In this document: one piece after another, positions 1 through 64,000 of the stretch | Layout of the letters: each line of letters opens with the position of its first letter | How positions within the stretch are numbered: position 1 is the first letter of the stretch | IMG/VR virus record: IMGVR_UViG_3300042090_002485 | Span: 32,001-96,000 of that record | From: a virus | Length of the DNA: 64,000 nt | Reading direction: 5' to 3' (one strand) | Notes under the pieces: model-generated | Told to the model about the DNA's origin: nothing | Databases searched by the model: none | The model's input: the letters and a program-made list of their open reading frames with translations, nothing else | Translations under genes and position numbers: made by a program

Positions 1-454
1 TGAAGTGCGTGCCGTCGGAGATCGTGATCGTATCGCCAGGCAGAACGAGCGTGTTGCCGGTCTGCCATTCGCCCGTGGCCGACGTGATGGTGTTCGGGGT
101 TGCGCCCGACGTGACGCCATCAGTACCGCTGGCGATCACCGCCTGCGCGTCGTCGAGAAAGATCTGGACGCTGGTGTCGTCGAGCACCGCTCCGACCGCG
201 TTGTTCGGCGGCTCGGCGACGGTGATGTAGTTCGGACCGGTCGGCAGCGCGGTCGCGGGGTTGCCGTTGAGCGTGCCGTACGCGGTCGTGATCTCGATCT
301 CCGCCTTGTCCGCGTAGGCAGTGGAACCTGGGACGAAGTAGTCCTGGATCCAGTACGCGGGACCTACGGCGAGGCAGTTCAGGTCGGGCGTCGTCGGCGT
401 GACGGTCTGGGTCGCGAAGTCCTGGTAAACAAGTACGACCGGTCGGATGGCCAT
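1..454 (-). CDS. Tail sheath protein, N-terminal part (runs off the left edge; not in the ORF track)
   Basis: Hand translation from ATG at 454 gives MAIRPVVLVYQDFATQTVTPTTPDLNCLAVGPAYWIQ..., open to the window edge. The P-x-V-x-V-x-Q-x-F ... VGPAY start is typical of sheath N-termini. It follows the neck and terminator genes and has a CCTATAATT motif upstream. Confidence 0.65.
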   Translation of the reverse strand, partial: MAIRPVVLVYQDFATQTVTPTTPDLNCLAVGPAYWIQDYFVPGSTAYADKAEIEITTAYGTLNGNPATALPTGPNYITVAEPPNNAVGAVLDDTSVQIFLDDAQAVIASGTDGVTSGATPNTITSATGEWQTGNTLVLPGDTITISDGTHF

Positions 455-486
455 GGGCTAGATCTCCGCGTCCAGAGGGATGCGAG

Positions 487-495
487 AATTATAGG
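487..495 (-). promoter_or_regulatory. Putative late -10-only promoter CCTATAATT (sheath)
   Basis: Same motif recurs upstream of at least 7 other minus-strand virion genes. Confidence 0.6.
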
Positions 496-525
496 TTCCG
501 CACCCTTCGATCACGACGGAGGGGA

Positions 526-1224
526 CTAGCGCTGCCAGTTGAGCGCGACGTCCTCGAAGTACTCGGTCGCCGAGTCGAAGCCGCTCTTGGCGACGCGCAG
601 CGCGATTTCGGCCAGCAGCGGGGCGGTCGGCTTGTTGGTCCACCGCAGCGGATATTGCACTGTGAACGTGACCGATGTGACCCACTGGTCCTTGTCGCGC
701 GTGGCCGGTTGTACACGCCCCACCGTTACCGGCGTCATGTCGTGGAAGCCGAACTTGGCCTGAACGAGGTCGCTCGAGGCGTGCAAGTAGACGCCAAGGA
801 TGTCACCGAGCGAAGCGCTTTCCGCGCGCTTGGCCGCCACGCATTCGATGAGGATCGGCACTGACTGCAGGTTCCAGAACCCTTCGAGGCCGGTCTTGAG
901 GTTTTGACCGACACGGTCACCGATCACGACGCGCCCCATCACCTGGTCATCGCAATCCAAGAAGATTGCCGGGCGGAAGTCGCGGTGGGTCTTGTCTTCG
1001 TTGAAGGCGCTCTCGATCGCGAGCTTCGTGCGCGTGATGTCTGGGCGCCACAGCCACTGGAACTCGCTGCCGACGACGGACTCGGCGAATCGCATGCGCG
1101 CGACCTCGACGAACACGCCGAGCACAGCGAGCTTGGACCCCGGGCGGATGCTGTTGGGCTGCCGCTCGACCGGCGACGGCAGCGGCTTGGGGTCGGGAAC
1201 GTACGTGGGGTTGTTGTCGGCCAT
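526..1224 (-). CDS. Putative tail terminator/tail completion protein (232 aa, start MADNNPTY)
   Basis: C-terminal part of the 514-aa track ORF. The ATG overlaps the stop of the upstream gene, and it lies between neck and sheath. Confidence 0.5.
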   Translation of the reverse strand: MADNNPTYVPDPKPLPSPVERQPNSIRPGSKLAVLGVFVEVARMRFAESVVGSEFQWLWRPDITRTKLAIESAFNEDKTHRDFRPAIFLDCDDQVMGRVVIGDRVGQNLKTGLEGFWNLQSVPILIECVAAKRAESASLGDILGVYLHASSDLVQAKFGFHDMTPVTVGRVQPATRDKDQWVTSVTFTVQYPLRWTNKPTAPLLAEIALRVAKSGFDSATEYFEDVALNWQR

Positions 1225-2063
1225 CAGTAGAGCGGAGGTACGGCGTTGGGGTCGACCGCGAGGGAGTATTCGACGGAGTTGCGCGCGAGGAGCGATGAGG
1301 TGACCTTCTGGTGGACAGTGACGCTCTTCAGCTCGGTCTGGTGGGTGCGCTGGACCTGATAGCGATCGTTCCTGACCAGGTCTACCACGATGTCCTTGTA
1401 CTCGATGAGGGGGTAGTCCAGCACGTTGATGTCGTTCAGCTTGCGGTCGCTGTCGCCACTCGACGTCATGTTGGTCTCGATGGCGGCGGCTTCGCGACGC
1501 CCGCGGATGAAGACTGGCGCCCAGTAGCCGCCCAGGAACGCCGTACCGAAACATGCGGGGCAGTGCTCGAGCGTGGCTTGCTTGGTCACCGGGTCGTAGC
1601 ATTTCGGGCAGCGGTCGCCCCAGCGCCGGCGCTTGAGCACGGCGAGCGGGATGCCGTTCAGGTTCTTGTAGCCCACGGCCTCGTCGTGGAGGATCTTGCG
1701 CTTGAGCAGGCGCGTGCGCGTGTCGAGACCAGGCTCGACCGGTGTTGGCTCGCTCTTGAACGTGTTTGCGAACCCTGACGGTGGAACCACAGTGAGCTGG
1801 TAGTAGATCGCGCGGGAGAGCGCGAACAGGTTGACCGGCTCGCGCCCAGCGTGCGTCGCGGGCGGCGGTTCGTTGAACCTGTTGTCGAGGAACTGGTAGG
1901 CATCGCGCAACCCCGTCGCGATCACTTCCCACGGGCCCAGCGGCGACTCGGAGCGCGCGACGTCGACGAAGAAGTCGCCGCTCTCCTCGGACTTGACGTC
2001 CCACTGCACGAATACCGCGGTTGGGTACAACGCCGTCGTGCGCGTGATGCGGGCTTCGGGCAC
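1224..2063 (-). CDS. Putative neck/head-closure protein with CxxC...CxxC zinc site
   Basis: Normal globular composition with RCPKC...HCPACFGT. Position between adaptor and tail terminator. Confidence 0.55.
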   Translation of the reverse strand: MPEARITRTTALYPTAVFVQWDVKSEESGDFFVDVARSESPLGPWEVIATGLRDAYQFLDNRFNEPPPATHAGREPVNLFALSRAIYYQLTVVPPSGFANTFKSEPTPVEPGLDTRTRLLKRKILHDEAVGYKNLNGIPLAVLKRRRWGDRCPKCYDPVTKQATLEHCPACFGTAFLGGYWAPVFIRGRREAAAIETNMTSSGDSDRKLNDINVLDYPLIEYKDIVVDLVRNDRYQVQRTHQTELKSVTVHQKVTSSLLARNSVEYSLAVDPNAVPPLY

Positions 2064-2066
2064 GGC

Positions 2067-2939
2067 TCACCCGAGCGCGGGCGGGCCGCCGCTAGGCTGA
2101 CCCTTGCTCGCGTCCTCGATGTTCGTGCTGTCGACGGCGCCGTCGATCTGGTCGAACGCGCGACGGATGCGCTGTGGACCTTCGTCGCCAAAGCCGACGG
2201 GTGGCGATTTGACGGTCAGGCGCTCCTCGTAGGGGTTCGGCGTTCCGCCGGGTCCGCGTTGTTCCCAGGATGAGTGGCCGTCGGTGCCCCACATCTGCCA
2301 GTCGCCGAGCTTGGAGATGGCGAACATCTTCTCGAGGAGTGCCGCGCGGCGCGCGCGTAGCTTCGCGATGTTCAGGATCTCCGCGACTTTGTTGAGGCCG
2401 CCCGTCATCTGCCCGGGCTCGTCCGCGCTGTTGCGGATGCCCTCGTGGCGGAACAGGTCTGCGAATAGCGATGCCGCCTGTTCGTCGGCGGGCCGCCCAT
2501 CGCGCGCTCGCGCGAGCGAGCTGTCGGCAGTCGTCGCCGCGTGGTAGTGCGGGCTCGTTGACGGGTTGTCACCCTGGCTGGGGTCGCTGCCGAGCAGGCC
2601 CGCGTTGAAGTCGGCCGCCTTCTCCGGGATCCTCTTCGGCGCGTCGCACGAGCCGTAGTGCTTCGCGCGCCGGCACGTCGTGCACAGCTCGGCCGACAGC
2701 TTGCGCTTGGGCTCCGTGCGCGTCGAGCCCTGCTGGTGCGCGTCGAAGATCTGCGACAGCGATTGCGGCGTGGTCGGCGGCGCGAGGTTCGCTTGCGCGG
2801 TCTGCGGGATCTCGGTCGGGCTGCTCTTGGCGCGCAGCACGGCACTGCCGGCGACCGTCGGGTCGGACGGCGCGGCCCAGCCGAGCTTGTGCAGGGCTGC
2901 GAGTTGCCCGTCCGCGAACGCGATCTCGAGGCTGCTCAC
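2067..2939 (-). CDS. Virion (inner head) protein with leader motif and K-x-A repeats
   Basis: Starts MSSLEIAFADGQLAALHKLG and contains KLSA, KAAD, KVAE and KLG. In operon with 4-nt overlaps. Confidence 0.6.
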   Translation of the reverse strand: MSSLEIAFADGQLAALHKLGWAAPSDPTVAGSAVLRAKSSPTEIPQTAQANLAPPTTPQSLSQIFDAHQQGSTRTEPKRKLSAELCTTCRRAKHYGSCDAPKRIPEKAADFNAGLLGSDPSQGDNPSTSPHYHAATTADSSLARARDGRPADEQAASLFADLFRHEGIRNSADEPGQMTGGLNKVAEILNIAKLRARRAALLEKMFAISKLGDWQMWGTDGHSSWEQRGPGGTPNPYEERLTVKSPPVGFGDEGPQRIRRAFDQIDGAVDSTNIEDASKGQPSGGPPALG

Positions 2940-3322
2940 GGGGACACCACAGCGCCAGGCAGCGGCATCGACGAGGTTGCGTAGTCGTCGTCGTTGCGCT
3001 GCAGCGCACGGTCGATGACGCTGCGTTGGCGACGACCCTCATCTGCGGGTTCGCCGGCCTGGCCGCCGGCGCCGTCGGTCGACGTCGACGCACCCATGCC
3101 GACGTTGGCCGCGAGCTTCGCCGCGCCCGTTCCGATCTCGCCGGGCGACGCGCCGGGGGACACGGGGGACGGCGGCGCGGGCGGCGCGGGCGCGGCCGGC
3201 AGTCCGGGCGCCTTCACCGGCGACTTGATTTTCACTGAGCCGAGCGACGGCTGCGACGGCACGCTGAACGCAGCGAGCGCGACGCGCCCGCCCCGCTCGA
3301 ACATGTCGCGCAGCGCCGCCAT
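2936..3322 (-). CDS. Small Pro/Gly-rich virion protein with leader motif (128 aa)
   Basis: Start reassigned to MAALRDMFERGGRVALAAF; contains KLAA. Confidence 0.55.
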   Translation of the reverse strand: MAALRDMFERGGRVALAAFSVPSQPSLGSVKIKSPVKAPGLPAAPAPPAPPSPVSPGASPGEIGTGAAKLAANVGMGASTSTDGAGGQAGEPADEGRRQRSVIDRALQRNDDDYATSSMPLPGAVVSP

Positions 3323-3339
3323 GGTCGGGCCTCGCGCGA

Positions 3340-3534
3340 CTACGCGGTGCGGAACAGGGACTCGAGCACGCTTGCGGGGATGTTCCCCGGCGTGGCCGCC
3401 GCGGTCTTGGGCTTCTCGACGAGGCCGAGGTCCTGGGCCTCCTTCACGAGGTCGTCGATGTTCTTGTAACCAGCCTGCTCGAGGGCCTGCTGGGCGCCCC
3501 ACTCGCGGGCCGTCTTGAGGTGATTGCTGGACAT
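3340..3534 (-). CDS. Small virion protein with leader motif (64 aa)
   Basis: MSSNHLKTAREWGAQQALEQAGY...KEA...KTAA. The ATG lies 6 nt after a TATAAT. Confidence 0.6.
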   Translation of the reverse strand: MSSNHLKTAREWGAQQALEQAGYKNIDDLVKEAQDLGLVEKPKTAAATPGNIPASVLESLFRTA

Positions 3535-3539
3535 GCGGC

Positions 3540-3547
3540 AATTATAG
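3540..3547 (-). promoter_or_regulatory. Putative late promoter CTATAATT, leaderless spacing
   Basis: TATAAT, 6 nt, then ATG at 3534. Confidence 0.6.
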
Positions 3548-3551
3548 CCGG

Positions 3552-3839
3552 TCAGCCAATGACTTCCTGGCCCCATGTGCCGTCCGCGCGCCCAGGCGCG
3601 GCCCGATCGTACGTTGTGAAGTTGTCCCACAGCCAGTCTGGCATGTCAGCGCGCCACGCGCTCGCCGCGTCAGGCGGCGCGCCGTCGTCCGGCGTGTCGC
3701 GCTTGGCGTACTGGATGCGCTCGGTGCCGTGGCTCTGTTCGGGGCCGGGCGGCATGACGCCGACGTCCGCGCCCATCGGGCCCGCGAATTTGGCGAGTGC
3801 GGCGCGCGCGCCGGCGGTGAAGGTCTCGCGCAGCGTCAC
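3552..3839 (-). CDS. Small virion protein with leader motif (95 aa)
   Basis: GTG start overlaps the adaptor stop; MTLRETFTAGARAALAKFAG. Confidence 0.6.
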   Translation of the reverse strand: MTLRETFTAGARAALAKFAGPMGADVGVMPPGPEQSHGTERIQYAKRDTPDDGAPPDAASAWRADMPDWLWDNFTTYDRAAPGRADGTWGQEVIG

Positions 3840-4315
3840 GACTTGTTGAACCGCGAGACGTTGCGGTAGCCGGAGCTGAGCGTGTTGTACGCGCTCTCCA
3901 TGTTGTTCTGCGTCTTCACGCCACGCGTCAGCTCATCCCATTCGCTCTTGAGCGTCTGCGAGAGCTGCGAGTACAGCGCGGCCTTGTCGGAGATGCCGAT
4001 CGGCGCGATGTCGCCGTCCTGGACAGTTGCCTGGTTGCGCGCCTGCATGAACGAGTTGGACGTCAGCAGGAAGCGCGTCGTCCCGATCAGGAGCAGGTAC
4101 ATGAGCCCTTGCGGGAACGACTGCGGTGTGAAGTTGGTCTGCGGAGTGACCGTGTTGAAGGCGGACACCGCCATCTCGATGGCCAGGTTCAGTTCCTTGT
4201 CGGTGAACTCGACGGTGTCCAGCAGGATGTTGTTCGGCGCGTAGTCGCGCATGAACATCCTCACCTGGTCCTTGGTGACGACGGATGGGGTTGTTGGTGT
4301 CCCGACGACGGGCAT
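3836..4315 (-). CDS. Putative head-tail adaptor protein
   Basis: About 160 aa, helical, VRMFMRD...ELNLAIEMAVSAFN...LLLIGT pattern. Located shortly downstream of the major capsid gene. Confidence 0.6.
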   Translation of the reverse strand: MPVVGTPTTPSVVTKDQVRMFMRDYAPNNILLDTVEFTDKELNLAIEMAVSAFNTVTPQTNFTPQSFPQGLMYLLLIGTTRFLLTSNSFMQARNQATVQDGDIAPIGISDKAALYSQLSQTLKSEWDELTRGVKTQNNMESAYNTLSSGYRNVSRFNKS

Positions 4316-4779
4316 CAGCGCACGAACTGCCGCTCGAGGCTGGCGACGACCTGGGCAATCTGCGCCGCGCCGCTCGCCGTCGTGATGATCTGGATGCCCT
4401 GGAATGGCAGCAAGACGGTCTTGAACCGCGCCTCGTCGAGCGCGATGAACGCGACGGACGTCGCGGCCTCGATGGTCATCTCCTCACCAGCGAGGATGGC
4501 CGGCGAGGCCGTGTTGACGGTTGCGGGGTCGAGGTTGACGAGCTTGATGGTGATGTCAGCCGAGCCGCCCAGGTCGACGTGGATCTGGCTGCAGACCAGT
4601 GGCTCGACCGTGTTCCAGTAGAACAGACCGCCGGCGGTCTGCGGCGTGTACTTGTAGATCGTGTAGTCCGCGCCGATCGGCGAGTCACCGGTGGGGAACG
4701 TGCCGTCAAAGAAGGCGCTCGACGTGATCCGCTGCTGGATCGCGGTGGCGGTCGCCATGGGGATGCGCGGCGTCGTCAT
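4315..4779 (-). CDS. Virion structural protein, unknown function
   Basis: Thr/Ala-rich beta-type 154-aa ORF in the capsid operon, with a TACAAT motif upstream. Confidence 0.5.
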   Translation of the reverse strand: MTTPRIPMATATAIQQRITSSAFFDGTFPTGDSPIGADYTIYKYTPQTAGGLFYWNTVEPLVCSQIHVDLGGSADITIKLVNLDPATVNTASPAILAGEEMTIEAATSVAFIALDEARFKTVLLPFQGIQIITTASGAAQIAQVVASLERQFVR

Positions 4780-4785
4780 GCACCC

Positions 4786-4794
4786 CTATTGTAG
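4786..4794 (-). promoter_or_regulatory. Putative late promoter CTACAATAG
   Basis: TACAAT, 8 nt, then ATG at 4779. Confidence 0.45.
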
Positions 4795-4805
4795 TCGTCG
4801 ACGAG

Positions 4806-5291
4806 CTACTGCCGGGTTCGGCGGCGCTGCGGCGCGTCTGGCGACTTGGACGTGTCAGGCACGGCTTCGGTCGAGCCAGGGGCGCCGGTGGCCTGCTCGG
4901 CGGCCGCTGCCATCACGGCGGCGACATCCTCTTCGGCGATGACGTTGGCTGGCGGCGTGTGCGGCATGCTCTCGTCGGTCGCGAGGACCGGTTGCGCGTC
5001 GGCGGGTGGCACGGTTTCGAGGTGCGCGGGTGCTAGCGGAGCGGGCGGTGCCAGTGGGGCAGGAGGCGCAGGCGGCACAGCGATCGGCACCGCGCCGACC
5101 GGGCGAACGTCGACCCAGCCCATTTTCTTGACGCGCTCGACGATCTCGTCGGCCGCGGTGAACGAATCGATCTCTTTGGTGCCGCCGATGTGCCCGCGCT
5201 GGAACAGCACGAGCGTCTGACCGGTGATGTCGCGCAGCGGCGCGAGGTCGACCCGGCTGATGGTCTTGTTGACGATGACGAAATTGGTCAT
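4806..5291 (-). CDS. Hypothetical protein downstream of the capsid gene (161 aa, Pro/Ala-rich tail)
   Basis: Start reassigned to MTNFVIVNKT, with a GGAG SD upstream. Confidence 0.55.
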   Translation of the reverse strand: MTNFVIVNKTISRVDLAPLRDITGQTLVLFQRGHIGGTKEIDSFTAADEIVERVKKMGWVDVRPVGAVPIAVPPAPPAPLAPPAPLAPAHLETVPPADAQPVLATDESMPHTPPANVIAEEDVAAVMAAAAEQATGAPGSTEAVPDTSKSPDAPQRRRTRQ

Positions 5292-5310
5292 GGGGTTCTC
5301 CAAAATCGAA

Positions 5311-5354
5311 GGGCCCTCTTCCGCAGGTCCCCGGCACGGGGTGGAAGAGGGCCC
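5311..5354 (-). terminator. Stem-loop after the major capsid gene (terminator or mRNA stabiliser)
   Basis: Perfect 12-bp inverted repeat GGGCCCTCTTCC (5311-5322) / GGAAGAGGGCCC (5343-5354), with an inner CCCC/GGGG stem. Followed on the minus strand by TTCGATTTT. Confidence 0.6.
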
Positions 5355-5391
5355 AGGTCGAACAGTAGCGCGCCGCGGGGCGCAACGGGGA

Positions 5392-6330
5392 TCAGGCGAA
5401 CGGGAAGTCGACGCGCTGCATCGCGAGCGTGTTGCCGATGCCGATACCCGGAGCCGCGTAGCTCCAGAACTCGATGATGTCGGCCTCCTGCTTGATGTAC
5501 AGGGTCGCGTCCTGCAGCAGGAAGAACACGCCGAGGTAGTTCTGCGGCGCGAAGATGTACGCTGAGCGGCGGGTCTCCCCGACCGTGTCATCGACGATGT
5601 CGCGCTTGATCGTCGAGACGACCGGGATGCCCCACAGCTTCTCCTCGGCCTCGATGCCGAGGTCGTAGTGCCGCGACGCCACGTCGTTACCGACGCTGGT
5701 CGCCGGCAGGTCGAGGGCCTCGTAGTACGTCGACTTCGACAGCAGGATCTTGCCGATGGGCTGCTTGCGGTTGACGAGGGCTTGGAAGCCCTGCTTGAAC
5801 CCGCTCGAGTTGAACGCGCCCGCGAGCGTCCGCTGCGTCGACAGCGCCAGCGCGATGATCGCGTTGTTGGTCGCCGTGAACTTGGTGTCCTCCTGGTCGG
5901 CCATGTCCTTGACCGAGTTGTCCGAGAGGATCTTGCGGATGTCGTTCTGGTACGTCATCAGCTCGAACTTGTTCTTGGTGAAGCGCTGGCTCTCGGTCTT
6001 GCCGAAGTAGACCGCGAAGCGCTGACCACGGAACCAGGTCCGCTGCGCCGAGCCGTTGAACGGCACGAAGGTCGCGACGGAGTTGGGCTCCTTCTCGACG
6101 ATCTTCTTCGGCTGGTCCGTGTTCTCGTCACGGTCGATCTCGTCGTCGGCCAGCATGACCGGCTCGATGATCTCGCGTGCGAACGACTCCTGGCGGAGCT
6201 TCTGGCGAATGAAGGCGGTGCCCTCGGCTTCAGCTTCCTTCGTCCGTCCGTCCGTCACCTTGCGGACGAAGTTCGAGTTGATGAACTGGGCCGAGACCTG
6301 TGGCGTCTGGGTCTTGTATGCGGCGGTCAT
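5392..6330 (-). CDS. Major capsid protein (HK97-like fold)
   Basis: 312 aa with strongly biased codons and an AAGGAG SD. FIRQKLRQESFAREII...DMADQEDTKF...GKILL...WGIPVVSTIK pattern. Follows protease, scaffold and decoration genes. Confidence 0.8.
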   Translation of the reverse strand: MTAAYKTQTPQVSAQFINSNFVRKVTDGRTKEAEAEGTAFIRQKLRQESFAREIIEPVMLADDEIDRDENTDQPKKIVEKEPNSVATFVPFNGSAQRTWFRGQRFAVYFGKTESQRFTKNKFELMTYQNDIRKILSDNSVKDMADQEDTKFTATNNAIIALALSTQRTLAGAFNSSGFKQGFQALVNRKQPIGKILLSKSTYYEALDLPATSVGNDVASRHYDLGIEAEEKLWGIPVVSTIKRDIVDDTVGETRRSAYIFAPQNYLGVFFLLQDATLYIKQEADIIEFWSYAAPGIGIGNTLAMQRVDFPFA

Positions 6331-6360
6331 GGTGCTGCTTCTCCTTCGAGGTCTCGGGGG

Positions 6361-6825
6361 TTAGAACGACGCCGTGTCGCCGCCCGTGTAGAACACGACG
6401 AGCGTCCCGTCGGTGGCGATGTTGTTCTGCAACACCTCCCCGATGATCTGGTTGTTGGTGGTGGCCGGCTGCCAGACGCCGGCACTGAACGTCAGCTTCT
6501 CGCCGACGGTGTAGGTCGTCGCCTCGAAGTTCGAGGGGTCGAGCTTGAACTCCGCGTTCATGCGCAGGCAGGTCACGCTGCCGACGAACGTCGCATCGAA
6601 GTCCGTGCTGTCGGTGACAACCACCCAGGTGGCCACGCTGTTGGCCGCCGAGCGGTTGGGAGTGGTTGCGAGCGCGACCGAACCGTCCGTTTGGACGGAA
6701 ACGACCGACCCAGCCGGCAGCGTGTCGGGCACGCCGGGCGTGGTCTGGTGGATCGGGAAGGTCTCGTCGATGGCACCTTCCTTGGGCCAACCGCGCAGGA
6801 CGTCGAACAGGCTTGCGAGCTTCAT
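6361..6825 (-). CDS. Putative head decoration/cement protein
   Basis: 154-aa beta-rich protein immediately upstream of the capsid gene, with a GAGGA SD. Confidence 0.55.
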   Translation of the reverse strand: MKLASLFDVLRGWPKEGAIDETFPIHQTTPGVPDTLPAGSVVSVQTDGSVALATTPNRSAANSVATWVVVTDSTDFDATFVGSVTCLRMNAEFKLDPSNFEATTYTVGEKLTFSAGVWQPATTNNQIIGEVLQNNIATDGTLVVFYTGGDTASF

Positions 6826-6849
6826 CTGAGTTTTCCTCTTTGGAGAGCG

Positions 6850-7212
6850 CTACGAACTGATGATCCAGGCGCCGAACGCGTCGTAAGCAGCATCGGCCGC
6901 TTCCTTTACGTTCTTGGGTTTGGTGGTCTCGTCCGAATCACGGTCCGTACCCGCGCCGAGCGGCGTGACCACGCCGCCCTGCTTGGCCAGCAAGTCCTCG
7001 ACGACGCCAAGCGACGCGTCGTCGGTCGCGGCGAGCTTCTGGCGGACGTCGTCCGTCATCTCCTCGCCGTGTGCCACGAGGTGAGCCGCCGCGATCTTCT
7101 GAACGCGCGCGTCGCGCGTCGCCTTGATCGCCGAGGTCTTCTCGCGCTCGGTCTGGTCGTAGTAATCCGCGAACGCGTCGACCAGTGCTGCGACCTTGAG
7201 GAGGTTAGCCAC
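6850..7212 (-). CDS. Scaffold-like K-x-A protein (120 aa, GTG start VANLLKVAA)
   Basis: Helical; KVAA, EKTSA, KIAA, KLAA and KEAA. Confidence 0.55.
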   Translation of the reverse strand: MANLLKVAALVDAFADYYDQTEREKTSAIKATRDARVQKIAAAHLVAHGEEMTDDVRQKLAATDDASLGVVEDLLAKQGGVVTPLGAGTDRDSDETTKPKNVKEAADAAYDAFGAWIISS

Positions 7213-7360
7213 GGGCCACCCCCAGCTTGCGGGCGAGCATGCCCAGACCTGCTGCCGCGACGAGTACACCAGCGGCCTTGGCGCGGCGCACATCCTCGCG
7301 ACGGACGTGTTCGGCACGCAGGTCCTGGGCAAGGGCGCGAAGCATCTCGGACTCCTTCAT
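7205..7360 (-). CDS. Small protein of 51 aa missing from the ORF track
   Basis: MKESEMLRALAQDLRAEHVRREDVRRAKAAGVLVAAAGLGMLARKLGVARG. ATGA overlap with the upstream stop; fills the operon gap exactly. Confidence 0.6.
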   Translation of the reverse strand: MKESEMLRALAQDLRAEHVRREDVRRAKAAGVLVAAAGLGMLARKLGVARG

Positions 7361-7569
7361 CGGGACCCCGGCAGGTCGGCGTAGCCGACGTCGATGGAGT
7401 CGTCACGGAGGTTGGCGGCGAGCGCGCGGAGGCCGCGCGCGACCTCGGTGCGGGGCTGGACCTCGGCTGTCTTGACGGCTTGGACCTCGTCCGCGCGCCG
7501 GCGCGCCGACGTTGCCGCGTCGGCGAGGACCTCATCAACGACGAGCGAGAGGTGACGGGTTGCGCTCAC
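7357..7569 (-). CDS. Small K-x-A protein (70 aa)
   Basis: Coupled overlaps on both sides; VKTAE. Confidence 0.55.
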   Translation of the reverse strand: MSATRHLSLVVDEVLADAATSARRRADEVQAVKTAEVQPRTEVARGLRALAANLRDDSIDVGYADLPGSR

Positions 7570-7841
7570 TGGGCGCCCCTGTGCTGGAGGGCGTGGAGCG
7601 CGTCGACGATCTGCGGGCCAGCAAGGCCAGTCGCAACGCCTGCACCGAATCCGACGTTGCCCGCGCGCTGACGGGCCTCCTCATCCCGCGAATGGGTGAG
7701 GCCGCTCGCGAGTGCACCACCCGCGAGCACGCCTGCGCCGCCGGCGAGCAGCGCGGGAACGAGCGCCGGGTAAGCGGCGACCTTCTCACGTGCTGCGCGC
7801 TCGAGGCGAGCGAGGACGTCGGTGTTCACGGCGGCCGACAT
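7566..7841 (-). CDS. Small glycine-zipper protein (91 aa)
   Basis: EKVAA followed by LLAGGAGVLAGGALA and GFGAGVATGLAG. Confidence 0.55.
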   Translation of the reverse strand: MSAAVNTDVLARLERAAREKVAAYPALVPALLAGGAGVLAGGALASGLTHSRDEEARQRAGNVGFGAGVATGLAGPQIVDALHALQHRGAQ

Positions 7842-7847
7842 GGCGAG

Positions 7848-8441
7848 TTAGCGCTGCGCCTCCGCGACGAGGTCGTTGGCGACCTTGAAGCCGGCGACGA
7901 ATGCCTCGCAGCCGAGCTTGTGGATCTGGGTGACCTGCGCGTTCCAGCCCGCGTCGAACGCGCGCTGGTGGAGGTCACGGATTGTGTCCGCTGCGGCGCG
8001 GTAGCCCTGCTGCGCGGCTTCCTTGACGAGGTCGGCGTTCGCCGCGGCGAACTTCTCGAACGTGTCGTCGGTTTGGCCGACCGACGCGGTCTTGACCTCG
8101 ACCGGCGGCAGCTGATCGGCGGCCTGCTTGTACTGCGCGGCGCGGGCCATGAAGCCGTCGCACACCGCGGCGCCGTAGGACTGCGCCTCCTTCATCAACG
8201 CCTCGTGCTCGGCCTTGCTCAGGTCGGCGGCGAGCTTGGTGAGGTCGTCGACCGGCGAGCCTGCGCCCGCGGTCTTGGTCGCCTCGGGCGCCGTCGCCTC
8301 TTTGAGGGCCTGCTTGAGACGCTCGCCGGCATCACCGGACGGAGCCGATGCAGCGGGGGCGGGCGCCGGAGACGGCGCGGGGGCGGACGCGGTCTTCACC
8401 GCGCCGTCCGTTACTGCCGAGAGTGCATGCGAGAGCTTCAT
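7848..8441 (-). CDS. Putative scaffolding/inner-core protein
   Basis: 197 aa helical with many K-x-A motifs (KTAS, KTAG, KLAA, KEA, KQAA, KTAS, KFAA, KEAA, KVAN). Lies between protease and capsid. Confidence 0.55.
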   Translation of the reverse strand: MKLSHALSAVTDGAVKTASAPAPSPAPAPAASAPSGDAGERLKQALKEATAPEATKTAGAGSPVDDLTKLAADLSKAEHEALMKEAQSYGAAVCDGFMARAAQYKQAADQLPPVEVKTASVGQTDDTFEKFAAANADLVKEAAQQGYRAAADTIRDLHQRAFDAGWNAQVTQIHKLGCEAFVAGFKVANDLVAEAQR

Positions 8442-8465
8442 GGGTGGCCGTCTCCGTTACGAGGG

Positions 8466-8475
8466 AAATGATAGG
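8466..8475 (-). promoter_or_regulatory. Putative late promoter CCTATCATTT (scaffold-capsid unit)
   Basis: Intergenic, 26 nt before the ATG at 8441. Confidence 0.6.
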
Positions 8476-8503
8476 AAAGCGGGTCCTCAAAAACAAAACG
8501 CCG

Positions 8504-10261
8504 TCAGTGGCGACTCGTGATGATGTTGCCGAGCTTCTCCGCGACGTCGCCGAGCGCGTCGGACGCGCGTACGTCGACGCCAACGCGCGCGCTGCGCGGC
8601 ACCGCGTTCTCGACGAGGTTGACGATCGACATCATCGACGCGGTCTTCGCCGACAGCTCGGTGATGTCGGGAATCGCGTAGCCCTCGTCGGTCTGCATCG
8701 TGCCGCCGGTGCCATGGTTGCCGATCGCGCGCGCGCCGAGCACGCCTGCGGTCGCGGCGAGAGGCAGGCGGAACTTGCGCAACCACGGGAACGCGCCGAG
8801 CGCCTTGTAGCCGCCGAGCGCAAGCGCTCCGCCGCCGAGTACCTGGTTGCGCATGCGCGCGCGAGTCACTGCATCCTGCGCGTCGATCGCGGCACCGCGC
8901 GTGGTCTCGTAGGGTCCGACGTGCAGCACGTCCGTGGTCGGCGCGGCGTCCTGCCGGAGGCCGACACCTTCGGGAACGAGACGCCGGTAGAGCATCTCGC
9001 CCGCGCCTGCACGCTTCTGCGCCGCGCGCGCGAAGCCGTCCATCAGCGCGGCTGCGACCTTGTGCGACTCGAGCACGCCGCTGTCCAGCAGTTCGTCCAG
9101 CAGGTCAGGGCGGTCGCCGAACAGCTCGAGTGCGAAGCGGCCGGCCGCCGCGAACTTCTCGAACTCGGCCTCCGTGTGCGGCATGCACGTGTTGCTGCAG
9201 CCCGCGAGCTTGCTCGTGGACAGGTACATGAACTCACGGTCGGTGAGCGTGACGCCGTTGGCCGCCGCTGCACTGAGCGACTCGCCGAGCGGGTAGCCGA
9301 GCAGGCCGGCCACCTGGATGCGCGGCGCGCCTGCGAGCTTGGGCGCGAGGTGGTCCTTCAGCTTGACGATGAACGAGCGTTCGTCGGGCGCGAGGTGGCT
9401 CGTCGCGATCGGCTCGCCCTGGATCACCTTGTCGATGTCGGAGAGCTTCTGCACCGCGGCGCCCTTGAGCGCGAGCGCGTCGGATTCCTCGCCGAGCAGC
9501 GCCGACAGGCGAATCTCGGGCGTCGCTTCGGCGACCTTCTTGAGCGTGTAGCCGGTGCGGTCAGCCGGGCGGAACACGCGGCTGATGTCGAAGAAGTCGG
9601 GTGATGGGTTGTGGACGTAGTCCTTGAAGCCGTTCGCGTCGACGACGTTCATCGCGAACTTGACGTGGTCGCAGTAGTCCGCACGCGTCGGCGCCTCGTT
9701 GCCGCAGCGAGCGCAGACGTCGTACTTGATGCGACAGCCCATGCTGACGGGCACGAACTCGCCGTCGGCCGCGCGCTTGACCCACTCGGGGTCCTTGGCG
9801 TCGTCGACCGAGACCAGCAGCTCGACCCGGTGCATGCGCGGGTTCCAGAACGCCTTCTTCACCACGCCCGAGGCCTTCGCCGGGTCGCGGTTGGCGTGGT
9901 GCTGGAACGCGTGTGCGGGGTTGGTCTCGAACGAGTGGTAGTGCTTGGTCAGCTCCTGGCCGGGCGCAACGAACCAGCGGCGGTCGGCGGAGGCGATCTT
10001 GCCGCGCGCGGGCACGGGGAACTCGGGAAAGCCGTCGCCGTTGCGGTTGGGGCCGTAGGTCTCCTCGCCGCCCATCGCGCACAGCAGCATCGCGGTCTTG
10101 CCGGCCTCGGGCGTGACGCTCTTGATGTAGTCGAGCGCCTCGGACGCGTGCTTGGTGATGCGGCTGGTGTCGACCGAGCGGCCGCCGTTCCATGGCAGGA
10201 TGATCTGGGCGGTCAGCTCGCCGGTCGGGAAGAACTCGGGCAGCTCGATGAGCTTCTTCAC
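8504..10261 (-). CDS. Prohead (maturation) protease with long C-terminal K-x-A/glycine-zipper extension (585 aa, GTG start)
   Basis: NRNGDGF, HAFQHH.N, RVELLV, VSMGC..KYDVCARC...CDH and FFDISRVFRPAD match the phage prohead serine protease pattern. GTGA overlap at 10258-10261. Confidence 0.7.
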   Translation of the reverse strand: MKKLIELPEFFPTGELTAQIILPWNGGRSVDTSRITKHASEALDYIKSVTPEAGKTAMLLCAMGGEETYGPNRNGDGFPEFPVPARGKIASADRRWFVAPGQELTKHYHSFETNPAHAFQHHANRDPAKASGVVKKAFWNPRMHRVELLVSVDDAKDPEWVKRAADGEFVPVSMGCRIKYDVCARCGNEAPTRADYCDHVKFAMNVVDANGFKDYVHNPSPDFFDISRVFRPADRTGYTLKKVAEATPEIRLSALLGEESDALALKGAAVQKLSDIDKVIQGEPIATSHLAPDERSFIVKLKDHLAPKLAGAPRIQVAGLLGYPLGESLSAAAANGVTLTDREFMYLSTSKLAGCSNTCMPHTEAEFEKFAAAGRFALELFGDRPDLLDELLDSGVLESHKVAAALMDGFARAAQKRAGAGEMLYRRLVPEGVGLRQDAAPTTDVLHVGPYETTRGAAIDAQDAVTRARMRNQVLGGGALALGGYKALGAFPWLRKFRLPLAATAGVLGARAIGNHGTGGTMQTDEGYAIPDITELSAKTASMMSIVNLVENAVPRSARVGVDVRASDALGDVAEKLGNIITSRH

Positions 10262-10809
10262 GGCAGCAGGCTCCGCAGCAGGCGCGCGCCGTCGCCGCGG
10301 TGGCGCACGAGCAGCACGAGCGCGGCGTGCTTGGCGTCCGGGTCGGACAGGGCGCACGCGGCCTCGAGGACATCGTCGACGAGGATCGCCGCCGCGAGCT
10401 TCTGTGGGGACGACAGTGCGCCGGCCATATCGTCGTTGGTCGCGGGGCTCGGGCGGCTGAGCTTGCTCTTGAGCAGCTCGCCGAGGCCCTGCATGCCGCC
10501 GACGCCGGCGGCCGTCATCAGCGCCTGGTTACGCGCGTCACGCAGCAGCTCGTGACCCTGGTTGCCGGCGTCGCGCGCGAGTAGATGGCCGACGCCGAGC
10601 GCAGGGATGCCCAGGCCGACACCCCAACCCAGGCCGCGCTGCAGCGCGGACATCGCTGCGGGGTCGATTGCAGCGCGCTTGAACATGCCGAACGCGGCGA
10701 AGTCAGCAAGCGCGGCGCGCTCGAGCAGCGTGGCCGACGGCGGGCGCGCCGACGCGATCTTCTCCGCGAGGAGGACCGACGTCTCGAGGGCCTGGTTGAG
10801 CGCGGTCAT
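10258..10809 (-). CDS. Inner-head K-x-A protein with Gly-rich hydrophobic helices
   Basis: KIAS, KRAA, KLAA and KHAA; GLGWGVGLGIPALGVG. Confidence 0.55.
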   Translation of the reverse strand: MTALNQALETSVLLAEKIASARPPSATLLERAALADFAAFGMFKRAAIDPAAMSALQRGLGWGVGLGIPALGVGHLLARDAGNQGHELLRDARNQALMTAAGVGGMQGLGELLKSKLSRPSPATNDDMAGALSSPQKLAAAILVDDVLEAACALSDPDAKHAALVLLVRHRGDGARLLRSLLP

Positions 10810-10813
10810 GGGG

Positions 10814-11083
10814 TCACCGCGCCGGTGCGACGGTGCGCCGTAGCAGCTCAGCGAGCGCGGAGTCCTCAGCGATCTTGGTGCCGGTCACCGCCGCGAGCGC
10901 GCCGAGGCCGTCGGCGATTGCGCGCGCTTCCTTGCGGCGGCGGTACGCGCGCTCGCCGATGGTCTTGACCGCGACGCCGATGTTCAACTCGGGGACGCCG
11001 AGCATCGCGCCGGCGATCTTGTGCAGGCCGTGGTGCGCGACGGCCGCGGTGACGGAGGGCGGGATGAGGTCATCGAGGGTCAT
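10814..11083 (-). CDS. Small K-x-A protein (89 aa, start MTLDDLIPP)
   Basis: GAAAGGA SD upstream; KIAG, KEA and KIAE. Confidence 0.55.
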   Translation of the reverse strand: MTLDDLIPPSVTAAVAHHGLHKIAGAMLGVPELNIGVAVKTIGERAYRRRKEARAIADGLGALAAVTGTKIAEDSALAELLRRTVAPAR

Positions 11084-12188
11084 CGTGAGTCCTTTCACCG
11101 ATAGGCTGCAGCTCGTACGCCTTGGGTTGCGGAAACAACCATTCGGACAAGGCGCCTCCACCGGCACCGAGTGCGCCGCCGAGGCCTCCGCCGATGAGTG
11201 CGCCGCGTGCGCGATGTTTGTCGTCGGACAAGGCTCCGCCGAGCGCCCCCATTCCGGCACCCGTCAGGCCACCGAGCGCCGTGGACTTCAGGATGTCGGT
11301 GGGTCGGTCTTTGCGCGCTTGCTCGGCTGCCATTTCGAGCAGTTGTTTGATGGCCTGGTCGTGCGACATTTCGGCCGCGCGCTTGTCACCGCCGCCGGTC
11401 ACGGCGCGCTCGGCGTCGGCGAGCAGCTTGATCGACATGTAGTCCGGGCCCGCGCCAGTCATCACGGCCTGGCGGAGGAACGAGCGCACCGCGTTCTCGT
11501 CGGTGGACAGCACGGGCGCGAATCGCGTCATGCTGTGGTACGCGCCCATCAGCGTGGCGTCGTCGGCACCGGCGAGCACCGAGTCGGTCTTCTTGAGCTT
11601 GCCGACGATGGCCTCGCGCGCGGCCTGGTCGCCAGCATGCCCGACGGCCTCCACCGCCTTGGCGGCCATGTCGCGGAGCAGGCCGAAGCCGGCCTTGCCC
11701 GCCTCGGCGCCGAACGCCTTGGCCGCTGCGCCGCCGCCGATGCCGAGCGTGTCCTGCCGCTCGCCCAGCTCGCGGCCGAACAGCTTCTTCTCGACGAGCG
11801 AGCTGAGGCCGTGGGCGACACCCTTGCCGGGCGCCGCGCCGATCTCGCCCAGGCTGCCCTTCGCGCCCTCGAGGAGCCCGCCGCCGATGGCTTGGCCGGC
11901 GCCCATCGCGCCGCGGCCCGCGGCTCCTGCCGCCGCGCCCGCCGCCGCCTTGGGGTTGTGGAACAGCTGCGCGAGCGGCAGCGCGAGCTGCATCGGCAGC
12001 GCAGCGGTCTTCGGCAACGACGCCTCATCGACGGCGTGCTCGGTCGAGTGCGCGCGCTCGAGCGCCCTCTCGACGATGCTGGGGATCATCGCGCCGACGG
12101 CGAGCGGCAACATCACGCCAGCGCGCTTCTGCGTGTGGCGCTCGAGCGCACGACGGGTGGTCAGCGCGAGGACGTCGCTCAGCTGCAC
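11070..12188 (-). CDS. Gly/Ala-rich inner-head protein with glycine zippers
   Basis: KRAG, KTAA and KRAA; C-terminal LGGLTGAGMGALGG and ALIGGGLGGALGAGGG. Confidence 0.55.
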   Translation of the reverse strand: MQLSDVLALTTRRALERHTQKRAGVMLPLAVGAMIPSIVERALERAHSTEHAVDEASLPKTAALPMQLALPLAQLFHNPKAAAGAAAGAAGRGAMGAGQAIGGGLLEGAKGSLGEIGAAPGKGVAHGLSSLVEKKLFGRELGERQDTLGIGGGAAAKAFGAEAGKAGFGLLRDMAAKAVEAVGHAGDQAAREAIVGKLKKTDSVLAGADDATLMGAYHSMTRFAPVLSTDENAVRSFLRQAVMTGAGPDYMSIKLLADAERAVTGGGDKRAAEMSHDQAIKQLLEMAAEQARKDRPTDILKSTALGGLTGAGMGALGGALSDDKHRARGALIGGGLGGALGAGGGALSEWLFPQPKAYELQPIGERTHDDPR

Positions 12189-13102
12189 TGGATCCTCACG
12201 AATTCCGCGCCGCGGCGCAGCTTGTCAGCTTCGGCCGCGATGCTGGCGAGCTTCTCGAACAGGCGCGTCGCCTCGTTCTCGGTGACGAGGTGGCGGTCGA
12301 CCAGCGCGGCGTGCTTGGCGCAGATGTCTTCGTGCGTCAGGGGCGGCAGGCGCCGCGACTCGCGCACGAGGTTGAGGACGACGGCGCCGAACGCGTCGCC
12401 GCGCAGCGCCATCGCGTCCTTCTCGAAGGCCTCGAGCGACGGGCCGCCCCAGGCGCGGCTGAGCGAGCGCTCGAGGGCTCCGAACGTGTCCTCGAACAGC
12501 CACTCGGCCTGCTTGTACTGGTCCTCGAGCACAGAGGCGAACTTGCGCCGGCGCTCGCCGCGGAACGCCGCTTCCTTGGCCTCGTCCTTCTTCGACTCCT
12601 TGGGCGGCTCCTTCTTCTCGGGCTTGTCCTTCTTGCCGTCGTCGTCCTTGGACTTCTGCTTCTCGCCCTTGGGGAACGGCCCGTCGTTGTCGTCGTCGAT
12701 CGGTGGTTCGCCCTTGGGCTCGCCGCCCTGGCCGCTGGCCATCATGGCCTCGCCTTCGCCGATCTCGTTGGGCAGCGGCCCCTCGTCGCCGTCGGGCTCA
12801 GCGTGCGGCGGTTCCTCGTGCGGAAGGTCGACGCCGCCCATGATGTGCTGCAGGACCTGGCGCGGGTCGATTGGGTCGAACTCGCCGGTCATGTCGGGCA
12901 CGCCCTGCTGCTTCTGTTGTTCCATCAGCCGCAGGAACGCCATCGTGTTCGCGGCCTGGACAAGGCGCGCGACCTGATCGGGGTTGAGCTGCCCCTGTTG
13001 CGCTTCCATCGCGGCCATGTCGGCGAGCTTCTCGCCGCTCATGAAGCGATCGACCACCCGCTGGGCCATTTGGTCGAAGTCCTTCTCTTGGTAGGCGCGC
13101 AT
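12179..13102 (-). CDS. Inner-head K-x-A protein with charged linker
   Basis: EKLA, a K/D/E-rich stretch ending in AKEAA, KFAS, KQAE, KHAA and KLAS. Confidence 0.55.
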   Translation of the reverse strand: MRAYQEKDFDQMAQRVVDRFMSGEKLADMAAMEAQQGQLNPDQVARLVQAANTMAFLRLMEQQKQQGVPDMTGEFDPIDPRQVLQHIMGGVDLPHEEPPHAEPDGDEGPLPNEIGEGEAMMASGQGGEPKGEPPIDDDNDGPFPKGEKQKSKDDDGKKDKPEKKEPPKESKKDEAKEAAFRGERRRKFASVLEDQYKQAEWLFEDTFGALERSLSRAWGGPSLEAFEKDAMALRGDAFGAVVLNLVRESRRLPPLTHEDICAKHAALVDRHLVTENEATRLFEKLASIAAEADKLRRGAEFVRIQCS

Positions 13103-13779
13103 CAGTGGACGATCTCCTCGCGGGGCACGGCGGCTCCCGCCTCATGCGTCAGCTCGCGGAACTTGAGCTTGGCGAGCAGGTCGGAGAGGTTGCCGCCGGT
13201 GCCGCCATCGGAGACGAGCGCGGCCGCGTTCATCGCGGTCTTCAGCATGCTGTGCGCGGCCGAGCCCTCGGTGCTGTTCAGCGTGTTCATGCGCAGCGTG
13301 CGCATGCTGCGGAAGTAGGCCTCGCGCATCGTCTGCTCTTGGACGTGCGACGCAGAGAGCTTGGACTCGCGACCGGAGTGGTGCGCGAGCGCCTCGACGC
13401 CGTCGAAGTGGGTGGCGACCGCGAGCATGGCGCGACCGAGCGGGCTGCCCTCGTAGTTCCGCACCCATCGCAGCAACTCGAGTCGGTCGCGGAAGTTGGA
13501 CAGGTTGCAGCACAGGTGGCGGAATGCCGGCAGCACAGCGAGCGAGACGCCGATGTCCTGGTGGATGCGCGTGTCCTCCGCCCCCGCGATGATCCAGGCC
13601 TGGACCTGCTCACGCTCGAAGAACGGGTCTTCATAGAGGTCGACGACGCGCTCCATGACGTCGGAGAACACGACGCCGTTGAGGTGGCGCCACAGCGCCT
13701 GCTCGTGCTCCTGCTTCGGCTCTTCGGCCATACGCATGACCGCGAGGTAGCGCGAGTCGGGCTTGCGCTCACGCCGCAT
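13102..13779 (-). CDS. Hypothetical protein (225 aa)
   Basis: Normal composition, coupled within the operon. Confidence 0.55.
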   Translation of the reverse strand: MRRERKPDSRYLAVMRMAEEPKQEHEQALWRHLNGVVFSDVMERVVDLYEDPFFEREQVQAWIIAGAEDTRIHQDIGVSLAVLPAFRHLCCNLSNFRDRLELLRWVRNYEGSPLGRAMLAVATHFDGVEALAHHSGRESKLSASHVQEQTMREAYFRSMRTLRMNTLNSTEGSAAHSMLKTAMNAAALVSDGGTGGNLSDLLAKLKFRELTHEAGAAVPREEIVH

Positions 13780-16700
13780 GATCGTCCGGCTCCTTTACGG
13801 CCTGGACGCCGCGGGACAGGCGCAGGACGAGGTCGCCCAGGCCCTTGAACGACGACTGCATGTTCTCCTCGATGCCCGCGAACGCGGCCTCACCGATCTG
13901 CTGCTTGAGATCAGGCTCCTGCATCCACAGCGTGAGCTGCACGCGGGCGAGGTTGTCGACGGCCTTCTCGAGGTTGGGGAGGTACTGCGCGACGACGCCG
14001 TGCAGCTCGGGTGACTGCGCGAGCGTGGCGACGGCCGCCGCGTCGAACATGTCGGCGGAGCGCATTTGCGCGACCTGGTCGAGGAACTGCGGGTTGATCT
14101 CCTGCCCCATCGCCTGCGCGTTTGGGCCGTCGGAGGGCATCATCGCCGACGGCGGCGGCTGTCCGCCGCCCATCGCCGGATCCATACCGCCCATGCCGCT
14201 CATGCTCGGGTCGCCACCGGGCATGCCACCCGACATGCCGCTCATCATCGACGGGTCCATGCCAGGCTGCCCACCGCTGGGCATGCCGCCGCCCATGCCG
14301 CCGAACATCCCGCCCATCGACGGGTCGGCGCCGCCGCCCATCATCGACGGGTCGCCGGCGCCGGGAGGGAACGGGCCGCCCGGAGGCATGCCCGGAGGCA
14401 CGGCCGCGCCCATCGACGGATCCTGCGGCGGTTGGCCCATACCCGCGGTCATGCCGGGAGGCATGCCCGGCCCACCCGTCGCGAGGTTCATCGACGACGG
14501 AGGCGCACCCATTGCTTGCGACTGCACGGACGCGGCAGGCGGTGCGCCGCCGCCGATCTCGCTCGAACGCTGCAGCAGCTGTTGGATCGTCTGTTGACGG
14601 TCCATCAACTTCTGCATCTCGTGCTGGATCGCTTGGTCCATCTCCATCGCTGCGAGGTCGAGCGGCGCCGGCGGGGGCGGAGCAGGCGGTGGGCCCATTG
14701 CTGCCATGGCCGCGTCTTGTCCGAGGTTCGGATCGCCCATGCTCGGATCGCCGCCCGGCGGACCCGCGTCAGCGCCGCCGTTCGGCGGAGCCTTCTTCTT
14801 CGGCTTGCTATCGGACTTTTTCTTGTCGTCGCTGTCATCGGCACCGAGCTTGCCCAACAAGCCACCTAACGCACCGCCCATCATTGCACCGCGCTGCGGT
14901 GCTCCGGGTAGTTGCGGAGCTTGGGGTTTCTTGGCGAGCAATCCCTTGAGAGGACCTCCGAGTGATGCAGGACCGCCCGAACCTCCCATCGCACTGCTGT
15001 CGACGAAAGACGAGGTTTTGTCACCTGCAGCGATCTTGTCGAGGCGGATTTGTGCGGTCGCGAGCTGCGCGCGCGTCGCGATCCACGCCGTTGCCGAATG
15101 GTCGGACGCGGCCTTCGTGAGCAGTGCCTCGGCGTCGTCGACGGAGATGTTGCATCCGTGAGCGAGCTTCTTGAGCGCGGGAACGAAGCTCAGCGGAGCC
15201 ATTCCGTTGATCGAGAACTGCTTGGCGCCCGCGTCCTTGATCGCGACCTTCTTCGCGCCCACGGCCGAGAGCATGCTCGAGACGCACGCCTGCAGGTCGA
15301 GCGCGGAGCGATACCAGCCGCGCTCGTCGAGCTTCTCGCCGAGCGGGATCCAGATGAAGTCCGGCGGGAGGTAGACGACGTCGGCGCCCTTGGGCATCCA
15401 GATCGCGCCGTAGGGGTGCGTCGGGTCGGTGCAGACGGTCTTCTCCGGGTAGCCGCCAATCCCGCTGATCTTCAGGCGGCGCACGCCGTCGCTGCCGGTC
15501 GACATCGACTTGACCTCGACGGGCACCGTTGCCTGGTAGACCGAGTGGAGCTTGCGGACGAAGAAGCCCTTGCCCGTCCGCGGTGCACCGTCGACCTTGT
15601 CGAACAGGCGTTCCTGGAGCCGGCCGGCAACGTCGTCAGCGACGGAGCTGCGCCCGACCAGACGATCCGTCATGAGGTACTTGCCGTCGCCGAATGCGGC
15701 GAGGTACGGCTTCGCGGTGTAGTCGCGCTTGGTCGCGTAGTCGGCCTCGTTCGGGCGCCCGACCGGGTAGACCTTGTTGTTGGGCCCGAAGTTGTCGGGG
15801 TCGCGGTACGAGTTGTCGACGACGGGGTTGTGCGCCGGGATCGCCGGGCGCCGGCCGTAGCGCGTGCCGTCGTCGAGCAGGTCGATCGGATCGGGCATCA
15901 CGAACGCGTAGCGCTCGCCGCCGTCGGAGCTGTAGAGGCAGTACACGCCCGGCTGGTTCGGTTCGGTCCAGTGCGCGAACGGCTGCTCCTGCACCGCCAT
16001 GTTACGGGTCAGACGCTCGTCCTTGGCGGCAAAGCCCTTCTTGCGCACGCCCGCGTAGGCCTCGCCGGCCTGGTCACCGAAGATGCGGCGGAAGTCGGTC
16101 GGCGTGTTGTCCTTGTCGGCGATCCACAACGCACCGCCAGACAACTGCTTGGCCGCGACCTTCTCGAGGCGCGGCTGGACCGCGCGCGACAGCGCCGCGA
16201 CGCCGTAGAACGCCGCTGCCGTCTTGAGCAGGCGGGGGTGGCGCTTGAGCGTGGCGACGAATGCGGTCTTCACCCGGTTGGGTGCGGCTTCGAGCATGCC
16301 GATGAACATCGGCGCGGGCTCGGCCGCTTCCTTTTCGCGCGCGTCGAGGTACTCGCGCGAGACGACGCGCGAGGCGTCGTAGATCGCCTTGGGCATCCAC
16401 GCCGCGTACGAGAACCGGCCCGTGATCGGCGGCACCACGACGTTGCGGATGTCGACGTCGGTGTAGAGCGTCTCGGGGGTCTTGATGCCCTTGCCCAGCG
16501 CCGAGAGCGCTGTCTTGTCGATCTCGTCCAGCCAGCCCTTGGTCAGCGGCAGGAAGATGTTGAGGGTCTTGTGGAAGAAGACCTCGAGCGGCTTGATCGT
16601 GTTGTCGACGAGCACGACCGGGATGTAGATCGGCTGGTCGTTGCGGAGCACGATGAACGCGCCCACGCCCGCTCCCTTGTCGACGTCGGCCTTGATCACC

Positions 16701-16858
16701 TTGAAGGTGACGACGTCCTGCATGACGTCGGGCATCTTCGACGACAGGAGGTTGTAGGCCATGTCGGACATGCCCTGCTCGAAGAGCTGGGCCTCCTGGT
16801 CCGGGCCGGCGTTCATCCCGGCCTGGAACTGCTGAGTGCGCGGGCTGAGCGGCGGCAT
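13769..16858 (-). CDS. Large virion protein (1029 aa) with K-x-A motifs and Pro/Gly/Met low-complexity C-terminal region
   Basis: EKEAA, KTAA, EKVAA, KIAA and KLGA; repeated DPSM(M)G units; GAGG SD. Confidence 0.6.
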   Translation of the reverse strand: MPPLSPRTQQFQAGMNAGPDQEAQLFEQGMSDMAYNLLSSKMPDVMQDVVTFKVIKADVDKGAGVGAFIVLRNDQPIYIPVVLVDNTIKPLEVFFHKTLNIFLPLTKGWLDEIDKTALSALGKGIKTPETLYTDVDIRNVVVPPITGRFSYAAWMPKAIYDASRVVSREYLDAREKEAAEPAPMFIGMLEAAPNRVKTAFVATLKRHPRLLKTAAAFYGVAALSRAVQPRLEKVAAKQLSGGALWIADKDNTPTDFRRIFGDQAGEAYAGVRKKGFAAKDERLTRNMAVQEQPFAHWTEPNQPGVYCLYSSDGGERYAFVMPDPIDLLDDGTRYGRRPAIPAHNPVVDNSYRDPDNFGPNNKVYPVGRPNEADYATKRDYTAKPYLAAFGDGKYLMTDRLVGRSSVADDVAGRLQERLFDKVDGAPRTGKGFFVRKLHSVYQATVPVEVKSMSTGSDGVRRLKISGIGGYPEKTVCTDPTHPYGAIWMPKGADVVYLPPDFIWIPLGEKLDERGWYRSALDLQACVSSMLSAVGAKKVAIKDAGAKQFSINGMAPLSFVPALKKLAHGCNISVDDAEALLTKAASDHSATAWIATRAQLATAQIRLDKIAAGDKTSSFVDSSAMGGSGGPASLGGPLKGLLAKKPQAPQLPGAPQRGAMMGGALGGLLGKLGADDSDDKKKSDSKPKKKAPPNGGADAGPPGGDPSMGDPNLGQDAAMAAMGPPPAPPPPAPLDLAAMEMDQAIQHEMQKLMDRQQTIQQLLQRSSEIGGGAPPAASVQSQAMGAPPSSMNLATGGPGMPPGMTAGMGQPPQDPSMGAAVPPGMPPGGPFPPGAGDPSMMGGGADPSMGGMFGGMGGGMPSGGQPGMDPSMMSGMSGGMPGGDPSMSGMGGMDPAMGGGQPPPSAMMPSDGPNAQAMGQEINPQFLDQVAQMRSADMFDAAAVATLAQSPELHGVVAQYLPNLEKAVDNLARVQLTLWMQEPDLKQQIGEAAFAGIEENMQSSFKGLGDLVLRLSRGVQAVKEPDDHAA

Positions 16859-16873
16859 TATGGGTGACCTCGG

Positions 16874-17050
16874 TCAGGACGTCGGGAAGGAGACGACCTT
16901 CGGAATGGGAGCGTTGGGTGTGCTGGGCCCGGTGCCCAGCTCTCGGGTCTTCTGCGCCTTGAGCGAGGCCAGTGTCGGCATCGCGATCTCGGCAAGCTTG
17001 TCTTCGACGGCGCGAAGCCCGGCGAGGCGGATGTGGCGAGGAAGGCTCAC
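16874..17050 (-). CDS. Small protein with leader-like motif (58 aa, GTG start)
   Basis: VSLPRHIRLAGLRAVEDKLAE...; GTGA overlap with the upstream stop. Confidence 0.5.
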   Translation of the reverse strand: MSLPRHIRLAGLRAVEDKLAEIAMPTLASLKAQKTRELGTGPSTPNAPIPKVVSFPTS

Positions 17051-18369
17051 GCCGCGCTGCGCTGGGCGGCGTTGATGCGCTCGATCTCGGCCTTGAGGGC
17101 CGCCTTCTTCTCCTCCTCGTGCTTCATCCACGGCGGCAGGTCCTTGTCCTTGTCCTTGTCCTTGCCGTCGTCGTCCTTCTTGTCCTTGTCGTCGTCCTTC
17201 TTCTCGCCCTCCTCCTTCTTCTCCATGAAGGGCGGAAGCTCGGCCGACTTGGTGCCCTGGTTGCCTCCGCGCCCGTCGTAGGCGCCGGGCCGCGAGTGCG
17301 TCGCCTCGGGGGTGTGGTTCTTGTAGCCGTCCGTGCGCGAGCCCGGCGGGACCGCCGCGGGCGTCGCCGCCGCGGTCTTCTCGGACGCCTCCTTCTGGAG
17401 GCCCGTCAGGTAGTGCGCCTTCTCGACGACGTTCAGGCCCATGCACGCGCGGACCGCGGCGACTTTGCGGTCGTCGTCGAACGACGCGGGCAGGTACTCG
17501 GCGACCTCGGCAGCCGTTTTCTTGAACAGCGCGATGTAGGGGTCCTCCGCCGCAGCCTTCGCCGAGTGCTGCTGGACCGAGTTCGACTTGTCGTCGGTGC
17601 GGGCGGGGGCGTTGGGCTGCGTGGTCTCGCGGCCGACGACGGCCGGGCCCTTCACCTGCTTCATCACCTCGCCGAGGCTGCCGACGCCGGCGACACCGAA
17701 CGTCGCATAGCCCGACGGGCGCTGCTCGGCGTCCATCTTGGCCTCGGCGGAGCCCATCGCCTTGTTGCCCTTGTCGCCGCCGAGGATTGTCGAGCCCTCA
17801 GCCTGCTTGAACAGGCTGCGCAGCGTCTCGGACGCGGTGCGCGACTGCTCCTGCGGCGAGTTCGACTTGTCGTCGCTGCGCGCCGGCTTGTTCGGGTTCT
17901 CTTCTTCCTTGCCCACCGCACCCGGCTTTGTGTCGACCTCGGTCTTGCCGAGGCTGTCCGTCGCGTAGCCCGGCGGGCGCTGCTCGACGTCCATCTTCGT
18001 CTCGCCGGCCGGCGACTGCTTCTCCTCGTTGCCCTTGTCGCCGCCCTCGATGGTCGAGCCCTCGGCGAGCTTCGTCATCAACTGGATGACGCTGTGGTTG
18101 GCGAGCTTGTGCACGTCCTCCCACGAGCTGAGCTTGTTGAAGGACGCCGCCTTGAACCCCGGCCGGCCCTTGAACCAGTCAGATGCCGCGATGACCTCGT
18201 TCGAGACCTTGACCACGACGTCGCGACCGATGTCCCGGCTCAGGTCGATCTCGACGCGGTCCGCGATGAGGTCCGCGACCTTGTGTGCGGTGGTCTCGTC
18301 GGGGAACGAAGCGCGGCCTGCGTTGACCAGCGCGGTCTGGATGCCACGAACGAAGGCGTGCTTGAACAT
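17047..18369 (-). CDS. Inner-head protein with leader motif and two ~90-aa tandem repeats (440 aa)
   Basis: Start reassigned to MFKHAFVRGIQTALVNAG (AGGAG SD). Repeats begin KLAEGSTIEGGDKGN and KQAEGSTILGGDKGN. Confidence 0.65.
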   Translation of the reverse strand: MFKHAFVRGIQTALVNAGRASFPDETTAHKVADLIADRVEIDLSRDIGRDVVVKVSNEVIAASDWFKGRPGFKAASFNKLSSWEDVHKLANHSVIQLMTKLAEGSTIEGGDKGNEEKQSPAGETKMDVEQRPPGYATDSLGKTEVDTKPGAVGKEEENPNKPARSDDKSNSPQEQSRTASETLRSLFKQAEGSTILGGDKGNKAMGSAEAKMDAEQRPSGYATFGVAGVGSLGEVMKQVKGPAVVGRETTQPNAPARTDDKSNSVQQHSAKAAAEDPYIALFKKTAAEVAEYLPASFDDDRKVAAVRACMGLNVVEKAHYLTGLQKEASEKTAAATPAAVPPGSRTDGYKNHTPEATHSRPGAYDGRGGNQGTKSAELPPFMEKKEEGEKKDDDKDKKDDDGKDKDKDKDLPPWMKHEEEKKAALKAEIERINAAQRSAA

Positions 18370-18396
18370 GCGGCTATCTCTCCTGGGGAACGGGTG

Positions 18397-18405
18397 AATG
18401 ATAGG
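18397..18405 (-). promoter_or_regulatory. Putative late promoter CCTATCATT
   Basis: Intergenic, upstream of the AGGAG SD and ATG at 18369. Confidence 0.6.
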
Positions 18406-18432
18406 GCGGCATTTGGCAATTCCCAACGCGGG

Positions 18433-18645
18433 TCAGCCGAGCGCCTTGGCCTTGGGCGCGCCTGCAGCGATCGCAGGTGATGCAGGTGCTGGGGCAGCCG
18501 CTGTTGCAGGTGGTGCGTGGTTCGTCGCGGCTTGGCCGCTGAGCATCGGGTTGTAGCCCGCAGCGCCCTGCATCATGTTGGCGAGCTTGAAGTGCGCGAG
18601 GGCGCCTGCGCAGCCCGCCTCATACGAGTCCTTGAGAGTTTTCAT
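18433..18645 (-). CDS. Small protein with leader motif (70 aa)
   Basis: MKTLKDSYEAGCAGALAHFKLAN, then a Pro/Ala-rich tail. Confidence 0.6.
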   Translation of the reverse strand: MKTLKDSYEAGCAGALAHFKLANMMQGAAGYNPMLSGQAATNHAPPATAAAPAPASPAIAAGAPKAKALG

Positions 18646-18660
18646 GGCGTCTTGTCCCTG

Positions 18661-19101
18661 TTAGAAGAGGCGTCCGACTGCGTGTCCGAGGCCGCGACCT
18701 AGCGCCATCCCGATCGGCGCGACAGCGAGTCCGCCTGCTTGACCGCCGTACATCATGCCCGCGAGACCGCCGATGCCGCCGAGCAGGCGCGCCGCGCGGC
18801 CCTGCTCGGGGTCGCTGTGCATCATGCCGGGAAGCGCAGCCAGCGTGCCGAGGGTGCCGATGCGGCCCAGCGTCTGGCGAACAGGTTGGCCGGGCAGCGT
18901 CGGCCACAGCACCTGGCGCGGGTGCAGCGCGCCGCCCGCGCGGAACGCGGCGGGCCCCTGCACGAACGCCTCCGGTCCCATGCCGACCAGGCCGAGGTTG
19001 CGTGCCGCGCTGATCCCGGTGTCAATGAGGTTGGCCTCCTTGAAGCCGAAGCGCGCGCGGGCTGCTGCCGCGCCCGCTTCGTGTGCACTGGCGATGGTCA
19101 T
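18661..19101 (-). CDS. Glycine-zipper protein with leader motif (146 aa)
   Basis: MTIASAHEAGAAAARARFGFKEAN; LLGGIGGLAGMMYGG and IGMALGRGLGHAVG. Confidence 0.6.
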   Translation of the reverse strand: MTIASAHEAGAAAARARFGFKEANLIDTGISAARNLGLVGMGPEAFVQGPAAFRAGGALHPRQVLWPTLPGQPVRQTLGRIGTLGTLAALPGMMHSDPEQGRAARLLGGIGGLAGMMYGGQAGGLAVAPIGMALGRGLGHAVGRLF

Positions 19102-20879
19102 CAGTAGCCTCCGTCCTGGCCGAGACCGAACTCGGCACCCGCGACGTACGCCGGCACCGGCGAGGCGCCGTGCAGGTTCGACACGTCGCCGCGGTGGATG
19201 CCCGCGAGCAGAGACTCCTTGAGGTAGCGGTGCGCCAGGCGCGCCATCCAGTCGGGGTTCAGCAGCGGCGTGCGCGACGCGGCGCGCATGACGGGCACCG
19301 CGCGGGGCCCGGTCGTCGCGATCGGCACTGACGTCACGCCGTGGCGCGTGAGCTGCTCGACCATCGGCGGCGTGATCATCGTGCCCGCGGTGTGGTGAAG
19401 CACGGTGTCGGCCAGGGTCTCGCCGACCGCGTCAGCCGTCGGTACGCGGCGCTTGTCGGCGGCGAGCGCGGCGTGGAAGCGGTTGTAGTCGATGACGTCG
19501 CCCTTGAGGAACGCGTCGTCTGGTCCGGGGTCGACGACCTGGACGTAGTTGAGCACGCTCTTCGCGAGCGTCTCGAGGTGGCGCTTGTCGACCTCGGAGC
19601 CTGAACGCTTGTAGACGTCGGCGAGCGCGTCGACGAGGTAGCGCCGGCCCTCGCCGAGGCCCTTGTGCTCGACGACCTCGTCGGGCTTGGGCACGCCGTC
19701 AGAGAGCTGGTCGCCGGCGTAGACCGACTGGCCCGGCGCGACGAGGACACGGTGCTCGGGCGCCACGTAGTGTCGGGTGTCCCCGACGGTGACGTAGTGC
19801 CCGCCCTGTGGCGCGGCCTCGATGCCCTTGACCTCGCCATCGAGCCCGGCGAGCACTGCTTTGTGGGCGAACGACGACGGCACCTCGAGCAGCGAGCGCA
19901 CGCCCTTGATGCCCTCGAGTTTTTTCTCGTCGTCAGCGCGCGCGACGCGGCCGCCGTGCTTGGCGTTGAGGCTGAACTGCGTGAGCGGCTCGCTCAGCGC
20001 CTGCGCCGCGCGCACGCCGACGTTGGTGCCGATCGGGTGCAGACCACCCGCGGGCGCGAGACCCTGGCACTTCTGGCAGACGCCATGTGGCGCCTCGCAC
20101 GTCATTGGCGAGCGCACGGTGACGGTCTTGCCCTCGCGCGTCAGCTCCGACGCCAGTGCCGGCGTGACCAGGCGCCCGTCGGTGAGGTAGCGGTCGATGA
20201 CGTGCGGGTCCGACCCGAGCATCGCGATGCCGTTCTTGGTGCCGCAGTCTGGCGTCGTGATGAGCTGGTCGCCCATGTTGTTGACGAGGATCTTGGCGAG
20301 GTCGCCTGGCTCGACGACGGAGATGTTTGAGAGCACCGCGTTCACGCGCGCCTCGCCGCCGGCGACCCACGCATCGGCGGGCTTGAGCCCCTCGGAGAAG
20401 CTCCGGTCGATGAGCCACGGTACGACCTTGCCCTTCGAGTCGCGCACCATCACCGGCGCGCCGACCGCGCGCATCAGCTGCGCGGCGTTGCCGCGGCCGC
20501 CGGAGCGGACCATGTCGCCCATCGTGCCCGGGTGCTTCTTGGCGACGCCGAGCATCGCGTCGAAGCCCGCGGCGAGCGCCTTCTCCTTCTCGGCCGCGGT
20601 GCCGGCGCGGCGGAACGCGGCTGCGTGCGGGCCGAGCGCGGCGTCGCGCTCCTCGCGCTTGGGCGCGATGTCGTCCAGCCCGACCGAAATGCCGTCGAGC
20701 GTCGCGACCTCGTCGCCGACGCGCTTGAGCTTGGTGACAGCGTCGGGGTAGCCGCGCGGATCCTCCTTGGCGAGGCCGACGAGCAGCTCGTTGAGCGAGC
20801 CCTTCGTCAGCTCGCCGCGTCCGCGCCACTTCGGCGGCAGCGCGGAATCTACGAGGTGGCGACCGAGCGTGGTGGGCAC
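19101..20879 (-). CDS. rpoC: RNA polymerase beta' subunit, C-terminal half
   Basis: TTLGR start, GISVGLDDI, bridge helix (GLKPADAW...EPGDLAKILV), DCGT...RSPMTCEAPHGVCQKC zinc site, and trigger loop GVRAAQALSEPLTQFSLNAKHGG. Confidence 0.9.
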   Translation of the reverse strand: MPTTLGRHLVDSALPPKWRGRGELTKGSLNELLVGLAKEDPRGYPDAVTKLKRVGDEVATLDGISVGLDDIAPKREERDAALGPHAAAFRRAGTAAEKEKALAAGFDAMLGVAKKHPGTMGDMVRSGGRGNAAQLMRAVGAPVMVRDSKGKVVPWLIDRSFSEGLKPADAWVAGGEARVNAVLSNISVVEPGDLAKILVNNMGDQLITTPDCGTKNGIAMLGSDPHVIDRYLTDGRLVTPALASELTREGKTVTVRSPMTCEAPHGVCQKCQGLAPAGGLHPIGTNVGVRAAQALSEPLTQFSLNAKHGGRVARADDEKKLEGIKGVRSLLEVPSSFAHKAVLAGLDGEVKGIEAAPQGGHYVTVGDTRHYVAPEHRVLVAPGQSVYAGDQLSDGVPKPDEVVEHKGLGEGRRYLVDALADVYKRSGSEVDKRHLETLAKSVLNYVQVVDPGPDDAFLKGDVIDYNRFHAALAADKRRVPTADAVGETLADTVLHHTAGTMITPPMVEQLTRHGVTSVPIATTGPRAVPVMRAASRTPLLNPDWMARLAHRYLKESLLAGIHRGDVSNLHGASPVPAYVAGAEFGLGQDGGY

Positions 20880-20880
20880 G

Positions 20881-21273
20881 TCACATCCCGGGGTAGCCGC
20901 TGCCGCCGCCCATCATCATCTGTTGCTGACGGGCCTGTTGCTCGCGCTTTGCCTGGTTGTGCCGATGGAGCATGTAGAGCGCGCCGCCGGCGAGCAGCGA
21001 CGGCGCGAGCGTGCGCATGTTGCCGAGCGCGTTCTGGCGTGCCTCCATGCCGAGCGCGGGCGTTGCTGCGCCGCCGAGACCTTGGCGGAGGTTGCCGTAA
21101 AGGTCCTTCGCAGCGCCCATCTGTCCCTGTCCGAACGCCTTGGCACGGTCCATCAGGCCGGGCCCCGCGGGCGCGGGCGGCGCTGCGGGCGTCGACATGA
21201 ACGCGGGGTCGTTGGCGAGCTTGAAGAAGCGGATGGCGGCATCGCGGCCGCGCGCGGTGGAGTCGTTCAGCAT
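20881..21273 (-). CDS. Small protein with leader motif and hydrophobic helix (130 aa)
   Basis: MLNDSTARGRDAAIRFFKLAN; SLLAGGALYML. Confidence 0.6.
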   Translation of the reverse strand: MLNDSTARGRDAAIRFFKLANDPAFMSTPAAPPAPAGPGLMDRAKAFGQGQMGAAKDLYGNLRQGLGGAATPALGMEARQNALGNMRTLAPSLLAGGALYMLHRHNQAKREQQARQQQMMMGGGSGYPGM

Positions 21274-21734
21274 CAGAACACCGTTCCGATTGATGTGGGC
21301 TGGCCCATGTCGCTGAGCCGGTTCGCGGTATCACCTGCCGACAGGTTCGACGGCGCGCCCCACGAGGTGGAGCGGTCGAGCGGGTCGCGCGCAGACAGCT
21401 GGTCGCCGGGTGACAGCGGTGAGTCGAGGCCGCTGAGCGCGGCTGCGAGGTCGTCGGCCGAGCCTAGGCTCGCGCGTTTGGCGTTGCGCTCGTGCTCGGT
21501 CTTGAACGCCTCGTCCCAGCCGTGGAACTCGCGGCGCGGGATCTTCAGGCGGATCTCGGCGGAGGCTTCCTTGAAGCCGAACTGCTCGAGCGCGGCGGCG
21601 GCGCCGAGCACGAACGAGTGCTTGACCTTCTCGGGGAGCTTCTTGTCCTTGGGCGTCGCATCCTCGAACTCCTTGGCCAGTTCGGGGTGGCGGGCGTACA
21701 TGAACCGCCGCTGCGCCTGGGACTTGAAGGGCAC
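21273..21734 (-). CDS. Small protein: PFKSQAQRR mini-domain plus leader motif (153 aa, GTG start)
   Basis: MPFKSQAQRRFMYARHPELAKEFE...KLPEKVK, then HSFVLGAAAALEQFGFKEAS. The start is 5 nt after TATAAT. Confidence 0.6.
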   Translation of the reverse strand: MPFKSQAQRRFMYARHPELAKEFEDATPKDKKLPEKVKHSFVLGAAAALEQFGFKEASAEIRLKIPRREFHGWDEAFKTEHERNAKRASLGSADDLAAALSGLDSPLSPGDQLSARDPLDRSTSWGAPSNLSAGDTANRLSDMGQPTSIGTVF

Positions 21735-21738
21735 GACC

Positions 21739-21747
21739 AATTATAGG
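21739..21747 (-). promoter_or_regulatory. Putative late promoter CCTATAATT overlapping the endonuclease stop
   Basis: TATAAT, 5 nt, then GTG at 21734. Confidence 0.55.
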
Positions 21748-22376
21748 TGCTTGTGCTTGCGCCGTTGTTTCAAGCGCTGGTGCCAGGCGACCTGTCTTCG
21801 ATGTGCCGCTTCTGGGACGCGATGACCGGTGTCTCTCGTCAAGTACTGCGTCGCGCGGTCAGCCCATCCAGGCTGTTCGATATGACTTAGCGCTTGGTTG
21901 CATCCTCCACACAATGCACCACGTATCGCTCGTGTTTGATGGTCGTGGTCGACGTCAGTAGGTTTTTCATTACACAACGCACACGTGCCGTCTTGGCTCG
22001 TGATGATCGCGTCCCAGTGGCGCTGTGATATGCCCTTCGATGTAAAGCGTCCGTGTGCTTGTTTATCAGGTATGCAGGTCTTGCAATACTTCTGGTTTGG
22101 CGACGTTGGTACAAATGGGTCTGAGCATAGTTTGCAATTGCGCGGCGCGTGAACGCGTTTGCGTTCTTGTTCCTTTTCGACGCGTTTCGCTTCTTTCTTG
22201 GAGCGCCTTACGCCTTGGCGTCCTAGAAACGCTGCAATTGCTCCCTTGGGAATCTTGAACGCGCGGCTAAGTGTTAGCGGCGACTCCCCGTTCTTGTACT
22301 CACGCAGAACGCGACGGCCGATTTTGCTCCAGGCGATTTTGGTACCGTCACGCGCCGCGGATCTCGATCGGGTCAT
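21741..22376 (-). mobile_element. Free-standing endonuclease VII-type (His-Me finger) homing endonuclease
   Basis: CALCNEKPTDVDHDHQTRAIRGALCGGCNQAL, with an extra CKLC...CKTC. GC is clearly lower than the flanks, and the ORF overlaps the RNAP stop. Confidence 0.8.
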
Positions 22377-25300
22377 TCAGCGCGATCTCGCCGCGGTGAT
22401 AAGCCGCCATCGCCTCTTCCTGCGACGCGAAGTGCCGTGTCTTCTCGCGTGATGGCGCGCGGGTCGCGCGGTTAAGGCCCATCAGGCTCTCCATCTCGGG
22501 CGCGACGTTGAGCACGCCCGGCCGTTTGTCGGCGAAGATCATGCTCGACAGCGTCATCTTCTTGGCGTCTTCGACGCCGCCCGGCGTCACAGGCGCGTGG
22601 ATCTGCATCGCGTCGCCGTCGTAGTCGGCGTTGGTACCCTTCTCGGCGAATGGGTTGAGCTTGAGCGTCTTGCCGTCGACGACCTTGGGGTAGGCCGCGA
22701 TGATGTTGAAGCGGTGCAGCGATGGTGCGCGGTTGACCAGCACCGGACGTTCCTTGCTCTCGTTGAGCAGCTCCTGACGCGCGATCGGCGACTTGTCGTC
22801 GACCATCTTCTGCGCGTCAGTTGCGGCGTAGCCCCTGCGTACCAGCCGGCCAACGACGAACCGGCCGTACATTCGCCACAGCACACCCTCGGGAACTCCG
22901 ATTTCATCCATGTTGAGCGTAGGGTCAGGCGCAATCGTAGCACGGCCTGATACGTCTTGCTGTCTGCGCATTAATCTAGATTGGAAAAATCCACTACCTG
23001 GGCGTGTCCCCGTGATCGCCGCGATGTAGCCCTTGGCACCGCGCTTCTCCGCGCCGGGGCTGACCGGCTCGCCGACGCCAAACAGCGCGCCGACGGCGTC
23101 GTAGAGGTGGCGCCGCGGGTCAGCCAGCTCGGACTCGGGCAGCGTCTTCTTCGCCTCGCGCAGTTGGTCGCTGGCGAGGAACGCGTCCTTGTAGAGCAGG
23201 TTCGCGTCGCCGACCTGGAGGCGGCCGTCCTGCAGCGGCAGGATCGGGCGGATGACCGGCGGCGTCACCGGGACCTTCGTCAGGACGTAGGCGTTCGCCG
23301 GCTTGAGGTCGCGGTCCTTGAGTGCCTCGAGGTACTTGATCTGCTTGACGACGCCGTCGAGCGCGGGCCCGCGCGCGCGCCGCGACTCCTCGCGCAGCTC
23401 GGCGAGCTTGGCGTCCACGTCGATGTCGTCGAGCGCGCGCCGGAACCACTCGCCGCCGCGGCCGACACGCTCGGAGAACTCCTTCTGGGTCAGGCCGAGC
23501 AGGCGCCGCACCGGCTCCTCGAACACCGGGTTGACGATCGGCTCGTGCAGATCGACGTGCGACCACTTCGTGCCGGACATGCCGCCGGTGGTCGTCGGGT
23601 CGAACAGGCCGCCGGTCTCGGGGCGCAGGTCCTTGGCGCGAACGAGCTTGCTGGCGTCCTTGAGCGCGCCCGACGACATGCTCTTGATGTCGGCGTCGGT
23701 GAGCGGGCCGAGTGCGAGTCGCGAGCCGCTCTTGTCGACCTTGACGCCGGCCCCGGTGAGCATCGCGAGGAACTTGTCGTAGGCGAACGTGGTCTTGGGG
23801 GCGGGCGTGGGTAGGCCGAGCTGGACCGCGCGCCAGAACTCGTCACTGCGCTGACTCTTCACCGACGCGGCCTCGCGGAGGATGTTGCGGGCGTTGTGCG
23901 CGACCAATCCGTCAAATTCCATGCGGCCTAGCCCCTTGGCGCCGTCGTCGCCGCCGCGTGCTGGCTGCTGGTTGTAGTCGTAGCGCTCGGCGCCGTGCGC
24001 GGCCCAGTTGCTGTCCGTCGTCTTGAAGAGCTTGAGGATGTAGCTCTTGCCGACCACCACGTCGGGGATCTTCTTCCCTGTGATCGGATCGGACACGGTC
24101 TCCTTGTCCGTTAGCCCGTGTTCGGCGAGCAGCTTCTTGGCGTACTCTACATTGTCCCGTCCCGGGACGTACTGCGGTACGACGACGGGCTTGCCCGTCT
24201 TCTCGGCGACCTTGCCGAGCATCGTCTCTACGGTCTGCGCCGGGTTGATGCGCGATACGATGCCGGCCGACGTGAACAACAGGTCGACCGGTCGGCCGTC
24301 CTGGTCGTGGATCATCTGCTCGTCTGGGACGATCTTGGCGATGACCCCCTTGTTGCCGTAGCGGTTGCAGTTGCCGCACCAGGCGGGTTTGCCATTGCGG
24401 CGAACATACAGCACGTGCCCCGGCACGGTGAGGCAGTACACGGGTCGCGCGTAGTCTTCGATGAAGCCCTCTTCTTGCGCGTTCTGCTTCTTGGTGTGCC
24501 CGTGATTGATCTGCGGCTCGAGTTTCGTCGTCACGATGCTGACTTGGTAGAATGGACGCGCGTGGCTCGCCTTGCCCATGATCGTGACGGGGCCTCCCTC
24601 GTGGATCCGATCCACGTTGGCCGCCCAGCCCACGTGCAGGCAGAGGCGCTGGACGTCATCGGCTAGGCGTCGCGACACAGTGAAGTACGCGACGGGGCGC
24701 CCGCACGGCTTCGACGAGCCGTCTCCCCACATCAACCACTGGAACAGGATGCGCAACTGCGCTGGTGGCAGGTCGAAGACGTTGTCGGGGATGTACTTCT
24801 CGTGCGCGAGCCCGAATTGCGAGAAGTACGCGAGCAGTTGCTTGCCGTAGATTCTGATTTTCTCTGGTCCCGGATAGAACGCGATACCGGCGGCGCGCAG
24901 TGCGTCGATCAGCTGTTGTCGGTTGGGCTCGCGCGTCTGCGTGATGTCGATGCCGTACGTTCCGGGTTGGTCGAACGTATTTCCTTCGGAAAGGAATGCA
25001 CCGAGCAGCAGCAGGAACGTGTTCATCGGCATGCGCAGCGGTGGCAGCTCGCGGGTCCCGACACCGCCCTGCCCCGCGCGAACGGACATCGCGGGGAACT
25101 CGAATACGTCGACGTGCGTGCCCTGCCAGTTGCCGTTCTTCTTGAATTGGACGCGCTTGCCTGCAATCGCGTCGGCGCGCAGCAGCTCGAACTGATCGTG
25201 GTCGCGCCGCTTGACGTACATCTGGTGGTTGGCGGTGACTGCGAAGTCGACCTGTTGAGACCGCACCGCGTACATGCGCCCGCCGGTCGGGTAGGAGTGT

Positions 25301-27762
25301 GTGGCTTCTGGATTCGCGTAGGTGATTTGGTCGCCTTGAAGCGTGCAAACTTCGTCCTGTAGCGTCACGGCCGCGATCGGCTTCCACCCGCGACGCGTCA
25401 GAACTTCCGTCGCCTCGTCGAAGCAGAGCTTGTCCCCGATCTGCAGAGCCTCGGTCGTGCGCACCGACGCGGAGGCGCGATGCGGCGTCTTTGCGACGTC
25501 GACGACGTGCCCGGGCTGCTCGTGCGTCCAGCGCTCGACGACCTCCTCGAACGGCTTGACCAGCGACTTGGACAGCTTGCCGAGCAGCGCGGCGTCGCCG
25601 GTGACGCGGTTTGGGCGCACGCCGACGACGATTGGGTCGCCTTGGTGGAGAATCGCGCCGGGCTTCGCGACACCATCCTCGTCGAGGTTGGCGTACTGCG
25701 CGGCGGTGTACTTGTTGCCGAAGTAGGTCCGGTGCTTCTCGCGGCCGATTTCCGTCTCGCCGCTGCGCTCGACGCCGTGCTGGTACATGTGCTCGCTGAC
25801 GAGTTTGTCGGCGGCGCCCTGCGACACGACGATGCCATCGTTGGTGTTGAGGCCGCGGTAGGGCATGTACGCCACGCGCAGGTTGGTGCCGAGCGCGAGC
25901 GCACCGTCCTTGGTGAAGTTCGACTCGGCGAGCGGCTGGTCCTTCTCGACCTTGTCGCCGGCCTTCACCAGCAGCGTGTTGTGCAGCGCGGTCTTGGCCG
26001 CGAGCGGGAAGTCCTTGTCGTAGTGCAGCTTGTCGGGCGCCGCGGACGTCTTCTCGTCGTCGTGGCGGTCCGAGAGGTGGATGTAGTCGTCGTCGATCTT
26101 TGCCACGACGCCGGCGCGCCGCGCGGTCGGCACGACCTGCTTGACCATCTCGTGCTCGACCGAGACGCCGGGCTTCCACGACTCGACCTGCACGAGGGGC
26201 GCCTCGCGGTGGACGAGCGGCAGCGCCTGGCCCTGGTGCTTGCTGGCCATCAGCACGCGGTTGCCCTGGATGCCGTAGATGAGCGGCAGCAGGTTCGACG
26301 TCGGGCCGTAGAGGTCGGCGACGTGCTCGATCTGGTGCGTGACCTCGGACCCCGGGACCCTCTCGACCTTCCCTCGGTTCATCGCGTCGACCAGGCGACT
26401 CGCCTCGACGTTCTCGCCCGGGAACGCGACCACCGCCTTCTCCATGTCGGCGGCCTTGAGGAACGTCGACTTGCCCGTTCGCACGTCGCGGACGGGCGCG
26501 TAGAGGTTGCCCTTCTCGTCGCGGCGCGCGCCGATCGCGGCGCGCAGGTCGACGCCGATGGAGAAGCTCTCCGGTGACCGCGCCGGGTCGAGGATGCCCA
26601 TGTGGGTCGGGTGGACGTCGCGGGCCTCGAGTGGGATGGCGCGCTCCGACGGGATGGCGCCCTCGCCGAGCATCGTCACCTTCGACGCTTGGTCCATCAG
26701 CTCCATCGGGTTGATCTGCATCGGCACTGACGACAGCGACGTGCCGGTGAGCAGGCCGCGCACCGCGCCGGTGAACGGCCCGGCGGGCAGCGCCTTCTTG
26801 ACGTCGCCGCGCGCCGCGTCGAGCTTCCACCCCAGCTTGGTGCGCATCGCGCGGGCGCCGAGCTGGATGCGCTCCTTGACGAAGTCGTCCACCGAGTGGA
26901 GCGTCTTGAACGCGAGCGAGTCGCGGTCGTCGACGTCGGCCGCCGTCCGGTGGACGTCGAGCAGCTTCTTGCTGGCCGCGAGCATCGCGCTGGCCGACGC
27001 CTTGTCGTAGGGGTAGCCCAGCGTCTTGACGCAGACCTCTGGGTCCATGACGGTGTTGTCGAAGTAGTCGCGCAGCACGCGCGCCTTCTCGTCTTGCGTC
27101 GTCGCGGTCTGCTTCGCGGGGTGGACCAGCGTCGAGTACAGCTTGTCGACGTGTTTGTCCGGCGCCTTCCACGCGTCGCGGTTCATCTGTGCGATCTCGG
27201 AGCCCCACGCCGCCGCGATGTCCTGCTGCGGCACGCCGAGCGCGCGCAGCACGGGGTGCAGCGGAATCTTCGACGTGGTGTGTGAGGGCTGCATGTAGAG
27301 CAGGCCCTTCTCCGCGTCCATCGACACGCGGAAGTTCGCGCCGCGGGCGAGGTTGAACGTCGCTTCCAGCTCTTCGTTGCCGCGTCGGCGGACGTACGCG
27401 CCGGGCTTGGTACGCAGCTGGTTGGCGACCGAGTACTCCGTGCCGTCGACGATGAAGGTGTGGCGCGGCGTGAAGTACGGCAGCTGCATCAGCGTGAAGT
27501 CGCGCGCGGAGCTGACGGGCTGGCCCGCAGAGTCCTTGACGACGATGTCGCCACGGATGCGCTCGGACAGCGTGCGGCCCTCGAGCACGGCCGTCTTCTG
27601 CTCGCGCGATGAGAACTCGCGGGGCTCGACGCGGATGTTGGACAGCTCGAGCGTGTGCTTGCCCGCCTTGAGAGGGAACACCTGCGCGAGGGCCTCGGCC
27701 GCCTTCTTGCGGATGGCCTCGCGCCGGGTGGCAGCGTCTTCGATGACCGGGCGCAGGTTCAT
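22348..27762 (-). CDS. rpoBC: RNA polymerase beta fused to beta' N-terminal half (catalytic DPBB), containing an intein
   Basis: Beta motifs: LPYFTPRHTFIVDGTEYSVANQL, HPTHMGILDP, RVLMASKHQGQA, GDKL|CNRYGNKGVI, KGLGRMEFDGL. Beta' motifs: QDVSGRATIAP, VLVNRAPSLH, NADYDGD (22612-22632). Confidence 0.92.
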   Translation of the reverse strand: MNLRPVIEDAATRREAIRKKAAEALAQVFPLKAGKHTLELSNIRVEPREFSSREQKTAVLEGRTLSERIRGDIVVKDSAGQPVSSARDFTLMQLPYFTPRHTFIVDGTEYSVANQLRTKPGAYVRRRGNEELEATFNLARGANFRVSMDAEKGLLYMQPSHTTSKIPLHPVLRALGVPQQDIAAAWGSEIAQMNRDAWKAPDKHVDKLYSTLVHPAKQTATTQDEKARVLRDYFDNTVMDPEVCVKTLGYPYDKASASAMLAASKKLLDVHRTAADVDDRDSLAFKTLHSVDDFVKERIQLGARAMRTKLGWKLDAARGDVKKALPAGPFTGAVRGLLTGTSLSSVPMQINPMELMDQASKVTMLGEGAIPSERAIPLEARDVHPTHMGILDPARSPESFSIGVDLRAAIGARRDEKGNLYAPVRDVRTGKSTFLKAADMEKAVVAFPGENVEASRLVDAMNRGKVERVPGSEVTHQIEHVADLYGPTSNLLPLIYGIQGNRVLMASKHQGQALPLVHREAPLVQVESWKPGVSVEHEMVKQVVPTARRAGVVAKIDDDYIHLSDRHDDEKTSAAPDKLHYDKDFPLAAKTALHNTLLVKAGDKVEKDQPLAESNFTKDGALALGTNLRVAYMPYRGLNTNDGIVVSQGAADKLVSEHMYQHGVERSGETEIGREKHRTYFGNKYTAAQYANLDEDGVAKPGAILHQGDPIVVGVRPNRVTGDAALLGKLSKSLVKPFEEVVERWTHEQPGHVVDVAKTPHRASASVRTTEALQIGDKLCFDEATEVLTRRGWKPIAAVTLQDEVCTLQGDQITYANPEATHSYPTGGRMYAVRSQQVDFAVTANHQMYVKRRDHDQFELLRADAIAGKRVQFKKNGNWQGTHVDVFEFPAMSVRAGQGGVGTRELPPLRMPMNTFLLLLGAFLSEGNTFDQPGTYGIDITQTREPNRQQLIDALRAAGIAFYPGPEKIRIYGKQLLAYFSQFGLAHEKYIPDNVFDLPPAQLRILFQWLMWGDGSSKPCGRPVAYFTVSRRLADDVQRLCLHVGWAANVDRIHEGGPVTIMGKASHARPFYQVSIVTTKLEPQINHGHTKKQNAQEEGFIEDYARPVYCLTVPGHVLYVRRNGKPAWCGNCNRYGNKGVIAKIVPDEQMIHDQDGRPVDLLFTSAGIVSRINPAQTVETMLGKVAEKTGKPVVVPQYVPGRDNVEYAKKLLAEHGLTDKETVSDPITGKKIPDVVVGKSYILKLFKTTDSNWAAHGAERYDYNQQPARGGDDGAKGLGRMEFDGLVAHNARNILREAASVKSQRSDEFWRAVQLGLPTPAPKTTFAYDKFLAMLTGAGVKVDKSGSRLALGPLTDADIKSMSSGALKDASKLVRAKDLRPETGGLFDPTTTGGMSGTKWSHVDLHEPIVNPVFEEPVRRLLGLTQKEFSERVGRGGEWFRRALDDIDVDAKLAELREESRRARGPALDGVVKQIKYLEALKDRDLKPANAYVLTKVPVTPPVIRPILPLQDGRLQVGDANLLYKDAFLASDQLREAKKTLPESELADPRRHLYDAVGALFGVGEPVSPGAEKRGAKGYIAAITGTRPGSGFFQSRLMRRQQDVSGRATIAPDPTLNMDEIGVPEGVLWRMYGRFVVGRLVRRGYAATDAQKMVDDKSPIARQELLNESKERPVLVNRAPSLHRFNIIAAYPKVVDGKTLKLNPFAEKGTNADYDGDAMQIHAPVTPGGVEDAKKMTLSSMIFADKRPGVLNVAPEMESLMGLNRATRAPSREKTRHFASQEEAMAAYHRGEIALNDPIEIRGA
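24370..25425 (-). mobile_element. Intein (352 aa) with LAGLIDADG homing endonuclease in RNAP beta
   Basis: N-end CFDEATEVLTRRGW, block B TANH, LLGAFLSEGN and WLMWGDGS, C-end YCLTVP...CGN, +1 Cys. Removal restores GDKLCNRYGNKG. Confidence 0.9.
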
Positions 27763-27786
27763 GGTGTTTCTTGGTAGAAGAGGTTG

Positions 27787-28158
27787 CTACGGGATCCTTC
27801 GCGGCAGCACGGGCGCTTCAGCATCGCCCGCGTCCTGATCCGGCCTGGCCTGCGGGAGCTGGCGCGGCGTCAGGTAGCAGACCGCTACGATGAAGTCGCC
27901 GTCCTTGGTGAACGTCTTCTCCTCGTAGCGGATGGTCGCTTCGCCGCGCAGCACCTTGTTGAGCACGTCCTCGTACTCCCCGCGGTCACCTGGCAGCCCG
28001 AACAGCTGCACATGCGCGTCGAACTCCAGTTCGGGGCCCATCTTGCGCGGGTTGCCCTCGAACGCGACCCGACCAGGCCCGCCAAACATGCCAGCAACGT
28101 CGCTGGCTCCGCGCTGGGCCTTCGCGATGGACGCTACGAAGTCGTCTTCTTCAGCCAT
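27787..28158 (-). CDS. Hypothetical protein between portal and RNAP (123 aa)
   Basis: Normal composition; TAGGAT lies 6 nt upstream of the ATG. Confidence 0.55.
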   Translation of the reverse strand: MAEEDDFVASIAKAQRGASDVAGMFGGPGRVAFEGNPRKMGPELEFDAHVQLFGLPGDRGEYEDVLNKVLRGEATIRYEEKTFTKDGDFIVAVCYLTPRQLPQARPDQDAGDAEAPVLPRRIP

Positions 28159-28170
28159 CGTTGCATCCTA

Positions 28171-29952
28171 TCAGGCAGTAGCCGGGGGAGCACCGCCGCC
28201 CGATGGGTCTCCACCCTGCCGCATCGCCGTGATGGCGTCGTGGTTCTGGGCGGTGGTCTGCGCTTGGAGCCGTTCCTTGACCACGGCGTACATCACGAGG
28301 TCCTCGCTCTGCAGCGCATGCATCTGCGATTGACGTGAGCCGGGGTCAAGAGCTGCCATCTGCTGGACGATCTGATCGGCCTGCGCGATCACGGCCTGCT
28401 GGTCGTACGACAGGCCCTGCTGCCCCAGCTGCGCCTGCGAGCGCGCCTGCGTGGCCAGCGAATTCTGCCGCTTCATCAGCTCCTGCTGCAGCTCCTGCGC
28501 GGTGCGGGCGTCCTCGAGGGCCTCCTGCTTGCGCCACTTCCGCTCGTCCGCGGGGTCGACCTCGAAGGCCTCGCCGAGCGTCCGCTTGGACAGCCACGGC
28601 CCGGTCGTCGGGTCGGCCATGTTGAGCTGCAGCAGCAGGGCCTTCTGCTGGACGTCGTCGATGAACCGGAAGGGCGCGAGCGAGACCTGGACGGTGCCGC
28701 GACCGAGCTGCTTGGCGGACTTGTCCGTGATCCACTGCAGGAGGTCGTTGAGATCGCCGGTCTGGTGGACGAGCTGGTTCTCGAGCACGCGCAGCTGGAT
28801 GCCGGAGCCCATCGCGGAGAAGCCGCCGTAGATGAACTCCTTGGGCAGGCCCATGGCCGCGATGATGTTGTCCTCCGCAGCCTGGACCTCGCCGAGCGTC
28901 ATCAGTGCGCGCGCCTGGCCGCCGAGGTGCGTGACCTCGGCGGGGACCGGCGACCACATGATGTGGAGAGGGTCGCGGCGCCACTTCTTGACGCTGTCCT
29001 TCATCTGCGCCGACCACTTGGCGAGGTTGATGGTGACCAGCGGGTCGCCGTTGGGCGAGGACTGCTTGGGCGAGATGATGCGGAGCGGGACGATGTAGTC
29101 CAGCGCGATCGCCTCATTCGCCTTGCGCAGCACGGCTGCGTAGAAGAACAGCTTGATCGTCGACGCCAGCGGCGGGAAGCCCCACTGGGCCTCGATGCCA
29201 GCAGGTGCGTCCATACGCATGTGGAAGATCTGGCCCTCGGCGAACTTGAAGATCTTGTCCTCGCGGATGGCCTTCAAGAACTCCATCGGCATCGTGTCGA
29301 TGAGGTGCTTGTTGCCCTTCGCGCAGCGCTCCTTCAGCTCCTTGGGGATGGTGTAGAAGTACTCGCTGTGCCCGGTGATGGGGTTGTAGTCGATATCCAT
29401 CAGCTTCGGGTCCCAGCGGATCACCGAGAGCCGATCCTTGCGCGTGATCTTGCGGTCGACGATGTTCTTTTCGCTCGCGTCGACGCGCGTGCTGCATCCG
29501 CTGCACTCGTAGTTGAACGAGAGCTTCTTGAGCTTGAACTTGTAGTTGACCTGGTGGACGTTGGTTAGCCGCGCACACCGCGGGCACTTGAGGAAGCGCA
29601 CGAATGGCGCGTACATCGAGAAGAACGCATTGCCGTAGACGAACTTGTCGATGGCGGCTCGGATCAATGTCCGCTTCGTCTTCAAGACCTTGTCGTGCAG
29701 GTCCTCGAAGAACTGCTTGAGCGATTCGTTCTGGGTCTCGTAGATCAGGTTCGTGATCGGGTACGTGCAGAACTTCTGCAGCGCCGCGTAGATCTGCGCG
29801 CTGTTGAAGTAGAGGTACTCGCACAGCCGGAAGAGGTCCTTGAGCTTCCGCGGCGCGAACGCCGTGAGGAAATCGAAGAGCGGACTGCCCTGCGAAGCGC
29901 TGTTGTGCGACGCGAGTTCCGCGACGCCGGGGTCGAGCATTCCGTCAGGCAT
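28171..29952 (-). CDS. Portal protein (putative) with CxxC/CxxC insert
   Basis: 593 aa at the head of the head operon. Portal-like helical pattern (FFYAAVLRKANEAIA..., IIAAMGLPKEFIYG), CPRC...CSGC and a Gln-rich C-terminus. Confidence 0.6.
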   Translation of the reverse strand: MPDGMLDPGVAELASHNSASQGSPLFDFLTAFAPRKLKDLFRLCEYLYFNSAQIYAALQKFCTYPITNLIYETQNESLKQFFEDLHDKVLKTKRTLIRAAIDKFVYGNAFFSMYAPFVRFLKCPRCARLTNVHQVNYKFKLKKLSFNYECSGCSTRVDASEKNIVDRKITRKDRLSVIRWDPKLMDIDYNPITGHSEYFYTIPKELKERCAKGNKHLIDTMPMEFLKAIREDKIFKFAEGQIFHMRMDAPAGIEAQWGFPPLASTIKLFFYAAVLRKANEAIALDYIVPLRIISPKQSSPNGDPLVTINLAKWSAQMKDSVKKWRRDPLHIMWSPVPAEVTHLGGQARALMTLGEVQAAEDNIIAAMGLPKEFIYGGFSAMGSGIQLRVLENQLVHQTGDLNDLLQWITDKSAKQLGRGTVQVSLAPFRFIDDVQQKALLLQLNMADPTTGPWLSKRTLGEAFEVDPADERKWRKQEALEDARTAQELQQELMKRQNSLATQARSQAQLGQQGLSYDQQAVIAQADQIVQQMAALDPGSRQSQMHALQSEDLVMYAVVKERLQAQTTAQNHDAITAMRQGGDPSGGGAPPATA

Positions 29953-30004
29953 GGTTTACCTCGTAAACACGCAGGGCCTCTCCGTGATAGAAAGGCATCG
30001 TCAC

Positions 30005-31981
30005 ATGACGCGCACCAGGATGGACGTCCGCGTCGGCCGCGCGGGCAACGGCACCCCGGTCTTCATGATCCCGGGCCAGTCGCTCACCCACGGCCGCATC
30101 TTCGGCGCGACGTGGGACGAGCAGCGCGGGCTGTGGATGTACCCCGCGTTCTTCCCGGCGTCCGAGAAGGTGCTGGCCGACTTCGACGTGATCTCGCGCG
30201 ATGCCGAAGTGGTGTTGTCCCCCGTCGCCCAGCAACACATCGCTACCCTCGCCACGACCAAGGCCGCCCTCGCCGCGCGCGAGCTGCCGGCGTACTTCGA
30301 CTACATCACCAAGCCGTACGCTCACCAGGTCGATGGGCTCTGCCACGTCTTCCACAACATCCGCGCCGCGCTCTACTTCGACCCTGGTCTGGGCAAGTCG
30401 AAGATCGCCATCGACCTGGTGCGGCTGCTGCGGCTCGGCGGGATGCGAGGCTGCGCGCTCGTGCTCGGACCACGCGTCACCGTCGAGAACTGGGGTCGCG
30501 AGATCGATCGTCATTCCGACCGCCAGCTCAGGTGGGTCGCGCTCGTCGGCTCGCCGAAGGAGAAAGAGGCTGCGCTCGACCGCGCCGCGCAGGAGCGCGT
30601 CGACATCGTCTTGGCCACGTACGACACTGCCAAAAGGATAGTAGATTCGCTGGTTGCGCGACTACCCTACGAAGCGCTGATCCTGGACGAGAGCCACAAC
30701 GTCAAGGCGTGGACGTCCAACCGGACGACGGCTGCGTGGGAAATCGCGCAGAAGGCCCAGCGCCGGGTGCTCATGACCGGTTCGCCGACCGAGGGCGACC
30801 CACGGGACGTCTACGCGCCCTACAAGATCCTGGGTGACTGCTTCATGCCCGAGCCGCACCACAAGTTCGCGCGGATGGTGACCAAGCGCCCGTCGGAGCG
30901 GTCGCACGTCGTGCACGGTTTCAAGAACCTCGACCTGGTCAACGCCCGCACCACGTTCCTGAGCATGCGACGGACCAAGGAGGAGTGCCTGGACCTGCCT
31001 GCGCGGACCTTCGTTGACGTCGACTACCGCCTCACCGACCGCCAGACCGCGCTCTACAACCAGGTGGTCGAGGATATGGGCATCGACCCGGTGGCGTTGG
31101 CGAACTTCGCCGCGCTGCTGCGCGCCGGCGCGGTGCCCCCCGCGCTGCTTCCTGGGCAGGGGTTCCAGGGCATGACGATGCCGCACCGCGCGGTTGCGCT
31201 GCTCAAGCTGCTGCAGATCACGTCCGGCTTCATCATCAACAACATCGTCGACAACAGCTACTGCGACACGGTGAACGGCGGCAATCCTTGCGCGCATCGG
31301 CAGCACTGCGTCGACCGTGAGATTAAGCCGCGCACGTCGAAGTGCCTCGTTGACAAGACGCCGTGGCCGACCGAGACGATCTACACTGACGCCAACCCCA
31401 AGCACGACGCGATCGCGGAGCTGATCGACAGCATCATCCAGGTCCCGGACGCCAAGGTCATCGTGTGGTGTGTGTTTCACCCCGAGATGGACTCAATCGC
31501 GCAGCGTGTGCAGGACGCGGGCATCGGGCACGTCCGAGTCGACGGGACGACCGCCAAACCGATGAAGGTGATCGATCGGTTCAACGACGATCCGTCCGTT
31601 CGGGTGTACATCGGGCAGGTCGCCTCCGGTGTCGGCGTGAACTTGGTGTCAGCCGCCTACGTCATCTACAGCTCGCTGCCGTACGCGCTCACGGCCTACT
31701 TGCAGAGCCTGGACCGGAACTACAGGATCGGGCAGGACAAGCCCGTCACGGTCTACCGCATGATCGGCTTGCAGACGCTGGAGGCCGCGGTCGCGTTCCT
31801 GCTAGACCACAAGGTCGATGTGGATGCGCTGATGACCAACAAGATCGAGTGCGGACTGTGCCCTCACGTCCTGCGCTGCCAAGCCGAGCGCATCGAGCCG
31901 TTCGAGACCGGCTGCATCCATCCCAAGACGATGAAGCGCCCCGTGCTGCGGGCCCACTCGATCCACCAGAACGGAGGCTGA
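30005..31981 (+). CDS. SNF2-like SF2 helicase with Cys-rich inserts
   Basis: YAHQVDG, FDPGLGKS, LILDESH, MTGSP, VRVDG, GVGVNL and SLDRNYRIGQ. Start reassigned to MTRTRMD. Confidence 0.85.
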   Translation: MTRTRMDVRVGRAGNGTPVFMIPGQSLTHGRIFGATWDEQRGLWMYPAFFPASEKVLADFDVISRDAEVVLSPVAQQHIATLATTKAALAARELPAYFDYITKPYAHQVDGLCHVFHNIRAALYFDPGLGKSKIAIDLVRLLRLGGMRGCALVLGPRVTVENWGREIDRHSDRQLRWVALVGSPKEKEAALDRAAQERVDIVLATYDTAKRIVDSLVARLPYEALILDESHNVKAWTSNRTTAAWEIAQKAQRRVLMTGSPTEGDPRDVYAPYKILGDCFMPEPHHKFARMVTKRPSERSHVVHGFKNLDLVNARTTFLSMRRTKEECLDLPARTFVDVDYRLTDRQTALYNQVVEDMGIDPVALANFAALLRAGAVPPALLPGQGFQGMTMPHRAVALLKLLQITSGFIINNIVDNSYCDTVNGGNPCAHRQHCVDREIKPRTSKCLVDKTPWPTETIYTDANPKHDAIAELIDSIIQVPDAKVIVWCVFHPEMDSIAQRVQDAGIGHVRVDGTTAKPMKVIDRFNDDPSVRVYIGQVASGVGVNLVSAAYVIYSSLPYALTAYLQSLDRNYRIGQDKPVTVYRMIGLQTLEAAVAFLLDHKVDVDALMTNKIECGLCPHVLRCQAERIEPFETGCIHPKTMKRPVLRAHSIHQNGG

Positions 31982-31983
31982 CC

Positions 31984-32439
31984 ATGAAGATCGCCATCAC
32001 CTACGACAACGCTGACATCACTCGGCTCATCCGGCAGGACCTGGCACGCCAGGGTATTCGGGCCGCCGATTGCGCGGTGAGGTACAGCAAGGGCGTCGCG
32101 CATGTCGACGTAGAGGTGCAGCCAGATGACGACGTAGCCGCCGCGCCGCCAGTCGTTGTCGCGCCGTCGATCGAGCAGGCCGCCGCCCTGCCGCCGCGCA
32201 ACCTCGACGTCAACCTCGAGCGCGAACAGGAGCGCGAACAGGAGCGCGAGAGGATGCGTGAGCGGGAGGCCCGCCGCCAGCCGAACCTCGAGGCTATCGA
32301 GGGCGGCAACAACCCGGCTGACTTCTCGGATGTGATGCGCGCCTCGCGAAGCATCGAGCGTCAGGGCGGCGGGATGTTCCCGCCGAGCCAGCGCCAGTTG
32401 ATGGATGGCGAGTCCTTTGACCCGCCGGGAGACCGCTGA
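31984..32439 (+). CDS. Hypothetical protein (151 aa)
   Basis: MKIAITYDNAD..., with a GGAGG SD. Confidence 0.55.
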   Translation: MKIAITYDNADITRLIRQDLARQGIRAADCAVRYSKGVAHVDVEVQPDDDVAAAPPVVVAPSIEQAAALPPRNLDVNLEREQEREQERERMREREARRQPNLEAIEGGNNPADFSDVMRASRSIERQGGGMFPPSQRQLMDGESFDPPGDR

Positions 32440-33368
32440 TGCCTGTTGGAATGGAAGAAGTCGAAGAGATCCTCGATCCGTCGTTCGAGATCCCGCCGGA
32501 CCTCGAGCCGGATCTGATCGATATGCTGCCGCGCGGCTACCTGTCGCCGTCGCAGGTCGCAATGTTCCTCAAATGCCCCCACTCGTGGGAGCTGGCCTAC
32601 GTTCACGGCAAGCCGAAGAAAACGGTCGCCCGGATGTTCCAGGGCATCTTCGTGCACAACGCTGTCGAGACCGTGCTTCGCGAACGCCTCGTGCAAGGCA
32701 AGCTGCCGCCGATGGATGCGGCGTTCGCGGCGTTCTCCGATTCGTTCGACAAGTCCAAGAACCTCATCGAGGACTGGGAAGATGAGAGCGAGGGCGCGGT
32801 CAAGGACACCGGCATCAAATGCACGAAGGCCTACTACACCGAGGCCGCGGTCGACGCGCACCCGATCGCCGTGGAGAAGACGTTCTCCGTTGTCATCAAG
32901 TCGTCGGACGGCAAGGTCCGACTGCCGATCTTGGGGCGCATCGACTCCATCCAGGTCCAGGCGCACTCCGAGCAGGAGTACATGGACATTCGCGAGAAGG
33001 TCGCGGCTGCGGGCGACGAGGCGTCCGTCACCAAGCCCAAGCGCGTCCATGACCTAAAGGTCACGACGGACAAGTGGTCGCAGTCCGACTTGGACAACGA
33101 CCTGCAGTTCGCGATCTACTCTGGCGTGGAGCACGTCCCGGACGTCCAGGTAGACCAGATCGTCAAGGGCCGGGCGAAGGAGCCCAGGCCGCGTTATGAG
33201 AAGCTGACGACAGTCATGTCGTCCAGGCAGGTCGACCACGCGGTGAAGGTGGTGGAGGGGGTCGCGAAGTCGATCGGCTTGGGCCACTTCCCGATGACGG
33301 ACCCGGGCAATTGGTGGTGCTCGGGCAAATGGTGCTCGATGTGGGCGCATTGTCGCGGCAAGCAGTGA
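32439..33368 (+). CDS. PD-(D/E)XK nuclease, Cas4/AddB-like
   Basis: YLSPSQ...KCP, GRIDS, HDLKVT and a C-terminal CSGKWCSMWAHC. Confidence 0.8.
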   Translation: MPVGMEEVEEILDPSFEIPPDLEPDLIDMLPRGYLSPSQVAMFLKCPHSWELAYVHGKPKKTVARMFQGIFVHNAVETVLRERLVQGKLPPMDAAFAAFSDSFDKSKNLIEDWEDESEGAVKDTGIKCTKAYYTEAAVDAHPIAVEKTFSVVIKSSDGKVRLPILGRIDSIQVQAHSEQEYMDIREKVAAAGDEASVTKPKRVHDLKVTTDKWSQSDLDNDLQFAIYSGVEHVPDVQVDQIVKGRAKEPRPRYEKLTTVMSSRQVDHAVKVVEGVAKSIGLGHFPMTDPGNWWCSGKWCSMWAHCRGKQ

Positions 33369-33401
33369 CACCAGCAGGTCGAGCGTGATACGGAAAGGTT
33401 T

Positions 33402-33785
33402 ATGTCGCAAGCACACGCGCAGAAGCCCAACCAGACCCCGCAGACCTCGAACGCCGGCCAGCCCAGCATCGGTGCCGCTGCCGCAGCTGCCGCAGCCGCC
33501 ACCGCGAAGCCGACGGAGGCCAAGCCGGACGCCAAGCCCGAAGAGAAGACGGACACCAAGCCGGACAGCGCTACGACCGGCACCGCGACGGGTGCTGCAG
33601 CCGATGCCGCCAAGCCCGAGAAGAAGGGGCCGGCGCGCAAGCTGCTCATCATCGTCGGACAGGTTCACGAGTTCGACACGCCGGCCAAGGCCGAGGCCTT
33701 CTTGAACGGGCCGGATGCCCCCAAGGAGTTCCAGGTTTACCGGGGCAACGCGATCTCGACCCGGCGCAAGGTCTCTCTGCGTTAG
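33402..33785 (+). CDS. Hypothetical protein with low-complexity N-terminus
   Basis: GAAAGG SD; small globular C-terminal domain. Confidence 0.55.
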   Translation: MSQAHAQKPNQTPQTSNAGQPSIGAAAAAAAAATAKPTEAKPDAKPEEKTDTKPDSATTGTATGAAADAAKPEKKGPARKLLIIVGQVHEFDTPAKAEAFLNGPDAPKEFQVYRGNAISTRRKVSLR

Positions 33786-33794
33786 AGTCAGGGG

Positions 33795-33953
33795 ATGGAG
33801 AAGTACGGCGTCGACGTTGATCCGGCCGCGGTCAAGCAGGCTTCCCAGGAGCCCGTCCAGGCATGCCCGTCCTGCCAAACGCCTCTCCGAACCGGCACCA
33901 ACGTGCCAACATGTCCAAAGTGCGGAACGCGCCCGTACGAGCAAAGCGAATGA
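33795..33953 (+). CDS. Zinc-ribbon microprotein of 52 aa (missing from the ORF track)
   Basis: MEKYGVDVDPAAVKQASQEPVQACPSCQTPLRTGTNVPTCPKCGTRPYEQSE; ATGA overlap with the next gene. Confidence 0.65.
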   Translation: MEKYGVDVDPAAVKQASQEPVQACPSCQTPLRTGTNVPTCPKCGTRPYEQSE

Positions 33954-34192
33954 GCCGCCGCCGCGGTGCACGCAGCGGCGTTGCGCTGCGCGTTGCTACG
34001 GACATCGCGTCGCGCTATCGCGACATCAAGGCCGCGTGGCTCGCGGTTCACAACGACCCGACCCGTTCGGTCGACTCCCTCGCCGCCGAGTTCTTCTTCA
34101 TGGTCGGCGACATCATGGAGGGCCGTCCCCTCCGCACGCTCAAGTTCACCAACATCAACCGCGACCGCGCCCTCGCGCACGCGGAGGAGTGA
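33950..34192 (+). CDS. Hypothetical protein (80 aa)
   Basis: Start MSRRRG coupled to the previous stop. Confidence 0.5.
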   Translation: MSRRRGARSGVALRVATDIASRYRDIKAAWLAVHNDPTRSVDSLAAEFFFMVGDIMEGRPLRTLKFTNINRDRALAHAEE

Positions 34193-34197
34193 TCTAC

Positions 34198-34350
34198 ATG
34201 CGTACTGTCACGTCGGCGCGCCTTCGTGCCGTCGGTTTCCTATTGGTTGAGGCCGCCGGCCTCGCCATCCTGCTGTGGGACCGCGTCGGCAAGGACGCGC
34301 CCGTTCGCGCGGCCGTACTCGGCTTCGTTCGTCGCTTGAGGGCGATCTGA
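34198..34350 (+). CDS. Small hydrophobic protein (50 aa)
   Basis: MRTVTSARLRAVGFLLVEAAGLAILLWDR...; GGAG SD. Confidence 0.4.
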   Translation: MRTVTSARLRAVGFLLVEAAGLAILLWDRVGKDAPVRAAVLGFVRRLRAI

Positions 34351-34865
34351 TGACGGTCAAGACGCTCGACGAGCTAGCTGAGATCGACACGGACGAGACG
34401 TTCGACTTGCCGCTGCCGCTCACGGTCACGTTCACGCTGACCGAACACACGTCGCCGGGCGCGTTCAAGAACCTCGCGACGCTCAAGCGCCTCGGCATCG
34501 ACCTGGGCGAGGCCTTGATGTCGGTGCTTGCGGTCGCGCCGGTCGACCCGATCAACCTGGCACGGACGCTCCTTCAGCACGACCCGAGCACTTGGAAGTT
34601 CGCGCCGCACGACTGCGCGTTCGTGCGCGTGCTGGCGCGGGCGCCGGACAAGAGCGTCGCGGCTGCGCTGCGCGTCGACCTCATCGGCGGCGACCTTGTC
34701 ACGCTCGTGCAGAACCGGGCGAGGCAGCTGACCATGTACGAGACGCTCGCTATCGAGCCAGGCCCGGACGTTGAGAAGAAGATCCAGGCGCTGTGCGACC
34801 GTGCCGTTGCGGCCGCCGCACGTGAGAGCAAGCCGCCCGTAACATCAAAAGGTTCCGAAACATGA
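34350..34865 (+). CDS. Hypothetical protein (171 aa)
   Basis: Start MTVKTLDE overlaps the previous stop. Confidence 0.5.
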   Translation: MTVKTLDELAEIDTDETFDLPLPLTVTFTLTEHTSPGAFKNLATLKRLGIDLGEALMSVLAVAPVDPINLARTLLQHDPSTWKFAPHDCAFVRVLARAPDKSVAAALRVDLIGGDLVTLVQNRARQLTMYETLAIEPGPDVEKKIQALCDRAVAAAARESKPPVTSKGSET

Positions 34866-35248
34866 ATCGCAACAAGCACACCTTTCAGTTCAGCGGCTCC
34901 GCCATCGCGGAGGCTGCTGGGCGCGAGGCCGAGTACCACGGCGTTCGCTTGGCGTGGTGGACCGCCGAACAAGACAAGGCGACCCGCGCAGCGAAAGAGA
35001 AGGGCATCGAGATCCGTGAGTACGATGTCACGGGCGGCAAGCGTGCCGAGATGGTGATCGACGCGACGCTGCAGGGGCGTCTCACCGAGTGCGCGAACAA
35101 GATCTACGCACACCGTAAGGCAGCCGAACAGTTCCGCATCGAGGCAGGTGCGTACGCCGCTAACCCGACACGTGTTTACGAACTAGACCCAGAGGATGTC
35201 GTCTACTTTCGCTTGGCGGGCCTCTCGGCCAGTCAGCGCGAGGACTAG
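34862..35248 (+). CDS. Hypothetical protein (128 aa)
   Basis: ATGA overlap; normal composition. Confidence 0.55.
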   Translation: MNRNKHTFQFSGSAIAEAAGREAEYHGVRLAWWTAEQDKATRAAKEKGIEIREYDVTGGKRAEMVIDATLQGRLTECANKIYAHRKAAEQFRIEAGAYAANPTRVYELDPEDVVYFRLAGLSASQRED

Positions 35249-36333
35249 CTGCCCATCGCCGCGAACACGGACATCGGTTCGATGACCATGCCGACATGCG
35301 AGTGCAGTTCGCCGCGGAGCCGGCGCATCGCCTCAGCTTGAATGCGACGGACACGCTCGGGCGGCAGCGCCATCGTGCGCGCCACGTCGTCGGGGGCAAC
35401 TAGTTCCCCCTCAGGCCCAAAGCTGCGCTCGATCACGGTGCGCTCGAGCAGCGGCAAGCTCGTCACCGCCCCCATCACCAATTCGCGGTGGAGCAGGCGC
35501 ATGCCCGAGACCTTGAGCTGGCGGACACGCTCGGAGCACATCTCCATCATCGACGCGATCTGCACCAGGTTGCGGGCCTCGTCCTTGACGCCGAAGCACA
35601 AGTTCAGGACGGTCTGCTCACGGATGGGCAGGCGCGCGATGGCCTCGCGGACCAGTCCGCGGAGGCGTTCGGCGTCGTAGCTTGCGGTCGGTTCGGCCTC
35701 GGGCAACTCGGGCGTGTTACGCGCTGCGTCGATCGGCGTTACGACGCCCTGCGGCAAGCCAGGTTCGCTGGCCGCCTCGAGCAGGCGGATCTGCTTCTCG
35801 ATGCGCTCGAGCGCTGGGCCCTTGGCGGCCTGAGCACGCTCGCGTAGCTTGGCGAGCTTGGCGTCGGCGTTCTCGGCGTGCTCGGCCACCTTCTCGGGGC
35901 CGTGCTCCTGTAACGCGGCGCGATGCTCGCGGGCTTGTCGGCGCTGCAGTTTGTGCTTGTGTGCTGGAACGTGGACCAGCGACGCCATTGTGTAGTCCTG
36001 GTTCGACATCTCCTCGTAGATCCACCAGCCGGCGTAGGTCAGGAAGCGGATGTATGGTTTGCGGTTGGTGTCGAACTTGTCGGCCGCTTTGAGGAGGCCC
36101 AGATTGCCCGCGGCGATGTAATCCTTCACCGCCTCGGGGTCCTTGGTCCGCTTGTGCGCCATCTTCACGACGAAGCGAAGGTGCGTCTTCACGATGGCGT
36201 CTCGCGCAGCGACGTCCTTCCGCAGCTGCCACCGGCGCAGGAGCTTGCGCTCTTCTCCAGGGTCATCCACGAGCGGCGCTCGGGCGATTTCGGCGTAATA
36301 CGCGGCCGATACGCGCTGTGCGTCATTGCCCAT
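35245..36333 (-). CDS. Sigma70-family RNA polymerase sigma factor with tandem duplicated region 4
   Basis: Region 2: ARDAIVKTHLRFVVKMA...GNLGLLKAADKFD...FLTYAGWWI. Two region-4 units: LPIREQTVL...SERVRQL and LPLLERTVI...PERVRRI. Confidence 0.85.
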   Translation of the reverse strand: MGNDAQRVSAAYYAEIARAPLVDDPGEERKLLRRWQLRKDVAARDAIVKTHLRFVVKMAHKRTKDPEAVKDYIAAGNLGLLKAADKFDTNRKPYIRFLTYAGWWIYEEMSNQDYTMASLVHVPAHKHKLQRRQAREHRAALQEHGPEKVAEHAENADAKLAKLRERAQAAKGPALERIEKQIRLLEAASEPGLPQGVVTPIDAARNTPELPEAEPTASYDAERLRGLVREAIARLPIREQTVLNLCFGVKDEARNLVQIASMMEMCSERVRQLKVSGMRLLHRELVMGAVTSLPLLERTVIERSFGPEGELVAPDDVARTMALPPERVRRIQAEAMRRLRGELHSHVGMVIEPMSVFAAMGS

Positions 36334-36513
36334 GCCTGGTCACAAGCTACCCCGGCACGGACGAGCAATCAAATAGTTCGATGGGGTTCTAGTGGTGGTC
36401 GTTCGATCCCCAGCCGCCCCTAGGGTCACGAAACTTTCAGGCGATGCTTGCCAAGCAAACATCGTCGTCGATAGGGTGGCCTTCCACCCATCATCATACA
36501 AAGGCATTTTGAC

Positions 36514-37563
36514 ATGAACGATACCGACACCACCGAGTCCCCCGAGACGCCCGAGACCACCGTTCTGGCAGCCCCCGCCGAGGTCAAGCCGGTCAAGGTC
36601 AAGCCGATCAAGCCTCACATGGGCTTGGCCGCAGCGCAGGCCGACCCGGTCGACCTCGAGAACGCCATCGTCACGCGCCGCGACAAGCTGTTCAGCCTCG
36701 CGGACGATCAGACGCTCCCCGAGCCGGTCCGCAAGGCGGTCGCGGACCTCGCGCGCGCGGCGTCGCCGACCAAGCCCGGCCTCGAGGAAGTGTTCACCTC
36801 TTGGAGGGCGCCGCGCCTGGTGATCCGCCAGCCGACCACGCGGTCGGAGGCGTGCCCGGACTCGGCGAAGAACGGCGACTTCTACTCGACCGCCGGCGAG
36901 ATCGTCACCAACCCGCTCGAGGTCATTCCGCTCTACTTCCACGAGGAGAACATCAACTTCGCCGACAACCAGAAGAACCCGATCTGCTCGTCGCCCGACG
37001 CCAAGCTGGGTTCGCCGTTCGGCGAGTGCCTGAAGTGCCCGCACCTGCCGTTCGGCAAGCAGAACAACGGCAAGGGTGACCAGGTGCAGACCCAGTGCAT
37101 CAACAACGGCGTATGCGTCGCGCTGACGGCTGACCTATCGCAGGTCTACGTCATCCAGTTCGGCAAGACGTCGCGCAGCGCTGGGCACCGACTGCTCCAG
37201 CTCGCCGGTGCCAAGACGCTGGTGTGGGCGCAGAGCTACAAGCTCAGCACCGAGAAGAAAACCAACGACTCGGGCATGTGGTGGTTCTACAAGGTCGCGG
37301 CGACTGGCACGAACACGCCGGCGCACGTCGGCAAGCTCGCCGAAGCGCTGTACTCGCTGTACGTCGCCGAGCGCCGGCTGATGCTGCACCACCACTACAG
37401 CCGCCCGGCGCAGGCGCCGCAGGCTGCGATCGAGGCGGAGGGCGAGTTCGCCGCCGGCGCGATCGAGGCCGGCCTCGCGGGTGAGGTGGGCATGGAGCCC
37501 AACTTCGACGAGGCGGCGCCCGCGAAGGCGCCGAGCGCGCGCGGCGCCAGCAAGCCGATGTAG
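36514..37563 (+). CDS. Putative single-stranded DNA-binding protein
   Basis: First gene of the replication cluster. Cys-containing core (CSSPD...CLKC...CINN), aromatic WWFY and an acidic C-terminal tail. Confidence 0.45.
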   Translation: MNDTDTTESPETPETTVLAAPAEVKPVKVKPIKPHMGLAAAQADPVDLENAIVTRRDKLFSLADDQTLPEPVRKAVADLARAASPTKPGLEEVFTSWRAPRLVIRQPTTRSEACPDSAKNGDFYSTAGEIVTNPLEVIPLYFHEENINFADNQKNPICSSPDAKLGSPFGECLKCPHLPFGKQNNGKGDQVQTQCINNGVCVALTADLSQVYVIQFGKTSRSAGHRLLQLAGAKTLVWAQSYKLSTEKKTNDSGMWWFYKVAATGTNTPAHVGKLAEALYSLYVAERRLMLHHHYSRPAQAPQAAIEAEGEFAAGAIEAGLAGEVGMEPNFDEAAPAKAPSARGASKPM

Positions 37564-37752
37564 CTGCCGCGCGCTTGTGCGCGAACACGCGAGACCAAGG
37601 AAACGTAGAGCCTGGGGATAAAGCGAGGGGCAGGTCGCTCCTGCACCGTTTGAGCAAAACAGGTCGATTGGTCGACGCCCCGAACAAACGTGACAGCTCG
37701 GAGAGACGGCACTTTCTTTTTTGGCCGCGGGTGCGGCGGCCTGAGGTAGTCG

Positions 37753-38574
37753 ATGCCCTCCTTCACGGTCACGCCGCTCGCCCGCAAGTTCGGCCCTTGG
37801 TCGTTCTCCAAGATGGAGACGGCCGAGTCGTGCCCGGCTCAGTTTGGGCACAAACACGTGACCAAGACGGCCGCGGCGCCGGCGCCGTCGGACACCAAGG
37901 TCGGCATCGTCGCGCACGCTATCCTGGAGCGCCGCATCAAGGGCGAGCAGGACAAGGACGCACGTCGCGCCGCCATCGAGAAGGACCCGCTCACCACACA
38001 GGAGCAGGACTCGCTCAGGACGCTCGGCGAGGCGATGGACGAGTTCCTCAAGCGCTTCGACGTGTTCTGCAAGCGTGAAGGCGTCACCCGCGTGTTGTGC
38101 GAAGAGGACTGGGGCTTCACCGAGACCTACGGCAAGACCGGCTTCTTCGACAAGGATGTCTTCTTCCGCGGCAAGCTCGACCTCGGCGCCATCACGCGCG
38201 ACAACGACCTCTACCTGATCGATCACAAGTCGGGACGGGCCAAGCCCCTCGACCGCGACCAGAAGAAGCGGCAGCAGCTCCAGGCCTACGCGGTGCTCGC
38301 CCTCGCGAACCTGCCCGACGTCGCGGGCGTGCGTGGCGGCATCAACTTCTTGCAGGGCGACGAGAACCTCCGCCTCCAGTTCAACACCTACACCCCGGCT
38401 GACCGCGTGCGTGCGGTGTTCGCGCCGTGGTTGTACATGCGGATCAACGCGGCCGCCGAGAACCTTGAGGGACCCCTCGAGGCCCGTCCGGCGACGCGAT
38501 GGCCTTGCGCTTGGTGCCAGTACCAGGCGGTGTGTGAGCCCTACAAGAGGATGATCGCCAATGCCGAAGTTTAA
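37753..38574 (+). CDS. Second PD-(D/E)XK nuclease, RecB/Cas4-like
   Basis: WSFSK...SCPAQF, FRGKLDL, LIDHKSG, QLQAYA and CAWCQYQAVC. Confidence 0.8.
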   Translation: MPSFTVTPLARKFGPWSFSKMETAESCPAQFGHKHVTKTAAAPAPSDTKVGIVAHAILERRIKGEQDKDARRAAIEKDPLTTQEQDSLRTLGEAMDEFLKRFDVFCKREGVTRVLCEEDWGFTETYGKTGFFDKDVFFRGKLDLGAITRDNDLYLIDHKSGRAKPLDRDQKKRQQLQAYAVLALANLPDVAGVRGGINFLQGDENLRLQFNTYTPADRVRAVFAPWLYMRINAAAENLEGPLEARPATRWPCAWCQYQAVCEPYKRMIANAEV

Positions 38575-41500
38575 GAAGCCCCTCGACGCCAAGGACGCCC
38601 TCAATCGACTCGATCGCATCTGGAACGACGTCGACCTGACGGCGTGGGCGGCATGGCTCGCCGAGGTCAAGCCCGACGCGCGGTTCTTCACGTCTGGTCC
38701 GCACGTCAAGGGTCGCTGCCCGTTCCACGGCGACACCGACCCGTCGTTCGTGGTCACGCCGGGCAAGGCCATCGCACGCTGCTTCGGTTGCCACCGCGCG
38801 TTCTGGAATCCGATCCACCTCGTCGCCGAGCTGAACGGCACGAGCTGGGCGGAGGCGTTGCTGTTCATGAAGAAGCGGTGGGGCCTGTCCGCCGCGATCC
38901 CCAAGGCGCTGTACGAGACGTTCAAGGAGCGCGAGGAGTACGCCAAGCTCAAGGAGAAGCTCATGCGGTATTTCGCCGAGCTGCTCCACGAGTGCCTGTC
39001 GTCGTATGCGCGCAAGTCGCTCGATGCCGACGGCAAGAACTGGTCGCGGCCGACCGTCGAGTACTTGCTCGACCGCCGGCTCGGCGAGAACGGGCTCAGC
39101 GAGCTGGTCGCGCCCGGCCAGGAAAGCAACGGCGAGTTCGATCAGTACGGCGTGCTGATGACAATGATCAACACGCACGCGCTCATCGGCATTCTGCCGT
39201 CGCTGGGCGACGTCCGCGCCAAGTTCGGCGACGGCTCGGAGGAAGCCAAGTTCTTCGAGAGCTACTTCGCCGACTACATCAACGGCGCGCAGTACATCGG
39301 CTACCTCGTGTTCCCGTACGACGACTCGCCGACGACGCTGTGCCGGTTCAAGATGCGCGAGCCCATGAAACCCTGCAAGAAGCAGGTGTGGGTCAAGGAC
39401 AAGTACGAAGACGAGAACAACGCGTTCCACGGGTTCTACGGGCTGCGCTACTACCGCACCTACCTGACGCTCCAGGAGCACGGTGACAACGGACCCGAGA
39501 AGGGGTTCCCCGCGTACCTCACCGAGGGCGAGTTCGACGCGCTCTCGGCGATCGCGCAGCAGATCCGCCGGTCCAACGACGATTACATGGCGCTCGGCAT
39601 GAGCGGCGGCGGCGCACAAGGCTTGGACTGGTTCGCCAAACTCAACGTCCTACGCATCAGGTTCCTCCAGGACCGCGACCACGGCGGCAACAAGTTCATC
39701 AAGCAGGTGCTCGAGAAGACCCACAAGAAGGTCTTCGGCGTTCGCGTGTTCAACTGGCCGGACGAGTACGTGGATTGGAAGGACCCCAAGCGGCCCGACG
39801 CGCGGATCAAGGACGTCGACGACGCCATCCGCGAGGTCGGCTACAAGCGCTGGGTCCGCTACGTCACGAACGACGATATGTACGACGCGGTCGAGAAGTG
39901 GACCTACGACCGGGCCTCCGACGCGATCGAACAGCTCCACGTCCGCGACGTCGCGTCGATCAACCGGACGGCCAAGGAGTTCGGTGCGCTGCTGCGCGAC
40001 GAACAGGTCTGCCGCGCGTTCTGCACGATGGTGGCCGACGGCTTTGGTCTCGACGGCGCGATCCTTCACCGCGACATCTTCGTCAAGGAGGACAACGAGG
40101 TCGAGTTCACCAAACGGATTCATGCCGCGGTGCTCGAGCACTGGCATCCCATCGGCATCCAGAATGCGGAGGGCCGCAAGCGCCTGCTGCTGATGTGGCA
40201 CAAGACGTCGAAGACGACGTCGTCGGTTGTGCTTGGCGACGAGCGCGCGGCCGAGACATTCGTCGCGCCGCACTTCGGGCCGATCTACGACTTCATCGCT
40301 GCCACGGTCAGCGACGCGATGTTCCTGGTCGGCGACGATACCGACCTCGAGCCGGCCTTCAACGTTACCTCCCGCGCGAAGCGGTACTGCGAGTACTTGA
40401 AAAACGCGCTGCTCATCGCAGCGAAGGGGCTCCCGTCAATGGACCACGCTCCCACGCGCGCCCAGGGCGTGCACATGGCCCGTCACGCGGGCGACCAGAT
40501 GCTGTCGTACATGATCAACGGCCGCGACGTCTACGTGCTCAAGCACGACGGGCCCGCGTTCACGGCGACCGCGCTGGACGGACCGAGCCATGAGGGCTTC
40601 GTGTTCCAGAACACCGGCAAGACGTGGATCGAGTCGGTCACCAAGGCTGAGGATCTGCTCGCTGACGTTGACCTGGTGGCCCTGTTCCATCGCGTCCGCG
40701 ACATGATCGACTCAGGGTGGACGTTCCGCTACCAGCAGCTCGACTGCATGTTCCTGGCGGCCTACGTCATGAGCCTCGCCGTGATGACCGTGTTCACACG
40801 GCAGACCGCCGTCATCCTCAACGCCGAACACCAGGCCGGCAAGAGCCGGTTCACGTCCGGCTTCGTCGGCGGCACCGGCTTCGGCCGCATCAATGTCGTC
40901 GCGCACGCGCTCGCGATGCAGGGCTATACCGCCGCGTCGATCCGCCAGCAGCACAGCGACACCAGCCTGTGCCTGTGCCTGGAGGAGTTCGAGGACTACG
41001 GCGGCAACGACGCCAAGTCGATCGCGGTGCGCAAGGTACTCGAGCTGACACGCGACCTGATCTCGGAGAACGCGGTGAACTGGTCGATCGGCACGGCCAC
41101 CGGCGAGAGTCGGACCTACCGCCTGCGGTTTCCGCTGATGACGTGCGCCATCCGGCCGCTGCGCGACGCGGCGTCGCTGTCGCGGTTCATCCGTTTCGAG
41201 CTGGTCAAGGACGACGCTCGCATCGACCCGGTCGACGCGCTGGTCGGCAAGTTCGGCGAGGACCTGATCAAGAAGACCCGCCACGACATGTTCGTGGGCG
41301 TGCTCCGCCACATGTTGACGCTGCGCAAGACCCAGAGCGAGGTCGGGACGGAGTACTCGTCCAACACGATCCTGCCCGCCCACGCGTCGTCGCGGTTCCG
41401 CGAGGCGCTCGTGCCTATCCTCAGCATCCTGCGCTTCATCGGTGAGCTGGCGGTCGCGTCGGGGCGGCCGGAGCTGGCGCCGGACTACAAGAAGTTCGCG

Positions 41501-42064
41501 TACGACTTCGCCGAGACGCGCCGCGAGCAGCTCGCGCAGCTCAAGAGCACCGCCCAAGACGAACAGGTGTTCGAGGCCGTGATCAGCTCGACATTCCAGG
41601 TCGCCAACGTCGGTGACAAGAACACGCTGACCGGCACCAAGTCGCTACGCCAGATGTTCCTCGACCTGAACCAGCTCGAGGACATCAACAAGACGATGCA
41701 GGGCGTCTACATCGACACGAAGATGGAGTGGCTGGTGGTCAGCTGGTACGAGGCTCAGAACGGCGTCCTGTCGCAGTCGATGTTTCGCAACACGCCGCCG
41801 ACGTGGCTCCGCGACGTCGCCCAGCGCTCGCCGTTCCACGTCCCTGCCGAGGAAGTCAAGAACGCCCGTGTGCTCGAGCGGCTGATGAATGTGATGGGCC
41901 CGGCGCAGAACCCCGACATGATCTCGGTGTTCTCGGTCAAGCACATGCTCGACATCGTGCGGGCGCACCGCGACGCGGCGATGAAGAAGTCGGAGACGCC
42001 GGTGGACGAGGCCAAGGAGATCGACCCGAACAAGGTCCAGGGCGATGAGGACATCATCGTATGA
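38561..42064 (+). CDS. DnaG-type primase fused to a putative helicase (1167 aa)
   Basis: CHC2 finger (GRCPFHGDTDPSF...CFGC), TOPRIM (LTEGEFDALS, QDRDHGG), and a P-loop-like AEHQAGKS with LCLEEFE. Confidence 0.8.
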   Translation: MPKFKKPLDAKDALNRLDRIWNDVDLTAWAAWLAEVKPDARFFTSGPHVKGRCPFHGDTDPSFVVTPGKAIARCFGCHRAFWNPIHLVAELNGTSWAEALLFMKKRWGLSAAIPKALYETFKEREEYAKLKEKLMRYFAELLHECLSSYARKSLDADGKNWSRPTVEYLLDRRLGENGLSELVAPGQESNGEFDQYGVLMTMINTHALIGILPSLGDVRAKFGDGSEEAKFFESYFADYINGAQYIGYLVFPYDDSPTTLCRFKMREPMKPCKKQVWVKDKYEDENNAFHGFYGLRYYRTYLTLQEHGDNGPEKGFPAYLTEGEFDALSAIAQQIRRSNDDYMALGMSGGGAQGLDWFAKLNVLRIRFLQDRDHGGNKFIKQVLEKTHKKVFGVRVFNWPDEYVDWKDPKRPDARIKDVDDAIREVGYKRWVRYVTNDDMYDAVEKWTYDRASDAIEQLHVRDVASINRTAKEFGALLRDEQVCRAFCTMVADGFGLDGAILHRDIFVKEDNEVEFTKRIHAAVLEHWHPIGIQNAEGRKRLLLMWHKTSKTTSSVVLGDERAAETFVAPHFGPIYDFIAATVSDAMFLVGDDTDLEPAFNVTSRAKRYCEYLKNALLIAAKGLPSMDHAPTRAQGVHMARHAGDQMLSYMINGRDVYVLKHDGPAFTATALDGPSHEGFVFQNTGKTWIESVTKAEDLLADVDLVALFHRVRDMIDSGWTFRYQQLDCMFLAAYVMSLAVMTVFTRQTAVILNAEHQAGKSRFTSGFVGGTGFGRINVVAHALAMQGYTAASIRQQHSDTSLCLCLEEFEDYGGNDAKSIAVRKVLELTRDLISENAVNWSIGTATGESRTYRLRFPLMTCAIRPLRDAASLSRFIRFELVKDDARIDPVDALVGKFGEDLIKKTRHDMFVGVLRHMLTLRKTQSEVGTEYSSNTILPAHASSRFREALVPILSILRFIGELAVASGRPELAPDYKKFAYDFAETRREQLAQLKSTAQDEQVFEAVISSTFQVANVGDKNTLTGTKSLRQMFLDLNQLEDINKTMQGVYIDTKMEWLVVSWYEAQNGVLSQSMFRNTPPTWLRDVAQRSPFHVPAEEVKNARVLERLMNVMGPAQNPDMISVFSVKHMLDIVRAHRDAAMKKSETPVDEAKEIDPNKVQGDEDIIV

Positions 42065-42915
42065 AGGGCGACGGCGGCAGCTTCGTCCACTACGATAATG
42101 ACGGTTCGGAGCCTGTCTACAACGCTTTTGGTCGGAAGCAGGGTACCTATGGCAAGTGGCAGGACCCTGATGTTCCTGGTGTAGGTTGGTCATGGGACGA
42201 CTGGCAGGACCTTGGGGAGCAAAACGCGCTGTGCACGATGTGCGAACACGTTGAGCACAGATATGAGTTTACGATGCGGCACCCGGGCTACCCAGACGTG
42301 TTGTACGTCGGAAAGTATTGCGCGGGTTGGATGTTGGGCGATGTCGACCTAGGCCCTGCAATCGAACAGTGGGCTCTCAGCGAACTCGGAAAGTGGCAAA
42401 CGAAGTGTCGCAAGGTTGAAGAGGCGCGCGCCGCCTACAAGAAGAAGATGAACGATGTGTACTTGACCGCGCAGGAGCGTGTTGCCCGAGAACGTAAGGA
42501 ATTGCCCTGGGAGCAGCGCACCAACGGTAACTGGGCGTCGTACGCGCGTTATTACGACCTACTGATCTACAAGGAGCGCAACGGAACGCGGTGGGGGTAC
42601 AGGATTCAACGCATGGGCGTGAAAGAGTGGAGCAAGGTCTTGTATCCGACCGTGAAAGCGGCTGCGACCGCGTGCAAGCAGGCCTTCATCCCAGACCCAG
42701 AACCACTCGAATCGGATGTCGAGGTCGCCAAGCGGTTCCCCATGCCCGAGAAGCCGATGTTCAACCAGAAAACGTGGGGTGACTTCGCGAAGAACAACCC
42801 AGACCGGGTTGCTGAAATGAAAGCGCAATCCCTCCGCCGGCGGCGGAAGAAGAACATCCCGGACAATCCCGTTCGTCACTTCTTGCGAGATCTCATCAAA
42901 GACGACGATCACTAA
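42061..42915 (+). CDS. Hypothetical lower-GC protein with Cys/His motif, inserted between primase and polymerase
   Basis: CTMC.H...H...VGKYC; visibly more AT-rich codons; ATGA overlap. Confidence 0.6.
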   Translation: MKGDGGSFVHYDNDGSEPVYNAFGRKQGTYGKWQDPDVPGVGWSWDDWQDLGEQNALCTMCEHVEHRYEFTMRHPGYPDVLYVGKYCAGWMLGDVDLGPAIEQWALSELGKWQTKCRKVEEARAAYKKKMNDVYLTAQERVARERKELPWEQRTNGNWASYARYYDLLIYKERNGTRWGYRIQRMGVKEWSKVLYPTVKAAATACKQAFIPDPEPLESDVEVAKRFPMPEKPMFNQKTWGDFAKNNPDRVAEMKAQSLRRRRKKNIPDNPVRHFLRDLIKDDDH

Positions 42916-42945
42916 CCGATGTTTGTGGCATAAACACAAGACCCG

Positions 42946-45900
42946 ATGGCCGAGAAGAAGCCCAAGACCAAACTGCCGGTCATCCCGCTCGACCATCCGT
43001 CGCTCGACCCCGAGATGCAGGGGTCGCAGAAGACTGGGATGGCCTGCAACGGCTGCGACCTGTTCTACAAGCGGCGCGTCACCGGCCAGGGCGCGTTCGG
43101 TAAGGTCGACATCCTGCTGCTCGGCGAGTCGCCGTCGTCGTGGTCGGTGCACAACGAACAGGTGTTCTACGGGCGCGGCGGTCGCATCATCCGTCAGGTC
43201 TGGCGTGAGCTGAAGGACCTCGATGCCAAGCGCGGGGGCCACCTCAAGATGGCCCACCTGAAGAAGTGGGAGACCTACGCCGTCCAGTGCCAGGTCGAAG
43301 AAGGGCGCGACCAGAATGCGACGGCGACCGCAGCGACCGTGCACCGCTGCTCGCACTACCTGCGCGCCAAGCTCCACAACTGCAAGCCGAAGATCATCCT
43401 GGCGTTCGGCGCCACCGCGCTGCGCTCGCTCGGCTACAAGAGCGACAAGTTCATGGAGGCGCGTGGGCGCCTGCTCGACGTCGAGATCGACGGGGTGGTC
43501 TACAAGGTCCTGCCGACGTTCTCGACCAAGCACCTCGTCGCCAAGACCGGGCTCTACAACCTGTTCTACGCCGACTTCGTGCGCGCGGTGCGCATCGCTG
43601 GCGGCGTCGACGAGGTTGGTGCGAACACCACGCTCGAGGAGATCACCAAGGAGTACCGCATCCCCAAGACCGTGGAAGAGGTCGGGGAGCTGTGCGATCA
43701 CATCATCAACTACGTCGTCGAGGGCGCCAAGACCGCGGCGCAGTGCGCGATCGCGGTCGACACCGAGACCAACACGGTCAACCCGCACCGCCGCGACGCG
43801 AAGCTGCTGTGCATCTCGTTCGCGTGGGACACCGGGCGGTCCTGCGCGATCCCGCTGTTCCACAAGGAGGCGACGTGGACACCGCAGGAGCTGGAGGCCG
43901 TCGTCGCGCACGTCCAGCGCGTGCTCGCCTGCGCCAAGCCCAAGGTCTTCCACAACGCCAAGTTCGACCTCAAGTTCATCGAGCTGCGCTACGGCTGGCG
44001 CGTCAACAACGTGCAGTGGGACTCGCTGCTCGGCGAGCACCTGCTGCGCGAGGACATGTCGGGGTCATACTCGCTCAAGACGCTCGGGCGCAGCTACTTC
44101 CCGATGTTCGGCAGCTATGCGGACAAGGTCCACGAGCTGGCGGAGAAGATGACACCCGAGGAGGTCGGGCTGTACTCGGTGCTCGACGGGGTCAAGAAGG
44201 GCAAGCCGAAGAAGGATGTGGTCGGCATCGAAGAAGGCCAGCTCTACCTCTACTCGAAGAAGGAGATGGAGCAGTACCTGTTCGGCACCAAGCGTGAGCG
44301 CAAGAAGAAGGTGTTCGACGCGGGTTACGAGCGCGTGCCAATCGACACCCTGTTGATCTACGCGGCCGTCGACACCGACTTGACCCGCCGCCTGCTCCGC
44401 CACCAATTCGCGCGCGCGCAGGCGGAGAACTTCATTGGCTCGGCTCGCGGCCTGATGGCGTCGCACTGCATCCCGGCGTCGCGCGCGCTCGGCAAGATGG
44501 AGTTCGACGGCTTCCGCGTTGACCGTCCGTACCTCGACAAGCTCGAGGTCGACCTGGGCAAGATCGTCGAGGATAAGCGCAAGCTGCTCGAGGCCTACTG
44601 GGCGCCGACCTCGATGAGTCGCAAGGGTGTCGAGTTCAACCCCAACTCGACCCAGCACATCGAGCAGGTCATCTTTCAGACCGGCGTCGGTCCCGACGAA
44701 GTCACTCAGGCGGCCTACCGCAAGGCCGTCGATCGTTTCGCCGTCAAGAACAAGTCGGGCTTCTATAAGACCGACAAGAAAACGCTCAAGGGCATCGCTG
44801 AGCAGACGAAGTGTCCGTTCTCTAAGGCGCTGCTCGAGTACCGCGCGGCGCACAAGGCGCTCTCTGGGTTCGTCAAGGACATCAAGGACCTCTCGGAGTA
44901 CGACGGCTACCTCCACACCAGCTTCCACCTGCACGGTACGTCGACGGGGCGCCTGTCGTCGTCGAACGTGAACATGCAGAACCAGCCCAAGAAGCTGGCC
45001 GGGGTGAACATCAAGAAGATCTTCATCCCGGATGACCCGGACGAAGAGGTGGTGTTCAACGTCGACTGGAAGGGCGCCGAAATCCGCGTGTTCACGGCCT
45101 ATGCGCCAGACCAGCAGCTGATCGACGCGCTCAACGCGGGGCAGGACGTCCACAGCTGGTTCACGCAGGAGATCTACGGCATCCCGTACGAAGAGGTCGA
45201 GGCCAAGAAGGAGGACACCGACTACATCGTCCCCGGCCACGGCATCACCATGAACATGTTGCGGACGACCGTGAAGCGCGTCGTGTTCGGCATCCTCTAC
45301 GGCGCGATGGCAAAGAAGATCGCTGAGACGGCTAGCATCTCCGAGGAGATGGCCCAGGGCGTCATCGACAAGCTGTTCGAGCGGTTCCCGTCGCTGAAGA
45401 ACTACATGGACGAGGTGGTGGCGCAGATCCACCAGCACGGCTTCGTCGAGACGCTGTTCAACCGCCGCCGCCGCTTCCCGCTGCAGTCCGTCAACGGCTT
45501 CTTCCGCGGTCAGGCCGAGCGCCGCGGCAAGAACATGAAGATCCAGTCGACGTCGTCGGACATCGTCGTCGGCCAGCTGATCGAGATCTTCGAGCACATC
45601 CGCGAGCTGGGCGGGCGGCTCGCCATCACCGTGCACGACTCGATCGTCGGCACGATCAAGAAGAAGCTCCTCCACCAGGCCAAGGCGTTCTTCGACCTGT
45701 ACTGCGTCAAGCGCGTGCGCGAGAAGTGCCCGTGGCTGCCCGTCGACTTCGCGTACGACCTGGCGGTGGGCCCGAGCTACGGCGAGGTCATCTCGCTGGA
45801 GGACTACTTGAAAAAGAACCCGGGCATCACCCAGACGCCCGAGCAGGAGTTCCTCGAGCTGCTCGATCAGGACGCGATGGCGTCGTTCGTCCTCGACGAG

Positions 45901-45975
45901 GACGGCGCGCGACCGGACTCGATGTTCGACACCGAGGACCCCGGACCCGAGGACGAAACCAAGGAGGCGTCGTGA
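42946..45975 (+). CDS. polA: Family A DNA polymerase with N-terminal family-4 UDG-like domain and 3'-5' exonuclease
   Basis: UDG-like CNGC, LLGESP, KPKIILAFGATA. Exo AVDTET, HNAKFD, YAAVDT. Pol TGRLSS, DWKGAEIR, KRVVFGILYG, VHDS. Confidence 0.92.
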   Translation: MAEKKPKTKLPVIPLDHPSLDPEMQGSQKTGMACNGCDLFYKRRVTGQGAFGKVDILLLGESPSSWSVHNEQVFYGRGGRIIRQVWRELKDLDAKRGGHLKMAHLKKWETYAVQCQVEEGRDQNATATAATVHRCSHYLRAKLHNCKPKIILAFGATALRSLGYKSDKFMEARGRLLDVEIDGVVYKVLPTFSTKHLVAKTGLYNLFYADFVRAVRIAGGVDEVGANTTLEEITKEYRIPKTVEEVGELCDHIINYVVEGAKTAAQCAIAVDTETNTVNPHRRDAKLLCISFAWDTGRSCAIPLFHKEATWTPQELEAVVAHVQRVLACAKPKVFHNAKFDLKFIELRYGWRVNNVQWDSLLGEHLLREDMSGSYSLKTLGRSYFPMFGSYADKVHELAEKMTPEEVGLYSVLDGVKKGKPKKDVVGIEEGQLYLYSKKEMEQYLFGTKRERKKKVFDAGYERVPIDTLLIYAAVDTDLTRRLLRHQFARAQAENFIGSARGLMASHCIPASRALGKMEFDGFRVDRPYLDKLEVDLGKIVEDKRKLLEAYWAPTSMSRKGVEFNPNSTQHIEQVIFQTGVGPDEVTQAAYRKAVDRFAVKNKSGFYKTDKKTLKGIAEQTKCPFSKALLEYRAAHKALSGFVKDIKDLSEYDGYLHTSFHLHGTSTGRLSSSNVNMQNQPKKLAGVNIKKIFIPDDPDEEVVFNVDWKGAEIRVFTAYAPDQQLIDALNAGQDVHSWFTQEIYGIPYEEVEAKKEDTDYIVPGHGITMNMLRTTVKRVVFGILYGAMAKKIAETASISEEMAQGVIDKLFERFPSLKNYMDEVVAQIHQHGFVETLFNRRRRFPLQSVNGFFRGQAERRGKNMKIQSTSSDIVVGQLIEIFEHIRELGGRLAITVHDSIVGTIKKKLLHQAKAFFDLYCVKRVREKCPWLPVDFAYDLAVGPSYGEVISLEDYLKKNPGITQTPEQEFLELLDQDAMASFVLDEDGARPDSMFDTEDPGPEDETKEAS

Positions 45976-46241
45976 TCATCGTCTGCGAGTTGGCGTCCTG
46001 TCCGAGCTGCGGCCGGGCGCCCAAGCCCTCGTTTCAGAGGACCAAGGAATACGTCCGCTGCTACTTCGGCTGCACCTGCGGCTGGGCCGGCCCCCTCGTC
46101 GCCCAGGCGATCCCGCCAGCCGCGAAGCCCGGGTCTCCGTCGGTGTGCAAGCGCACCGACACTAGGGCCTGGGCTCAGTACAACGCGGCCGAGGCGTGGA
46201 ACACGGCGGTGACTCAAGTGCGGGCGGCGAAGCCCGTGTAG
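45972..46241 (+). CDS. Lar-like small zinc protein (89 aa, GTG start)
   Basis: CPSCG...CTCG...AAEAWN resembles the Lar restriction-alleviation pattern. Confidence 0.45.
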   Translation: MIIVCELASCPSCGRAPKPSFQRTKEYVRCYFGCTCGWAGPLVAQAIPPAAKPGSPSVCKRTDTRAWAQYNAAEAWNTAVTQVRAAKPV

Positions 46242-46434
46242 GAGGTTTGGGACCGGCTACGAGGGGTCCACGGTGCGCACTACCTCTCCTTGCCCTTCTG
46301 AAGCGTCTGTTCGGCGAGCTGGCGATAGAGTGTGCGACGACAGGTTGGTGTAGGCCTGTCGGGCTCGAGTCCATAGCTAGCTCTAGGCCGCGAAGCAGAT
46401 GTGCCGGTTCCTCTTTTGTTTGTGCGGTAAACAC

Positions 46435-46465
46435 TTGCGAAGTAACCCTATTGTCTTGGTATAAG
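46435..46465 (+). promoter_or_regulatory. Sigma70-like promoter for the exonuclease gene
   Basis: TTGCGA (46435-40), 19 nt, then TG-n-TATAAG (46457-65), with a GAGGA SD downstream. Confidence 0.4.
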
Positions 46466-46484
46466 CTGGTGCAGAGGACCATCG

Positions 46485-47051
46485 ATGCCCTTCCTGCCGT
46501 TGAACGACCACAAGCTGTTCTTCTTCGACTGCGAGACCGGGGGCCTGGACCCGTCCAAGACCGACATGGTCGAGGTTGCCTGCGTGGTCACCGACCCGAC
46601 AGGGCGCAACATCCTGTCGGAGTACCACGCTCGCGTGTTCCCGCGGCGGCCGGTCGAGGCGAAGGCGGCGTCGATCAACGGCTATAACGAGGAGAAGTGG
46701 GCCGAGGACGCCGTGACAATCGACGTCGCGATGGTCAAGCTGCTCGAGCGGGCGAAGGACTGCTTGTTCTGCTCGCACAACACCCCGTTCGACTGGGGCT
46801 ACTTCTCGACAGCGATGCTGGAGCGCGGCGGGCGTTGGCGGGGCGACTACCACCGCATCGACACGGTGGCGCTCGCGACGCCGCTGCTCAAGGCCGGCAA
46901 GGTCATCGACTTGAAGCTCGGCACGCTGTGCGACCACTTCAGCATCGACAAGGGCGAGCCGCACCGGGCGATGAGCGACGCGCGGGCGTGCCATCAGCTC
47001 TACCTGAAGCTGATGGACATCTACGCCCCGCTATTCGTGCGCGCGCCGTAG
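46485..47051 (+). CDS. DEDDh 3'-5' exonuclease (DnaQ-like)
   Basis: FDCETGG, HNTPFD and HRAMSDA. Confidence 0.85.
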   Translation: MPFLPLNDHKLFFFDCETGGLDPSKTDMVEVACVVTDPTGRNILSEYHARVFPRRPVEAKAASINGYNEEKWAEDAVTIDVAMVKLLERAKDCLFCSHNTPFDWGYFSTAMLERGGRWRGDYHRIDTVALATPLLKAGKVIDLKLGTLCDHFSIDKGEPHRAMSDARACHQLYLKLMDIYAPLFVRAP

Positions 47052-49769
47052 CTACGTGAAGCGCAAGTTGCCGCTTAGGACACCGTTGGCGAGCCAGCCG
47101 AAGACCTGGGCGTGAAGCGAGTCGTCGGGCATGGTCGGGGAGTGGCGCCAGACCCTGCGCCCGGCGTGCGTGACCTCCTCGTAGACGTTGAGGATGTCGT
47201 TGATGGCTGGCTGCGCGTCCGACAGGCGCGGGAAGATGACCTGCTTGTGCAAGAGCTGACGGGCGTAATTGTCGATCATCGTCGTGCGGTCGACGTGGTA
47301 GGCCAGCGTCGAGGGGTTCCAGGTCTCCATCGGCTTGGACAGGTTCAGGTAGCGGAACGCGAGCACACGATGGTCACCGAGCCGCTGACGTAGGAACGAG
47401 TTGGCCAACATGCCCTCGCCCGCGTCGGCGCCGACCATCTCGACGCCCCACTTGTTGCACAGCTCGACGATCTCGTCGATCCAGCCCACGGCGTGGCCGT
47501 TCGGGAAGATCTTCGACGTCAGGGTGCGGAGCCGTCCGTCGGCCTGCTGACCCCAGATGTGGAGCACGGTGCGGGATTTGTAAAGCCCTTCGCTGCCTTT
47601 GACTTCGCCGCCGCCACCCGACCAGTCAACGCCCGCCGTCGTGCGGACGATGCCCTTCTTCGCGCCGGGCTGCGGCAATCGTTCGATGACGAGCTTCTCG
47701 TCACACAACGATTCGAGGACCTCCTTGGTCAGGAGGCGCACGCCGGTCGACGTGCTCACGCCGATGCACTCGTTCAAGAACTTGGACTCGCCGTAGAGTG
47801 GCGAGTTCATCTTGTAGAGCAGCTTGTCCCAACGCTCGACAGCACGGTCGAAGCCTTCGCTGCCGGGAACCCACGCGGCGGGCACGTCCGTCGGCATGAT
47901 GGCCTGGCTAACGTGGAAGCCCTTGATGCTCGCCCCGGGCACCATGTCGACCCACTTGCCCGCCCGCGGGTTCAGTAGGTGGCCGCACGAGACGCAGATC
48001 AGACCCTTCTTGCCGAGCGCCTTGACGCCGTCGACGAACGTCCACTTGCTGCAACCGTCGCACCGCATACACCACTCGGTCTGGGTCGACAGCGACCACA
48101 GGACCTCGATGGTGTTCTCCATCGTCTTGGGCGTGCCCGCGTACGCCGAGTACTGGTAGTTCGAGCGGGCCATGCACTCCTCGATGACGGGGATGACGGC
48201 CTCGTAGAGCATGTCCTGGATCTCGTCGAAGCACTGACCCGCGATTATCGGTCGTTGATCGACCCCGCCGCGCACGATGGGCCGATGATGCGGCACCGTG
48301 AAGCAGTAGACCGGTTCGTTGACGACTTCTTCAACAGACACGCGTCGCTTGGTCGCATATTCAGATCGCCAGAACACGGCGTGCGACTCGGCGTACGCCT
48401 GCACCTCGTAGAGGGGAAGTGGCGGTCCGCCAGGGCGCTGCGGCATCTGCCGCGTGTGTACGACCGCAGGGCGCCCGAGCAGCGCCCAGGCGCGATGCAC
48501 GTCGTCGGCCAGGCGACGCGACCGCGTTCGCAGCGTGCCGTGGTCCCACCGGTCGATCACGATACTCGCGTCACCTTGGTAAAGAGCCCGCAGCAGGGAT
48601 GGCAGCAGTGCCGGGTGCTCGAAGAACACGGCTGGGATGTACTTGCTGAAGCTGTTCCCCAAGGGCGCGACGTACTGACAAACCTGCGAGGACGCGATTA
48701 CGTAGGTGTGTTTGACGACGCGCCCTTTCTTGGTCTGACGCGACGACGGCTGCCGCGAGTACGTGAACCCGCAGCGACGCAGGCAGTCCTCGATGTCGAG
48801 ACTGTATCGGGATGCGTTCTGCGTGATGATGGCACTACCGTTCCGGCGCACTCCCTTCGTCCGGCGCCAAGAAACGTGGCCCTCCGCAAGGTACCAGCCC
48901 ATGAACTCAGAGAAGGCGCGCGCGTCGACATCGACCGGCGAGCGGCTCGTCGCGTAACCAATGGAACTGCCGGGCACGTGGATGACGACAGGCGGGGCAT
49001 CGTCGATGCGACACGCGCTTGTCATCTTGAAGCCCATGCGTTCAGTGCGTGCGATGTCCAGCGCGGAAGCGAATTGCCAGACATCTGGTGTCTTGTAGCG
49101 CGGGCCCGTCTTTACGCGAAAGTTGACCCACATCTTGTGGTCCCCGGTCACGCGAAGGTCCATCCCGGCGTGGTGAAACTTGACCATCTGACCGGTGTAC
49201 GGCAACGCGAAGAGCTTCGACGGACGGTGCCACCGGATACAGCCCTCGTCATCTACATCAGCGACTTCGTCTGCGAGGGTCAGGTCTTTGACGCAGCGCC
49301 AGCCGGCACGCGTAAGCACTTGAGCGCTCGCGTCGAAGCAGCACCGGTCTGCCGAGTAACCACGAGCGCGGTCCGGGTCGTCCATGGCGTACGTGAACGC
49401 CATCTCCGACCCGTTCTTGAGCATGCGCAACAGGACGTTGTCGATCGACTCCGGGCCGACGAACGCCTTCCGCACGTCGGGGCTGTACGCCAGGATCTTG
49501 GCGACGCGGGTGTGCGAGAACTTCCGCGTTTGCTCCTGGGTCGGCGAAATGTAGTACGACCTGAACGGCGCGGACGCGATGGCCTCGGCGATCATGAACG
49601 CCGCAAGCGTCGTCGACTTGGTGACCTGGCGCCCGGTCTTCAGCAGCAGGCGCGAGTAGTTGCCGTCGAACACGGCCTGGAACATCGGGTAGTCCGCCAG
49701 TGACAGCGGCTTGCCGTCGACGTAGAACAACCCCTGCGCGATGGTGGAGCGATAAACCTCTTCCGACAT
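47052..49769 (-). CDS. Terminase large subunit containing an intein
   Basis: KTGRQVTKST (Walker A), ADRC|CFDEIQD (Walker B after splicing), GTPKT, AGVDWSGG and PDDSLHA. Confidence 0.85.
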   Translation of the reverse strand: MSEEVYRSTIAQGLFYVDGKPLSLADYPMFQAVFDGNYSRLLLKTGRQVTKSTTLAAFMIAEAIASAPFRSYYISPTQEQTRKFSHTRVAKILAYSPDVRKAFVGPESIDNVLLRMLKNGSEMAFTYAMDDPDRARGYSADRCCFDASAQVLTRAGWRCVKDLTLADEVADVDDEGCIRWHRPSKLFALPYTGQMVKFHHAGMDLRVTGDHKMWVNFRVKTGPRYKTPDVWQFASALDIARTERMGFKMTSACRIDDAPPVVIHVPGSSIGYATSRSPVDVDARAFSEFMGWYLAEGHVSWRRTKGVRRNGSAIITQNASRYSLDIEDCLRRCGFTYSRQPSSRQTKKGRVVKHTYVIASSQVCQYVAPLGNSFSKYIPAVFFEHPALLPSLLRALYQGDASIVIDRWDHGTLRTRSRRLADDVHRAWALLGRPAVVHTRQMPQRPGGPPLPLYEVQAYAESHAVFWRSEYATKRRVSVEEVVNEPVYCFTVPHHRPIVRGGVDQRPIIAGQCFDEIQDMLYEAVIPVIEECMARSNYQYSAYAGTPKTMENTIEVLWSLSTQTEWCMRCDGCSKWTFVDGVKALGKKGLICVSCGHLLNPRAGKWVDMVPGASIKGFHVSQAIMPTDVPAAWVPGSEGFDRAVERWDKLLYKMNSPLYGESKFLNECIGVSTSTGVRLLTKEVLESLCDEKLVIERLPQPGAKKGIVRTTAGVDWSGGGGEVKGSEGLYKSRTVLHIWGQQADGRLRTLTSKIFPNGHAVGWIDEIVELCNKWGVEMVGADAGEGMLANSFLRQRLGDHRVLAFRYLNLSKPMETWNPSTLAYHVDRTTMIDNYARQLLHKQVIFPRLSDAQPAINDILNVYEEVTHAGRRVWRHSPTMPDDSLHAQVFGWLANGVLSGNLRFT
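48234..49340 (-). mobile_element. Intein (369 aa) with LAGLIDADG endonuclease and C-terminal Gln in terminase
   Basis: N-end CFDASAQVLTRAGW, TGDH, FMGWYLAEG and ALYQGDAS, C-end VYCFTVP...AGQ, +1 Cys. Confidence 0.88.
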
Positions 49770-49806
49770 ACAGCTAGCAACTCAAATCTTCCGAAGGAAT
49801 TCGACC

Positions 49807-51081
49807 ATGAGCAAGACCGAAACGCCGAAGGCCGCCGACGATACGTTCGCCTCCAAGCTCGGCATCAAGATGTGCACGCCGAGCCAGTACGAGGAGCAGA
49901 TCCTCCTGCGCGCGGGCACGCCCGACGTCGCGTGCGCGATCGGCCCGTCCGGCATCGGCAAGACCGCCATCCCCAAGCAGGTGGCGGCAGGGCGGAACAA
50001 GGGCAAGGGTGTGCCGTACTGCGCGCTGTTCATGCCGACCGCGACGCAGGAGGGCTTCTTCATCCCGACCACCGCGCAGGACACCAAGGTCTTCTTCGAC
50101 CAGCGCATCCCGCGCACGTTCCAGAAGCTCCTCGAGCACGGCGAGGCGATGGACAAGAAGTACGGCGAGGGCAAGGTTCCCAAGGACCTGTGCCCGATCC
50201 TCGCCATCGAGGAGCTGAACCGCGCCTCGGACAAGTCGGTCACGCGTGCCGCGTTCGTGCTCATCGGTGATCGGATGATCGGCGACGTGCACCTGCCGTC
50301 CTGCGTGCAGATCGTCGCGACCATGAACCCGTCCGGTGCGGGCTTCGTCGTCAACGAGTTCGAGAAGGACCACGCGATGCGGCGCCGGCTCTGCTGCTTC
50401 GGCGTCCAGCACAGCTACGGCGACTTCATGAAGTACGCCCAGAGCGCGAAGTTCCATCCCAAGGTGATCGCGTTCCTCGGTGCGACGCCGTCGTTCGCGT
50501 ACGATGAGACTGCGCAGCTGGCAGGCAAGGCGTTCGCGTGCCCGGCGACCTGGGAGGTGGCGTCCAGGACGTGCTACCAGCTCGACGCCGCCAAGATCCC
50601 GTTGACCGCCCCGACCGCGGAGATCGCGCTCGCTGGTTCGATCGGTGAGGCCGCCGCGCTGGCGTTCGGCGAGTTCGCCAAGGACCACACGCTGCTGGTC
50701 ACGCCGCAGGACGTGCTCGACACCTACGCCGTCGGCAGCGAGGCGCAGCGACGGTTCAAGGCCTACCTCACCGAAGACGGTGGTCGGTTCGACAAGATCT
50801 CCGAGCTGGTCACGGGTGTCGTCGTCCGCATCTTCGCGGACACCAAGCGCCCGGCCGAGTCCATCGCCAAGCAGACGGCGCTGTTCATCAGCGACCTGCC
50901 CGCCGAGATCACGATGTCGATGATGAGCAAGCTGGCCGAGGAATCGGGGCGCGTGGGCAGCGACGCGAAGAGCTACTTGACCCGCATCAACCAGCTGTGG
51001 GCTGCGGACCCGATCTACACCGAGGCGCTGACCCGGCTCGACGCGGCCCGCCGCGCCGCGTCCAAGAAGGACGCTGGCTAG
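49807..51081 (+). CDS. MoxR-like AAA+ ATPase
   Basis: IGPSGIGKT, ILAIEELNRA, VATMNP and AMRRR. Confidence 0.75.
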   Translation: MSKTETPKAADDTFASKLGIKMCTPSQYEEQILLRAGTPDVACAIGPSGIGKTAIPKQVAAGRNKGKGVPYCALFMPTATQEGFFIPTTAQDTKVFFDQRIPRTFQKLLEHGEAMDKKYGEGKVPKDLCPILAIEELNRASDKSVTRAAFVLIGDRMIGDVHLPSCVQIVATMNPSGAGFVVNEFEKDHAMRRRLCCFGVQHSYGDFMKYAQSAKFHPKVIAFLGATPSFAYDETAQLAGKAFACPATWEVASRTCYQLDAAKIPLTAPTAEIALAGSIGEAAALAFGEFAKDHTLLVTPQDVLDTYAVGSEAQRRFKAYLTEDGGRFDKISELVTGVVVRIFADTKRPAESIAKQTALFISDLPAEITMSMMSKLAEESGRVGSDAKSYLTRINQLWAADPIYTEALTRLDAARRAASKKDAG

Positions 51082-51095
51082 GCGCGGTGCCGGCG

Positions 51096-51755
51096 TCACG
51101 CGACTCCGGCGAGGTCCTGCTGCGCCTTGCTGCGCCGTCCTTGGACGCGCAGCTCGACGGCCGCCAGGCGCGCGATCTGAACGTCCTCAGGCGTCTCGCC
51201 CAGCGAGAGTTGCGTGAGGTGCTCGGCGCTGACGCGACTCCACCGTGCGCGCACGGCCTCGAGCAAAGTGCGGTCGGGCGCGTTCTCACGGTCAAGCGCG
51301 ACCTGGGCAAAGTCGAGCGTCGCGGGCGCCAGAACGAAGCCCGCTCGGTGCAGGACGACACCCGCGTAGCCGCGCGGCTCGGAGCCGAACTCCCACGTCG
51401 CGTTGTGGGCGTCGCGGATGACCCAGGCGGCTTCGACGACAGCCCACGCCATCTGTGCGGGTGTCGCTTCCTCGAGGATGTCAGGGTTGCCGGGCACGTT
51501 ATCGAACGCCAGCGCTGTTTTCTCGAACACGACGCCATCCCAGTAGAACGCCGGCACGGTGAGCAACGCGTGCGCGGCCATGAGCTTGGCGCGGTTGCCT
51601 GCCGGGACGTCAACGCCGCGGTGCTGCAGTTCCAGCCACACCGATTCGGGCTCCCAGGTGACGACGTCGCCCAGGAGAACGCGCGCAGCACGCGCCAGAC
51701 CGACGGCGGTTGCGCCCTCATCGCGGAAGAGCGCAGCTGCGCGTTCGGTCGACAC
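51096..51755 (-). CDS. Hypothetical protein (219 aa)
   Basis: Normal composition; in operon with 51759-52748. Confidence 0.55.
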   Translation of the reverse strand: MSTERAAALFRDEGATAVGLARAARVLLGDVVTWEPESVWLELQHRGVDVPAGNRAKLMAAHALLTVPAFYWDGVVFEKTALAFDNVPGNPDILEEATPAQMAWAVVEAAWVIRDAHNATWEFGSEPRGYAGVVLHRAGFVLAPATLDFAQVALDRENAPDRTLLEAVRARWSRVSAEHLTQLSLGETPEDVQIARLAAVELRVQGRRSKAQQDLAGVA

Positions 51756-51758
51756 GGC

Positions 51759-52748
51759 TCAGCGCATCTGCGCGGAGAGCACGCGCTGCATGTCGGCGGG
51801 AAGCGTGTCGAGCACGGCGGCGAGTCGGACTGGGTCCATCTGACCGGCGCCGTCGGAAGCCTCGCGGACGATGTCGTCGCCGAGCACGTCGGCGTAGAAG
51901 CTCGACGGGTAGGCCGCGAGCTGGTGCATCGGCATGAACCGGCCCGCGAGCGTCGCGCCCGGGCCTGCCACCTTGGTCGTGTTGAACACGGTCATGAGCG
52001 GGTCGGGGAGACGCTTGCCCCAGTGCTGGGAAAGCCCAGAGGCTTGGTCCAGCTCGTCGAGCGCGTCAGCGAGCTTGACCTGGGTCTCGCGGTCACGGAC
52101 TTCAGCAGGGAGCCGGCGCGCGGCCGCGGCGAGCTTGGTGTAGCCGTCTTTGTGCTCGACCGGCGCCGCCTCGGCGCGCGCGCCGAGCCAGTCGACGAGC
52201 TGCTGGCGATCGGTGGCGGTCAGGCCCGCGAGCTTGAGCGTCTCGGCACGCAGCTGCACGCCGTGGAACGCCGCCTTCTTGACGAGGTTGCCGGCGGCGA
52301 ACGCGCGGTGCGCAGCGGTGAGCTTGCCGCCCTCGTTGCGGAGCTTCTCCTCGGCGGTCTTGACGCTCTCGGCGTCGGTGACGCGGAGCCGGCGGATGTC
52401 GGGGAGGAGGTACTCGTCATTCGTCGGAAGAGTGGTCGCCGCGACCTTTGGCCGCGTGAACAGCGACTCGTCGACGCCATAGACGTCACAGGCCTGCTTG
52501 AGCGTATCGTCGACGTGGGCCGGCACGCCGGGCACGCCCTCACGGTAGGCCCGCGACATCATCGTGTGCTCACGGCAGTGAATCGGGAAGGCGCGCTTCT
52601 CGGGCCACGCGAAGGCCGTATCGGGCAGGCTGTCGACCTCGCCCGTGTCCACGTCGAAATCTGCAAGCGCAGCGGCGAGCTTGGGCCGGTCGGCCACGCG
52701 CCGCACCAGGTGTGCCATGACGGGGTCCGAGAATTGATCCACGACCAT
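51759..52748 (-). CDS. K-x-A-rich protein (329 aa, start MVVDQFSD), probably virion-associated
   Basis: KLAA, KVAA, KTAE, KKAA, KLAG, KLAD and KVAG. The ATG lies 6 nt after TATCAT. Confidence 0.55.
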   Translation of the reverse strand: MVVDQFSDPVMAHLVRRVADRPKLAAALADFDVDTGEVDSLPDTAFAWPEKRAFPIHCREHTMMSRAYREGVPGVPAHVDDTLKQACDVYGVDESLFTRPKVAATTLPTNDEYLLPDIRRLRVTDAESVKTAEEKLRNEGGKLTAAHRAFAAGNLVKKAAFHGVQLRAETLKLAGLTATDRQQLVDWLGARAEAAPVEHKDGYTKLAAAARRLPAEVRDRETQVKLADALDELDQASGLSQHWGKRLPDPLMTVFNTTKVAGPGATLAGRFMPMHQLAAYPSSFYADVLGDDIVREASDGAGQMDPVRLAAVLDTLPADMQRVLSAQMR

Positions 52749-52752
52749 GTTG

Positions 52753-52762
52753 AAATGATAGG
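52753..52762 (-). promoter_or_regulatory. Putative late promoter CCTATCATTT, leaderless spacing
   Basis: TATCAT, 6 nt, then ATG at 52748. Confidence 0.6.
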
Positions 52763-52771
52763 GGATCCGCG

Positions 52772-54280
52772 ATGCTAACCAAACTGTCTGAGTTCTTCGT
52801 CTACATGCTGGTCCGCAAGGGGTTCTACGGCCGGCTCGCATCCAGCATGACCCGCGTTGCGACCAACCGCATCCCGACCCTGGCCGTCGGCATGCGCGAT
52901 GGACGCATCACGCTGTTCTACAATCCGACGTTCCTCGACGGCCTGTCGTACAAGGCCGCAGCGTTCATCCTCGAGCACGAGATGATGCACGTCATCCTCG
53001 ACCACATCCCGAGGTTCCTCGAGCTGCTTGCGGTGTGTCCAACGGACCAGGACCGTGTCAAGGCGGCCGCGGTCTACAACATCGCAATGGACGCGCCGAT
53101 CAACGACCTGTTGCGCGGCCACGAGGGCTTCCAGGAGGCTGACGACTACACCAAGCAGTACGTCCTCACCGAAGTCAGGAAGCGAACTGGCGACGAGACG
53201 AGCCAGCCGCACGAGAAGGACGGCATGGTGCTGCCCGAGCGCTTTGAGCTGCCGGTGAGTGGTTCGTTCGAGGACTACCTCTGGGTGCTGATGCAGCGCG
53301 TACACATCGTCGAAATCGCAATCCAGCTGGTCGGTGGCTCGAACCATCAGATGTGGATCCAGGGCGGCGCAGGCGAGGGTGACCAGCCGGGCAACAAACA
53401 GGGCGAGAGCGACGGCGAGCAGGACGGCGACGGCCAGCAACCTGGCGGCAAGGGCAAGGGCAAGGACGGCAAGAAGGGGCCCGTGGACTACATCTTCGGC
53501 GACGCTGCCGAAGGCGTGTCCGCCGGTGACCTGTTGTCCCAGGCGCACAACGCGCGCCAGCACCTCAAGAACACGCTGCGCTCCGTCGTGCGCTCGAACG
53601 GAGGGCTGGGCCGTGGGCTCCTGCCTGGCAACCTCGAGGAGTGGCTCGAGGCCTACCTCGCTGACCCGGTGATGCCGTGGTGGGAGATCTTCTCAACGCG
53701 GGCGAAGATGTCGCGGGCATCGAAGCAGCGGCGTTCGGTCGCGTTGCCCAACCGCATGCTGCTCGGCCTGGCCGAGGAGGACGACCGCGTCATCCCGACG
53801 CCCGGCAAGACCCGCGACAAGTCGTGGCGTGTGTTCGCCATGGTCGACACGTCGGGGTCAATGGACACCGAGTCGCTACGCATCTTCCAGAGCGAGCTGC
53901 ACGCCATGCTCTCCGTCGACGAGAACATGGAGGTCCGCTACATGCAGGGCGATGCCGCGGTGCACTTCGACCTGGTGCTCAAGACGGGAGACCCCATCCC
54001 GGGCAACATGATCGGGCGCGGCGGCACCGACTTCACGGCGTACTTCGAGTACATGAAGCAGTACTGCGATGACCCGGAAACGACGCCAGACATCGTCGTC
54101 GTCTACACCGACGGCTTCGCGCCGCCGATCGCGCCCGAGAGCCGGCTGTCCATCGAGATCCCGGTGATCTGGTTGGTCACGCCGCAGCACGCTACGCAGA
54201 TGGCAGACGGCTACGGCGAGATCATCGTGTGCGACCCGGAGCACAACGAGCGGTATCGGGACGAGGATGAAGCGGCGTGA
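52772..54280 (+). CDS. DUF2201-type HExxH metallopeptidase plus VWA-like domain protein
   Basis: ILEHEMMH, YNIAMDAPIN, a Gly/Asp linker, MVDTSGSM, GRGGTDF and VYTDG. Confidence 0.8.
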   Translation: MLTKLSEFFVYMLVRKGFYGRLASSMTRVATNRIPTLAVGMRDGRITLFYNPTFLDGLSYKAAAFILEHEMMHVILDHIPRFLELLAVCPTDQDRVKAAAVYNIAMDAPINDLLRGHEGFQEADDYTKQYVLTEVRKRTGDETSQPHEKDGMVLPERFELPVSGSFEDYLWVLMQRVHIVEIAIQLVGGSNHQMWIQGGAGEGDQPGNKQGESDGEQDGDGQQPGGKGKGKDGKKGPVDYIFGDAAEGVSAGDLLSQAHNARQHLKNTLRSVVRSNGGLGRGLLPGNLEEWLEAYLADPVMPWWEIFSTRAKMSRASKQRRSVALPNRMLLGLAEEDDRVIPTPGKTRDKSWRVFAMVDTSGSMDTESLRIFQSELHAMLSVDENMEVRYMQGDAAVHFDLVLKTGDPIPGNMIGRGGTDFTAYFEYMKQYCDDPETTPDIVVVYTDGFAPPIAPESRLSIEIPVIWLVTPQHATQMADGYGEIIVCDPEHNERYRDEDEAA

Positions 54281-54483
54281 GCCGTACTGCGTACGAGGGC
54301 CGCTGGGAAGATCAGTACGGAGTGGTTCACGCGGGTTGTTTCCTTCGAGAGGTAACACCAAATAAACGTCCAGTCGTCGGAACAGCATGCACGTCTTTAT
54401 CGGCCGGACGTGTACTTCAATTACATGAGCGTCCGAAACGGGCGCTAGTCACATGTGTGCTATGCGTCGCGAGCGGTTCGTAG
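54277..54483 (+). CDS. Zinc-finger microprotein, copy 1
   Basis: DQYGVVH...TAC...VTCVLC. Confidence 0.6.
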   Translation: MSRTAYEGRWEDQYGVVHAGCFLREVTPNKRPVVGTACTSLSAGRVLQLHERPKRALVTCVLCVASGS

Positions 54484-54659
54484 ACCAGGACGGCGTCGTT
54501 CACGGTTCCCTACGGTACCCTGCAAACGTCGGGTGCCTGACCATTGCGTGTGAGACGCAGCTCTATCGATATGGGCATTTTGAACGTCTAAAGGTCGACC
54601 AATGCGAAAACGAGCGCGTCGTAACATGCGTCCGATGCCTCGCCCTACTATCGTCCTGA
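54453..54659 (+). CDS. Zinc-finger microprotein, copy 2
   Basis: DQDGVVH...IAC...VTCVRC. Confidence 0.6.
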   Translation: MCAMRRERFVDQDGVVHGSLRYPANVGCLTIACETQLYRYGHFERLKVDQCENERVVTCVRCLALLSS

Positions 54660-54847
54660 CTAGACACCTAGATGTTCATGGCGTCGTGCACTACAAGCAT
54701 GGCGGCTTGTTAACCATCACACTGTGCGGTCATGATCTTGACGGTATTTTTCGATTCAACGAAATCCTAACTTCCGCACCGGTCACATGCGTCCGGTGCA
54801 TCCATGAATTTCACGAATTCAACGAACCTCAGAAAGAGCAACCATGA
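54602..54847 (+). CDS. Zinc-finger microprotein, copy 3 (true start may be downstream)
   Basis: DVHGVVH...TLC...VTCVRC. Confidence 0.6.
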   Translation: MRKRARRNMRPMPRPTIVLTRHLDVHGVVHYKHGGLLTITLCGHDLDGIFRFNEILTSAPVTCVRCIHEFHEFNEPQKEQP

Positions 54848-55992
54848 TCCACCACGACCACCGCGACTACGACCAGGCCGTCGATGCGACGGCAAAGCGC
54901 TTCCGGGCCCAGCTCGAGGAGACCATCCACAAGAGCCAGGGCTCTGCGATGTCCGTCATCGAGAAGGTGCAGAACGAGACGCCGCGCGACGCGCTCGCTG
55001 ACTCGAAGGCACTCGAGTTCGCAGTCGACGGGACCGAAGGCTCCAACGCCATCATGATCGGCCTGCAGAACCGCCGCGCGGAGCACTACTTCTGCGACAA
55101 GCTCCACAAGAACGGGCTCGACCAGGTCGCCGAGCGCGCGGGCATCCCCGGGACCTACGTCAACCGGTTGCTCGACCGGCCCTACGGTCGTGAACTGATC
55201 GTCGAGAACCTATCGCGCATCTACCGCGAAGAGGACAACAAGAAGCTGCTCGTCCGGTCGGTGAACGGCGAGGTTCGCGGCGTTCTGTCCAACGCGTTCA
55301 AGCGCATGGACTCAGGTCCCATCATCGAGGCGTTCGCGCAGGCGTGCGCAGACATCGGCGCGCAGCCCGTGGAGGGCATCGGCGGCGATCTGCGCTGGGC
55401 GATCAAGGCGATCTTGCCGATGGTGTTCCAGCCGTCGAAGAAGCCGGGGTCCGAGGAGCTGATCGCGTTCGGCGTTCAGCTGTCGAACAGCGACTTCGGC
55501 AAGGGCACGCTGAGCCTCAACGCCTTCATGACGCGCGTGGTCTGCACGAACTACGCGACGTTGCAGCAGGTGTTGCGCGAGGCGCACCTGGGCAAGCGGC
55601 TCACCGACGACATGGTGTTCTCGCAGCAGACCTACGAGCTGGACACCAAGACGCAGGTGTCGGCCATCAACGACCTGGTGCGCGGCACGCTTGCACCCGG
55701 CAAGGTCAACGAGCTGGTCGGCTGCATCGGCCAGGCGCTCGAGGAACGCATCGACACCAAGTCGGTGTGGGCGGAGCTGCCCAAGCGCGGCCTGCTCAAG
55801 GGCGAGATCGACCAGGTCAAGGAGCTGTTCGTCGACGGCGACGTCGAGATCTTGCCGCAGGGCACGACCAAGGCGCGGCTCGCCAACGCCATCAGCTGGT
55901 TCGCCAAGAGCGCGACGCCGGAACGGCGGCTCGAGCTGGAAGAGGTCGCCGGCGAGATAATGGTGCCGCAGGAGAAGAAGAAAGCGGCGTGA
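54844..55992 (+). CDS. DUF932-family protein
   Basis: VRGVLSNAFKRMDS and GVQLSNSDFGKGTLSLNAFMTRVVCTN. Confidence 0.7.
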   Translation: MIHHDHRDYDQAVDATAKRFRAQLEETIHKSQGSAMSVIEKVQNETPRDALADSKALEFAVDGTEGSNAIMIGLQNRRAEHYFCDKLHKNGLDQVAERAGIPGTYVNRLLDRPYGRELIVENLSRIYREEDNKKLLVRSVNGEVRGVLSNAFKRMDSGPIIEAFAQACADIGAQPVEGIGGDLRWAIKAILPMVFQPSKKPGSEELIAFGVQLSNSDFGKGTLSLNAFMTRVVCTNYATLQQVLREAHLGKRLTDDMVFSQQTYELDTKTQVSAINDLVRGTLAPGKVNELVGCIGQALEERIDTKSVWAELPKRGLLKGEIDQVKELFVDGDVEILPQGTTKARLANAISWFAKSATPERRLELEEVAGEIMVPQEKKKAA

Positions 55993-56126
55993 CGCTCGTC
56001 CTCGCGTGCTTCTTGTGGGCGTGGGCCTGGGGCGGCGTCGCCAACTGGGATGGCGGCGACGGCGACGATGACGACGACATGCCGGTCGACGACATGCCTG
56101 ACGTCCCGCCGCAGCTGCGGCCGTAG
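55989..56126 (+). CDS. Small membrane peptide with acidic tail (45 aa, GTG start)
   Basis: MTLVLACFLWAWAWGG...GDDDDD; GTGA overlap. Confidence 0.4.
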   Translation: MTLVLACFLWAWAWGGVANWDGGDGDDDDDMPVDDMPDVPPQLRP

Positions 56127-56135
56127 TTATCCGCC

Positions 56136-56210
56136 GGGGCCCCCCCCTTTTTTTTTTTTTGGCCCCAACGAATCGCGCCACAATTTGGCGCGATCGCGCC
56201 AATCGCGCCA
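56136..56210. terminator. Probable bidirectional terminator region with C8-T13 run and ATCGCGCCA repeats
   Basis: Between convergent genes. GGGGCC...GGCCCC flank C8T13; hairpin ATCGCGCCA-caatt-TGGCGCGAT. Confidence 0.5.
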
Positions 56211-57191
56211 CTAACCCGGGACGTACGGAACCGACGTCGGGTCGAAGTCTGGGCACACCGCAAGCACCGCGGCAAGCGCGGCGGCGGTCAGCGCGGTCGC
56301 TGCGGTCAAGGCCTGCGCCTGCGTGATCTGGTTGTTCTGCGCCGCCGCGAGCGCGGTCGCCGAGTTCGTGACGTCGGTCAGGCGCGCGGTCTGGTAGGCC
56401 GATGCCGCGGTCGTCGCCGCAGTCGCGTCGGTCTGGTAGCCCGGCATCGATGCCTGCTGGGTCTGCGCCAGCGTGACCGCGGCGAGCATCGCGGCCGCGC
56501 CAGCGCCGCCCGTGTTCGCGGTGTAGAACGTGTTCGCGGCCGTGAGCAGCGCGCTGAACTGCGTCACGACCGTCGTCATCTCGGTCTGGACCAACGTCGC
56601 CTTGGTGACGACGCTCGCGATGCCAGTCAGCAGGCTCGACTTGTACGTGTAATCTGCCTGCGCAGCAGTCAGCGCAGCGTTGGCGGCGGTCGAGGTTTGC
56701 TGCTGGGTGTAACCTGCCTGCTTGGCGGCGGCGTACGCGTTGATCAGCGCCTGCGCCTGCGTCGGGTCGACGCGCGGCAGCGTGTACATCGCGGGCGTCG
56801 GCGTCGGCGCGCTGAACTCGCTCTCGAACAGGATCCAGTCGCTGATCAGCGTGTTGACGCGGTCGACGAACGTGGTCGCCGCCGTGTTGGCTGTCTGCAG
56901 GTCGGAGTAGCTGACCGTAGCAGCCTGCGACAGGTACTCGATGCCGTTGGGGCCTGGCGCCGCGATGCCTGCGTCGCGGCCGATCGGCAGGAGCGAGAGA
57001 TCGGCGATGCCCGCGACGCGTGCCAGCAGGTCCTGAGTCGGGTCGTTCGGGTCGGAGACCGCGATGACGAAGATGTTGAGATGCGGCAGCTCGGTCGGAA
57101 TTGCCGCCGAGGCCATGAAGTTCTGGATGACGAACGACTCAGCGGCACCAACCACCAACTCGGGGCTTCGCACTTGTTCAAAGATGGCCAC
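56211..57191 (-). CDS. Putative virion protein with Ala/Thr/Gln coiled coil
   Basis: N-terminal ~120-aa domain, then a long A/T/Q helix. Confidence 0.5.
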   Translation of the reverse strand: MAIFEQVRSPELVVGAAESFVIQNFMASAAIPTELPHLNIFVIAVSDPNDPTQDLLARVAGIADLSLLPIGRDAGIAAPGPNGIEYLSQAATVSYSDLQTANTAATTFVDRVNTLISDWILFESEFSAPTPTPAMYTLPRVDPTQAQALINAYAAAKQAGYTQQQTSTAANAALTAAQADYTYKSSLLTGIASVVTKATLVQTEMTTVVTQFSALLTAANTFYTANTGGAGAAAMLAAVTLAQTQQASMPGYQTDATAATTAASAYQTARLTDVTNSATALAAAQNNQITQAQALTAATALTAAALAAVLAVCPDFDPTSVPYVPG

Positions 57192-57192
57192 G

Positions 57193-57561
57193 TCAGCAGC
57201 TCGTCACGGTGGTGGTGGTCGTGCCAACCAGCGGGCCCTGTAGCGCGTTGATCTCGTTGGCCAGCGACTGGGCGCGGCATAACGAATACGACAGGTCGTA
57301 GTTCATCCTCTTGACGGTGTCCCATACCCGCGTAACCGCAGGCAAGCGATAGAAGGAGGCGCCGATCTGCGCAGCGACGTTTGGATCTGTGGGCCACTGC
57401 GTCATGTCGGCCGCGGTAGCGTAGTGGCTGAAGCACTGCGTCGAAGTTTTGAAAACGTAGATGTTGGGGTCGGCTCCGACCGCCGTGACCACCACGTTCG
57501 CGACCTGGTACTTGTCCACCTGAACGATCGACGTGGTTTGCTGGAGCGTGAAGCTGACCAC
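57193..57561 (-). CDS. Putative virion protein (122 aa), apparent paralog of the N-domain of 56211-57191
   Basis: AGGAG SD and an upstream CCCTATAATT. Confidence 0.5.
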   Translation of the reverse strand: MVSFTLQQTTSIVQVDKYQVANVVVTAVGADPNIYVFKTSTQCFSHYATAADMTQWPTDPNVAAQIGASFYRLPAVTRVWDTVKRMNYDLSYSLCRAQSLANEINALQGPLVGTTTTTVTSC

Positions 57562-57608
57562 GGGATCTCCTAGATCGTCGCGCGAGAACTTGCGAAAGCC
57601 CGCCCTAA

Positions 57609-57617
57609 AATTATAGG
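57609..57617 (-). promoter_or_regulatory. Putative late promoter CCTATAATT
   Basis: Intergenic, upstream of the GTG at 57561. Confidence 0.55.
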
Positions 57618-57638
57618 GTGGCGGCTCCGCGTTCTGCC

Positions 57639-58184
57639 ATGAGGTTCTTAGGGATCGATCAGTCGCTGCGCGCGACCGGGTTGTGTCGGCTGAACGGCGA
57701 TGGTGCCGTGACGGCCTCCGCGACCGTCACTACTGGCGACCTACGGGATGGCGAGCGCCTTTCCTTCATCCGTCGCGCCGTCATGGGACTGCTCGATGGC
57801 GTCACCTTCGCCACGATCGAAGGTTACTCCTACGACTCGGTGGGTCGCGTGTTCGAGCTGGGCGAGGTTGGCGGCGTCATCAAGCTCACGCTGGTCGAAC
57901 GCGAGGTTCCGTACATCGTCGTACCGCCTGTCCTGGTCAAGAAGTACGCGACTGGTAACCCCATGGCGACCAAGGAGCAGGTCATCGCGGCGGCGCGTGC
58001 AGGCAGCTTTGAGCCAGGGGATGACAACCAGGCCGACGCCTTTTTCCTGGCGCACATCGCGCGGGCGTGTTCGATAGACGTTGCTCGCTACCGCCGCGAG
58101 TTGGAGGTGCTGCGCACGCTCAGGGAGCCGCGCCGCAAGAAAACAGTCCGTCGTGTGCGCCGTTTGATCAAAGCGGCCGTCTGA
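57639..58184 (+). CDS. ruvC: RuvC-like Holliday junction resolvase
   Basis: FLGIDQSL, TIEGYS, ELGEVGG, KKYATG..ATKEQV and DNQADAF. Confidence 0.85.
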   Translation: MRFLGIDQSLRATGLCRLNGDGAVTASATVTTGDLRDGERLSFIRRAVMGLLDGVTFATIEGYSYDSVGRVFELGEVGGVIKLTLVEREVPYIVVPPVLVKKYATGNPMATKEQVIAAARAGSFEPGDDNQADAFFLAHIARACSIDVARYRRELEVLRTLREPRRKKTVRRVRRLIKAAV

Positions 58185-58206
58185 CAACCGAAGAGGAGCC
58201 AAGTCG

Positions 58207-60447
58207 ATGCAACCGTCGTTCGATCTTCCCATTGTTCAACCCACCACGGTTCGCAAGCGCGACGGCCACACGACACAGCCGTTCGACGTCGGGAAGATCG
58301 AAGCTGCGGTAAGGAAGGCCTGGCTGGAAGTCGAGGGCGCCGCCGACGCCGAGGAAGTCCAACGCGTCGTCACCTTCGTCGCAGCGACGCTCCCCGCGGA
58401 GGTCGCCGACGTCGAGCAGATCCAGGACGCCGTCGAGGTCGCGCTCATGCGCGCTAAGAAGTTCGCGGTCGCGAAGGCCTACATCCTCTACCGGAACATG
58501 CGTTCCGAGGCGCGCGCCGAGCGCCGCCACCCAGACTCGCTCGCGGTATCGGAATACATCCACGCCGGCAAGTACGCGCGCTACATCCAGGAGCTGCAGC
58601 GTCGCGAGGTCTACGACGAGACTGTCGACCGCGTCGAAGGCATGCACCTTCGCCGCTTCGCGCATCTGCCACAGCTCCTGCCGCACATCCGGCGCGCGTA
58701 TGACATCGTGCGCGCCAAGCGCGTCCTGCCGTCGATGCGATCGATGCAGTTCGGCGGTCGCGCCGTCGAAGTCAACCATAACCGACAGTACAACTGCGCC
58801 GCCACACTGATTGACCGGCCACGCGCCTTCGCCGAAGCGATGTTCCTCCTGCTGTCGGGTTGCGGCGTTGGCTACTCCGTCCAGTTCGAACACGTCGAGA
58901 AGCTCCCGCCGATCGCGGACATCGACTACAAGAAGGTCGTCCACCACGTCATCGACGACACGATCGAGGGCTGGGCCATCGCGCTCGACGCTCTGGTCAA
59001 CGGCTTCATCGGCGGCTACCACGTCGAGTTCGCCTACCACCAGATCCGCCGAGCGGGCACGCCGCTCAAGACGTCGGGTGGCCGCGCTCCGGGACATCTG
59101 AAGCTCAAGCTCGCGCTCGAGCGCGTGCGCGGGGTGCTCGAAGGCGCACAGGGCCGCCGGCTGTGGCCAGTCGAGTGTCACCGCATCATGTGCCACACAG
59201 CCGACGCGGTGCTGTCGGGCGGCATCCGCCGCAGCGCGATGATCTGTCTGTTCTCGCTCGAGGACAGCGAGATGATGAATATCAAGTCGTACCGCGGCTG
59301 GGACAAGAAGGAGCCGTGGCTCGTCAACGCCAACAACTCGGTCGTGCTCAAGCGCGACGAGATCAAGGAGAAGCAGTTCAAGCGCATCTTCGGGATGACG
59401 CGGAACTACGGCGAGCCGGGCGTGTTGTTCGTCAACGACTACGACCACGTCACCAACCCGTGCGCCGAGATCGGCCTCGACCCGGTGCTGGTCAACGCCG
59501 ACGGCTCGAGGTCGACGGGCTGGGCGATGTGCAACCTGTGCGAGATCAACGCGGCGAAGCTGACGTCGTTCGACGACTTCGTCGAGGCCGCGTGGGCAGC
59601 GACCCTGATTGGCACGATGCAAGCGACCTACACGGACATGCCGTTCCTGGGCAAGGTCACCGAGGCGATCGTCCGGCGCGACGCGCTGCTCGGCATCGGC
59701 ATGACCGGCATGCAGGACGCCCCGCATATCGCGTGCAACCCCGCCTTCCAGCGCGCGATCGCCGAACGCATCGTCGCGTGGAACCGCGAGTGGGCGGAGT
59801 TGCTCGGCATCAACCCCGCGGCGCGGACAACGTGTGTGAAGCCGTCGGGCACGACGTCGCTCGAGCTGGGCAACGTCGGCTCGGGCATTCACCCGCACCA
59901 CGCCCGGCGCTACATCCGTCGCGTCACCGCCGACGAGTACGAGATCCCATTCCAGGCGTTCAAGCAAATCAACCCGCACATGTGTCAGCAGATGCCGAAT
60001 GGCAAGTGGACCATCGAATTCCCGGTCGAGGCCCCCGACGGCGCGATGCTCAAGGAGGACCTGTCGGCTGAGCAGTTCATGGACGTGGTTCGGTCCACCC
60101 AGGACAGCTGGGTGCTCCCTGGCCGCGCCCGCCCCGACCAGTCGCCGGGCCTGTCGCACAACGTGTCGAACACCATCACGGTTCGCTCGGACGAGTGGGG
60201 CACGGTCGCGGACTACCTGTGGAAGCACCGCGATAGCTTCACGGGCGTTTCGCTGCTGCCGGACACCGGCGATACGATCTACCCGTTCGCGCCGTTCGAG
60301 GCCGTAAAGACGGAGGCACAGGAGCGGCGCTGGAACGAGCTGATCGCGCACTACCGCCCGGTCGACTACTTCTCGATGGTCGAGGCCGAAGACGGTACCA
60401 GTGTGACGGCAGAGCCGGCATGCGCCAGCGGTGCTTGCGCCATCTGA
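58207..60447 (+). CDS. nrdJ: Class II (adenosylcobalamin) ribonucleotide reductase with N-terminal ATP cone
   Basis: VRKRDG...FDVGKI (cone), LPSMRSM, YNCA, TNPCAEI, MCNLCEIN, TCVKPSGT and a C-terminal CASGAC. No small subunit seen. Confidence 0.85.
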   Translation: MQPSFDLPIVQPTTVRKRDGHTTQPFDVGKIEAAVRKAWLEVEGAADAEEVQRVVTFVAATLPAEVADVEQIQDAVEVALMRAKKFAVAKAYILYRNMRSEARAERRHPDSLAVSEYIHAGKYARYIQELQRREVYDETVDRVEGMHLRRFAHLPQLLPHIRRAYDIVRAKRVLPSMRSMQFGGRAVEVNHNRQYNCAATLIDRPRAFAEAMFLLLSGCGVGYSVQFEHVEKLPPIADIDYKKVVHHVIDDTIEGWAIALDALVNGFIGGYHVEFAYHQIRRAGTPLKTSGGRAPGHLKLKLALERVRGVLEGAQGRRLWPVECHRIMCHTADAVLSGGIRRSAMICLFSLEDSEMMNIKSYRGWDKKEPWLVNANNSVVLKRDEIKEKQFKRIFGMTRNYGEPGVLFVNDYDHVTNPCAEIGLDPVLVNADGSRSTGWAMCNLCEINAAKLTSFDDFVEAAWAATLIGTMQATYTDMPFLGKVTEAIVRRDALLGIGMTGMQDAPHIACNPAFQRAIAERIVAWNREWAELLGINPAARTTCVKPSGTTSLELGNVGSGIHPHHARRYIRRVTADEYEIPFQAFKQINPHMCQQMPNGKWTIEFPVEAPDGAMLKEDLSAEQFMDVVRSTQDSWVLPGRARPDQSPGLSHNVSNTITVRSDEWGTVADYLWKHRDSFTGVSLLPDTGDTIYPFAPFEAVKTEAQERRWNELIAHYRPVDYFSMVEAEDGTSVTAEPACASGACAI

Positions 60448-60471
60448 CGTCGGCACGGTAAACATAGACGC

Positions 60472-60678
60472 ATGCATAACTGCGACAATTGCCAGGTGCC
60501 CTTCGATCCCGACAAGGAGGGCCTGGTTACCCGCGAGCGGGGACGTTTGGCGTCCGGCATCTGCGCCGCCTGCATCAAGGACGTGACGCTCCTCAAGATT
60601 GTCCTACGACGCAAGGATGTCGGCGGGTTTGCGTACGAGCAGTACGCTCCGCTCGAAGTCCGCAAGAAGGCCGGGTGA
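60472..60678 (+). CDS. Small CxxC/CxxC protein (68 aa)
   Basis: CDNC...CAAC. Confidence 0.5.
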   Translation: MHNCDNCQVPFDPDKEGLVTRERGRLASGICAACIKDVTLLKIVLRRKDVGGFAYEQYAPLEVRKKAG

Positions 60679-60965
60679 CGTCTCGCGTCGACCACAAGCT
60701 CGGCCTGACCCCGATGCTGAAGCGGCTGGCGTTCTACTACCTGCAGCGCGGCGTCGGTGAGTACACCGGCGAGCCATTGCCCGCGATCTACACGAAGATC
60801 GTGGTGCGCTCGCTGTACGACTGGAAGACGCCGAGCGACCCGGAGCTGCCGAGCCAAGGCGGCGTCGTCGTCGAGTTCTTCCGCGGTGAGCGGCGCGTGC
60901 GCTGGGTCGAGTTCGGCTGTCGGGTGATCGGCGGCGGCGGCGACCCGATCGTCCGCGAGGTCTAG
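60675..60965 (+). CDS. Hypothetical protein (96 aa, GTG start)
   Basis: GTGA overlap with the previous stop; normal composition. Confidence 0.5.
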   Translation: MTSRVDHKLGLTPMLKRLAFYYLQRGVGEYTGEPLPAIYTKIVVRSLYDWKTPSDPELPSQGGVVVEFFRGERRVRWVEFGCRVIGGGGDPIVREV

Positions 60966-63475
60966 AGTACGTCGTTCGAGAGCAGGTGGTTCCACACCCG
61001 CCGCACGCGGCCAACGTTCATGCTGTACGGGCCGCCCGTCGAGTTGGAGTACGTCTCGAAGAAGGGTTTGACGTCGGGGGTGCTCCACGTGACGCTGGCA
61101 AACGATGCCACGAGTGCGCCGTTGATGTAGCAACGCAGCTCCGCCTGGCCCGATGATAGGGCGGCCACGTTCGCGCCTTCGAACTCGAGCCGAACACGGT
61201 AGGTCGTGTTGGCGGTAACAGCAACGCCCGTGTCAGCGCTGCTGGTCACGCTATCAGCGACACCGAGGTCGAGGTTGGATTCGACCTGGAAGCGCCAGTT
61301 CGTGAGCGTATGGTCCCAGTAGATGCCAAACGCCTGCGCGTCCAACGTGTCATCGGTGACCATCGCGCGAAACACCGCGCCGTGGGCAGAGTCGTCAACG
61401 GCCACCGCTCGCAACATGAACTCGATGACATAGGTCGAGTTGTCGTCGAGCGTTTCGTTGTAGTTGATGGGCCGCACGAATGCGTAGCGGTTGATGCCGG
61501 TGCCAGATGACAGCGCGAGCGAGCGCTGCCGCAAGTTGGAATCGGTCGCTGTGCTGACTGTGATGAAGCCGTTGTTGCCGCCACCTGCGGCACTGACTTG
61601 GAGCGCCCAGCTGAGCGGCATCGAGATGTAGTCGATCTCGATCTGGTAGATGTCGGTCGAACCGCCAACGGAGCCGCTCACCGTCATCTGCAGGTTGAGC
61701 GAGTAGGTCGTGGCGTCGTAATACGCTGGCAGTGCGCCCGCGGACGGGGAAGTACCGAGCGAAAGCACGAAGGGGCTATTGCCGGTGCGGTGGTTGGCGA
61801 CGATCGTCGTCTGCGTGCCGCCGGTGTCGACGTTTTGCAGTGTGGCTGTGAATGTGCTCGTGGCGTCACCGGCCCCCCCGTAAACAGTCACGCCCGTGAT
61901 AAACGAACCATCAGGGATGCCGGCGAGCGCAAGGTCGTACGTTCCACCAGCACTCGGGCTGAAGATGAGCGCGGCGGGCGCTGTGTTCCACGCACCCGTG
62001 GTCCCCGAACCAACAGCGAAGGCCGCAGCCGACGGCGAGATCTTGACAGTGCGCGTCCGCAGCTCAGACCAGTCGTCATTGATCTCGGTGACCTGACCCA
62101 TCCGATAGCCGTTGTGGTCAACGAGCGACCGCGGACGCGTACCGAAGTCACGGTATGTCGCCAGTGGAACGACGTCGCTGTCCGCGAGCGGGCGTGGGTT
62201 ACGCGCAAGCTGCTCGAGCTTGGTGAGCTGCGCCGCGAGCGTGCCTGCGGTCAACCACGACGAGACCGTCGAGCCCTGAACCTTGCCGGTGCCGGTCGAG
62301 CCTGCGAGGTCAGAGACGATCTTGGACAGCTGCAGCTGAACGGTCGTCGCTGGGTTGGTGGTAGCGTCTGCCCAGGCAGGCCCACCTGCGTAGCTCACGC
62401 TCGCCGCGCTGACGGTGCCAAGGTTGACGGCGACGGCGCCGGCGGGCACGGTCACGCCGGTTGCGAACACCAGGTAGCCGTTGACCACCTTGCAGATCGG
62501 GATGGCGTTGACGAGCTTCTCGGGATGGACGCGGCTGTTGAAGAACGTGCCGACGGCAACGGCGGTGTTCGAGTTCTCCGGGATTGCCTGGCGGCGGCCA
62601 CCTGTCGACCCGGTGTCTGACACCATCACGTACTGCAGGCACAGCGCATCGCCCTCGGCCAGGGCCGAGCTGGGGTTGCCAGAGAAGAACGCCGCGAGGT
62701 TCGCCGGCGTGATGGTGTGGCCCTCGCCGTCGTAGTTGCCGGACATGAACTGCTTGGTCTGCGGCGCCAGAAGCAGGTCCGAGCCCGAGGCGCCGACCGC
62801 CAGCGCCGCCGATACGATAGGTGTGGTGTCGCCGACGGGGCCCGCGGGCGTGAGCGCGTTGAGCGCGTTGATCACGGTGGTCAACGTCGTCGAGCCCGTC
62901 GCCACGATGTGGATCGTGCGCTGGTACGTGGTCTCAGCGTCGAGCGTGCAGGAGAACGACGCGCCTGATGCCACATCGATGCTGATCTGGTCACCGTTGG
63001 CGTAGTTGCGGCGCAGCGACGTGACGACGATGCCCGCTGCAGGACCGGTCTTCTGCAGGCCGATCGTACCGAACACCGAGGCGACCGGTGGGATCGGCGG
63101 GGTCTGCGCCGACCCGGGGGTCAGCATCGGCATGAGGTAGAGGTTGTCGCTGATGACGGGGATGCCGCTGGCGGCCACCGTCGTACTGCCGGGCCAGGTG
63201 ATCAGGCCGGGACCCGCGAGGATCAGGTTGCGGTCAGCGTCGCGGAGGTACAGCGAGTCCTTGAAGGTGTTGCGGATCGCTTCGGAGCGCTGCCGGAGGC
63301 TCTGATCGCCGCTGGTGATGTGCGCCGAGTCGAGCGGCTGGCTGTCTTGCAGCGCGTTGATCGACGCGGCGTTGTTCTCGCCGGTGTCGCTGGCGGTGTT
63401 GACCGAGTAGTCGATGAACTGCTGTACGTCGCCAGGCATGGGGCCTCCGTTACGAGATGCGGTTGCGGTGGTCAA
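60962..63475 (-). CDS. Tail fibre/receptor-binding-type virion protein (start may be ATG at 63439)
   Basis: Thr/Ser/Gly-rich beta structure; C-terminal ConA/LamG-like segment (TGVAVTANTTYRVRLEF...YINGALV); lower GC in the distal half. Confidence 0.55.
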   Translation of the reverse strand: MTTATASRNGGPMPGDVQQFIDYSVNTASDTGENNAASINALQDSQPLDSAHITSGDQSLRQRSEAIRNTFKDSLYLRDADRNLILAGPGLITWPGSTTVAASGIPVISDNLYLMPMLTPGSAQTPPIPPVASVFGTIGLQKTGPAAGIVVTSLRRNYANGDQISIDVASGASFSCTLDAETTYQRTIHIVATGSTTLTTVINALNALTPAGPVGDTTPIVSAALAVGASGSDLLLAPQTKQFMSGNYDGEGHTITPANLAAFFSGNPSSALAEGDALCLQYVMVSDTGSTGGRRQAIPENSNTAVAVGTFFNSRVHPEKLVNAIPICKVVNGYLVFATGVTVPAGAVAVNLGTVSAASVSYAGGPAWADATTNPATTVQLQLSKIVSDLAGSTGTGKVQGSTVSSWLTAGTLAAQLTKLEQLARNPRPLADSDVVPLATYRDFGTRPRSLVDHNGYRMGQVTEINDDWSELRTRTVKISPSAAAFAVGSGTTGAWNTAPAALIFSPSAGGTYDLALAGIPDGSFITGVTVYGGAGDATSTFTATLQNVDTGGTQTTIVANHRTGNSPFVLSLGTSPSAGALPAYYDATTYSLNLQMTVSGSVGGSTDIYQIEIDYISMPLSWALQVSAAGGGNNGFITVSTATDSNLRQRSLALSSGTGINRYAFVRPINYNETLDDNSTYVIEFMLRAVAVDDSAHGAVFRAMVTDDTLDAQAFGIYWDHTLTNWRFQVESNLDLGVADSVTSSADTGVAVTANTTYRVRLEFEGANVAALSSGQAELRCYINGALVASFASVTWSTPDVKPFFETYSNSTGGPYSMNVGRVRRVWNHLLSNDVL

Positions 63476-63562
63476 CGAGGCGCGTCAACCACGCCAAGTA
63501 GTCAGACATCGACATGGTCAATCGACCATATTCAGGTTTCATTTGTGCAATCCGTCCCATTG

Positions 63563-64000
63563 TTAGGGCGTCGCCGTGAAACTGATGGTCCAACTATAAT
63601 CTATGACAATTGCTGAGCTTTTCGCAATGCCGGGGTAGACCTGGTGCGCGAACAAGCGAGTGGTGCCTGGCGTGGTGCCTGGCGTGTCGCTGGTCGAGAA
63701 CGCGGTGCCGCCTGTGAACAGCCCCGCCTCGGTCAGCGTGTGGCCGTTGGCATCGCCAGATTCGAGCGTCGCGATGAAGCTGATCTCGCCCTGGGCGATG
63801 GTGACCTTGCCGACGTCGCCGAGCGCGACGCCGAACACGAACGCGCCGAGGTTGATGTCCGAGCGCGACGGCTGGTTGGTCGACGTACCCATGCGCATCG
63901 AGTAGATCGCGTCGCCGAGTGCGGTCGGGTCGGTCGCACGCTGCGCGATCAGCTCGACCAGGACGTCAGCGGCGAGGAAGGTGATCTTGTTGCGGATCGC
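63563..64000 (-). CDS. Baseplate/tail-fibre-proximal protein, C-terminal part (runs off the right edge)
   Basis: Open frame from 64000; FIATLE...LTEAGLF...LFAHQVYPGIAK...YSWTISF pattern. Confidence 0.6.
   Translation of the reverse strand, partial: AIRNKITFLAADVLVELIAQRATDPTALGDAIYSMRMGTSTNQPSRSDINLGAFVFGVALGDVGKVTIAQGEISFIATLESGDANGHTLTEAGLFTGGTAFSTSDTPGTTPGTTRLFAHQVYPGIAKSSAIVIDYSWTISFTATP

Follow-up and report, generated by a model that had tools for sequence, protein, structure and literature searches.

We identified a common helix of about 20 residues with which 13 small, otherwise dissimilar proteins of an uncultured RNA-polymerase-packaging phage open. This element (hereafter the tag) may well be a prohead-targeting propeptide similar to the capsid-targeting sequence (CTS) of phage T4, with a cleavage code of its own. 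The window analyzed here is a 64,000-nucleotide stretch (positions 32,001 to 96,000) of IMG/VR record IMGVR_UViG_3300042090_002485; four of the 13 tagged genes lie outside it in the same genome.

Occurrence of the tag in the structural gene block

Tagged proteins were found only among products of the structural gene block (13 of 51 proteins, compared with 0 of 120 elsewhere in the genome, p = 4e-8). The tag began at residues 2–6 in 11 of the 13 and was internal in the remaining two (residues 39 and 146). A preliminary description of the window had listed ten N-termini as sharing the motif. Nine of these matched both the position matrix and the HMM (proteins starting at window positions 2939, 3322, 3534, 3839, 18369, 18645, 19101, 21273 and 21734/21740), and the one at 17050 was dropped, as the HMM gave no match to it at E ≤ 5. 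In a leave-one-out analysis, each of the nine ranked 0–11 among 38,976 windows of the proteome. With the full position matrix they scored 29–38 bits, compared with a maximum of 17 bits across 50 shuffled proteomes, and all true instances, including the new ones, scored 20–38 bits, which bears out the enrichment over shuffled sequence that had been proposed as a test. Scanning of the genome and its relatives, a check also suggested there, added four instances and showed that the tag is conserved in the relatives. Three of the four, all outside the training set, scored 29.0, 24.4 and 20.2 bits (genome positions 9565-10125, 9245-9565 and 18762-19487, respectively), and the thirteenth member of the whole set lies at genome positions 18367-18765. 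Features of the window are listed in Table 1.

Table 1. Tagged proteins and other features of the window (all coordinates are window positions; sites, K-x-A-[SANG] sites).
Feature	Length (aa)	Position (strand)	Tag residues (DNA)	Score (bits)	HMM E	Remarks
Family J	290	2067..2939 (-)	4-20, core (2880-2930)	30.4	1.7e-10	Orthologues retain the tag
Family G	128	2936..3322 (-)	4-20 (3263-3313)	33.8	1.2e-11	
Family D	64	3340..3534 (-)	6-22 (3469-3519)	34.8	6.1e-12	
Family F	95	3552..3839 (-)	3-19 (3783-3833)	32.4	1.3e-10	Tag continues into K-F-A-G
Major capsid protein	312	5392..6330 (-)				40% identical to annotated Arash major capsid protein
Scaffold-like protein	197	7848..8441 (-)				8 sites observed, 1.2 expected
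Prohead protease	585	8504..10261 (-)				phrog_18299 'head maturation protease', E 5e-8; 10 sites observed, 1.3 expected
58-aa ORF	58	16874..17050 (-)				No tag; only a K-L-A-E site
Family C	440	17047..18369 (-)	2-18 (18316-18366)	33.9		Acidic, repeat-rich; located after beta' in nearly all relatives; 8 sites observed, 1.7 expected
Family B	70	18433..18645 (-)	4-20 (18586-18636)	38.5	1.9e-13	Tag followed by K-L-A-N
Family I	146	18661..19101 (-)	3-19 (19045-19095)	29.4		Tag followed by F-K-E-A-N; C-terminal half Gly-zipper-like
RNA polymerase beta'-C subunit	592	19101..20879 (-)				PHROG RNAP beta-subunit families; untagged; 0 sites observed
Family L	130	20881..21273 (-)	2-18 (21220-21270)	30.3	1.7e-10	Tag followed by K-L-A-N
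Family E	153-155	21273..21740 (-)	(21576-21626)	37.7		Tag preceded by a mini-domain
RNA polymerase beta/beta'-N protein	1804	22348..27762 (-)				PHROG RNAP families; untagged; not enriched in sites (2 observed, 2.8 expected)
Portal protein	589	28171..29940 (-)				Synteny and by-eye N-terminal resemblance to annotated Arash portal gp204

The location initially given as a head operon proved too narrow: all tagged genes belong to the structural block, but four of them are located among tail and baseplate genes. The description of the proteins as otherwise unrelated held, since no similar pair was detected once the tags had been removed (best blastp E 0.2), yet each family by itself is conserved across phages (40–67% identity). 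Curated models (Pfam, PHROG and NCBIfam) provided no family for any tagged protein tested, and none of ten further tagged proteins from relatives matched Pfam. Comparison of the tag profile with PDB sequences gave chance-level matches only. Queried by tblastn against 50,697 phage records, families C and E gave no match, and no cultured phage had homologues of either; in the cultured relatives Arash and Vibrio phage D69, no tag was found even with a broader HMM. For family I, searches of the ESM Atlas found only unnamed phage clusters, and the nearest Pfam-bearing cluster was Gly-zipper_YMGG, which we regard as a lead only.

Conservation and modularity of the tag

The tag consensus is h-K-x-A-[YF]-x-x-G-x-x-x-A-L-x-x-[FL]-G, a helix of about 17 residues. 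Its Gly was invariant in every alignment; the Ala four positions later did not vary among 51 sequences and was retained in about 90% of wider sets. Small residues at tag positions 4, 8 and 12 share one face of the helix, an arrangement suited to close packing on a partner helix. The invariant Ala was encoded by GCC, GCG and GCA; because synonymous codons vary at this position, conservation acts at the protein level, and a nucleotide-level repeat or RNA signal could be ruled out.

We further examined 82 related IMG/VR loci around beta'. All 117 HMM matches that reached 8 bits were on the gene strand, with the opposite strand giving none, and 105 of the 117 adjoined a start codon. Five close relatives had 10–11 matches each, all on the structural strand. 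The tag lies at the N-terminus, is restricted to structural-block proteins and is present in more than 80 related contigs, on families which share nothing else; these results upheld the view of it as a module on diverse proteins. One example is a 631-aa protein of a relative (G007): it opens with the tag, continues through K-T-A-Q and a Pro-rich linker, and then combines LigD-phosphoesterase, ATP-ligase and GNAT domains. Such a natural fusion is suggestive, though no more than that, of a tag sufficient for the entry of foreign proteins into the capsid. Orthologous phosphoesterase domains in other relatives bear other N-termini, indicating a mobile, modular tag. In family E, an N-terminal mini-domain (P-F-K-S-x-A-Q-R-R) precedes the tag, which is in turn followed by F-K-E-A-S. 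The mini-domain always begins at residue 2, and some relatives lack it and have the tag at the N-terminus.

Tagged genes often occur in tandem, with runs of four at 2067-3839, three at 17047-19101 and two at 20881-21740 of the window and two further pairs outside it. Such runs would be expected if the motif were a remnant of common descent, left by repeated tandem duplication of one small gene whose N-terminal helix evolved slowest and had no addressing role, and the remainders of the proteins are of low complexity, where homology decays fast. We consider this origin improbable, however. Within orthologous families the tag did not evolve more slowly than the remaining sequence, and across the 13 families and distant phages only the pattern of key positions persists. 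The tag is also found on the multi-domain enzyme of G007 and on the 440-aa acidic repeat protein of family C, and the occurrence of the same enzyme domain with other N-termini points to a mobile module rather than to descent.

A target outside the capsid, such as the host membrane (in lysis, exclusion or envelope remodelling) or a phage chaperone, appears very improbable. In many tagged proteins charged residues come after hydrophobic Gly/Ala-rich stretches, which speaks for such a target, but the tag itself has a low to moderate hydrophobic moment (0.07–0.56) and lacks a signal-peptide-like hydrophobic core. In addition, every genome examined had all its tagged genes on the structural strand within the late structural block, and the tags are linked to a K-x-A pattern of head-core proteins described below.

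K-x-A sites, scaffold and prohead protease

In 10 of the 13 proteins of this genome the tag is directly followed by [K/R]-x-[A/G]. The related motif K-x-A-[SANG] was about 8 times denser in 13 head-core proteins, among them the protease and the scaffold, than elsewhere (1.34 compared with 0.17 per 100 aa), although K-x-A-A also arises in Ala-rich helices and other proteins had a baseline excess of 1.35-fold over shuffles. K-x-A-[SANG] was absent from the portal, RNAP beta'-C and the tail proteins tested.

In the scaffold-like protein, three of the sites are K-T-A-[S/G] within predicted flexible linkers: low-confidence segments of the AF2 model (residues 13-20, 56-59 and 116-122) coincide with the three K-T-A sites. 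Among 49 scaffold orthologues, K16 and A18 were invariant and K56 and A58 nearly so. The preliminary description had also proposed copies of the tag inside this protein, and these were rejected: the tag HMM stayed at noise level on the 49 scaffolds (median -0.7 bits, compared with a shuffled 95th percentile of 1.7), and profile-profile comparison with hhalign (E 0.03) aligned a different segment. Prediction of a complex of capsid protein, scaffold and tag, each with its alignment, gave a score of 0.01 and was uninformative.

We searched an AF2 model of the protease domain (pLDDT 72) against 48,161 structure chains. The best match was the VZV protease (Z 7.3, rmsd 2.8, 90 aligned residues), followed by T4 gp21 (Z 6.5, rmsd 3.0, 103 aligned residues); these Z values are moderate, and Foldseek with the same model returned nothing at E ≤ 0.001. 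On the basis of the model, the protease has the herpesvirus/T4 gp21 (assemblin) fold. Its candidate catalytic His (domain position 27) and Ser (78) were invariant in 28 orthologues, and we presume that this protease is the enzyme for K-x-A cleavage. Against this, the gp21-type proteases known so far cut after Glu (PMC5694885); K-x-A would represent a different specificity. The enrichment of K-x-A-[SANG] in head-core proteins, its placement in linkers and the assemblin/gp21 fold of the protease lend indirect support to targeting followed by removal of the tag.

An alternative is that the helix is a permanent assembly or oligomerization element, with tagged proteins bundling through G-x-x-x-A helices, mutually or on one hub, into an internal body, ejection conduit or tail-lumen complex; the tag would then be kept and K-x-A would be part of the binding motif. 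In its favor, tight helix packing classically involves a pattern of this type, an invariant G-x-x-x-A flanked by aromatic and aliphatic residues; Gly-zipper-like hydrophobic segments, as typically seen in membrane-active ejection proteins, are present in several of the tagged proteins; and four tagged genes lie among tail genes. Moreover, about half of the tags in the relatives surveyed had no [K/R]-x-A within 12 residues. We nevertheless consider this alternative rather unlikely. So strong a preference for the extreme N-terminus (105 of 117 matches) is seen more typically in propeptides than in helices that form bundles; K-x-A-[SANG] marks scaffold linkers and is concentrated in core proteins, the protease among them, a distribution that agrees better with cleavage than with binding; and in one relative the tag is borne by a nucleic-acid enzyme.

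As a separate observation, the scaffold has a short A-[YF]-x-x-G resemblance to the tag around an invariant Gly, which we do not count as evidence.

Comparison with known packaging systems and a proposed route into the head

The internal proteins of T4 have N-terminal targeting propeptides of 10–19 residues, which are removed by gp21 (PMC9026906, PMC5694885). Like the CTS of IPI, IPII, IPIII and Alt, the tag is a short element at the extreme N-terminus, common to otherwise dissimilar proteins of one phage that has a protease of predicted gp21 fold; in both, a targeting part is directly followed by a processing site (putative in the case of the tag), and both are borne by enzymes as well as small proteins (PMC9026906, PMC5694885). 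In contrast, no sequence similarity was found to the CTS as described in PMC9026906, and the tag lacks L/I-x-E, the T4 site, the presumed site here being K-x-A-[S/A/N/G]. The tag helix has 17 residues compared with 10 in the T4 CTS, and the number of tagged families per genome (13 or more) is also unlike that of T4. Targeting and cleavage were shown experimentally for the T4 CTS; for the tag, we infer both.

Other systems share single features with the tag. Like this phage, phiKZ, 201phi2-1 and SPN3US package a multisubunit virion RNAP, and a gp21-like protease acts on many proteins of their inner heads; paralogues have identical N-termini (SPN3US gp53 and gp54), and in one ejection protein, gp47, a transmembrane segment comes after the propeptide (PMC5694885). 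Unlike the tag, these giant-phage propeptides are mostly longer than 100 residues, are cut at A/S/G-x-E and have no helix motif common to different families. Herpesvirus maturation is a eukaryotic virus system in which assemblin cuts the scaffold at (V/L/I)-x-A|S and releases its C-terminus. Its protease fold matches that predicted here and its A|S site resembles K-x-A-[S/A/N], but what it releases is the scaffold C-terminus and not an N-terminal cargo tag. The cargo-loading peptides of encapsulins are short, transferable and direct diverse cargo into an HK97-fold shell; they are usually C-terminal, are not removed by a protease and involve neither portal nor DNA. Their consensus is different, and identification of the tag as such a peptide was ruled out by its N-terminal position and by the particle, a tailed-phage head with a portal.

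If the tag is a targeting propeptide, it would consist of an address helix of about 17 residues, usually followed by the short [K/R]-x-[A/G] element. The helix may dock the protein onto the scaffold or core of the assembling prohead, around which the shell would then close. The assemblin-fold protease would subsequently cut the K-x-A sites, thereby releasing cargo from the tag and also breaking down the scaffold and further core proteins, itself included. Matured cargo would remain in the head and probably be ejected into the host. Such cargo would comprise small proteins rich in Pro, Ala and Gly, of which some contain Gly-zipper-like hydrophobic stretches; in relatives it would extend to at least one nucleic-acid-repair/acetyltransferase enzyme.

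More tentatively, this uncultured RNAP-packaging clade might use a transferable two-part code, composed of a G-x-x-x-A address helix and a K-x-A site cut by an assemblin-fold protease of non-Glu specificity, with which at least a dozen proteins, in a variable set, would be brought into the head and delivered to the host; membrane-active peptides and a phosphoesterase-ligase-acetyltransferase would be among them. Only for T4, and not for giant RNAP-packaging phages, is it understood in detail how proteins are chosen for packaging and injection. On this reading, the CTS principle would have a second, independent example, one that differs in protease specificity, and a portable tag plus cleavage motif would allow the injected proteins to be listed from sequence across the clade. 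The tag could also be considered as a tool, offering a ready-made handle with which proteins of choice might be loaded into these capsids.

Virions of Arash, a distant relative, carry RNAP subunits and many other proteins, and gp216, the orthologue of RNAP beta'-C, is abundant in them (PMC10585845). These subunits, the only cargo with proteomic support in a relative, are untagged in our phage and not enriched in K-x-A sites, suggesting that the tag is not the sole route into the head. In the major capsid protein, residues 28-33 (G-R-x-K-E-A) were invariant in 31 orthologues.

The N-terminal tag and its distribution

A helix of ~17 residues, often followed by a K-x-A-type element, was found in 13 small proteins, in most of them at or near the N-terminus. 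The preliminary description had proposed that about ten N-termini share this motif, and the motif proved to be real. A 17-column position matrix was trained on nine of the ten listed instances, all nine of which were recovered: in leave-one-out tests each omitted instance ranked 0–11 among 38,976 proteome windows, and the full matrix gave scores of 29–38 bits for the real instances, compared to 17 bits for the top window of 50 shuffled proteomes. The tenth, a 58-aa ORF ending at window position 17050, was not detected by the tag search and could not be upheld. Scanning with the matrix revealed three untrained instances elsewhere in this genome, beyond the window (29.0, 24.4 and 20.2 bits), and an HMM search identified the 13th after start-codon correction. 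The tag started at residue 2–6 in 11 of these proteins, behind a 38-residue mini-domain in one and at residue 146 in another. Enrichment was also evident against non-structural proteins, with 13 of 51 proteins tagged in the structural block versus 0 of 120 elsewhere (Fisher p = 4e-8). The invariant Ala was encoded by three different codons, which places the conservation at the protein level.

A capsid-protein search yielded 124 related IMG/VR stretches. With the tag HMM, each of five close relatives had 10–11 matches, throughout on the structural strand, and the G and A(+4) were invariant in an alignment of 51 tag instances. In 82 related loci around the beta' gene, an iterated HMM (at least 8 bits) gave 117 matches on the gene strand, 105 of them no more than a few residues from a start codon, and 0 on the opposite strand. 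The consensus was [LFIV]-K-x-A-[YH]-x-x-G-x-x-x-A-L-x-x-[FL]-G, and a diverged form was present in more distant relatives (beta' 45–50% identical). The only cultured relatives, Salmonella phage Arash and three Vibrio phages, are distant (capsid protein 40% identical to that of Arash), and HMM searches found no tag in Arash or Vibrio D69.

With roughly even confidence, we suggest from these analyses that the tag is a prohead-core address helix followed by a protease release site: the N-terminal helix would carry diverse proteins into the prohead core, and the prohead protease would release them at a site behind it. Such a tag would work like the T4 capsid targeting sequence, a precedent for targeting followed by cleavage (PMC9026906), with a different sequence and in a different clade. 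T4 already exemplifies the principle. Pfam, PHROGs, NCBIfam and the literature searched contain no description of the motif, its size, the family count, the presumed K-x-A code or the clade. Targeting to a membrane or chaperone appears very improbable, considering that the hydrophobic moment of the tag is low and that it is strictly tied to the structural block.

Proteins and domains joined to the tag

As the preliminary description had stated, the tagged proteins are otherwise unrelated: with the tag removed, blastp showed no similarity for any pair of the 13 (best E 0.2). The remainders had a Pro+Ala+Gly+Ser fraction of 0.34–0.69 (0.31 for the proteome), and several contained Gly-zipper-like hydrophobic stretches. 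Within each family, the non-tag parts were 40–67% identical across related phages, showing that these are real genes. The tag was no better conserved than the rest of the protein within a family; across families, what persisted was the pattern at key positions. Mere paralogy as the origin of the tag is, in our view, improbable. Homologs of two tagged families, C and E, were absent from 50,697 phage records. Family C has two ~85-residue internal repeats, a Lys/Asp/Glu-rich tail and eight K-x-A sites, and resembles another scaffold or core protein more than it does cargo.

The proposed modularity was borne out in one relative, in which a gene flanked by the two RNA polymerase (RNAP) genes encodes a protein of 631 aa that starts with the tag, followed by K-T-A-Q, a Pro-rich linker and, according to Pfam and NCBIfam, a LigD-type 3'-phosphoesterase, an ATP-dependent ligase and a GNAT acetyltransferase. 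Its close orthologs also carried the tag, and many other relatives had the same phosphoesterase domain behind other N-terminal regions; the tag can therefore be joined to, or missing from, one functional domain. This fusion may be an injected enzyme acting in repair or anti-defence. A ~36-residue mini-domain (M-P-F-K-S-x-A-Q-R-R...T-P-K-G-K-K-L-P-E), always starting at residue 2 and without a Pfam match, precedes the tag in family E and heads ~510-aa proteins containing the LigD-phosphoesterase domain in distant relatives. This mini-domain could represent another N-terminal module.

K-x-A sites and the protease

[K/R]-x-[A/G] directly followed the helix in 10 of the 13 tags. K-x-A-[S/A/N/G] was tallied in every predicted protein, with expectations from shuffles. 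The structural block had an observed/expected ratio of 3.0, compared with 1.35 for the remaining proteins, and the density was 1.34 per 100 residues in the 13 head-core proteins versus 0.17 in all others. Occurrences were concentrated in the protease (10 versus 1.3 expected), scaffold (8 versus 1.2), family C (8 versus 1.7) and 183-aa and 160-aa proteins (4 each versus ~0.45 each). The strict pattern was absent from the portal, RNAP beta'-C, capsid protein and tested tail proteins, and was not enriched in the 1804-aa RNAP. Among 49 scaffold orthologs, the K and A were invariant at the first site and nearly so at three others; in the scaffold AF2 model, low-confidence linkers (13–20, 56–59 and 116–122) coincided with three K-T-A-[S/G] sites. 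Residues 28–33 of the capsid protein (G-R-x-K-E-A), invariant in 31 orthologs, may be a maturation site removing ~33 N-terminal residues. This distribution is as expected of a maturation-protease site, with cleavage putative; in T4 and giant phages, the scaffold, core proteins and the protease itself are cut multiple times (PMC5694885).

The 585-aa protein matched the PHROG "head maturation protease" (E 5e-8). Its AF2 model (residues 96–340, pLDDT 72) was compared with 48,161 chains, and the top two matches were varicella-zoster virus protease (Z 7.3) and T4 gp21 (Z 6.5), with cytomegalovirus and KSHV proteases further down; these Z values are moderate, yet the families are those expected. Herpesvirus protease sites have the form A|S. 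Known gp21-type enzymes cut after Glu (PMC5694885). K-x-A would be another specificity, nearer in form to the herpesvirus sites.

Genome setting and additional features

The window corresponds to bases 21402–85401 of a 145-kb IMG/VR-type phage contig (G+C ~66%), whose late structural genes occupy the minus strand from ~5,000 to 51,000 in genome coordinates. The window's genes on this strand run, in descending coordinates, from the portal-like gene through the RNAP genes and the head-core block to the major capsid protein and additional small genes. The RNAP split is unusual: the 1804-aa protein has matches to PHROG families of beta as well as beta', and the separate 592-aa protein to beta' families. 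The endonuclease VII-like gene separates the RNAP gene from the tagged genes and may represent the insertion of a mobile nuclease.

Features discussed in the text, those of the window in descending order (window coordinates unless stated)
Feature	Position	Match or remark
Portal-like gene	28171-29940	
RNAP beta/beta'-N protein, 1804 aa	22348-27762	
Endonuclease VII-like gene	21741-22376	phrog_2914, E 4e-22
Mini-domain, ~36 residues	21626-21740 (minus strand)	also L142:8031, L136:7655, L160:8405 and others
Small genes between endonuclease VII-like and beta'-C genes		
Family E	21273-21740	
Second-feature protein	20881-21273	
RNAP beta'-C subunit, 592 aa	19101-20879	
Further small genes between beta'-C gene and head-core block		
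Head-core block, including protease and scaffold-like protein	6850-18369	
Family C, 440 aa	17047-18369	
58-aa ORF	16874-17050	
Head-block protein, 372 aa	11070-12188	
Protease, 585 aa	8504-10261	
Scaffold-like protein	7848-8441	
Second-feature protein	7566-7841	
Major capsid protein	5392-6330	
Additional small genes beyond the major capsid protein	lower coordinates	
Second-feature protein	genome 9565-10125	outside window
Tagged 631-aa phosphoesterase-ligase-GNAT fusion	L131:11299-13194 (minus strand), same as L177:6340-8232	198-kb relative

Three findings count against the targeting reading: the RNAP subunits are untagged, four of the tagged genes are interspersed with tail genes, and half of the relatives' tags have no nearby K-x-A. 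In Arash, 116 proteins were detected in particles and both RNAP subunits were among the most abundant (PMC10585845). Instead, the helix might permanently bundle the proteins within an inner body or ejection complex, an alternative that we consider rather unlikely.

In the scaffold, an invariant Gly lies within an A-[YF]-x-x-G segment that is followed by I-H-K-x-A-S. Tag copies had been proposed inside this protein, and its mimicry by the tag is an attractive idea, but neither had statistical support. A second feature is common to three small proteins: a hydrophobic stretch rich in Gly and Ala, then H-x-x-[NQ]...R-[RE]-Q-[RQ], which in the protein at 7566-7841 was matched by eye only. The arrangement resembles a membrane anchor bearing a charged stop. 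Close to its C-terminus, the 372-aa head-block protein carries a YMGG-like Gly-zipper (Pfam E 5.5e-5, under the curated cut-off).

Follow-up and report, generated by a model that had tools for sequence, protein, structure and literature searches.

K-x-A as the probable recognition site of a phage's own prohead protease, inferred from its enrichment and placement in head proteins

Background

The protease gp21 of phage T4 (MEROPS S77, PDB 5jbl) processes gp22, gp67, gp68, gp23, gp24 and the capsid-targeting leaders of internal proteins, the herpesvirus assemblins (MEROPS S21; UL26/UL80 precursors) have the consensus (V/L/I)-x-A|S, and the phages of the phiKZ and SPN3US group package a virion RNA polymerase. 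The known enzymes of the same fold read a P3-x-P1 code, L/I-x-E in T4 and S/A/G-x-E in phiKZ and SPN3US, and C-terminal autocleavage is known for the proteases of the latter two (PMC5694885).

Results

The analysed stretch of 64,000 nucleotides (the window) belongs to an uncultured phage with an Ala-rich, 145-kb genome of 66% GC. As in T4, its protease gene (Table 1) lies in a head module and adjoins scaffold-like genes. The code described below has the P3-x-P1 register of the T4 code and is likewise in excess in both the scaffold and the protease; N-terminal leaders are short and have the first site at their end, and the capsid protein would be trimmed at its N-terminus, the last two cleavages being predictions here. 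Unlike T4, which cuts after Glu (L/I-x-E), the conserved positions are Lys and Ala, and the enzyme has 585 residues instead of 212; its C-terminal extension accounts for 340 of them, and its core contains a Cys cluster. The herpesvirus assemblins share with it the fold, a P1 Ala followed by Ser or another small P1' residue in the logo, and a protease domain followed by a long extension, with one site where the core ends and another some 30 residues before the C-terminus, comparable to the R and M sites. They differ in having an aliphatic residue instead of Lys at P3; in addition, there is no membership at the sequence level, separate genes for scaffold-like proteins exist here as well, sites occur in far greater number, and cleavage is undemonstrated. 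With phiKZ (gp175) and SPN3US (gp245) the phage shares a large genome, multisubunit RNAP genes interleaved with head genes and a protease motif in many head proteins, but their proteases recognise S/A/G-x-E or A-x-E and cut after the Glu. The nearest relatives of the protease are found in Salmonella phage Arash, the Vibrio phage D69 group, Bacillus phage G (gp19) and cluster C mycobacteriophages, not in phiKZ.

The protease consists of an N-terminal leader, a catalytic core (residues 40-244) and a long C-terminal extension. Its sequence matches no curated protease family, nor was there a Pfam S77 match. The AF2 model of the core (pLDDT 85-97) had T4 gp21 (Z 10.3) and the VZV protease (Z 9.4) as best structural matches, and the top Foldseek matches were all herpes proteases; as modelled, the enzyme is a serine protease with the T4 gp21/herpes assemblin fold. 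The serine of VSMG, named in a first-pass annotation of this DNA as catalytic, is supported by its invariance (Table 1). It aligns with T4 gp21 Ser140 in a weak hhalign match, which gave no exact equivalence between His122 and T4 His85. In a relative's protease an intein is inserted directly after VSMG, and the Cys cluster, a possible metal site, is flanked by both intein insertion points of the relatives.

Table 1. Coordinates of the protease, the major capsid protein and further K-x-A-bearing genes in the window
Feature	Position	Strand	Details
Major capsid protein (MCP), 312 aa	5392..6330	-	40% identity over 297 aa to Arash gp226
K31-E-A33, sole K-x-A of the MCP	6232..6240	-	Predicted maturation site, at the end of a 33-residue leader; in the alignment opposite K27-E-A29 of the MCPs of Arash and D69
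Small head-module protein, about 117-160 aa (start uncertain)	6850..7332	-	4 K-x-A-A; K.A[ASGN] 4 vs 0.47 expected; orthologs 5-6
Two small genes, 70 and 91 aa	7357..7841	-	Each leader ending K-x-A; orthologs 1-2 sites each
197-aa Ala-rich scaffold-like protein	7848..8441	-	Between protease and capsid genes; 11 sites vs 3.4 expected, z 4.7
Prohead protease, 585 aa	8504..10261	-	GTG start at 10261; PHROG 18299 head maturation protease
K539-T-A541, then S	8639..8647	-	44 residues from C-terminus; predicted tail-release site; kept in 6/6 aligned relatives
K242-V-A244, then E	9530..9538	-	C-terminal edge of core; predicted release site; pLDDT collapse at 245-250
His199	9665..9667	-	Candidate third triad residue (inferred); invariant column, 26 residues after Ser173
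Cys cluster C176-x6-C183-x2-C186-x10-C197	9671..9736	-	Between Ser173 and His199; C183, C186, C197 invariant
Ser173 in V-S-M-G	9743..9745	-	Candidate catalytic nucleophile; invariant in 42 diverse homologs
His122	9896..9898	-	Candidate catalytic His (assignment inferred); invariant alignment column
K37-H-A39, then S	10145..10153	-	N-terminal edge of core; predicted leader-removal site; pLDDT jump from 48 to 86
183-aa head-module protein	10258..10809	-	16-residue leader ending K-I-A-S; 4 sites vs 1.1 expected
Small head-module protein (start uncertain)	10814..11260	-	3 K-x-A vs 0.9 expected; orthologs in all relatives
372-aa protein with glycine-zipper segment	11070..12188	-	20-residue leader ending K-R-A-G; K.A[ASGN] 4 vs 1.4 expected
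307-aa head-module protein	12179..13102	-	7 sites vs 2.6 expected; orthologs 7-10
1029-aa head-module protein	13769..16858	-	13 K-x-A vs 7.0 expected; 4-mer 7 vs 2.2
459-aa Lys-rich protein	17047..18426	-	Leader ending K-H-A; 15 sites vs 6.1 expected, z 4.1; orthologs 10-15
146-aa protein adjoining RNAP beta'-C	18661..19101	-	Leader end F-G-F-K-E-A
Two small proteins, 130 and 155 aa, between RNAP genes	20881..21740	-	Leader ends R-F-F-K-L-A and F-G-F-K-E-A-S
329-aa protein outside the module	51759..52748	-	ATG at 52748; 11 K-x-A vs 2.2 expected, z 6.5; 22-residue leader ending K-L-A-A

The excess of K-x-A in the head module is real and strong. The per-Lys count corrected for Ala content that the first-pass annotation had proposed was run, and within the module x-Ala follows 37.6% of the Lys residues against 14.3% expected (p = 3e-19), while the rate in the remaining proteins of the window (10.0% vs 10.6% expected) agrees with the earlier impression that the motif is inconspicuous outside the head genes. 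Under local 20-residue shuffles the module holds 82 K.A against about 30 (z about 12) and 52 K.A[ASGN] against 9.5 (z about 14), and the enrichment of K.A persists under whole-protein shuffles too. In the same shuffle test KA, K..A, A.K, R.A and [SAG].E (51 vs 53.6, chance level) showed no excess in the module, i.e., the signal is register-specific, and neither L/I-x-E nor S/A/G-x-E is enriched in this phage. Throughout the 145-kb genome the enrichment is limited to the protease-adjacent module, the gene at 51759 and a handful of weak outliers, and 45 other proteins of this genome do not show it. A packaged-type RNAP beta fusion carries 12 K.A, as many as chance predicts, and the motif is thus not generally avoided. 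Codon use at the motif sites equals the background, which indicates that the signal belongs to the protein and not to the DNA.

A blind scan, in which 1,600 spaced residue pairs were ranked over unselected module genes, placed K.A first (z 8.4), as it did in the syntenic modules of two distant cultured relatives, Arash (gp218-225) and D69, whose non-module proteins lack the K.A excess. As a positive control, the same scan of T4 gp67/68/21/22 returned I.E first and L.E third, with the known code counted 16 times vs 5.7 in the scaffold gp22 and 7 times vs 2.6 in the protease gp21. Among 112 representatives of the protease family the median observed/expected ratio of K.A was 2.3, and K.A also ranked first in their divergent C-terminal parts.

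The copies that the first-pass annotation had quoted from the protease are all present, namely KHAS (37), KIAS (88), KKVAE (241-245), KFAA (369), KVAA (401), KRAG (416) and KTAS (539), in a protein with 14 K.A sites vs 4.2 expected. Its counts of about nine in the 197-aa protein and about seven in the gene at 51759 turned out to be, if anything, too low (Table 1), and its TKEA near residue 32 of the capsid protein was located at residues 30-33. The 120-aa protein with five copies could be matched only roughly, to the gene at 6850..7332, which falls short of this number by one although its orthologs reach it.

Leaders of 13-40 residues ending in K-x-A were found in 13 of the 21 module proteins but in only 3 of 33 others (p = 5.6e-5), and such leaders were replicated in Arash and D69. 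The largest piece between sites of the 197-aa protein has 46 aa; its orthologs carry 10-13 sites each, and its counterparts in Arash (gp223) and D69 are likewise enriched. The 307-aa protein corresponds by position and length to Arash gp220 (10 sites vs 3.1), the 459-aa protein has an acidic/Lys tail and an internal repeat that contributes two sites, and the 372-aa protein has a Gly-zipper_YMGG match (E 5.5e-5) under Pfam's cut-off. The 329-aa protein encoded outside the module is predicted to be head cargo.

Within the protease family (n = 108 members) the first K.A lies at median residue 33.5 (106 in shuffled sequences) and the last at a median of 29.5 residues from the C-terminus (110 shuffled). 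K242 and A244 each reach at least 90% conservation across the family. In 82 of 84 members the RPAD motif is followed by a K.A within 22 residues, in 78 of these at 10-12 residues. Sites 55, 135, 162 and 201 of the protease fall, buried, in confident strands or helices of the core; judging from the model, they may be conserved for structural reasons and so inflate the K-x-A count.

The MCP is 89-94% identical in relatives, and Arash gp226, annotated as MCP, ranks among the most abundant proteins of the virion in Arash MS. GRxKEA is present in 120 of 120 MCP homologs, the position of K-x-A being aligned across three lineages, and the mature region is about 5-fold depleted of K.A (0.28 vs 1.54 expected).

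Lys and Ala of the motif are each 86% conserved in relatives, compared with 62% of other Lys (p = 7e-5) and 57% of other Ala (p = 3e-9), and 63% for x; 52 of the 66 K-x-A sites are positionally kept. The extended logo, L/M/I-E-K-x-A-(S/A/G), is asymmetric: its information spans P6/P5 to P1', and hardly any lies further downstream. In Arash and D69 the P1' residue is Ser, whereas Ala exceeds Ser in this phage; the logo bears out the parallel drawn earlier with the herpes enzymes, which have Ala at P1 and a small P1'.

Discussion

As K-x-A is in excess in head proteins and stands where a maturation protease would cut, we consider it most likely to be the cutting rule of the phage's own protease: (L/M/I)-(E)-K-x-A followed by S/A/G is probably, though far from certainly, the recognition site of this enzyme, most likely cut after Ala, with Lys at P3, Ala at P1 and a small residue at P1'. 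Motif statistics, conservation, placement and enzyme fold are the observations behind this reading, from which cleavage, the bond and the fate of the fragments are inferred. The K-x-A|small code postulated in the first-pass annotation stands as the best reading, favoured by every indirect test run, with cleavage unproven. No published report of a K-x-A specificity was found, and, if the reading is true, cutting after Ala would differ from the post-Glu cutting of the studied phages.

Two other readings leave the motif a role in the head, and both seem unlikely. K-x-A could be a non-proteolytic short linear motif for docking or packing with the shell, the portal or the protease, serving prohead incorporation: it marks proteins that co-assemble in the head, the Arash homologs persist in particle preparations at high coverage, and no cleavage data exist. 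Processing is, however, a better fit to at least 10 copies per scaffold-like protein and copies throughout the protease, as well as to the single conserved MCP site 30 residues in; the protease sites lie at fold boundaries, and the known cleavage code of T4 gives the same statistical signature in the same protein classes. Somewhat less plausible still, K-x-A could be the recognition element with the scissile bond elsewhere, e.g., after Lys, in the manner of the HK97 maturation cut (Lys103|Ser104), or a few residues downstream. Which bond is cut cannot be read from sequence statistics, the conservation of Lys equals that of Ala, and the MCP site of this clade has Glu or Gln at the putative P1', which counts against the small-P1' rule. 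On the other hand, x is no more conserved than the background, odd for a P1' position, a small residue is preferred directly after Ala, and the P5/P3/P1 alternation together with the A|S bond matches the register of the herpes assemblins and the T4/phiKZ enzymes.

Cutting by a host protease has a precedent in staphylococcal phage 80alpha, whose capsid and scaffold proteins are matured in this way, but the motif is common to phages of very different hosts (Salmonella, Vibrio and the unknown host of this phage) and always travels with the phage-encoded protease family, including the protease's own divergent tail, which leaves this option very improbable. Hardly any credence remains for an artefact of composition, repeats or mis-called genes, which was tested and rejected: the genome is indeed GC- and Ala-rich, two sites stem from the repeat in the 459-aa protein and some gene starts are uncertain, but the enrichment survives local shuffles, is register-specific, spares the 45 other proteins, recurs in phages whose GC content is 53% or less and whose codon usage differs, and rests on positionally conserved sites.

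If the motif is the cutting site of the phage's own protease, head-core and cargo proteins would enter the prohead with N-terminal leaders of 13-40 residues, which the activated protease would cut off at the first K-x-A. It would also trim 33 residues from the capsid protein at K31-E-A33 and free its own core at K37-H-A39 and K242-V-A244 and its C-terminal tail at K539-T-A541, while scaffold-like proteins may be chopped at many sites into pieces of up to about 50 residues, making room for DNA. That every K-x-A copy is cut remains unproven. Cleavage products have been observed neither for this phage nor for a relative, the published MS of Arash being without peptide-level data. The Arash module homologs, including the protease, had a reported coverage of 80-100% in a sucrose-gradient particle preparation; either they are not fully degraded and expelled, or the preparation contains immature particles or free protein.

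Genomic setting

The window belongs to a single contig of 145,212 bp (66% GC), in which genes were called by their codon-position signature (GC1 > GC2 and high GC3). Besides a multisubunit RNA polymerase (RNAP) and a large terminase, helicases are encoded in the window (see table). The nearest cultured relatives of its head-maturation protease are gp222 of Salmonella phage Arash (37% identity) and proteins of Vibrio phages D69, D181 and D148, followed at a greater distance by Bacillus phage G gp19 and cluster C mycobacteriophages, and megablast of the region against cultured phages gave no matches. The gene order is syntenic with Arash gp218-gp227, which runs from RNAP through structural gp218-gp221, the protease homolog gp222, small structural gp223-gp225 and the major capsid protein (MCP) gp226 to the major tail protein, so that the protease gene lies beside the scaffold and major capsid genes. 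Arash gp226 is among the most abundant proteins detected by mass spectrometry of Arash virions.

Features of the window, with observed (obs) and composition-expected (exp) counts of Lys-any-Ala (K-x-A)
Feature	Position	Strand	K-x-A obs	K-x-A exp	Remarks
Major capsid protein	5392-6330	-			312 aa; 40% identity over 297 residues to Arash gp226
197-aa protein	7848-8441	-	11	3.4	scaffold-like
Head-maturation protease	8504-10261	-	14	4.2	PHROG 18299; in minus-strand head-morphogenesis module
Cys cluster of the protease	9671-9736	-			CX6CX2CX10C
372-aa protein	11070-12188	-			module protein
307-aa protein	12179-13102	-	7	2.6
459-aa protein	17047-18426	-	15	6.1
RNA polymerase beta'-C	19101-20879	-			592 aa; separate gene; Rpb1 domain 5
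Endo VII-like endonuclease	21741-22376				between the RNAP genes
RNA polymerase beta::beta'-N fusion	22348-27762	-			1804 aa; multisubunit type; Rpb2 domains, then Rpb1 domains 1-2
Large terminase	47052-49769	-			905 aa
Gene at 51759	51759-52748	-	11	2.2	329 aa; outside the module

K-x-A enrichment in head proteins

The first-pass annotation had proposed that K-x-A, followed by a small residue, is the cleavage code of the protease, that it is frequent in the minus-strand head genes and that it is inconspicuous in replication-type proteins. Both statements on its distribution held after correction for composition: by the per-Lys statistic that this annotation had suggested, 37.6% of the lysines in the module are part of the motif against 14.3% expected from the alanine content (p=3e-19), compared with 10.0% against 10.6% outside the module. 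Counts were also compared for each protein with 2,000 composition-preserving shuffles, and an excess was found in the proteins with counts in the table and in several of their smaller neighbours, while the RNAP subunits, helicases, terminase and remaining window proteins stayed at chance level. When the nine most enriched proteins were pooled, 82 motifs were counted against about 30 expected (z about 12), and 52 against 9.5 when the next residue was restricted to A, S, G or N (z about 14). In order to avoid selection bias, all genes between 6361 and 19101 were then taken unselected into a blind scan of 1,600 residue pairs with gaps of 0-3, where K.A ranked first (80 vs 32.3, z 8.4, with 4.2 for the second-ranked pair). 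The same scan on the rest of the window found no excess of K.A, which was outside the top patterns there (C..C was among them).

Over the whole genome, the enrichment is limited to the module, the gene at 51759 and three weak outliers outside the window (G000:C1:92026-92784, 4 vs 1.6; G000:C1:130748-132829, 8 vs 3.8; G000:C1:133879-134286, 5 vs 1.8; positions on the whole contig), whose products may be further head cargo with genes outside the module.

Recurrence in related phages and a T4 control

Arash, a phage of 53% GC, likewise had K.A as the top pair of gp218-gp225 (44 vs 19.7); most of the excess came from gp220, gp222, gp223 and gp225, and the remaining proteins at this locus lacked it. 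K.A also ranked first in Vibrio phage D69 (50 vs 20.7, z 6.4), where a 269-aa protein has ten sites, with A, S or G next in every case. For the protease family, 112 representatives (clustering at 50% identity) had a median ratio of observed to expected K.A of 2.3, and the ratio exceeded 1.5 in 92%; in their poorly conserved C-terminal parts K.A was the first of 400 pairs (428 vs 188), followed by L.K.

Only weak traces of K.A were seen in phage G and the mycobacteriophage Myrna. In phage G a weaker excess is present in gp7, gp14, gp19 (8 vs 2.4) and gp21, and in Myrna in gp97 (15 vs 7.3), which is labelled "tape measure" in its record, yet has the protease domain. A diluted form of the code may thus extend to phage G and the cluster C mycobacteriophages.

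As a positive control, the blind scan was run on T4 gp67, gp68, gp21 and gp22, where I.E ranked first and L.E third; I/L-x-E is the experimentally established cleavage code of T4 gp21. Most of the excess came from the scaffold gp22 (16 vs 5.7) and the protease gp21 (7 vs 2.6). A genuine prohead-protease code therefore shows itself as a P3-x-P1 pattern that is densely over-represented in scaffold, core and protease. The K-x-A signal is stronger than that of T4 in the same scan.

Conservation and placement of the sites

Conservation was assessed in seven distinct metagenomic relatives, whose module proteins are 50-70% identical to those of the window. Conservation is 86% for both the K and the A of the motif, compared with 62% for other K, 57% for other A and 61% for all positions (Mann-Whitney p=7e-5 and 3e-9, respectively), and the residues between K and A (63%) and after A (61%) are at the general level. 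Both K and A are kept at aligned columns in at least 70% of the relatives at 52 of the 66 sites, and every ortholog maintains its motif count. Numbering the positions as if the cut fell after Ala, the logo agrees over three lineages (the window phage, Arash and D69), with L/M/I at P5, E at P4, K at P3, a variable P2 and A at P1. P1' is S in Arash (12 Ser vs 3.1 expected) and D69 (18 vs 3.9) and A more often than S in the window phage; past P1' the signal is slight.

The first K.A falls at residues 13-40 in 13/21 module proteins compared with 3/33 others (Fisher p=5.6e-5), and the Arash and D69 homologs have the same layout of a leader followed by K-x-A-(S/A/G). These short motif-ended leaders look like the capsid-targeting sequences of T4, a criterion that is met by motif position only, and a targeting function would be inferred solely from this likeness. 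In the MCP, the sole site K31-E-A33 aligns with K27-E-A29 of Arash and D69, immediately ahead of the conserved core sequence, and G-R-x-K-E-A is kept in 120/120 retrieved homologs. If every site were cut, the MCP would keep 279 residues, and no fragment of the 197-aa scaffold-like protein would be longer than 46. The predicted MCP structure was not confident (mean pLDDT 45.5, from a shallow alignment of 72-93% identity).

Predicted fold and putative layout of the protease

The clan SH, or assemblin-fold, prohead proteases include T4 gp21 (S77), the herpesvirus (S21), HK97 (S78) and phiKZ (S80) enzymes. Neither Pfam (S77, S78, S21 and S80) nor NCBIfam gave a match to the window protease at E <= 0.1, and the protein matched solely PHROG 18299 "head maturation protease" (E 5e-8) and PHROG 2774. 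For the MCP, the scaffold-like protein and the putative portal no family was found in Pfam or NCBIfam, and sequence searches of the PDB with the protease and the MCP found nothing. The protease family, mostly uncultured, comprises 3,275 clusters at 50% identity.

An AlphaFold (AF2) model built on 42 diverse homologs is confident over residues 41-244 (core pLDDT 85-97), with a sharp loss of confidence directly before K37-H-A39|S and directly after K242-V-A244. Compared with 48,161 PDB representatives, the best structural matches were T4 gp21 (5jbl, Z 10.3, rmsd 2.9 Å over 129 residues, VIA-align) and the varicella-zoster virus (VZV) protease 1vzv (Z 9.4, VIA-align), and the top Foldseek matches were all herpesvirus proteases, although weak (E 7e-3). 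Judged by this model, the predicted fold meets that of the assemblin-type serine proteases of clan SH. The serine of V-S-M-G, earlier named as catalytic, is borne out as the best candidate: S173 is invariant in the 42 homologs, and hhalign pairs it, in a weak match (E 0.08), with Ser140 of T4 gp21. In that match T4 His85 is opposite the non-conserved H117 and the alignment stops before the third residue, so that the profile comparison maps, weakly, only the Ser convincingly. H122 and H199 are invariant in the same homologs, 51 and 26 residues from S173, a spacing that plausibly fits a Ser-His-His triad, with both His assignments inferred.

K-x-A sites bracket the modelled core. Across 108 diverse members the first K.A lies at a median residue of 33.5 (106 when shuffled) and the last at a median of 29.5 residues from the C-terminus (110 when shuffled). 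Of the 84 members with the RPAD core motif, 78 have a K.A 10-12 residues after it and 82 have one within 22 residues, and the conservation of K242 and A244 over the family is at least 90%. In the putative layout, a leader would be followed by the core, a site where the core ends, a long extension that holds more sites, and one site about 30-44 residues before the C-terminus, an arrangement similar to the herpesvirus UL26 precursor with its release and maturation sites; the presence of both sites is met by motif position only. Some K-x-A sites of the protease core lie in buried secondary structure.

A Cys cluster is inserted between Ser173 and His199, with C183, C186 and C197 invariant family-wide, and may be a metal site; we know of no counterpart in T4 gp21. 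In relatives (L011:8384-11221 and L010:5099-7921) the protease is interrupted by inteins with Hint/LAGLIDADG domains (Pfam PF05203, PF14528 and PF14890) at two distinct points, one after V-S-M-G and the other before C-D-H-V-K-F, which bracket the catalytic Ser/His region. The window protease has no intein; the equivalent points are after Gly175 (~9737-9739) and before Cys197 (~9671-9673).

Alternative explanations and the proposed specificity

That the excess is an artefact of composition or low complexity was ruled out by the non-module controls, by local shuffles, since limiting these to 20-residue blocks left both pooled figures the same, and by register controls, as no excess comparable to K.A was found for KA, K..A, K...A, A.K, R.A or E.A in the pooled proteins. 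A motif at the DNA level was ruled out as well, because the codons at the sites match the background in three phages differing in GC content, which argues that selection acts on the protein. A code of the T4 or phiKZ type, cut after Glu, would enrich Glu patterns in the module; phiKZ-type (S/A/G)-x-E was at expectation in the pooled enriched proteins (51 vs 53.6), neither L.E nor I.E was among the top patterns of the blind scan, and this code was rejected. Proteins that have to remain whole do not avoid K.A in general: the MCP does, with 0.28 K.A per sequence outside its site against 1.54 expected (120 homologs), but non-module proteins overall do not, and the RNAP beta fusion shows no depletion.

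The most economical reading is that the K-x-A motifs are cleavage sites of the protease at 8504-10261, cut after Ala, with both the cleavage itself and the bond inferred. A cut after Ala is favoured because the unconstrained middle residue would be odd as P1', because the preference for a small residue falls directly after Ala, and because the P5/P3/P1 alternation fits an extended-strand substrate and the P3-x-P1 register of the fold. Herpes assemblins recognize (V/L/I)-x-A|S, and the proposed Lys-x-Ala|small rule resembles their Ala|Ser rule, in contrast to the mapped T4/phiKZ/SPN3US-type enzymes, which cut after Glu. The same register is found in enzymes of this fold, with L/I-x-E in T4 and S/A/G-x-E in phiKZ and SPN3US (PMC5694885).

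No cleavage products have been observed anywhere in the clade, and the published Arash proteome has no peptide-level data. In that proteome (a sucrose-gradient preparation with 116 proteins) module-homologous proteins reach 80-100% coverage, so that complete degradation and expulsion is not supported, though the preparation was crude. Coverage of the Arash MCP (86.6%) lies below the ceiling of 90.6% that loss of a 29-residue leader would set, which is compatible with cleavage and not decisive. The accessible literature gave no cleavage sites mapped in Arash, phage G or the cluster C mycobacteriophages, and the searchable literature no description of a phage prohead protease with Lys-x-Ala specificity; the T4/phiKZ/SPN3US-type proteases whose sites we found mapped all cut after Glu. 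A prohead protease with a cleavage code is a known kind of system, the proposed herpes-like specificity is the new part, and actual cleavage remains unproven.

Taken as a whole, we offer it tentatively, as somewhat less than an even prospect, that the family is a phage-borne assemblin that combines an Ala|Ser specificity resembling that of herpesviruses, with Lys at P3 as the gate, a UL26-like layout (leader, core, release site, scaffold-like extension, maturation site, tail), a code dense and specific enough to read the head-core and cargo proteome, and a link in specificity to the herpesviruses. If this is true, all head-core and ejected-cargo proteins, with their mature ends, would be readable directly from the sequences of hundreds of uncultured large phages, and the capsid proteases of phages and herpesviruses would gain a missing link in their substrate specificity. 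The Lys-x-Ala|small rule itself would be a new specificity for the assemblin fold in phages. Because of its density, its conservation and its restriction to head proteins, the motif serves to label scaffold, core and probably ejected cargo from sequence alone and predicts their mature ends, in a family of large phages (~120-200 kb, with packaged-type multisubunit RNA polymerases) that are abundant in metagenomes and almost unstudied. The cultured relatives, Arash and the Vibrio D69 group, make the rule directly testable.

Further features of the region

Two small leader-tagged proteins are encoded, together with the Endo VII-like endonuclease, between the RNAP genes. Residues 291-367 of the terminase are a LAGLIDADG domain and residues 1013-1057 of the RNAP beta::beta' fusion a borderline one (22.0 bits, Pfam cut-off 22.5); both regions are probably inteins, and the lineage therefore seems intein-rich. 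The 459-aa protein, for which no family match was found, has two copies, about 90 residues apart, of the repeat K-L/Q-A-E-G-S-T-I-x-G-G-D-K-G-N and a K/D-rich tract at its C-terminus. Glycine-zipper-like hydrophobic segments, unusual for head-internal proteins, are present in the 372-aa module protein (residues 302-346; Pfam Gly-zipper_YMGG, E 5.5e-5, below the cut-off) and in the C-terminal extension of the protease (residues ~472-515).

Follow-up and report, generated by a model that had tools for sequence, protein, structure and literature searches.

A two-chain RNA polymerase with a fused β::β'N chain and a separate β'C chain among the head genes of an Arash-like phage

The RNA polymerase (RNAP) encoded in the 64,000-nt stretch of viral DNA analysed here (the window; positions 32,001 to 96,000 of IMG/VR record IMGVR_UViG_3300042090_002485) has a catalytic core made of two chains. 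Chain 1 (1452 aa when spliced) covalently joins the whole of β to β' residues ~19–550 (E. coli numbering) and contains both catalytic barrels, and chain 2 (592 aa) brings the bridge helix, the trigger loop, the second zinc site and the C-terminal clamp. Hundreds of phages have this two-chain layout, which is the norm in a very large clade and probably derives from a one-chain β::β' ancestor, as judged from the trees described below. Virions probably contain the enzyme, the basis for this being solely the published proteomics of Salmonella phage Arash, a relative with ~30–38% identity. Taking these points together, we lean towards a joint reading in which the locus encodes the sole RNAP of a ~190-kb Arash-like phage, with a two-chain core that arose by fission and is delivered by the virion. 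The coordinates of all features are given in Table 1.

Table 1. Features of the RNAP locus and its surroundings (positions in the window)
Feature	Position	Strand	Evidence or remark
Prohead protease, far side of head-gene block	8504..10357	(-)	37% to Arash gp222
β'C gene, 592 aa	19101..20879	(-)	Pfam Rpb1_5
Conserved 130-aa ORF	20881..21273	(-)	49–69% identical in L010, L014
Conserved 155-aa ORF	21273..21740	(-)	52–64% identical in L009, L010, L014
EndoVII/HNH-type homing endonuclease gene, 211 aa	21741..22376	(-)	Pfam PF02945 at 2e-14
β::β'N fusion gene	22348..27762	(-)	1804 aa, 1452 aa without intein
Catalytic Mg-binding loop NADYDGD	22612..22632	(-)	aa 1711–1717 of β::β'N
Site of absent β' N-terminal zinc-binding domain (GGMSG/TKW)	23563..23586	(-)	Alignment gap
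β/β' junction, 4-residue linker KSGS	23722..23733	(-)	MAFFT, E. coli rpoB/rpoC and eight clade members
LAGLIDADG intein, 352 aa	24370..25425	(-)	aa 780–1131, +1 Cys at aa 1132
Conserved 123-aa ORF, portal to RNAP	27787..28158	(-)	35–53% identical in L009, L010, L014, L015
Portal gene	28171..29952	(-)	29.5% identical to Arash gp204 (593 aa aligned, E 3e-85)
σ70-family factor, 362 aa	35245..36333	(-)	Pfam Sigma70_r2 and Sigma70_r4; phrog_351 at 3e-35

An earlier, sequence-only reading of this DNA had described a single open reading frame (ORF) running from the β N-terminus through NADYDGD, and this was confirmed for the fusion gene, in which the β domains Rpb2_3 and Rpb2_6 are followed by the β' domains Rpb1_1 and Rpb1_2 (Pfam). 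The junction had been placed near 23730 and alignment shows this to be exact, with the β C-terminus at aa 1343 (nt 23734) and β' beginning, after KSGS, at the position that matches E. coli residue 19. β'N ends in ...IEIRGA, 87 residues past NADYDGD; aa 1430–1801 of the chain align to E. coli β' 177–550, and the chain and Arash gp206 can be aligned over their full lengths. The β active-site motif (GDK...NRxGNKG) is interrupted by the intein and reads as a whole motif (GDK...RHGNKG) once the intein is removed, and in the relatives L010 and L014, both without intein, aa 780 is directly joined to aa 1132. The intein gives a Pfam match to LAGLIDADG_3 at 2e-4, and its GC3 is 0.82 versus 0.88–0.95 in the flanking exteins. 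It is absent from the text of the RNAP claim in the earlier reading.

The β'C ORF starts with (V/M)PTTLGR and aligns to bacterial β' from ~614–665 through ~1190 as well as to E. coli 1185–1321, thereby covering the elements listed for chain 2. The second β' zinc site is retained, its four Cys being all the Cys of the chain. More than 900 homologues of β'C were found, and nearly all of the 120 listed measure 585–608 aa. The four-Cys zinc domain of β'N, in contrast, is deleted as had been proposed: aligned to E. coli rpoB/rpoC, the chain has a 32-residue gap opposite E. coli Y68–R99 (C70/C72/C85/C88), and the same 32-column gap is present in every aligned clade member, one-chain forms included, so that the β' N-terminal zinc-binding domain was not found across the whole clade.

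As the sequence-only reading had it, β' restarts at TTLGR past three other genes, β'C beginning 1468 nt after the β::β'N stop with three ORFs between them. The endonuclease gene is free-standing, overlaps the end of β::β'N by 29 nt and has a GC3 of 0.49 versus 0.86–0.95 in its neighbours; it is a recent insertion in the split slot. At this place L009 and L014 carry no homing endonuclease gene, L015 has a different EndoVII gene and L010 one of LAGLIDADG type. The 155-aa ORF shares the motif GAAAA...FGFKEA with a 146-aa ORF that follows β'C, and the 130-aa ORF stops 1 nt ahead of the β'C start. Across Arash, Vibrio phage D181 and seven IMG/VR loci the gap to β'C measures 750–4800 nt. The split is colinear with the one-chain relatives, the two ends ...IEIRGA and VPTTLGR corresponding to contiguous ...VRVAGK-NTSAGR... 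there.

One could take the 1.47-kb gap for an intervening sequence that is taken out either of the RNA, as an intron carrying a homing endonuclease, or of the protein, by a split intein, the working enzyme then being one chain. Both the homing endonuclease gene at the 5' end of the gap and the exact colinearity of the one-chain relatives across the break would fit this explanation. It is nevertheless very improbable, as no Rfam family, group I and group II introns included, was found at 18500–28500 (E ≤ 1), neither chain end has extra residues to form split-intein halves, two conserved protein genes with host-like GC3 lie in the gap, and the Arash gap spans 4.8 kb with nine genes, mostly on the opposite strand. 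The chance that we are dealing with a functionless broken gene or an assembly error is practically nil. Such an error would account for a bare interruption of the gene and nothing further, whereas some 100 clusters (50% identity) and the cultured phages share these boundaries, neither chain has lost a catalytic motif or departed from host-like codon use, and both Arash chains were detected as proteins. Conservation of the split refutes it.

The two-chain layout with the portal upstream was also found in Arash, D181 and seven IMG/VR contigs, and in all of these β and β'N lie in one frame. The locus in the window has the Arash-like arrangement, with one ORF stopping just before TTxGR, a separate β'C within the range of ~590–610 aa, and the portal directly upstream within the head-gene block. 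Among the best 150 representatives the β C-terminus is contiguous with β'N in all that are long enough to judge. Of the 143 classifiable protein clusters (50% identity) nearest to this enzyme, 98 are two-chain and the other 45 have one ~2050-aa chain. The layout is not peculiar to this phage. No paper describing the two-chain fused architecture was found in the literature.

Trees were calculated with FastTree (148 rows) and with IQ-TREE under LG+C20 (48 rows) and rooted with E. coli and S. aureus. In both trees the one-chain forms make up a basal grade, and all two-chain forms but one fall into one clade (support 100 and 99), at the base of which one or two one-chain sequences (P0181, P0234) are located. 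That the two-chain clade is nested among one-chain forms points to one fission event, located in a surface loop, of a one-chain β::β' ancestor. By parsimony, fusion followed by fission takes two events and the reverse order three. In an AU test (LG+G4), which gives no proof of a single fission, a topology uniting all one-chain forms was not rejected (p 0.33).

Searches with Pfam profiles detected no α gene (PF01000, PF01193) in the whole 145-kb contig, which is 77% complete, or in four relatives, among them Arash, D181 and one 100%-complete phage (184.9 kb with terminal repeats), and ω (PF01192), searched in this contig, reached 13 bits versus a cut-off of 26; positive controls for these searches were obtained in 14 of 14 genomes. 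The lack of α and ω noted for the window hence holds over the whole contig. Only one RNAP set is present in this contig and in complete relatives. Independence from α, as proposed by the sequence-only reading, fits both the missing genes and the single set, but a divergent α analogue or use of host α would fit as well: the core may still need the host α dimer, perhaps also ω, for assembly, the genes simply not being carried by the phage. A missing phage gene is silent on the use of host proteins, and artificially fused E. coli β-β' still assembles with α. We consider such a need quite unlikely, since a packaged enzyme acting on entry would require packed host α or would have to acquire it after ejection, and since the non-virion RNAPs of AR9 and phiKZ are active without α (PMC7598289, PMC9209446). 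For AR9 the activity without α was observed with the recombinant enzyme, whose β' is split near the would-be α-II interface (PMC9209446).

The location of the RNAP genes between portal and protease was borne out by homologues of Arash gp204 and gp222 and by the match of the protease to phrog_18299 (head maturation protease, 5e-8). A portal homologue lies upstream of β::β'N in all nine two-chain loci examined; the 123-aa ORF between portal and RNAP gave zero matches in Pfam and PHROG. The σ factor of the window has counterparts in 4 of 4 relatives searched, Arash gp196 among them, and a second, Arash gp10-like σ factor is encoded at G000:92047-92730.

Mass spectrometry of Arash virions yielded 128 unique peptides and 3516 spectra for gp206, 40 and 1210 for gp216, and 24 and 467 for the σ factor gp10, with 877 spectra for the portal and 1333 for the major capsid protein, gp206 and gp216 ranking first and fifth among the most-detected proteins (PMC10585845). 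gp196 is missing from the virion table (PMC10585845). Virion packaging, the proposal of the sequence-only reading, is in agreement with this abundance of the homologues in particles; for the present phage it is inferred from a 33–38% identical relative and from a preparation with many metabolic enzymes. The polymerase could instead be a non-virion enzyme that transcribes middle and late genes with the phage σ factors while host RNAP serves the early genes, its location among the head genes and the particle signal being incidental, the latter through carry-over. This would be in line with the 116 proteins of the Arash particle preparation, which include ribonucleotide reductases and ligases and for which the authors allow carry-over of abundant proteins (PMC10585845), and with the four one-chain relatives examined, which show neither a portal homologue nor a portal annotation beside the gene. 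The single RNAP set also fits, and due to it the same enzyme must serve after infection in any case. A non-virion role is unlikely, however, given that the gp206 spectra amount to 2.6 times those of the major capsid protein, with gp216 and the neighbouring helicase gp217 about level with the portal (PMC10585845), and that in every one of the 9 two-chain loci portal and RNAP are syntenic and share their strand with the head genes.

The closest likeness is to Arash gp206 and gp216 (OQ632216; PMC10585845) and to Vibrio phages D69, D148 and D181, which have the same layout (β::β'N 1525 aa, β'C 606 aa), junction, zinc-domain gap and stop point, with the portal directly upstream and genomic σ factors, but are about 30–38% identical to these chains. 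Arash moreover is without the intein, and in D181 β is additionally cut by a homing endonuclease gene. The Arash paper labels the chains plain β and β' and is silent on fusion, split and missing zinc domain (PMC10585845). The one-chain RNAPs of related uncultured phages (for example P0174, P0182, P0246, P0255; ~2000–2090 aa, 37–43% identical) share junction and zinc gap, but have β'C in the same chain and no adjoining portal in the four contexts examined.

In Helicobacter and Wolbachia the rpoB-rpoC fusion likewise continues from the end of β into the start of β' within a single reading frame, but these are full-length cellular enzymes with α, ω and zinc domain, and their β' is unsplit. The β' of cyanobacteria and plastids (γ plus β') is likewise divided past the catalytic barrel, yet γ runs ~65 residues beyond the chain-1 stop and includes TTxGR, in accordance with the earlier placement of that split after TT.GR, and β is separate with α and ω present; here the split precedes TTLGR and β is fused. 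The RNAPs of phiKZ and AR9 resemble the present enzyme as two-barrel cellular-type polymerases without α and ω, with β' split just past the catalytic barrel and one of two sets virion-borne (PMC7598289, PMC9209446). They differ in that β is also split, nothing is fused, two paralogous sets exist and promoter specificity comes from gp68 or gp226 in place of a σ70-family factor (PMC7598289, PMC9209446), whereas here β is whole and a single set is accompanied by σ. The statement that phiKZ and AR9 RNAPs are split differently holds, with the correction that their β' too is broken directly past the catalytic barrel (PMC7598289), so that the split region is not unique. Metagenomic tailed phages with deep-branching RNAPs, mentioned in the sequence-only reading, do exist as the mReC phages, which are uncultured and have bacterial-type β and β' that branch apart from the cellular enzymes (PMC7481178). 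Among the Supplementary Data 2 entries examined, mReC enzymes are encoded by separate, usually neighbouring genes (β ~900–1520 aa, β' ~900–1390 aa; PMC7481178), a layout that the present RNAP does not have. The mReC main text reports no fusion or split for these enzymes (Weinheimer & Aylward 2020, PMC7481178), and none of the sample numbers of the related contigs occurs in the mReC tables (PMC7481178).

In the present enzyme the covalent β-β' link presumably takes over the role of the α-dimer platform in joining the two halves, and promoters are presumably read by phage σ70-family factors. Trees and parsimony point to one ~2050-aa β::β' chain as the ancestor. The two chains would have arisen when this chain broke once, cleanly and with zero residues lost, at a variable surface loop immediately past the catalytic barrel, and homing endonucleases and small head-module genes would have settled in the gap since then. 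By analogy with Arash, the RNAP genes would be expressed together with the head genes, and the enzyme would be loaded into the capsid and leave it along with the DNA; early transcription would then begin without host RNA polymerase. More tentatively, and with some doubt, the finding may be extended to a very large, mostly uncultured clade of ~150–200-kb tailed phages with the most reduced cellular-type RNAP known, which would have β and β' covalently linked (in one chain ancestrally, in two following a single fission at a loop prone to homing endonucleases), lack α, ω and the β' zinc domain, be directed by phage σ, be delivered by the virion, possibly along with a σ factor and an SNF2 helicase, and run the whole programme without host RNAP.

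To our knowledge every cellular multisubunit RNAP needs an α-type platform to assemble, and the only studied α-free exceptions we know of are the RNAPs of phiKZ and AR9, each divided among four or five polypeptides. The enzyme described here has the opposite design, with one or two chains, presumed σ dependence and about 2040 residues in total, and its presence in cultured phages (Arash; Vibrio D69/D148/D181, at least two groups) makes it directly testable. For annotation, plain 'β' is the wrong label for gp206-like proteins, and a compact σ-type polymerase might be of practical use. The clade maps where β' tolerates fission, phiKZ-like phages and cyanobacteria having split the same region past the catalytic barrel, and indicates that the splitting of a gene at a homing-endonuclease site can reach fixation throughout a clade. 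It also bears on what the β' zinc domain is needed for and provides a natural test of whether α can be replaced by a covalent β-β' link. If the extension to the whole clade is true, this link would be a second solution, besides the α platform, for the assembly of a two-barrel polymerase.

The contig that contains the window is linear, 145,212 bp long and 77% complete according to CheckV, with a G+C content of 62-72% across its length (2-kb windows). All genes of interest at the RNAP locus lie on the minus strand, and the gene for the fusion protein β::β'N, which joins an intact β to the front half of β', is separated by three ORFs from the gene for β'C, the remainder of β'. A megablast search with this 8.7-kb stretch against phage records gave no match.

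Features of the RNAP locus and its putative partners (G000, whole contig; Arash, Salmonella phage Arash)
Feature	Position	Strand	Description
β::β'N fusion	22348-27762	-	1804 aa; Pfam Rpb2_3, Rpb2_6 (β), LAGLIDADG domain, then Rpb1_1, Rpb1_2 (β')
β'C	19101-20879	-	592 aa; Pfam Rpb1_5
Endonuclease VII/HNH-type protein between the RNAP genes		-	211 aa; PF02945 at 2e-14
155-aa ORF between the RNAP genes	21273-21740	-	without family match
130-aa ORF between the RNAP genes		-	without family match
146-aa ORF	18661-19101	-	directly after β'C
SNF2-family helicase	29840-31981	+	713 aa; divergent from portal gene; weakly similar (28%) to Arash gp217
Sigma-70-family gene (r2 + r4)	35245-36333	-	counterparts in 4/4 relatives including Arash gp196
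Large terminase	47052-49769	-	905 aa
Second sigma-like gene	G000:C1:92047-92730	-	32% identity to Arash gp10, E 4e-33

As a single-sequence search with the junction piece of the fusion protein (aa 1255-1440) returned a weak match to the β C-terminus (E 0.45) as its sole PDB result, the junction was settled instead by direct alignment with E. coli rpoB and rpoC, to which eight relatives were added. In this alignment β reaches its C-terminal end at aa 1343 and is followed by four linker residues, after which β' sets in at the position corresponding to residue 19 of E. coli β'. Opposite the zinc-binding stretch Y68-R99 of E. coli a 32-column gap is found in every aligned member. E. coli β' 177-550 corresponds to aa 1430-1801 of the fusion protein, a stretch with the clamp helices and, at aa 1711, the NADYDGD catalytic loop. 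The 592-aa chain is the counterpart of bacterial β' from about residue 614-665 onwards. It retains bridge helix, trigger loop and second zinc site, and the four Cys residues of this zinc site are the only ones in the chain. Without the intein both chains together comprise 2044 aa; the window RNAP is a slimmed-down enzyme to which no domain has been added.

The intein spans aa 780-1131 of the fusion protein and is followed by a +1 Cys, and intein-free relatives join its boundary points exactly. It interrupts the β active-site motif GDK...NRxGNKG, so that splicing is required for activity. The RNAP family is rich in inteins at several sites (positions 4931-5989 of L009, the locus of a relative, and many representative proteins): at about aa 400 of β (L009, the representatives P0138, P0142 and others), at aa 780 of β, the site used by the window's fusion protein, and in β'N just past the NADxDGD loop, which corresponds to about aa 1719 in the window protein (P0124, P0135, P0181 and others). 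A LAGLIDADG domain is also present in one β'C protein, P0010 (976 aa). The large terminase of the window matches Arash TerL in two blocks with ~360 aa between them, and as this insert matches phrog_85, the same PHROG family as the RNAP intein, it is probably a second intein of the window.

We searched 1.84 billion representatives exhaustively with HMMER, using aa 1138-1804 as query, and inspected the best 150. In every protein long enough to tell, the C-terminus of β is contiguous with β'N. Two-chain forms, having the stop point of the window protein, account for 98 of these 150 representatives, and one-chain forms, in which the whole β::β' is a single protein of ~2000-2090 aa (longer with inteins), for 45. 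Across the break, the one-chain forms show exact colinearity with the two chains of the window, and since the E. coli protein has an additional hairpin of 16 residues here, the split falls into a variable surface loop.

Trees of the region aa 1138-1804, with E. coli and S. aureus as outgroup, were calculated with FastTree (148 rows) and IQ-TREE (LG+C20, 48 rows). Both have a basal grade of one-chain forms and place all two-chain forms but one in a single clade (FastTree support 100; IQ-TREE SH-aLRT 99), with the one-chain proteins P0181 and P0234 at its base. Parsimony requires two events for genes that were fused and then split, versus three for the opposite order. Trees and parsimony favour a history in which the RNAP genes would have been fused first and then split once; this order is not proven, because an AU test (LG+G4) does not reject a tree with the one-chain forms as a single group (p 0.33). 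The idea that the split and the move into the head module were a joint event was dropped, as four contexts are too few.

The endonuclease VII gene in the slot, the 1.47-kb gap between the two RNAP genes, has a GC3 of 0.49 versus 0.86-0.95 in its neighbours and shares 29 nt with the end of the fusion gene. Among the relatives' loci, the same slot holds a different EndoVII gene in L015, a free-standing LAGLIDADG gene in L010 and neither in L009 and L014. Conservation of the 155-aa and the 130-aa ORF extends to the nearer relatives. The low GC3, the patchy slot content and the conserved ORFs indicate that the endonuclease is recent and the split old. The intein in the β active-site motif and the freshly acquired homing endonuclease in the slot are the window's own additions. 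We can only infer that the original fission goes back to a homing endonuclease. Reading the slot as an intron was rejected, as an Rfam search of the RNAP region revealed no intron and nothing at E <= 1; split-intein residues are absent from both chain ends. Near the N-terminus, the 155-aa ORF and the 146-aa ORF have the motif GAAAA-x3-FGFKEA in common, which a strict pattern search of the window located nowhere else; this motif may correspond to the 'address tag' named in the sequence-only reading.

Among cultured phages, Salmonella phage Arash and Vibrio phages D69, D148 and D181 are the closest relatives. Arash gp206 (1525 aa) and the window fusion protein can be aligned over their whole lengths (33-38% identity), with identical Pfam order and stop point, and the β'C chain of Arash is gp216 (606 aa). 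In D181 the β-β'N junction and the β' split are as in the window, but β is cut once more by a homing endonuclease gene. There (L002 2755-8269), β is encoded by two genes, one for an N-terminal part of 514 aa and one for a βC::β'N protein of 1006 aa, which are separated by two tiny ORFs and the gene annotated as a homing endonuclease; the D181 RNAP is a three-chain variant. β and β'N share a single frame in 7/7 IMG/VR loci, with β'C 880-2790 nt downstream, a portal homologue lies upstream of the RNAP genes in 9/9 loci, and wherever a locus extends far enough, the nearer relatives retain the gene order past β'C. β'C has 924 homologues (clusters at 90% identity), and nearly all of the 120 listed measure 585-608 aa, on contigs of up to 204 kb. 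More distant RNAP genes with different layouts occur in two further cultured phages, Escherichia phage IME392 (L020), with ~500-aa pieces annotated as β' and β, and Rhizobium phage RHph_TM21B (L021), with a separate full-length β' of 1127 aa; both are candidates for a nearer outgroup.

Profile searches for alpha (PF01000, PF01193) found none in the window contig and four relatives, i.e. Arash, D181 and two further relatives with completeness ratings of 100% (184.9 kb, with terminal repeats) and 84%. Omega was searched for in the window contig only, where nothing scored above the cut-off; the controls were positive in 14/14 genomes. Each genome has a single RNAP set. Arash gp10 was discarded as counterpart of the window's sigma-70-family protein, BLASTP showing no similarity; the true counterpart is gp196. 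The second sigma-like gene, ~6.6 kb past the window end, is the one that resembles gp10, a sigma detected in Arash virions (PMC10585845). The Arash helicase gp217 is encoded directly after β'C and abundant in the particles (PMC10585845), and the SNF2-family helicase of the window may be a RapA-like polymerase partner. A k-mer search of the whole contig for a common promoter motif found GTTTATC in 7 of 69 intergenic stretches, with 15 copies genome-wide, and GATAAACA with 5 of 9 copies intergenic; GTTTATC is a weak candidate for a regulatory motif.

The sole experimental evidence on packaging is the Arash particle proteome (PMC10585845). There, gp206 (β::β'N) has the most spectra of all proteins (3516; 128 unique peptides), and gp216 (β'C; 1210 spectra, 40 unique peptides), the neighbouring helicase gp217 (1148 and 38) and the sigma gp10 (467 and 24) are found beside the portal gp204 (877 and 32) and the major capsid protein gp226 (1333 and 30), with gp196 missing from the table (PMC10585845). 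We grade packaging of the RNAP in the virion as likely only, because the Arash preparation also contained many enzymes and its authors allow for carry-over (PMC10585845); by analogy, the window phage may package its RNAP too.

The Arash paper names the chains β and β' with the fusion unmentioned (PMC10585845). For mReC, uncultured phages with bacterial-type β and β', the paper has β and β' as separate genes, and the sample numbers of the window-related contigs do not overlap with its tables (PMC7481178). Reviews on jumbo phages and their RNAPs, PMC7598289 among them, describe the phiKZ/AR9 type alone, whose β' split 'after the barrel' reportedly matches the cyanobacterial split position (PMC7598289); in the AR9 structure β' is split near the would-be αII interface (PMC9209446). 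Full-text searches of papers available without subscription yielded no description of a fused β::β'N with a separate β'C. This form of phage multisubunit RNA polymerase is new, and the feature is real, well conserved and ordinary within its own large clade.
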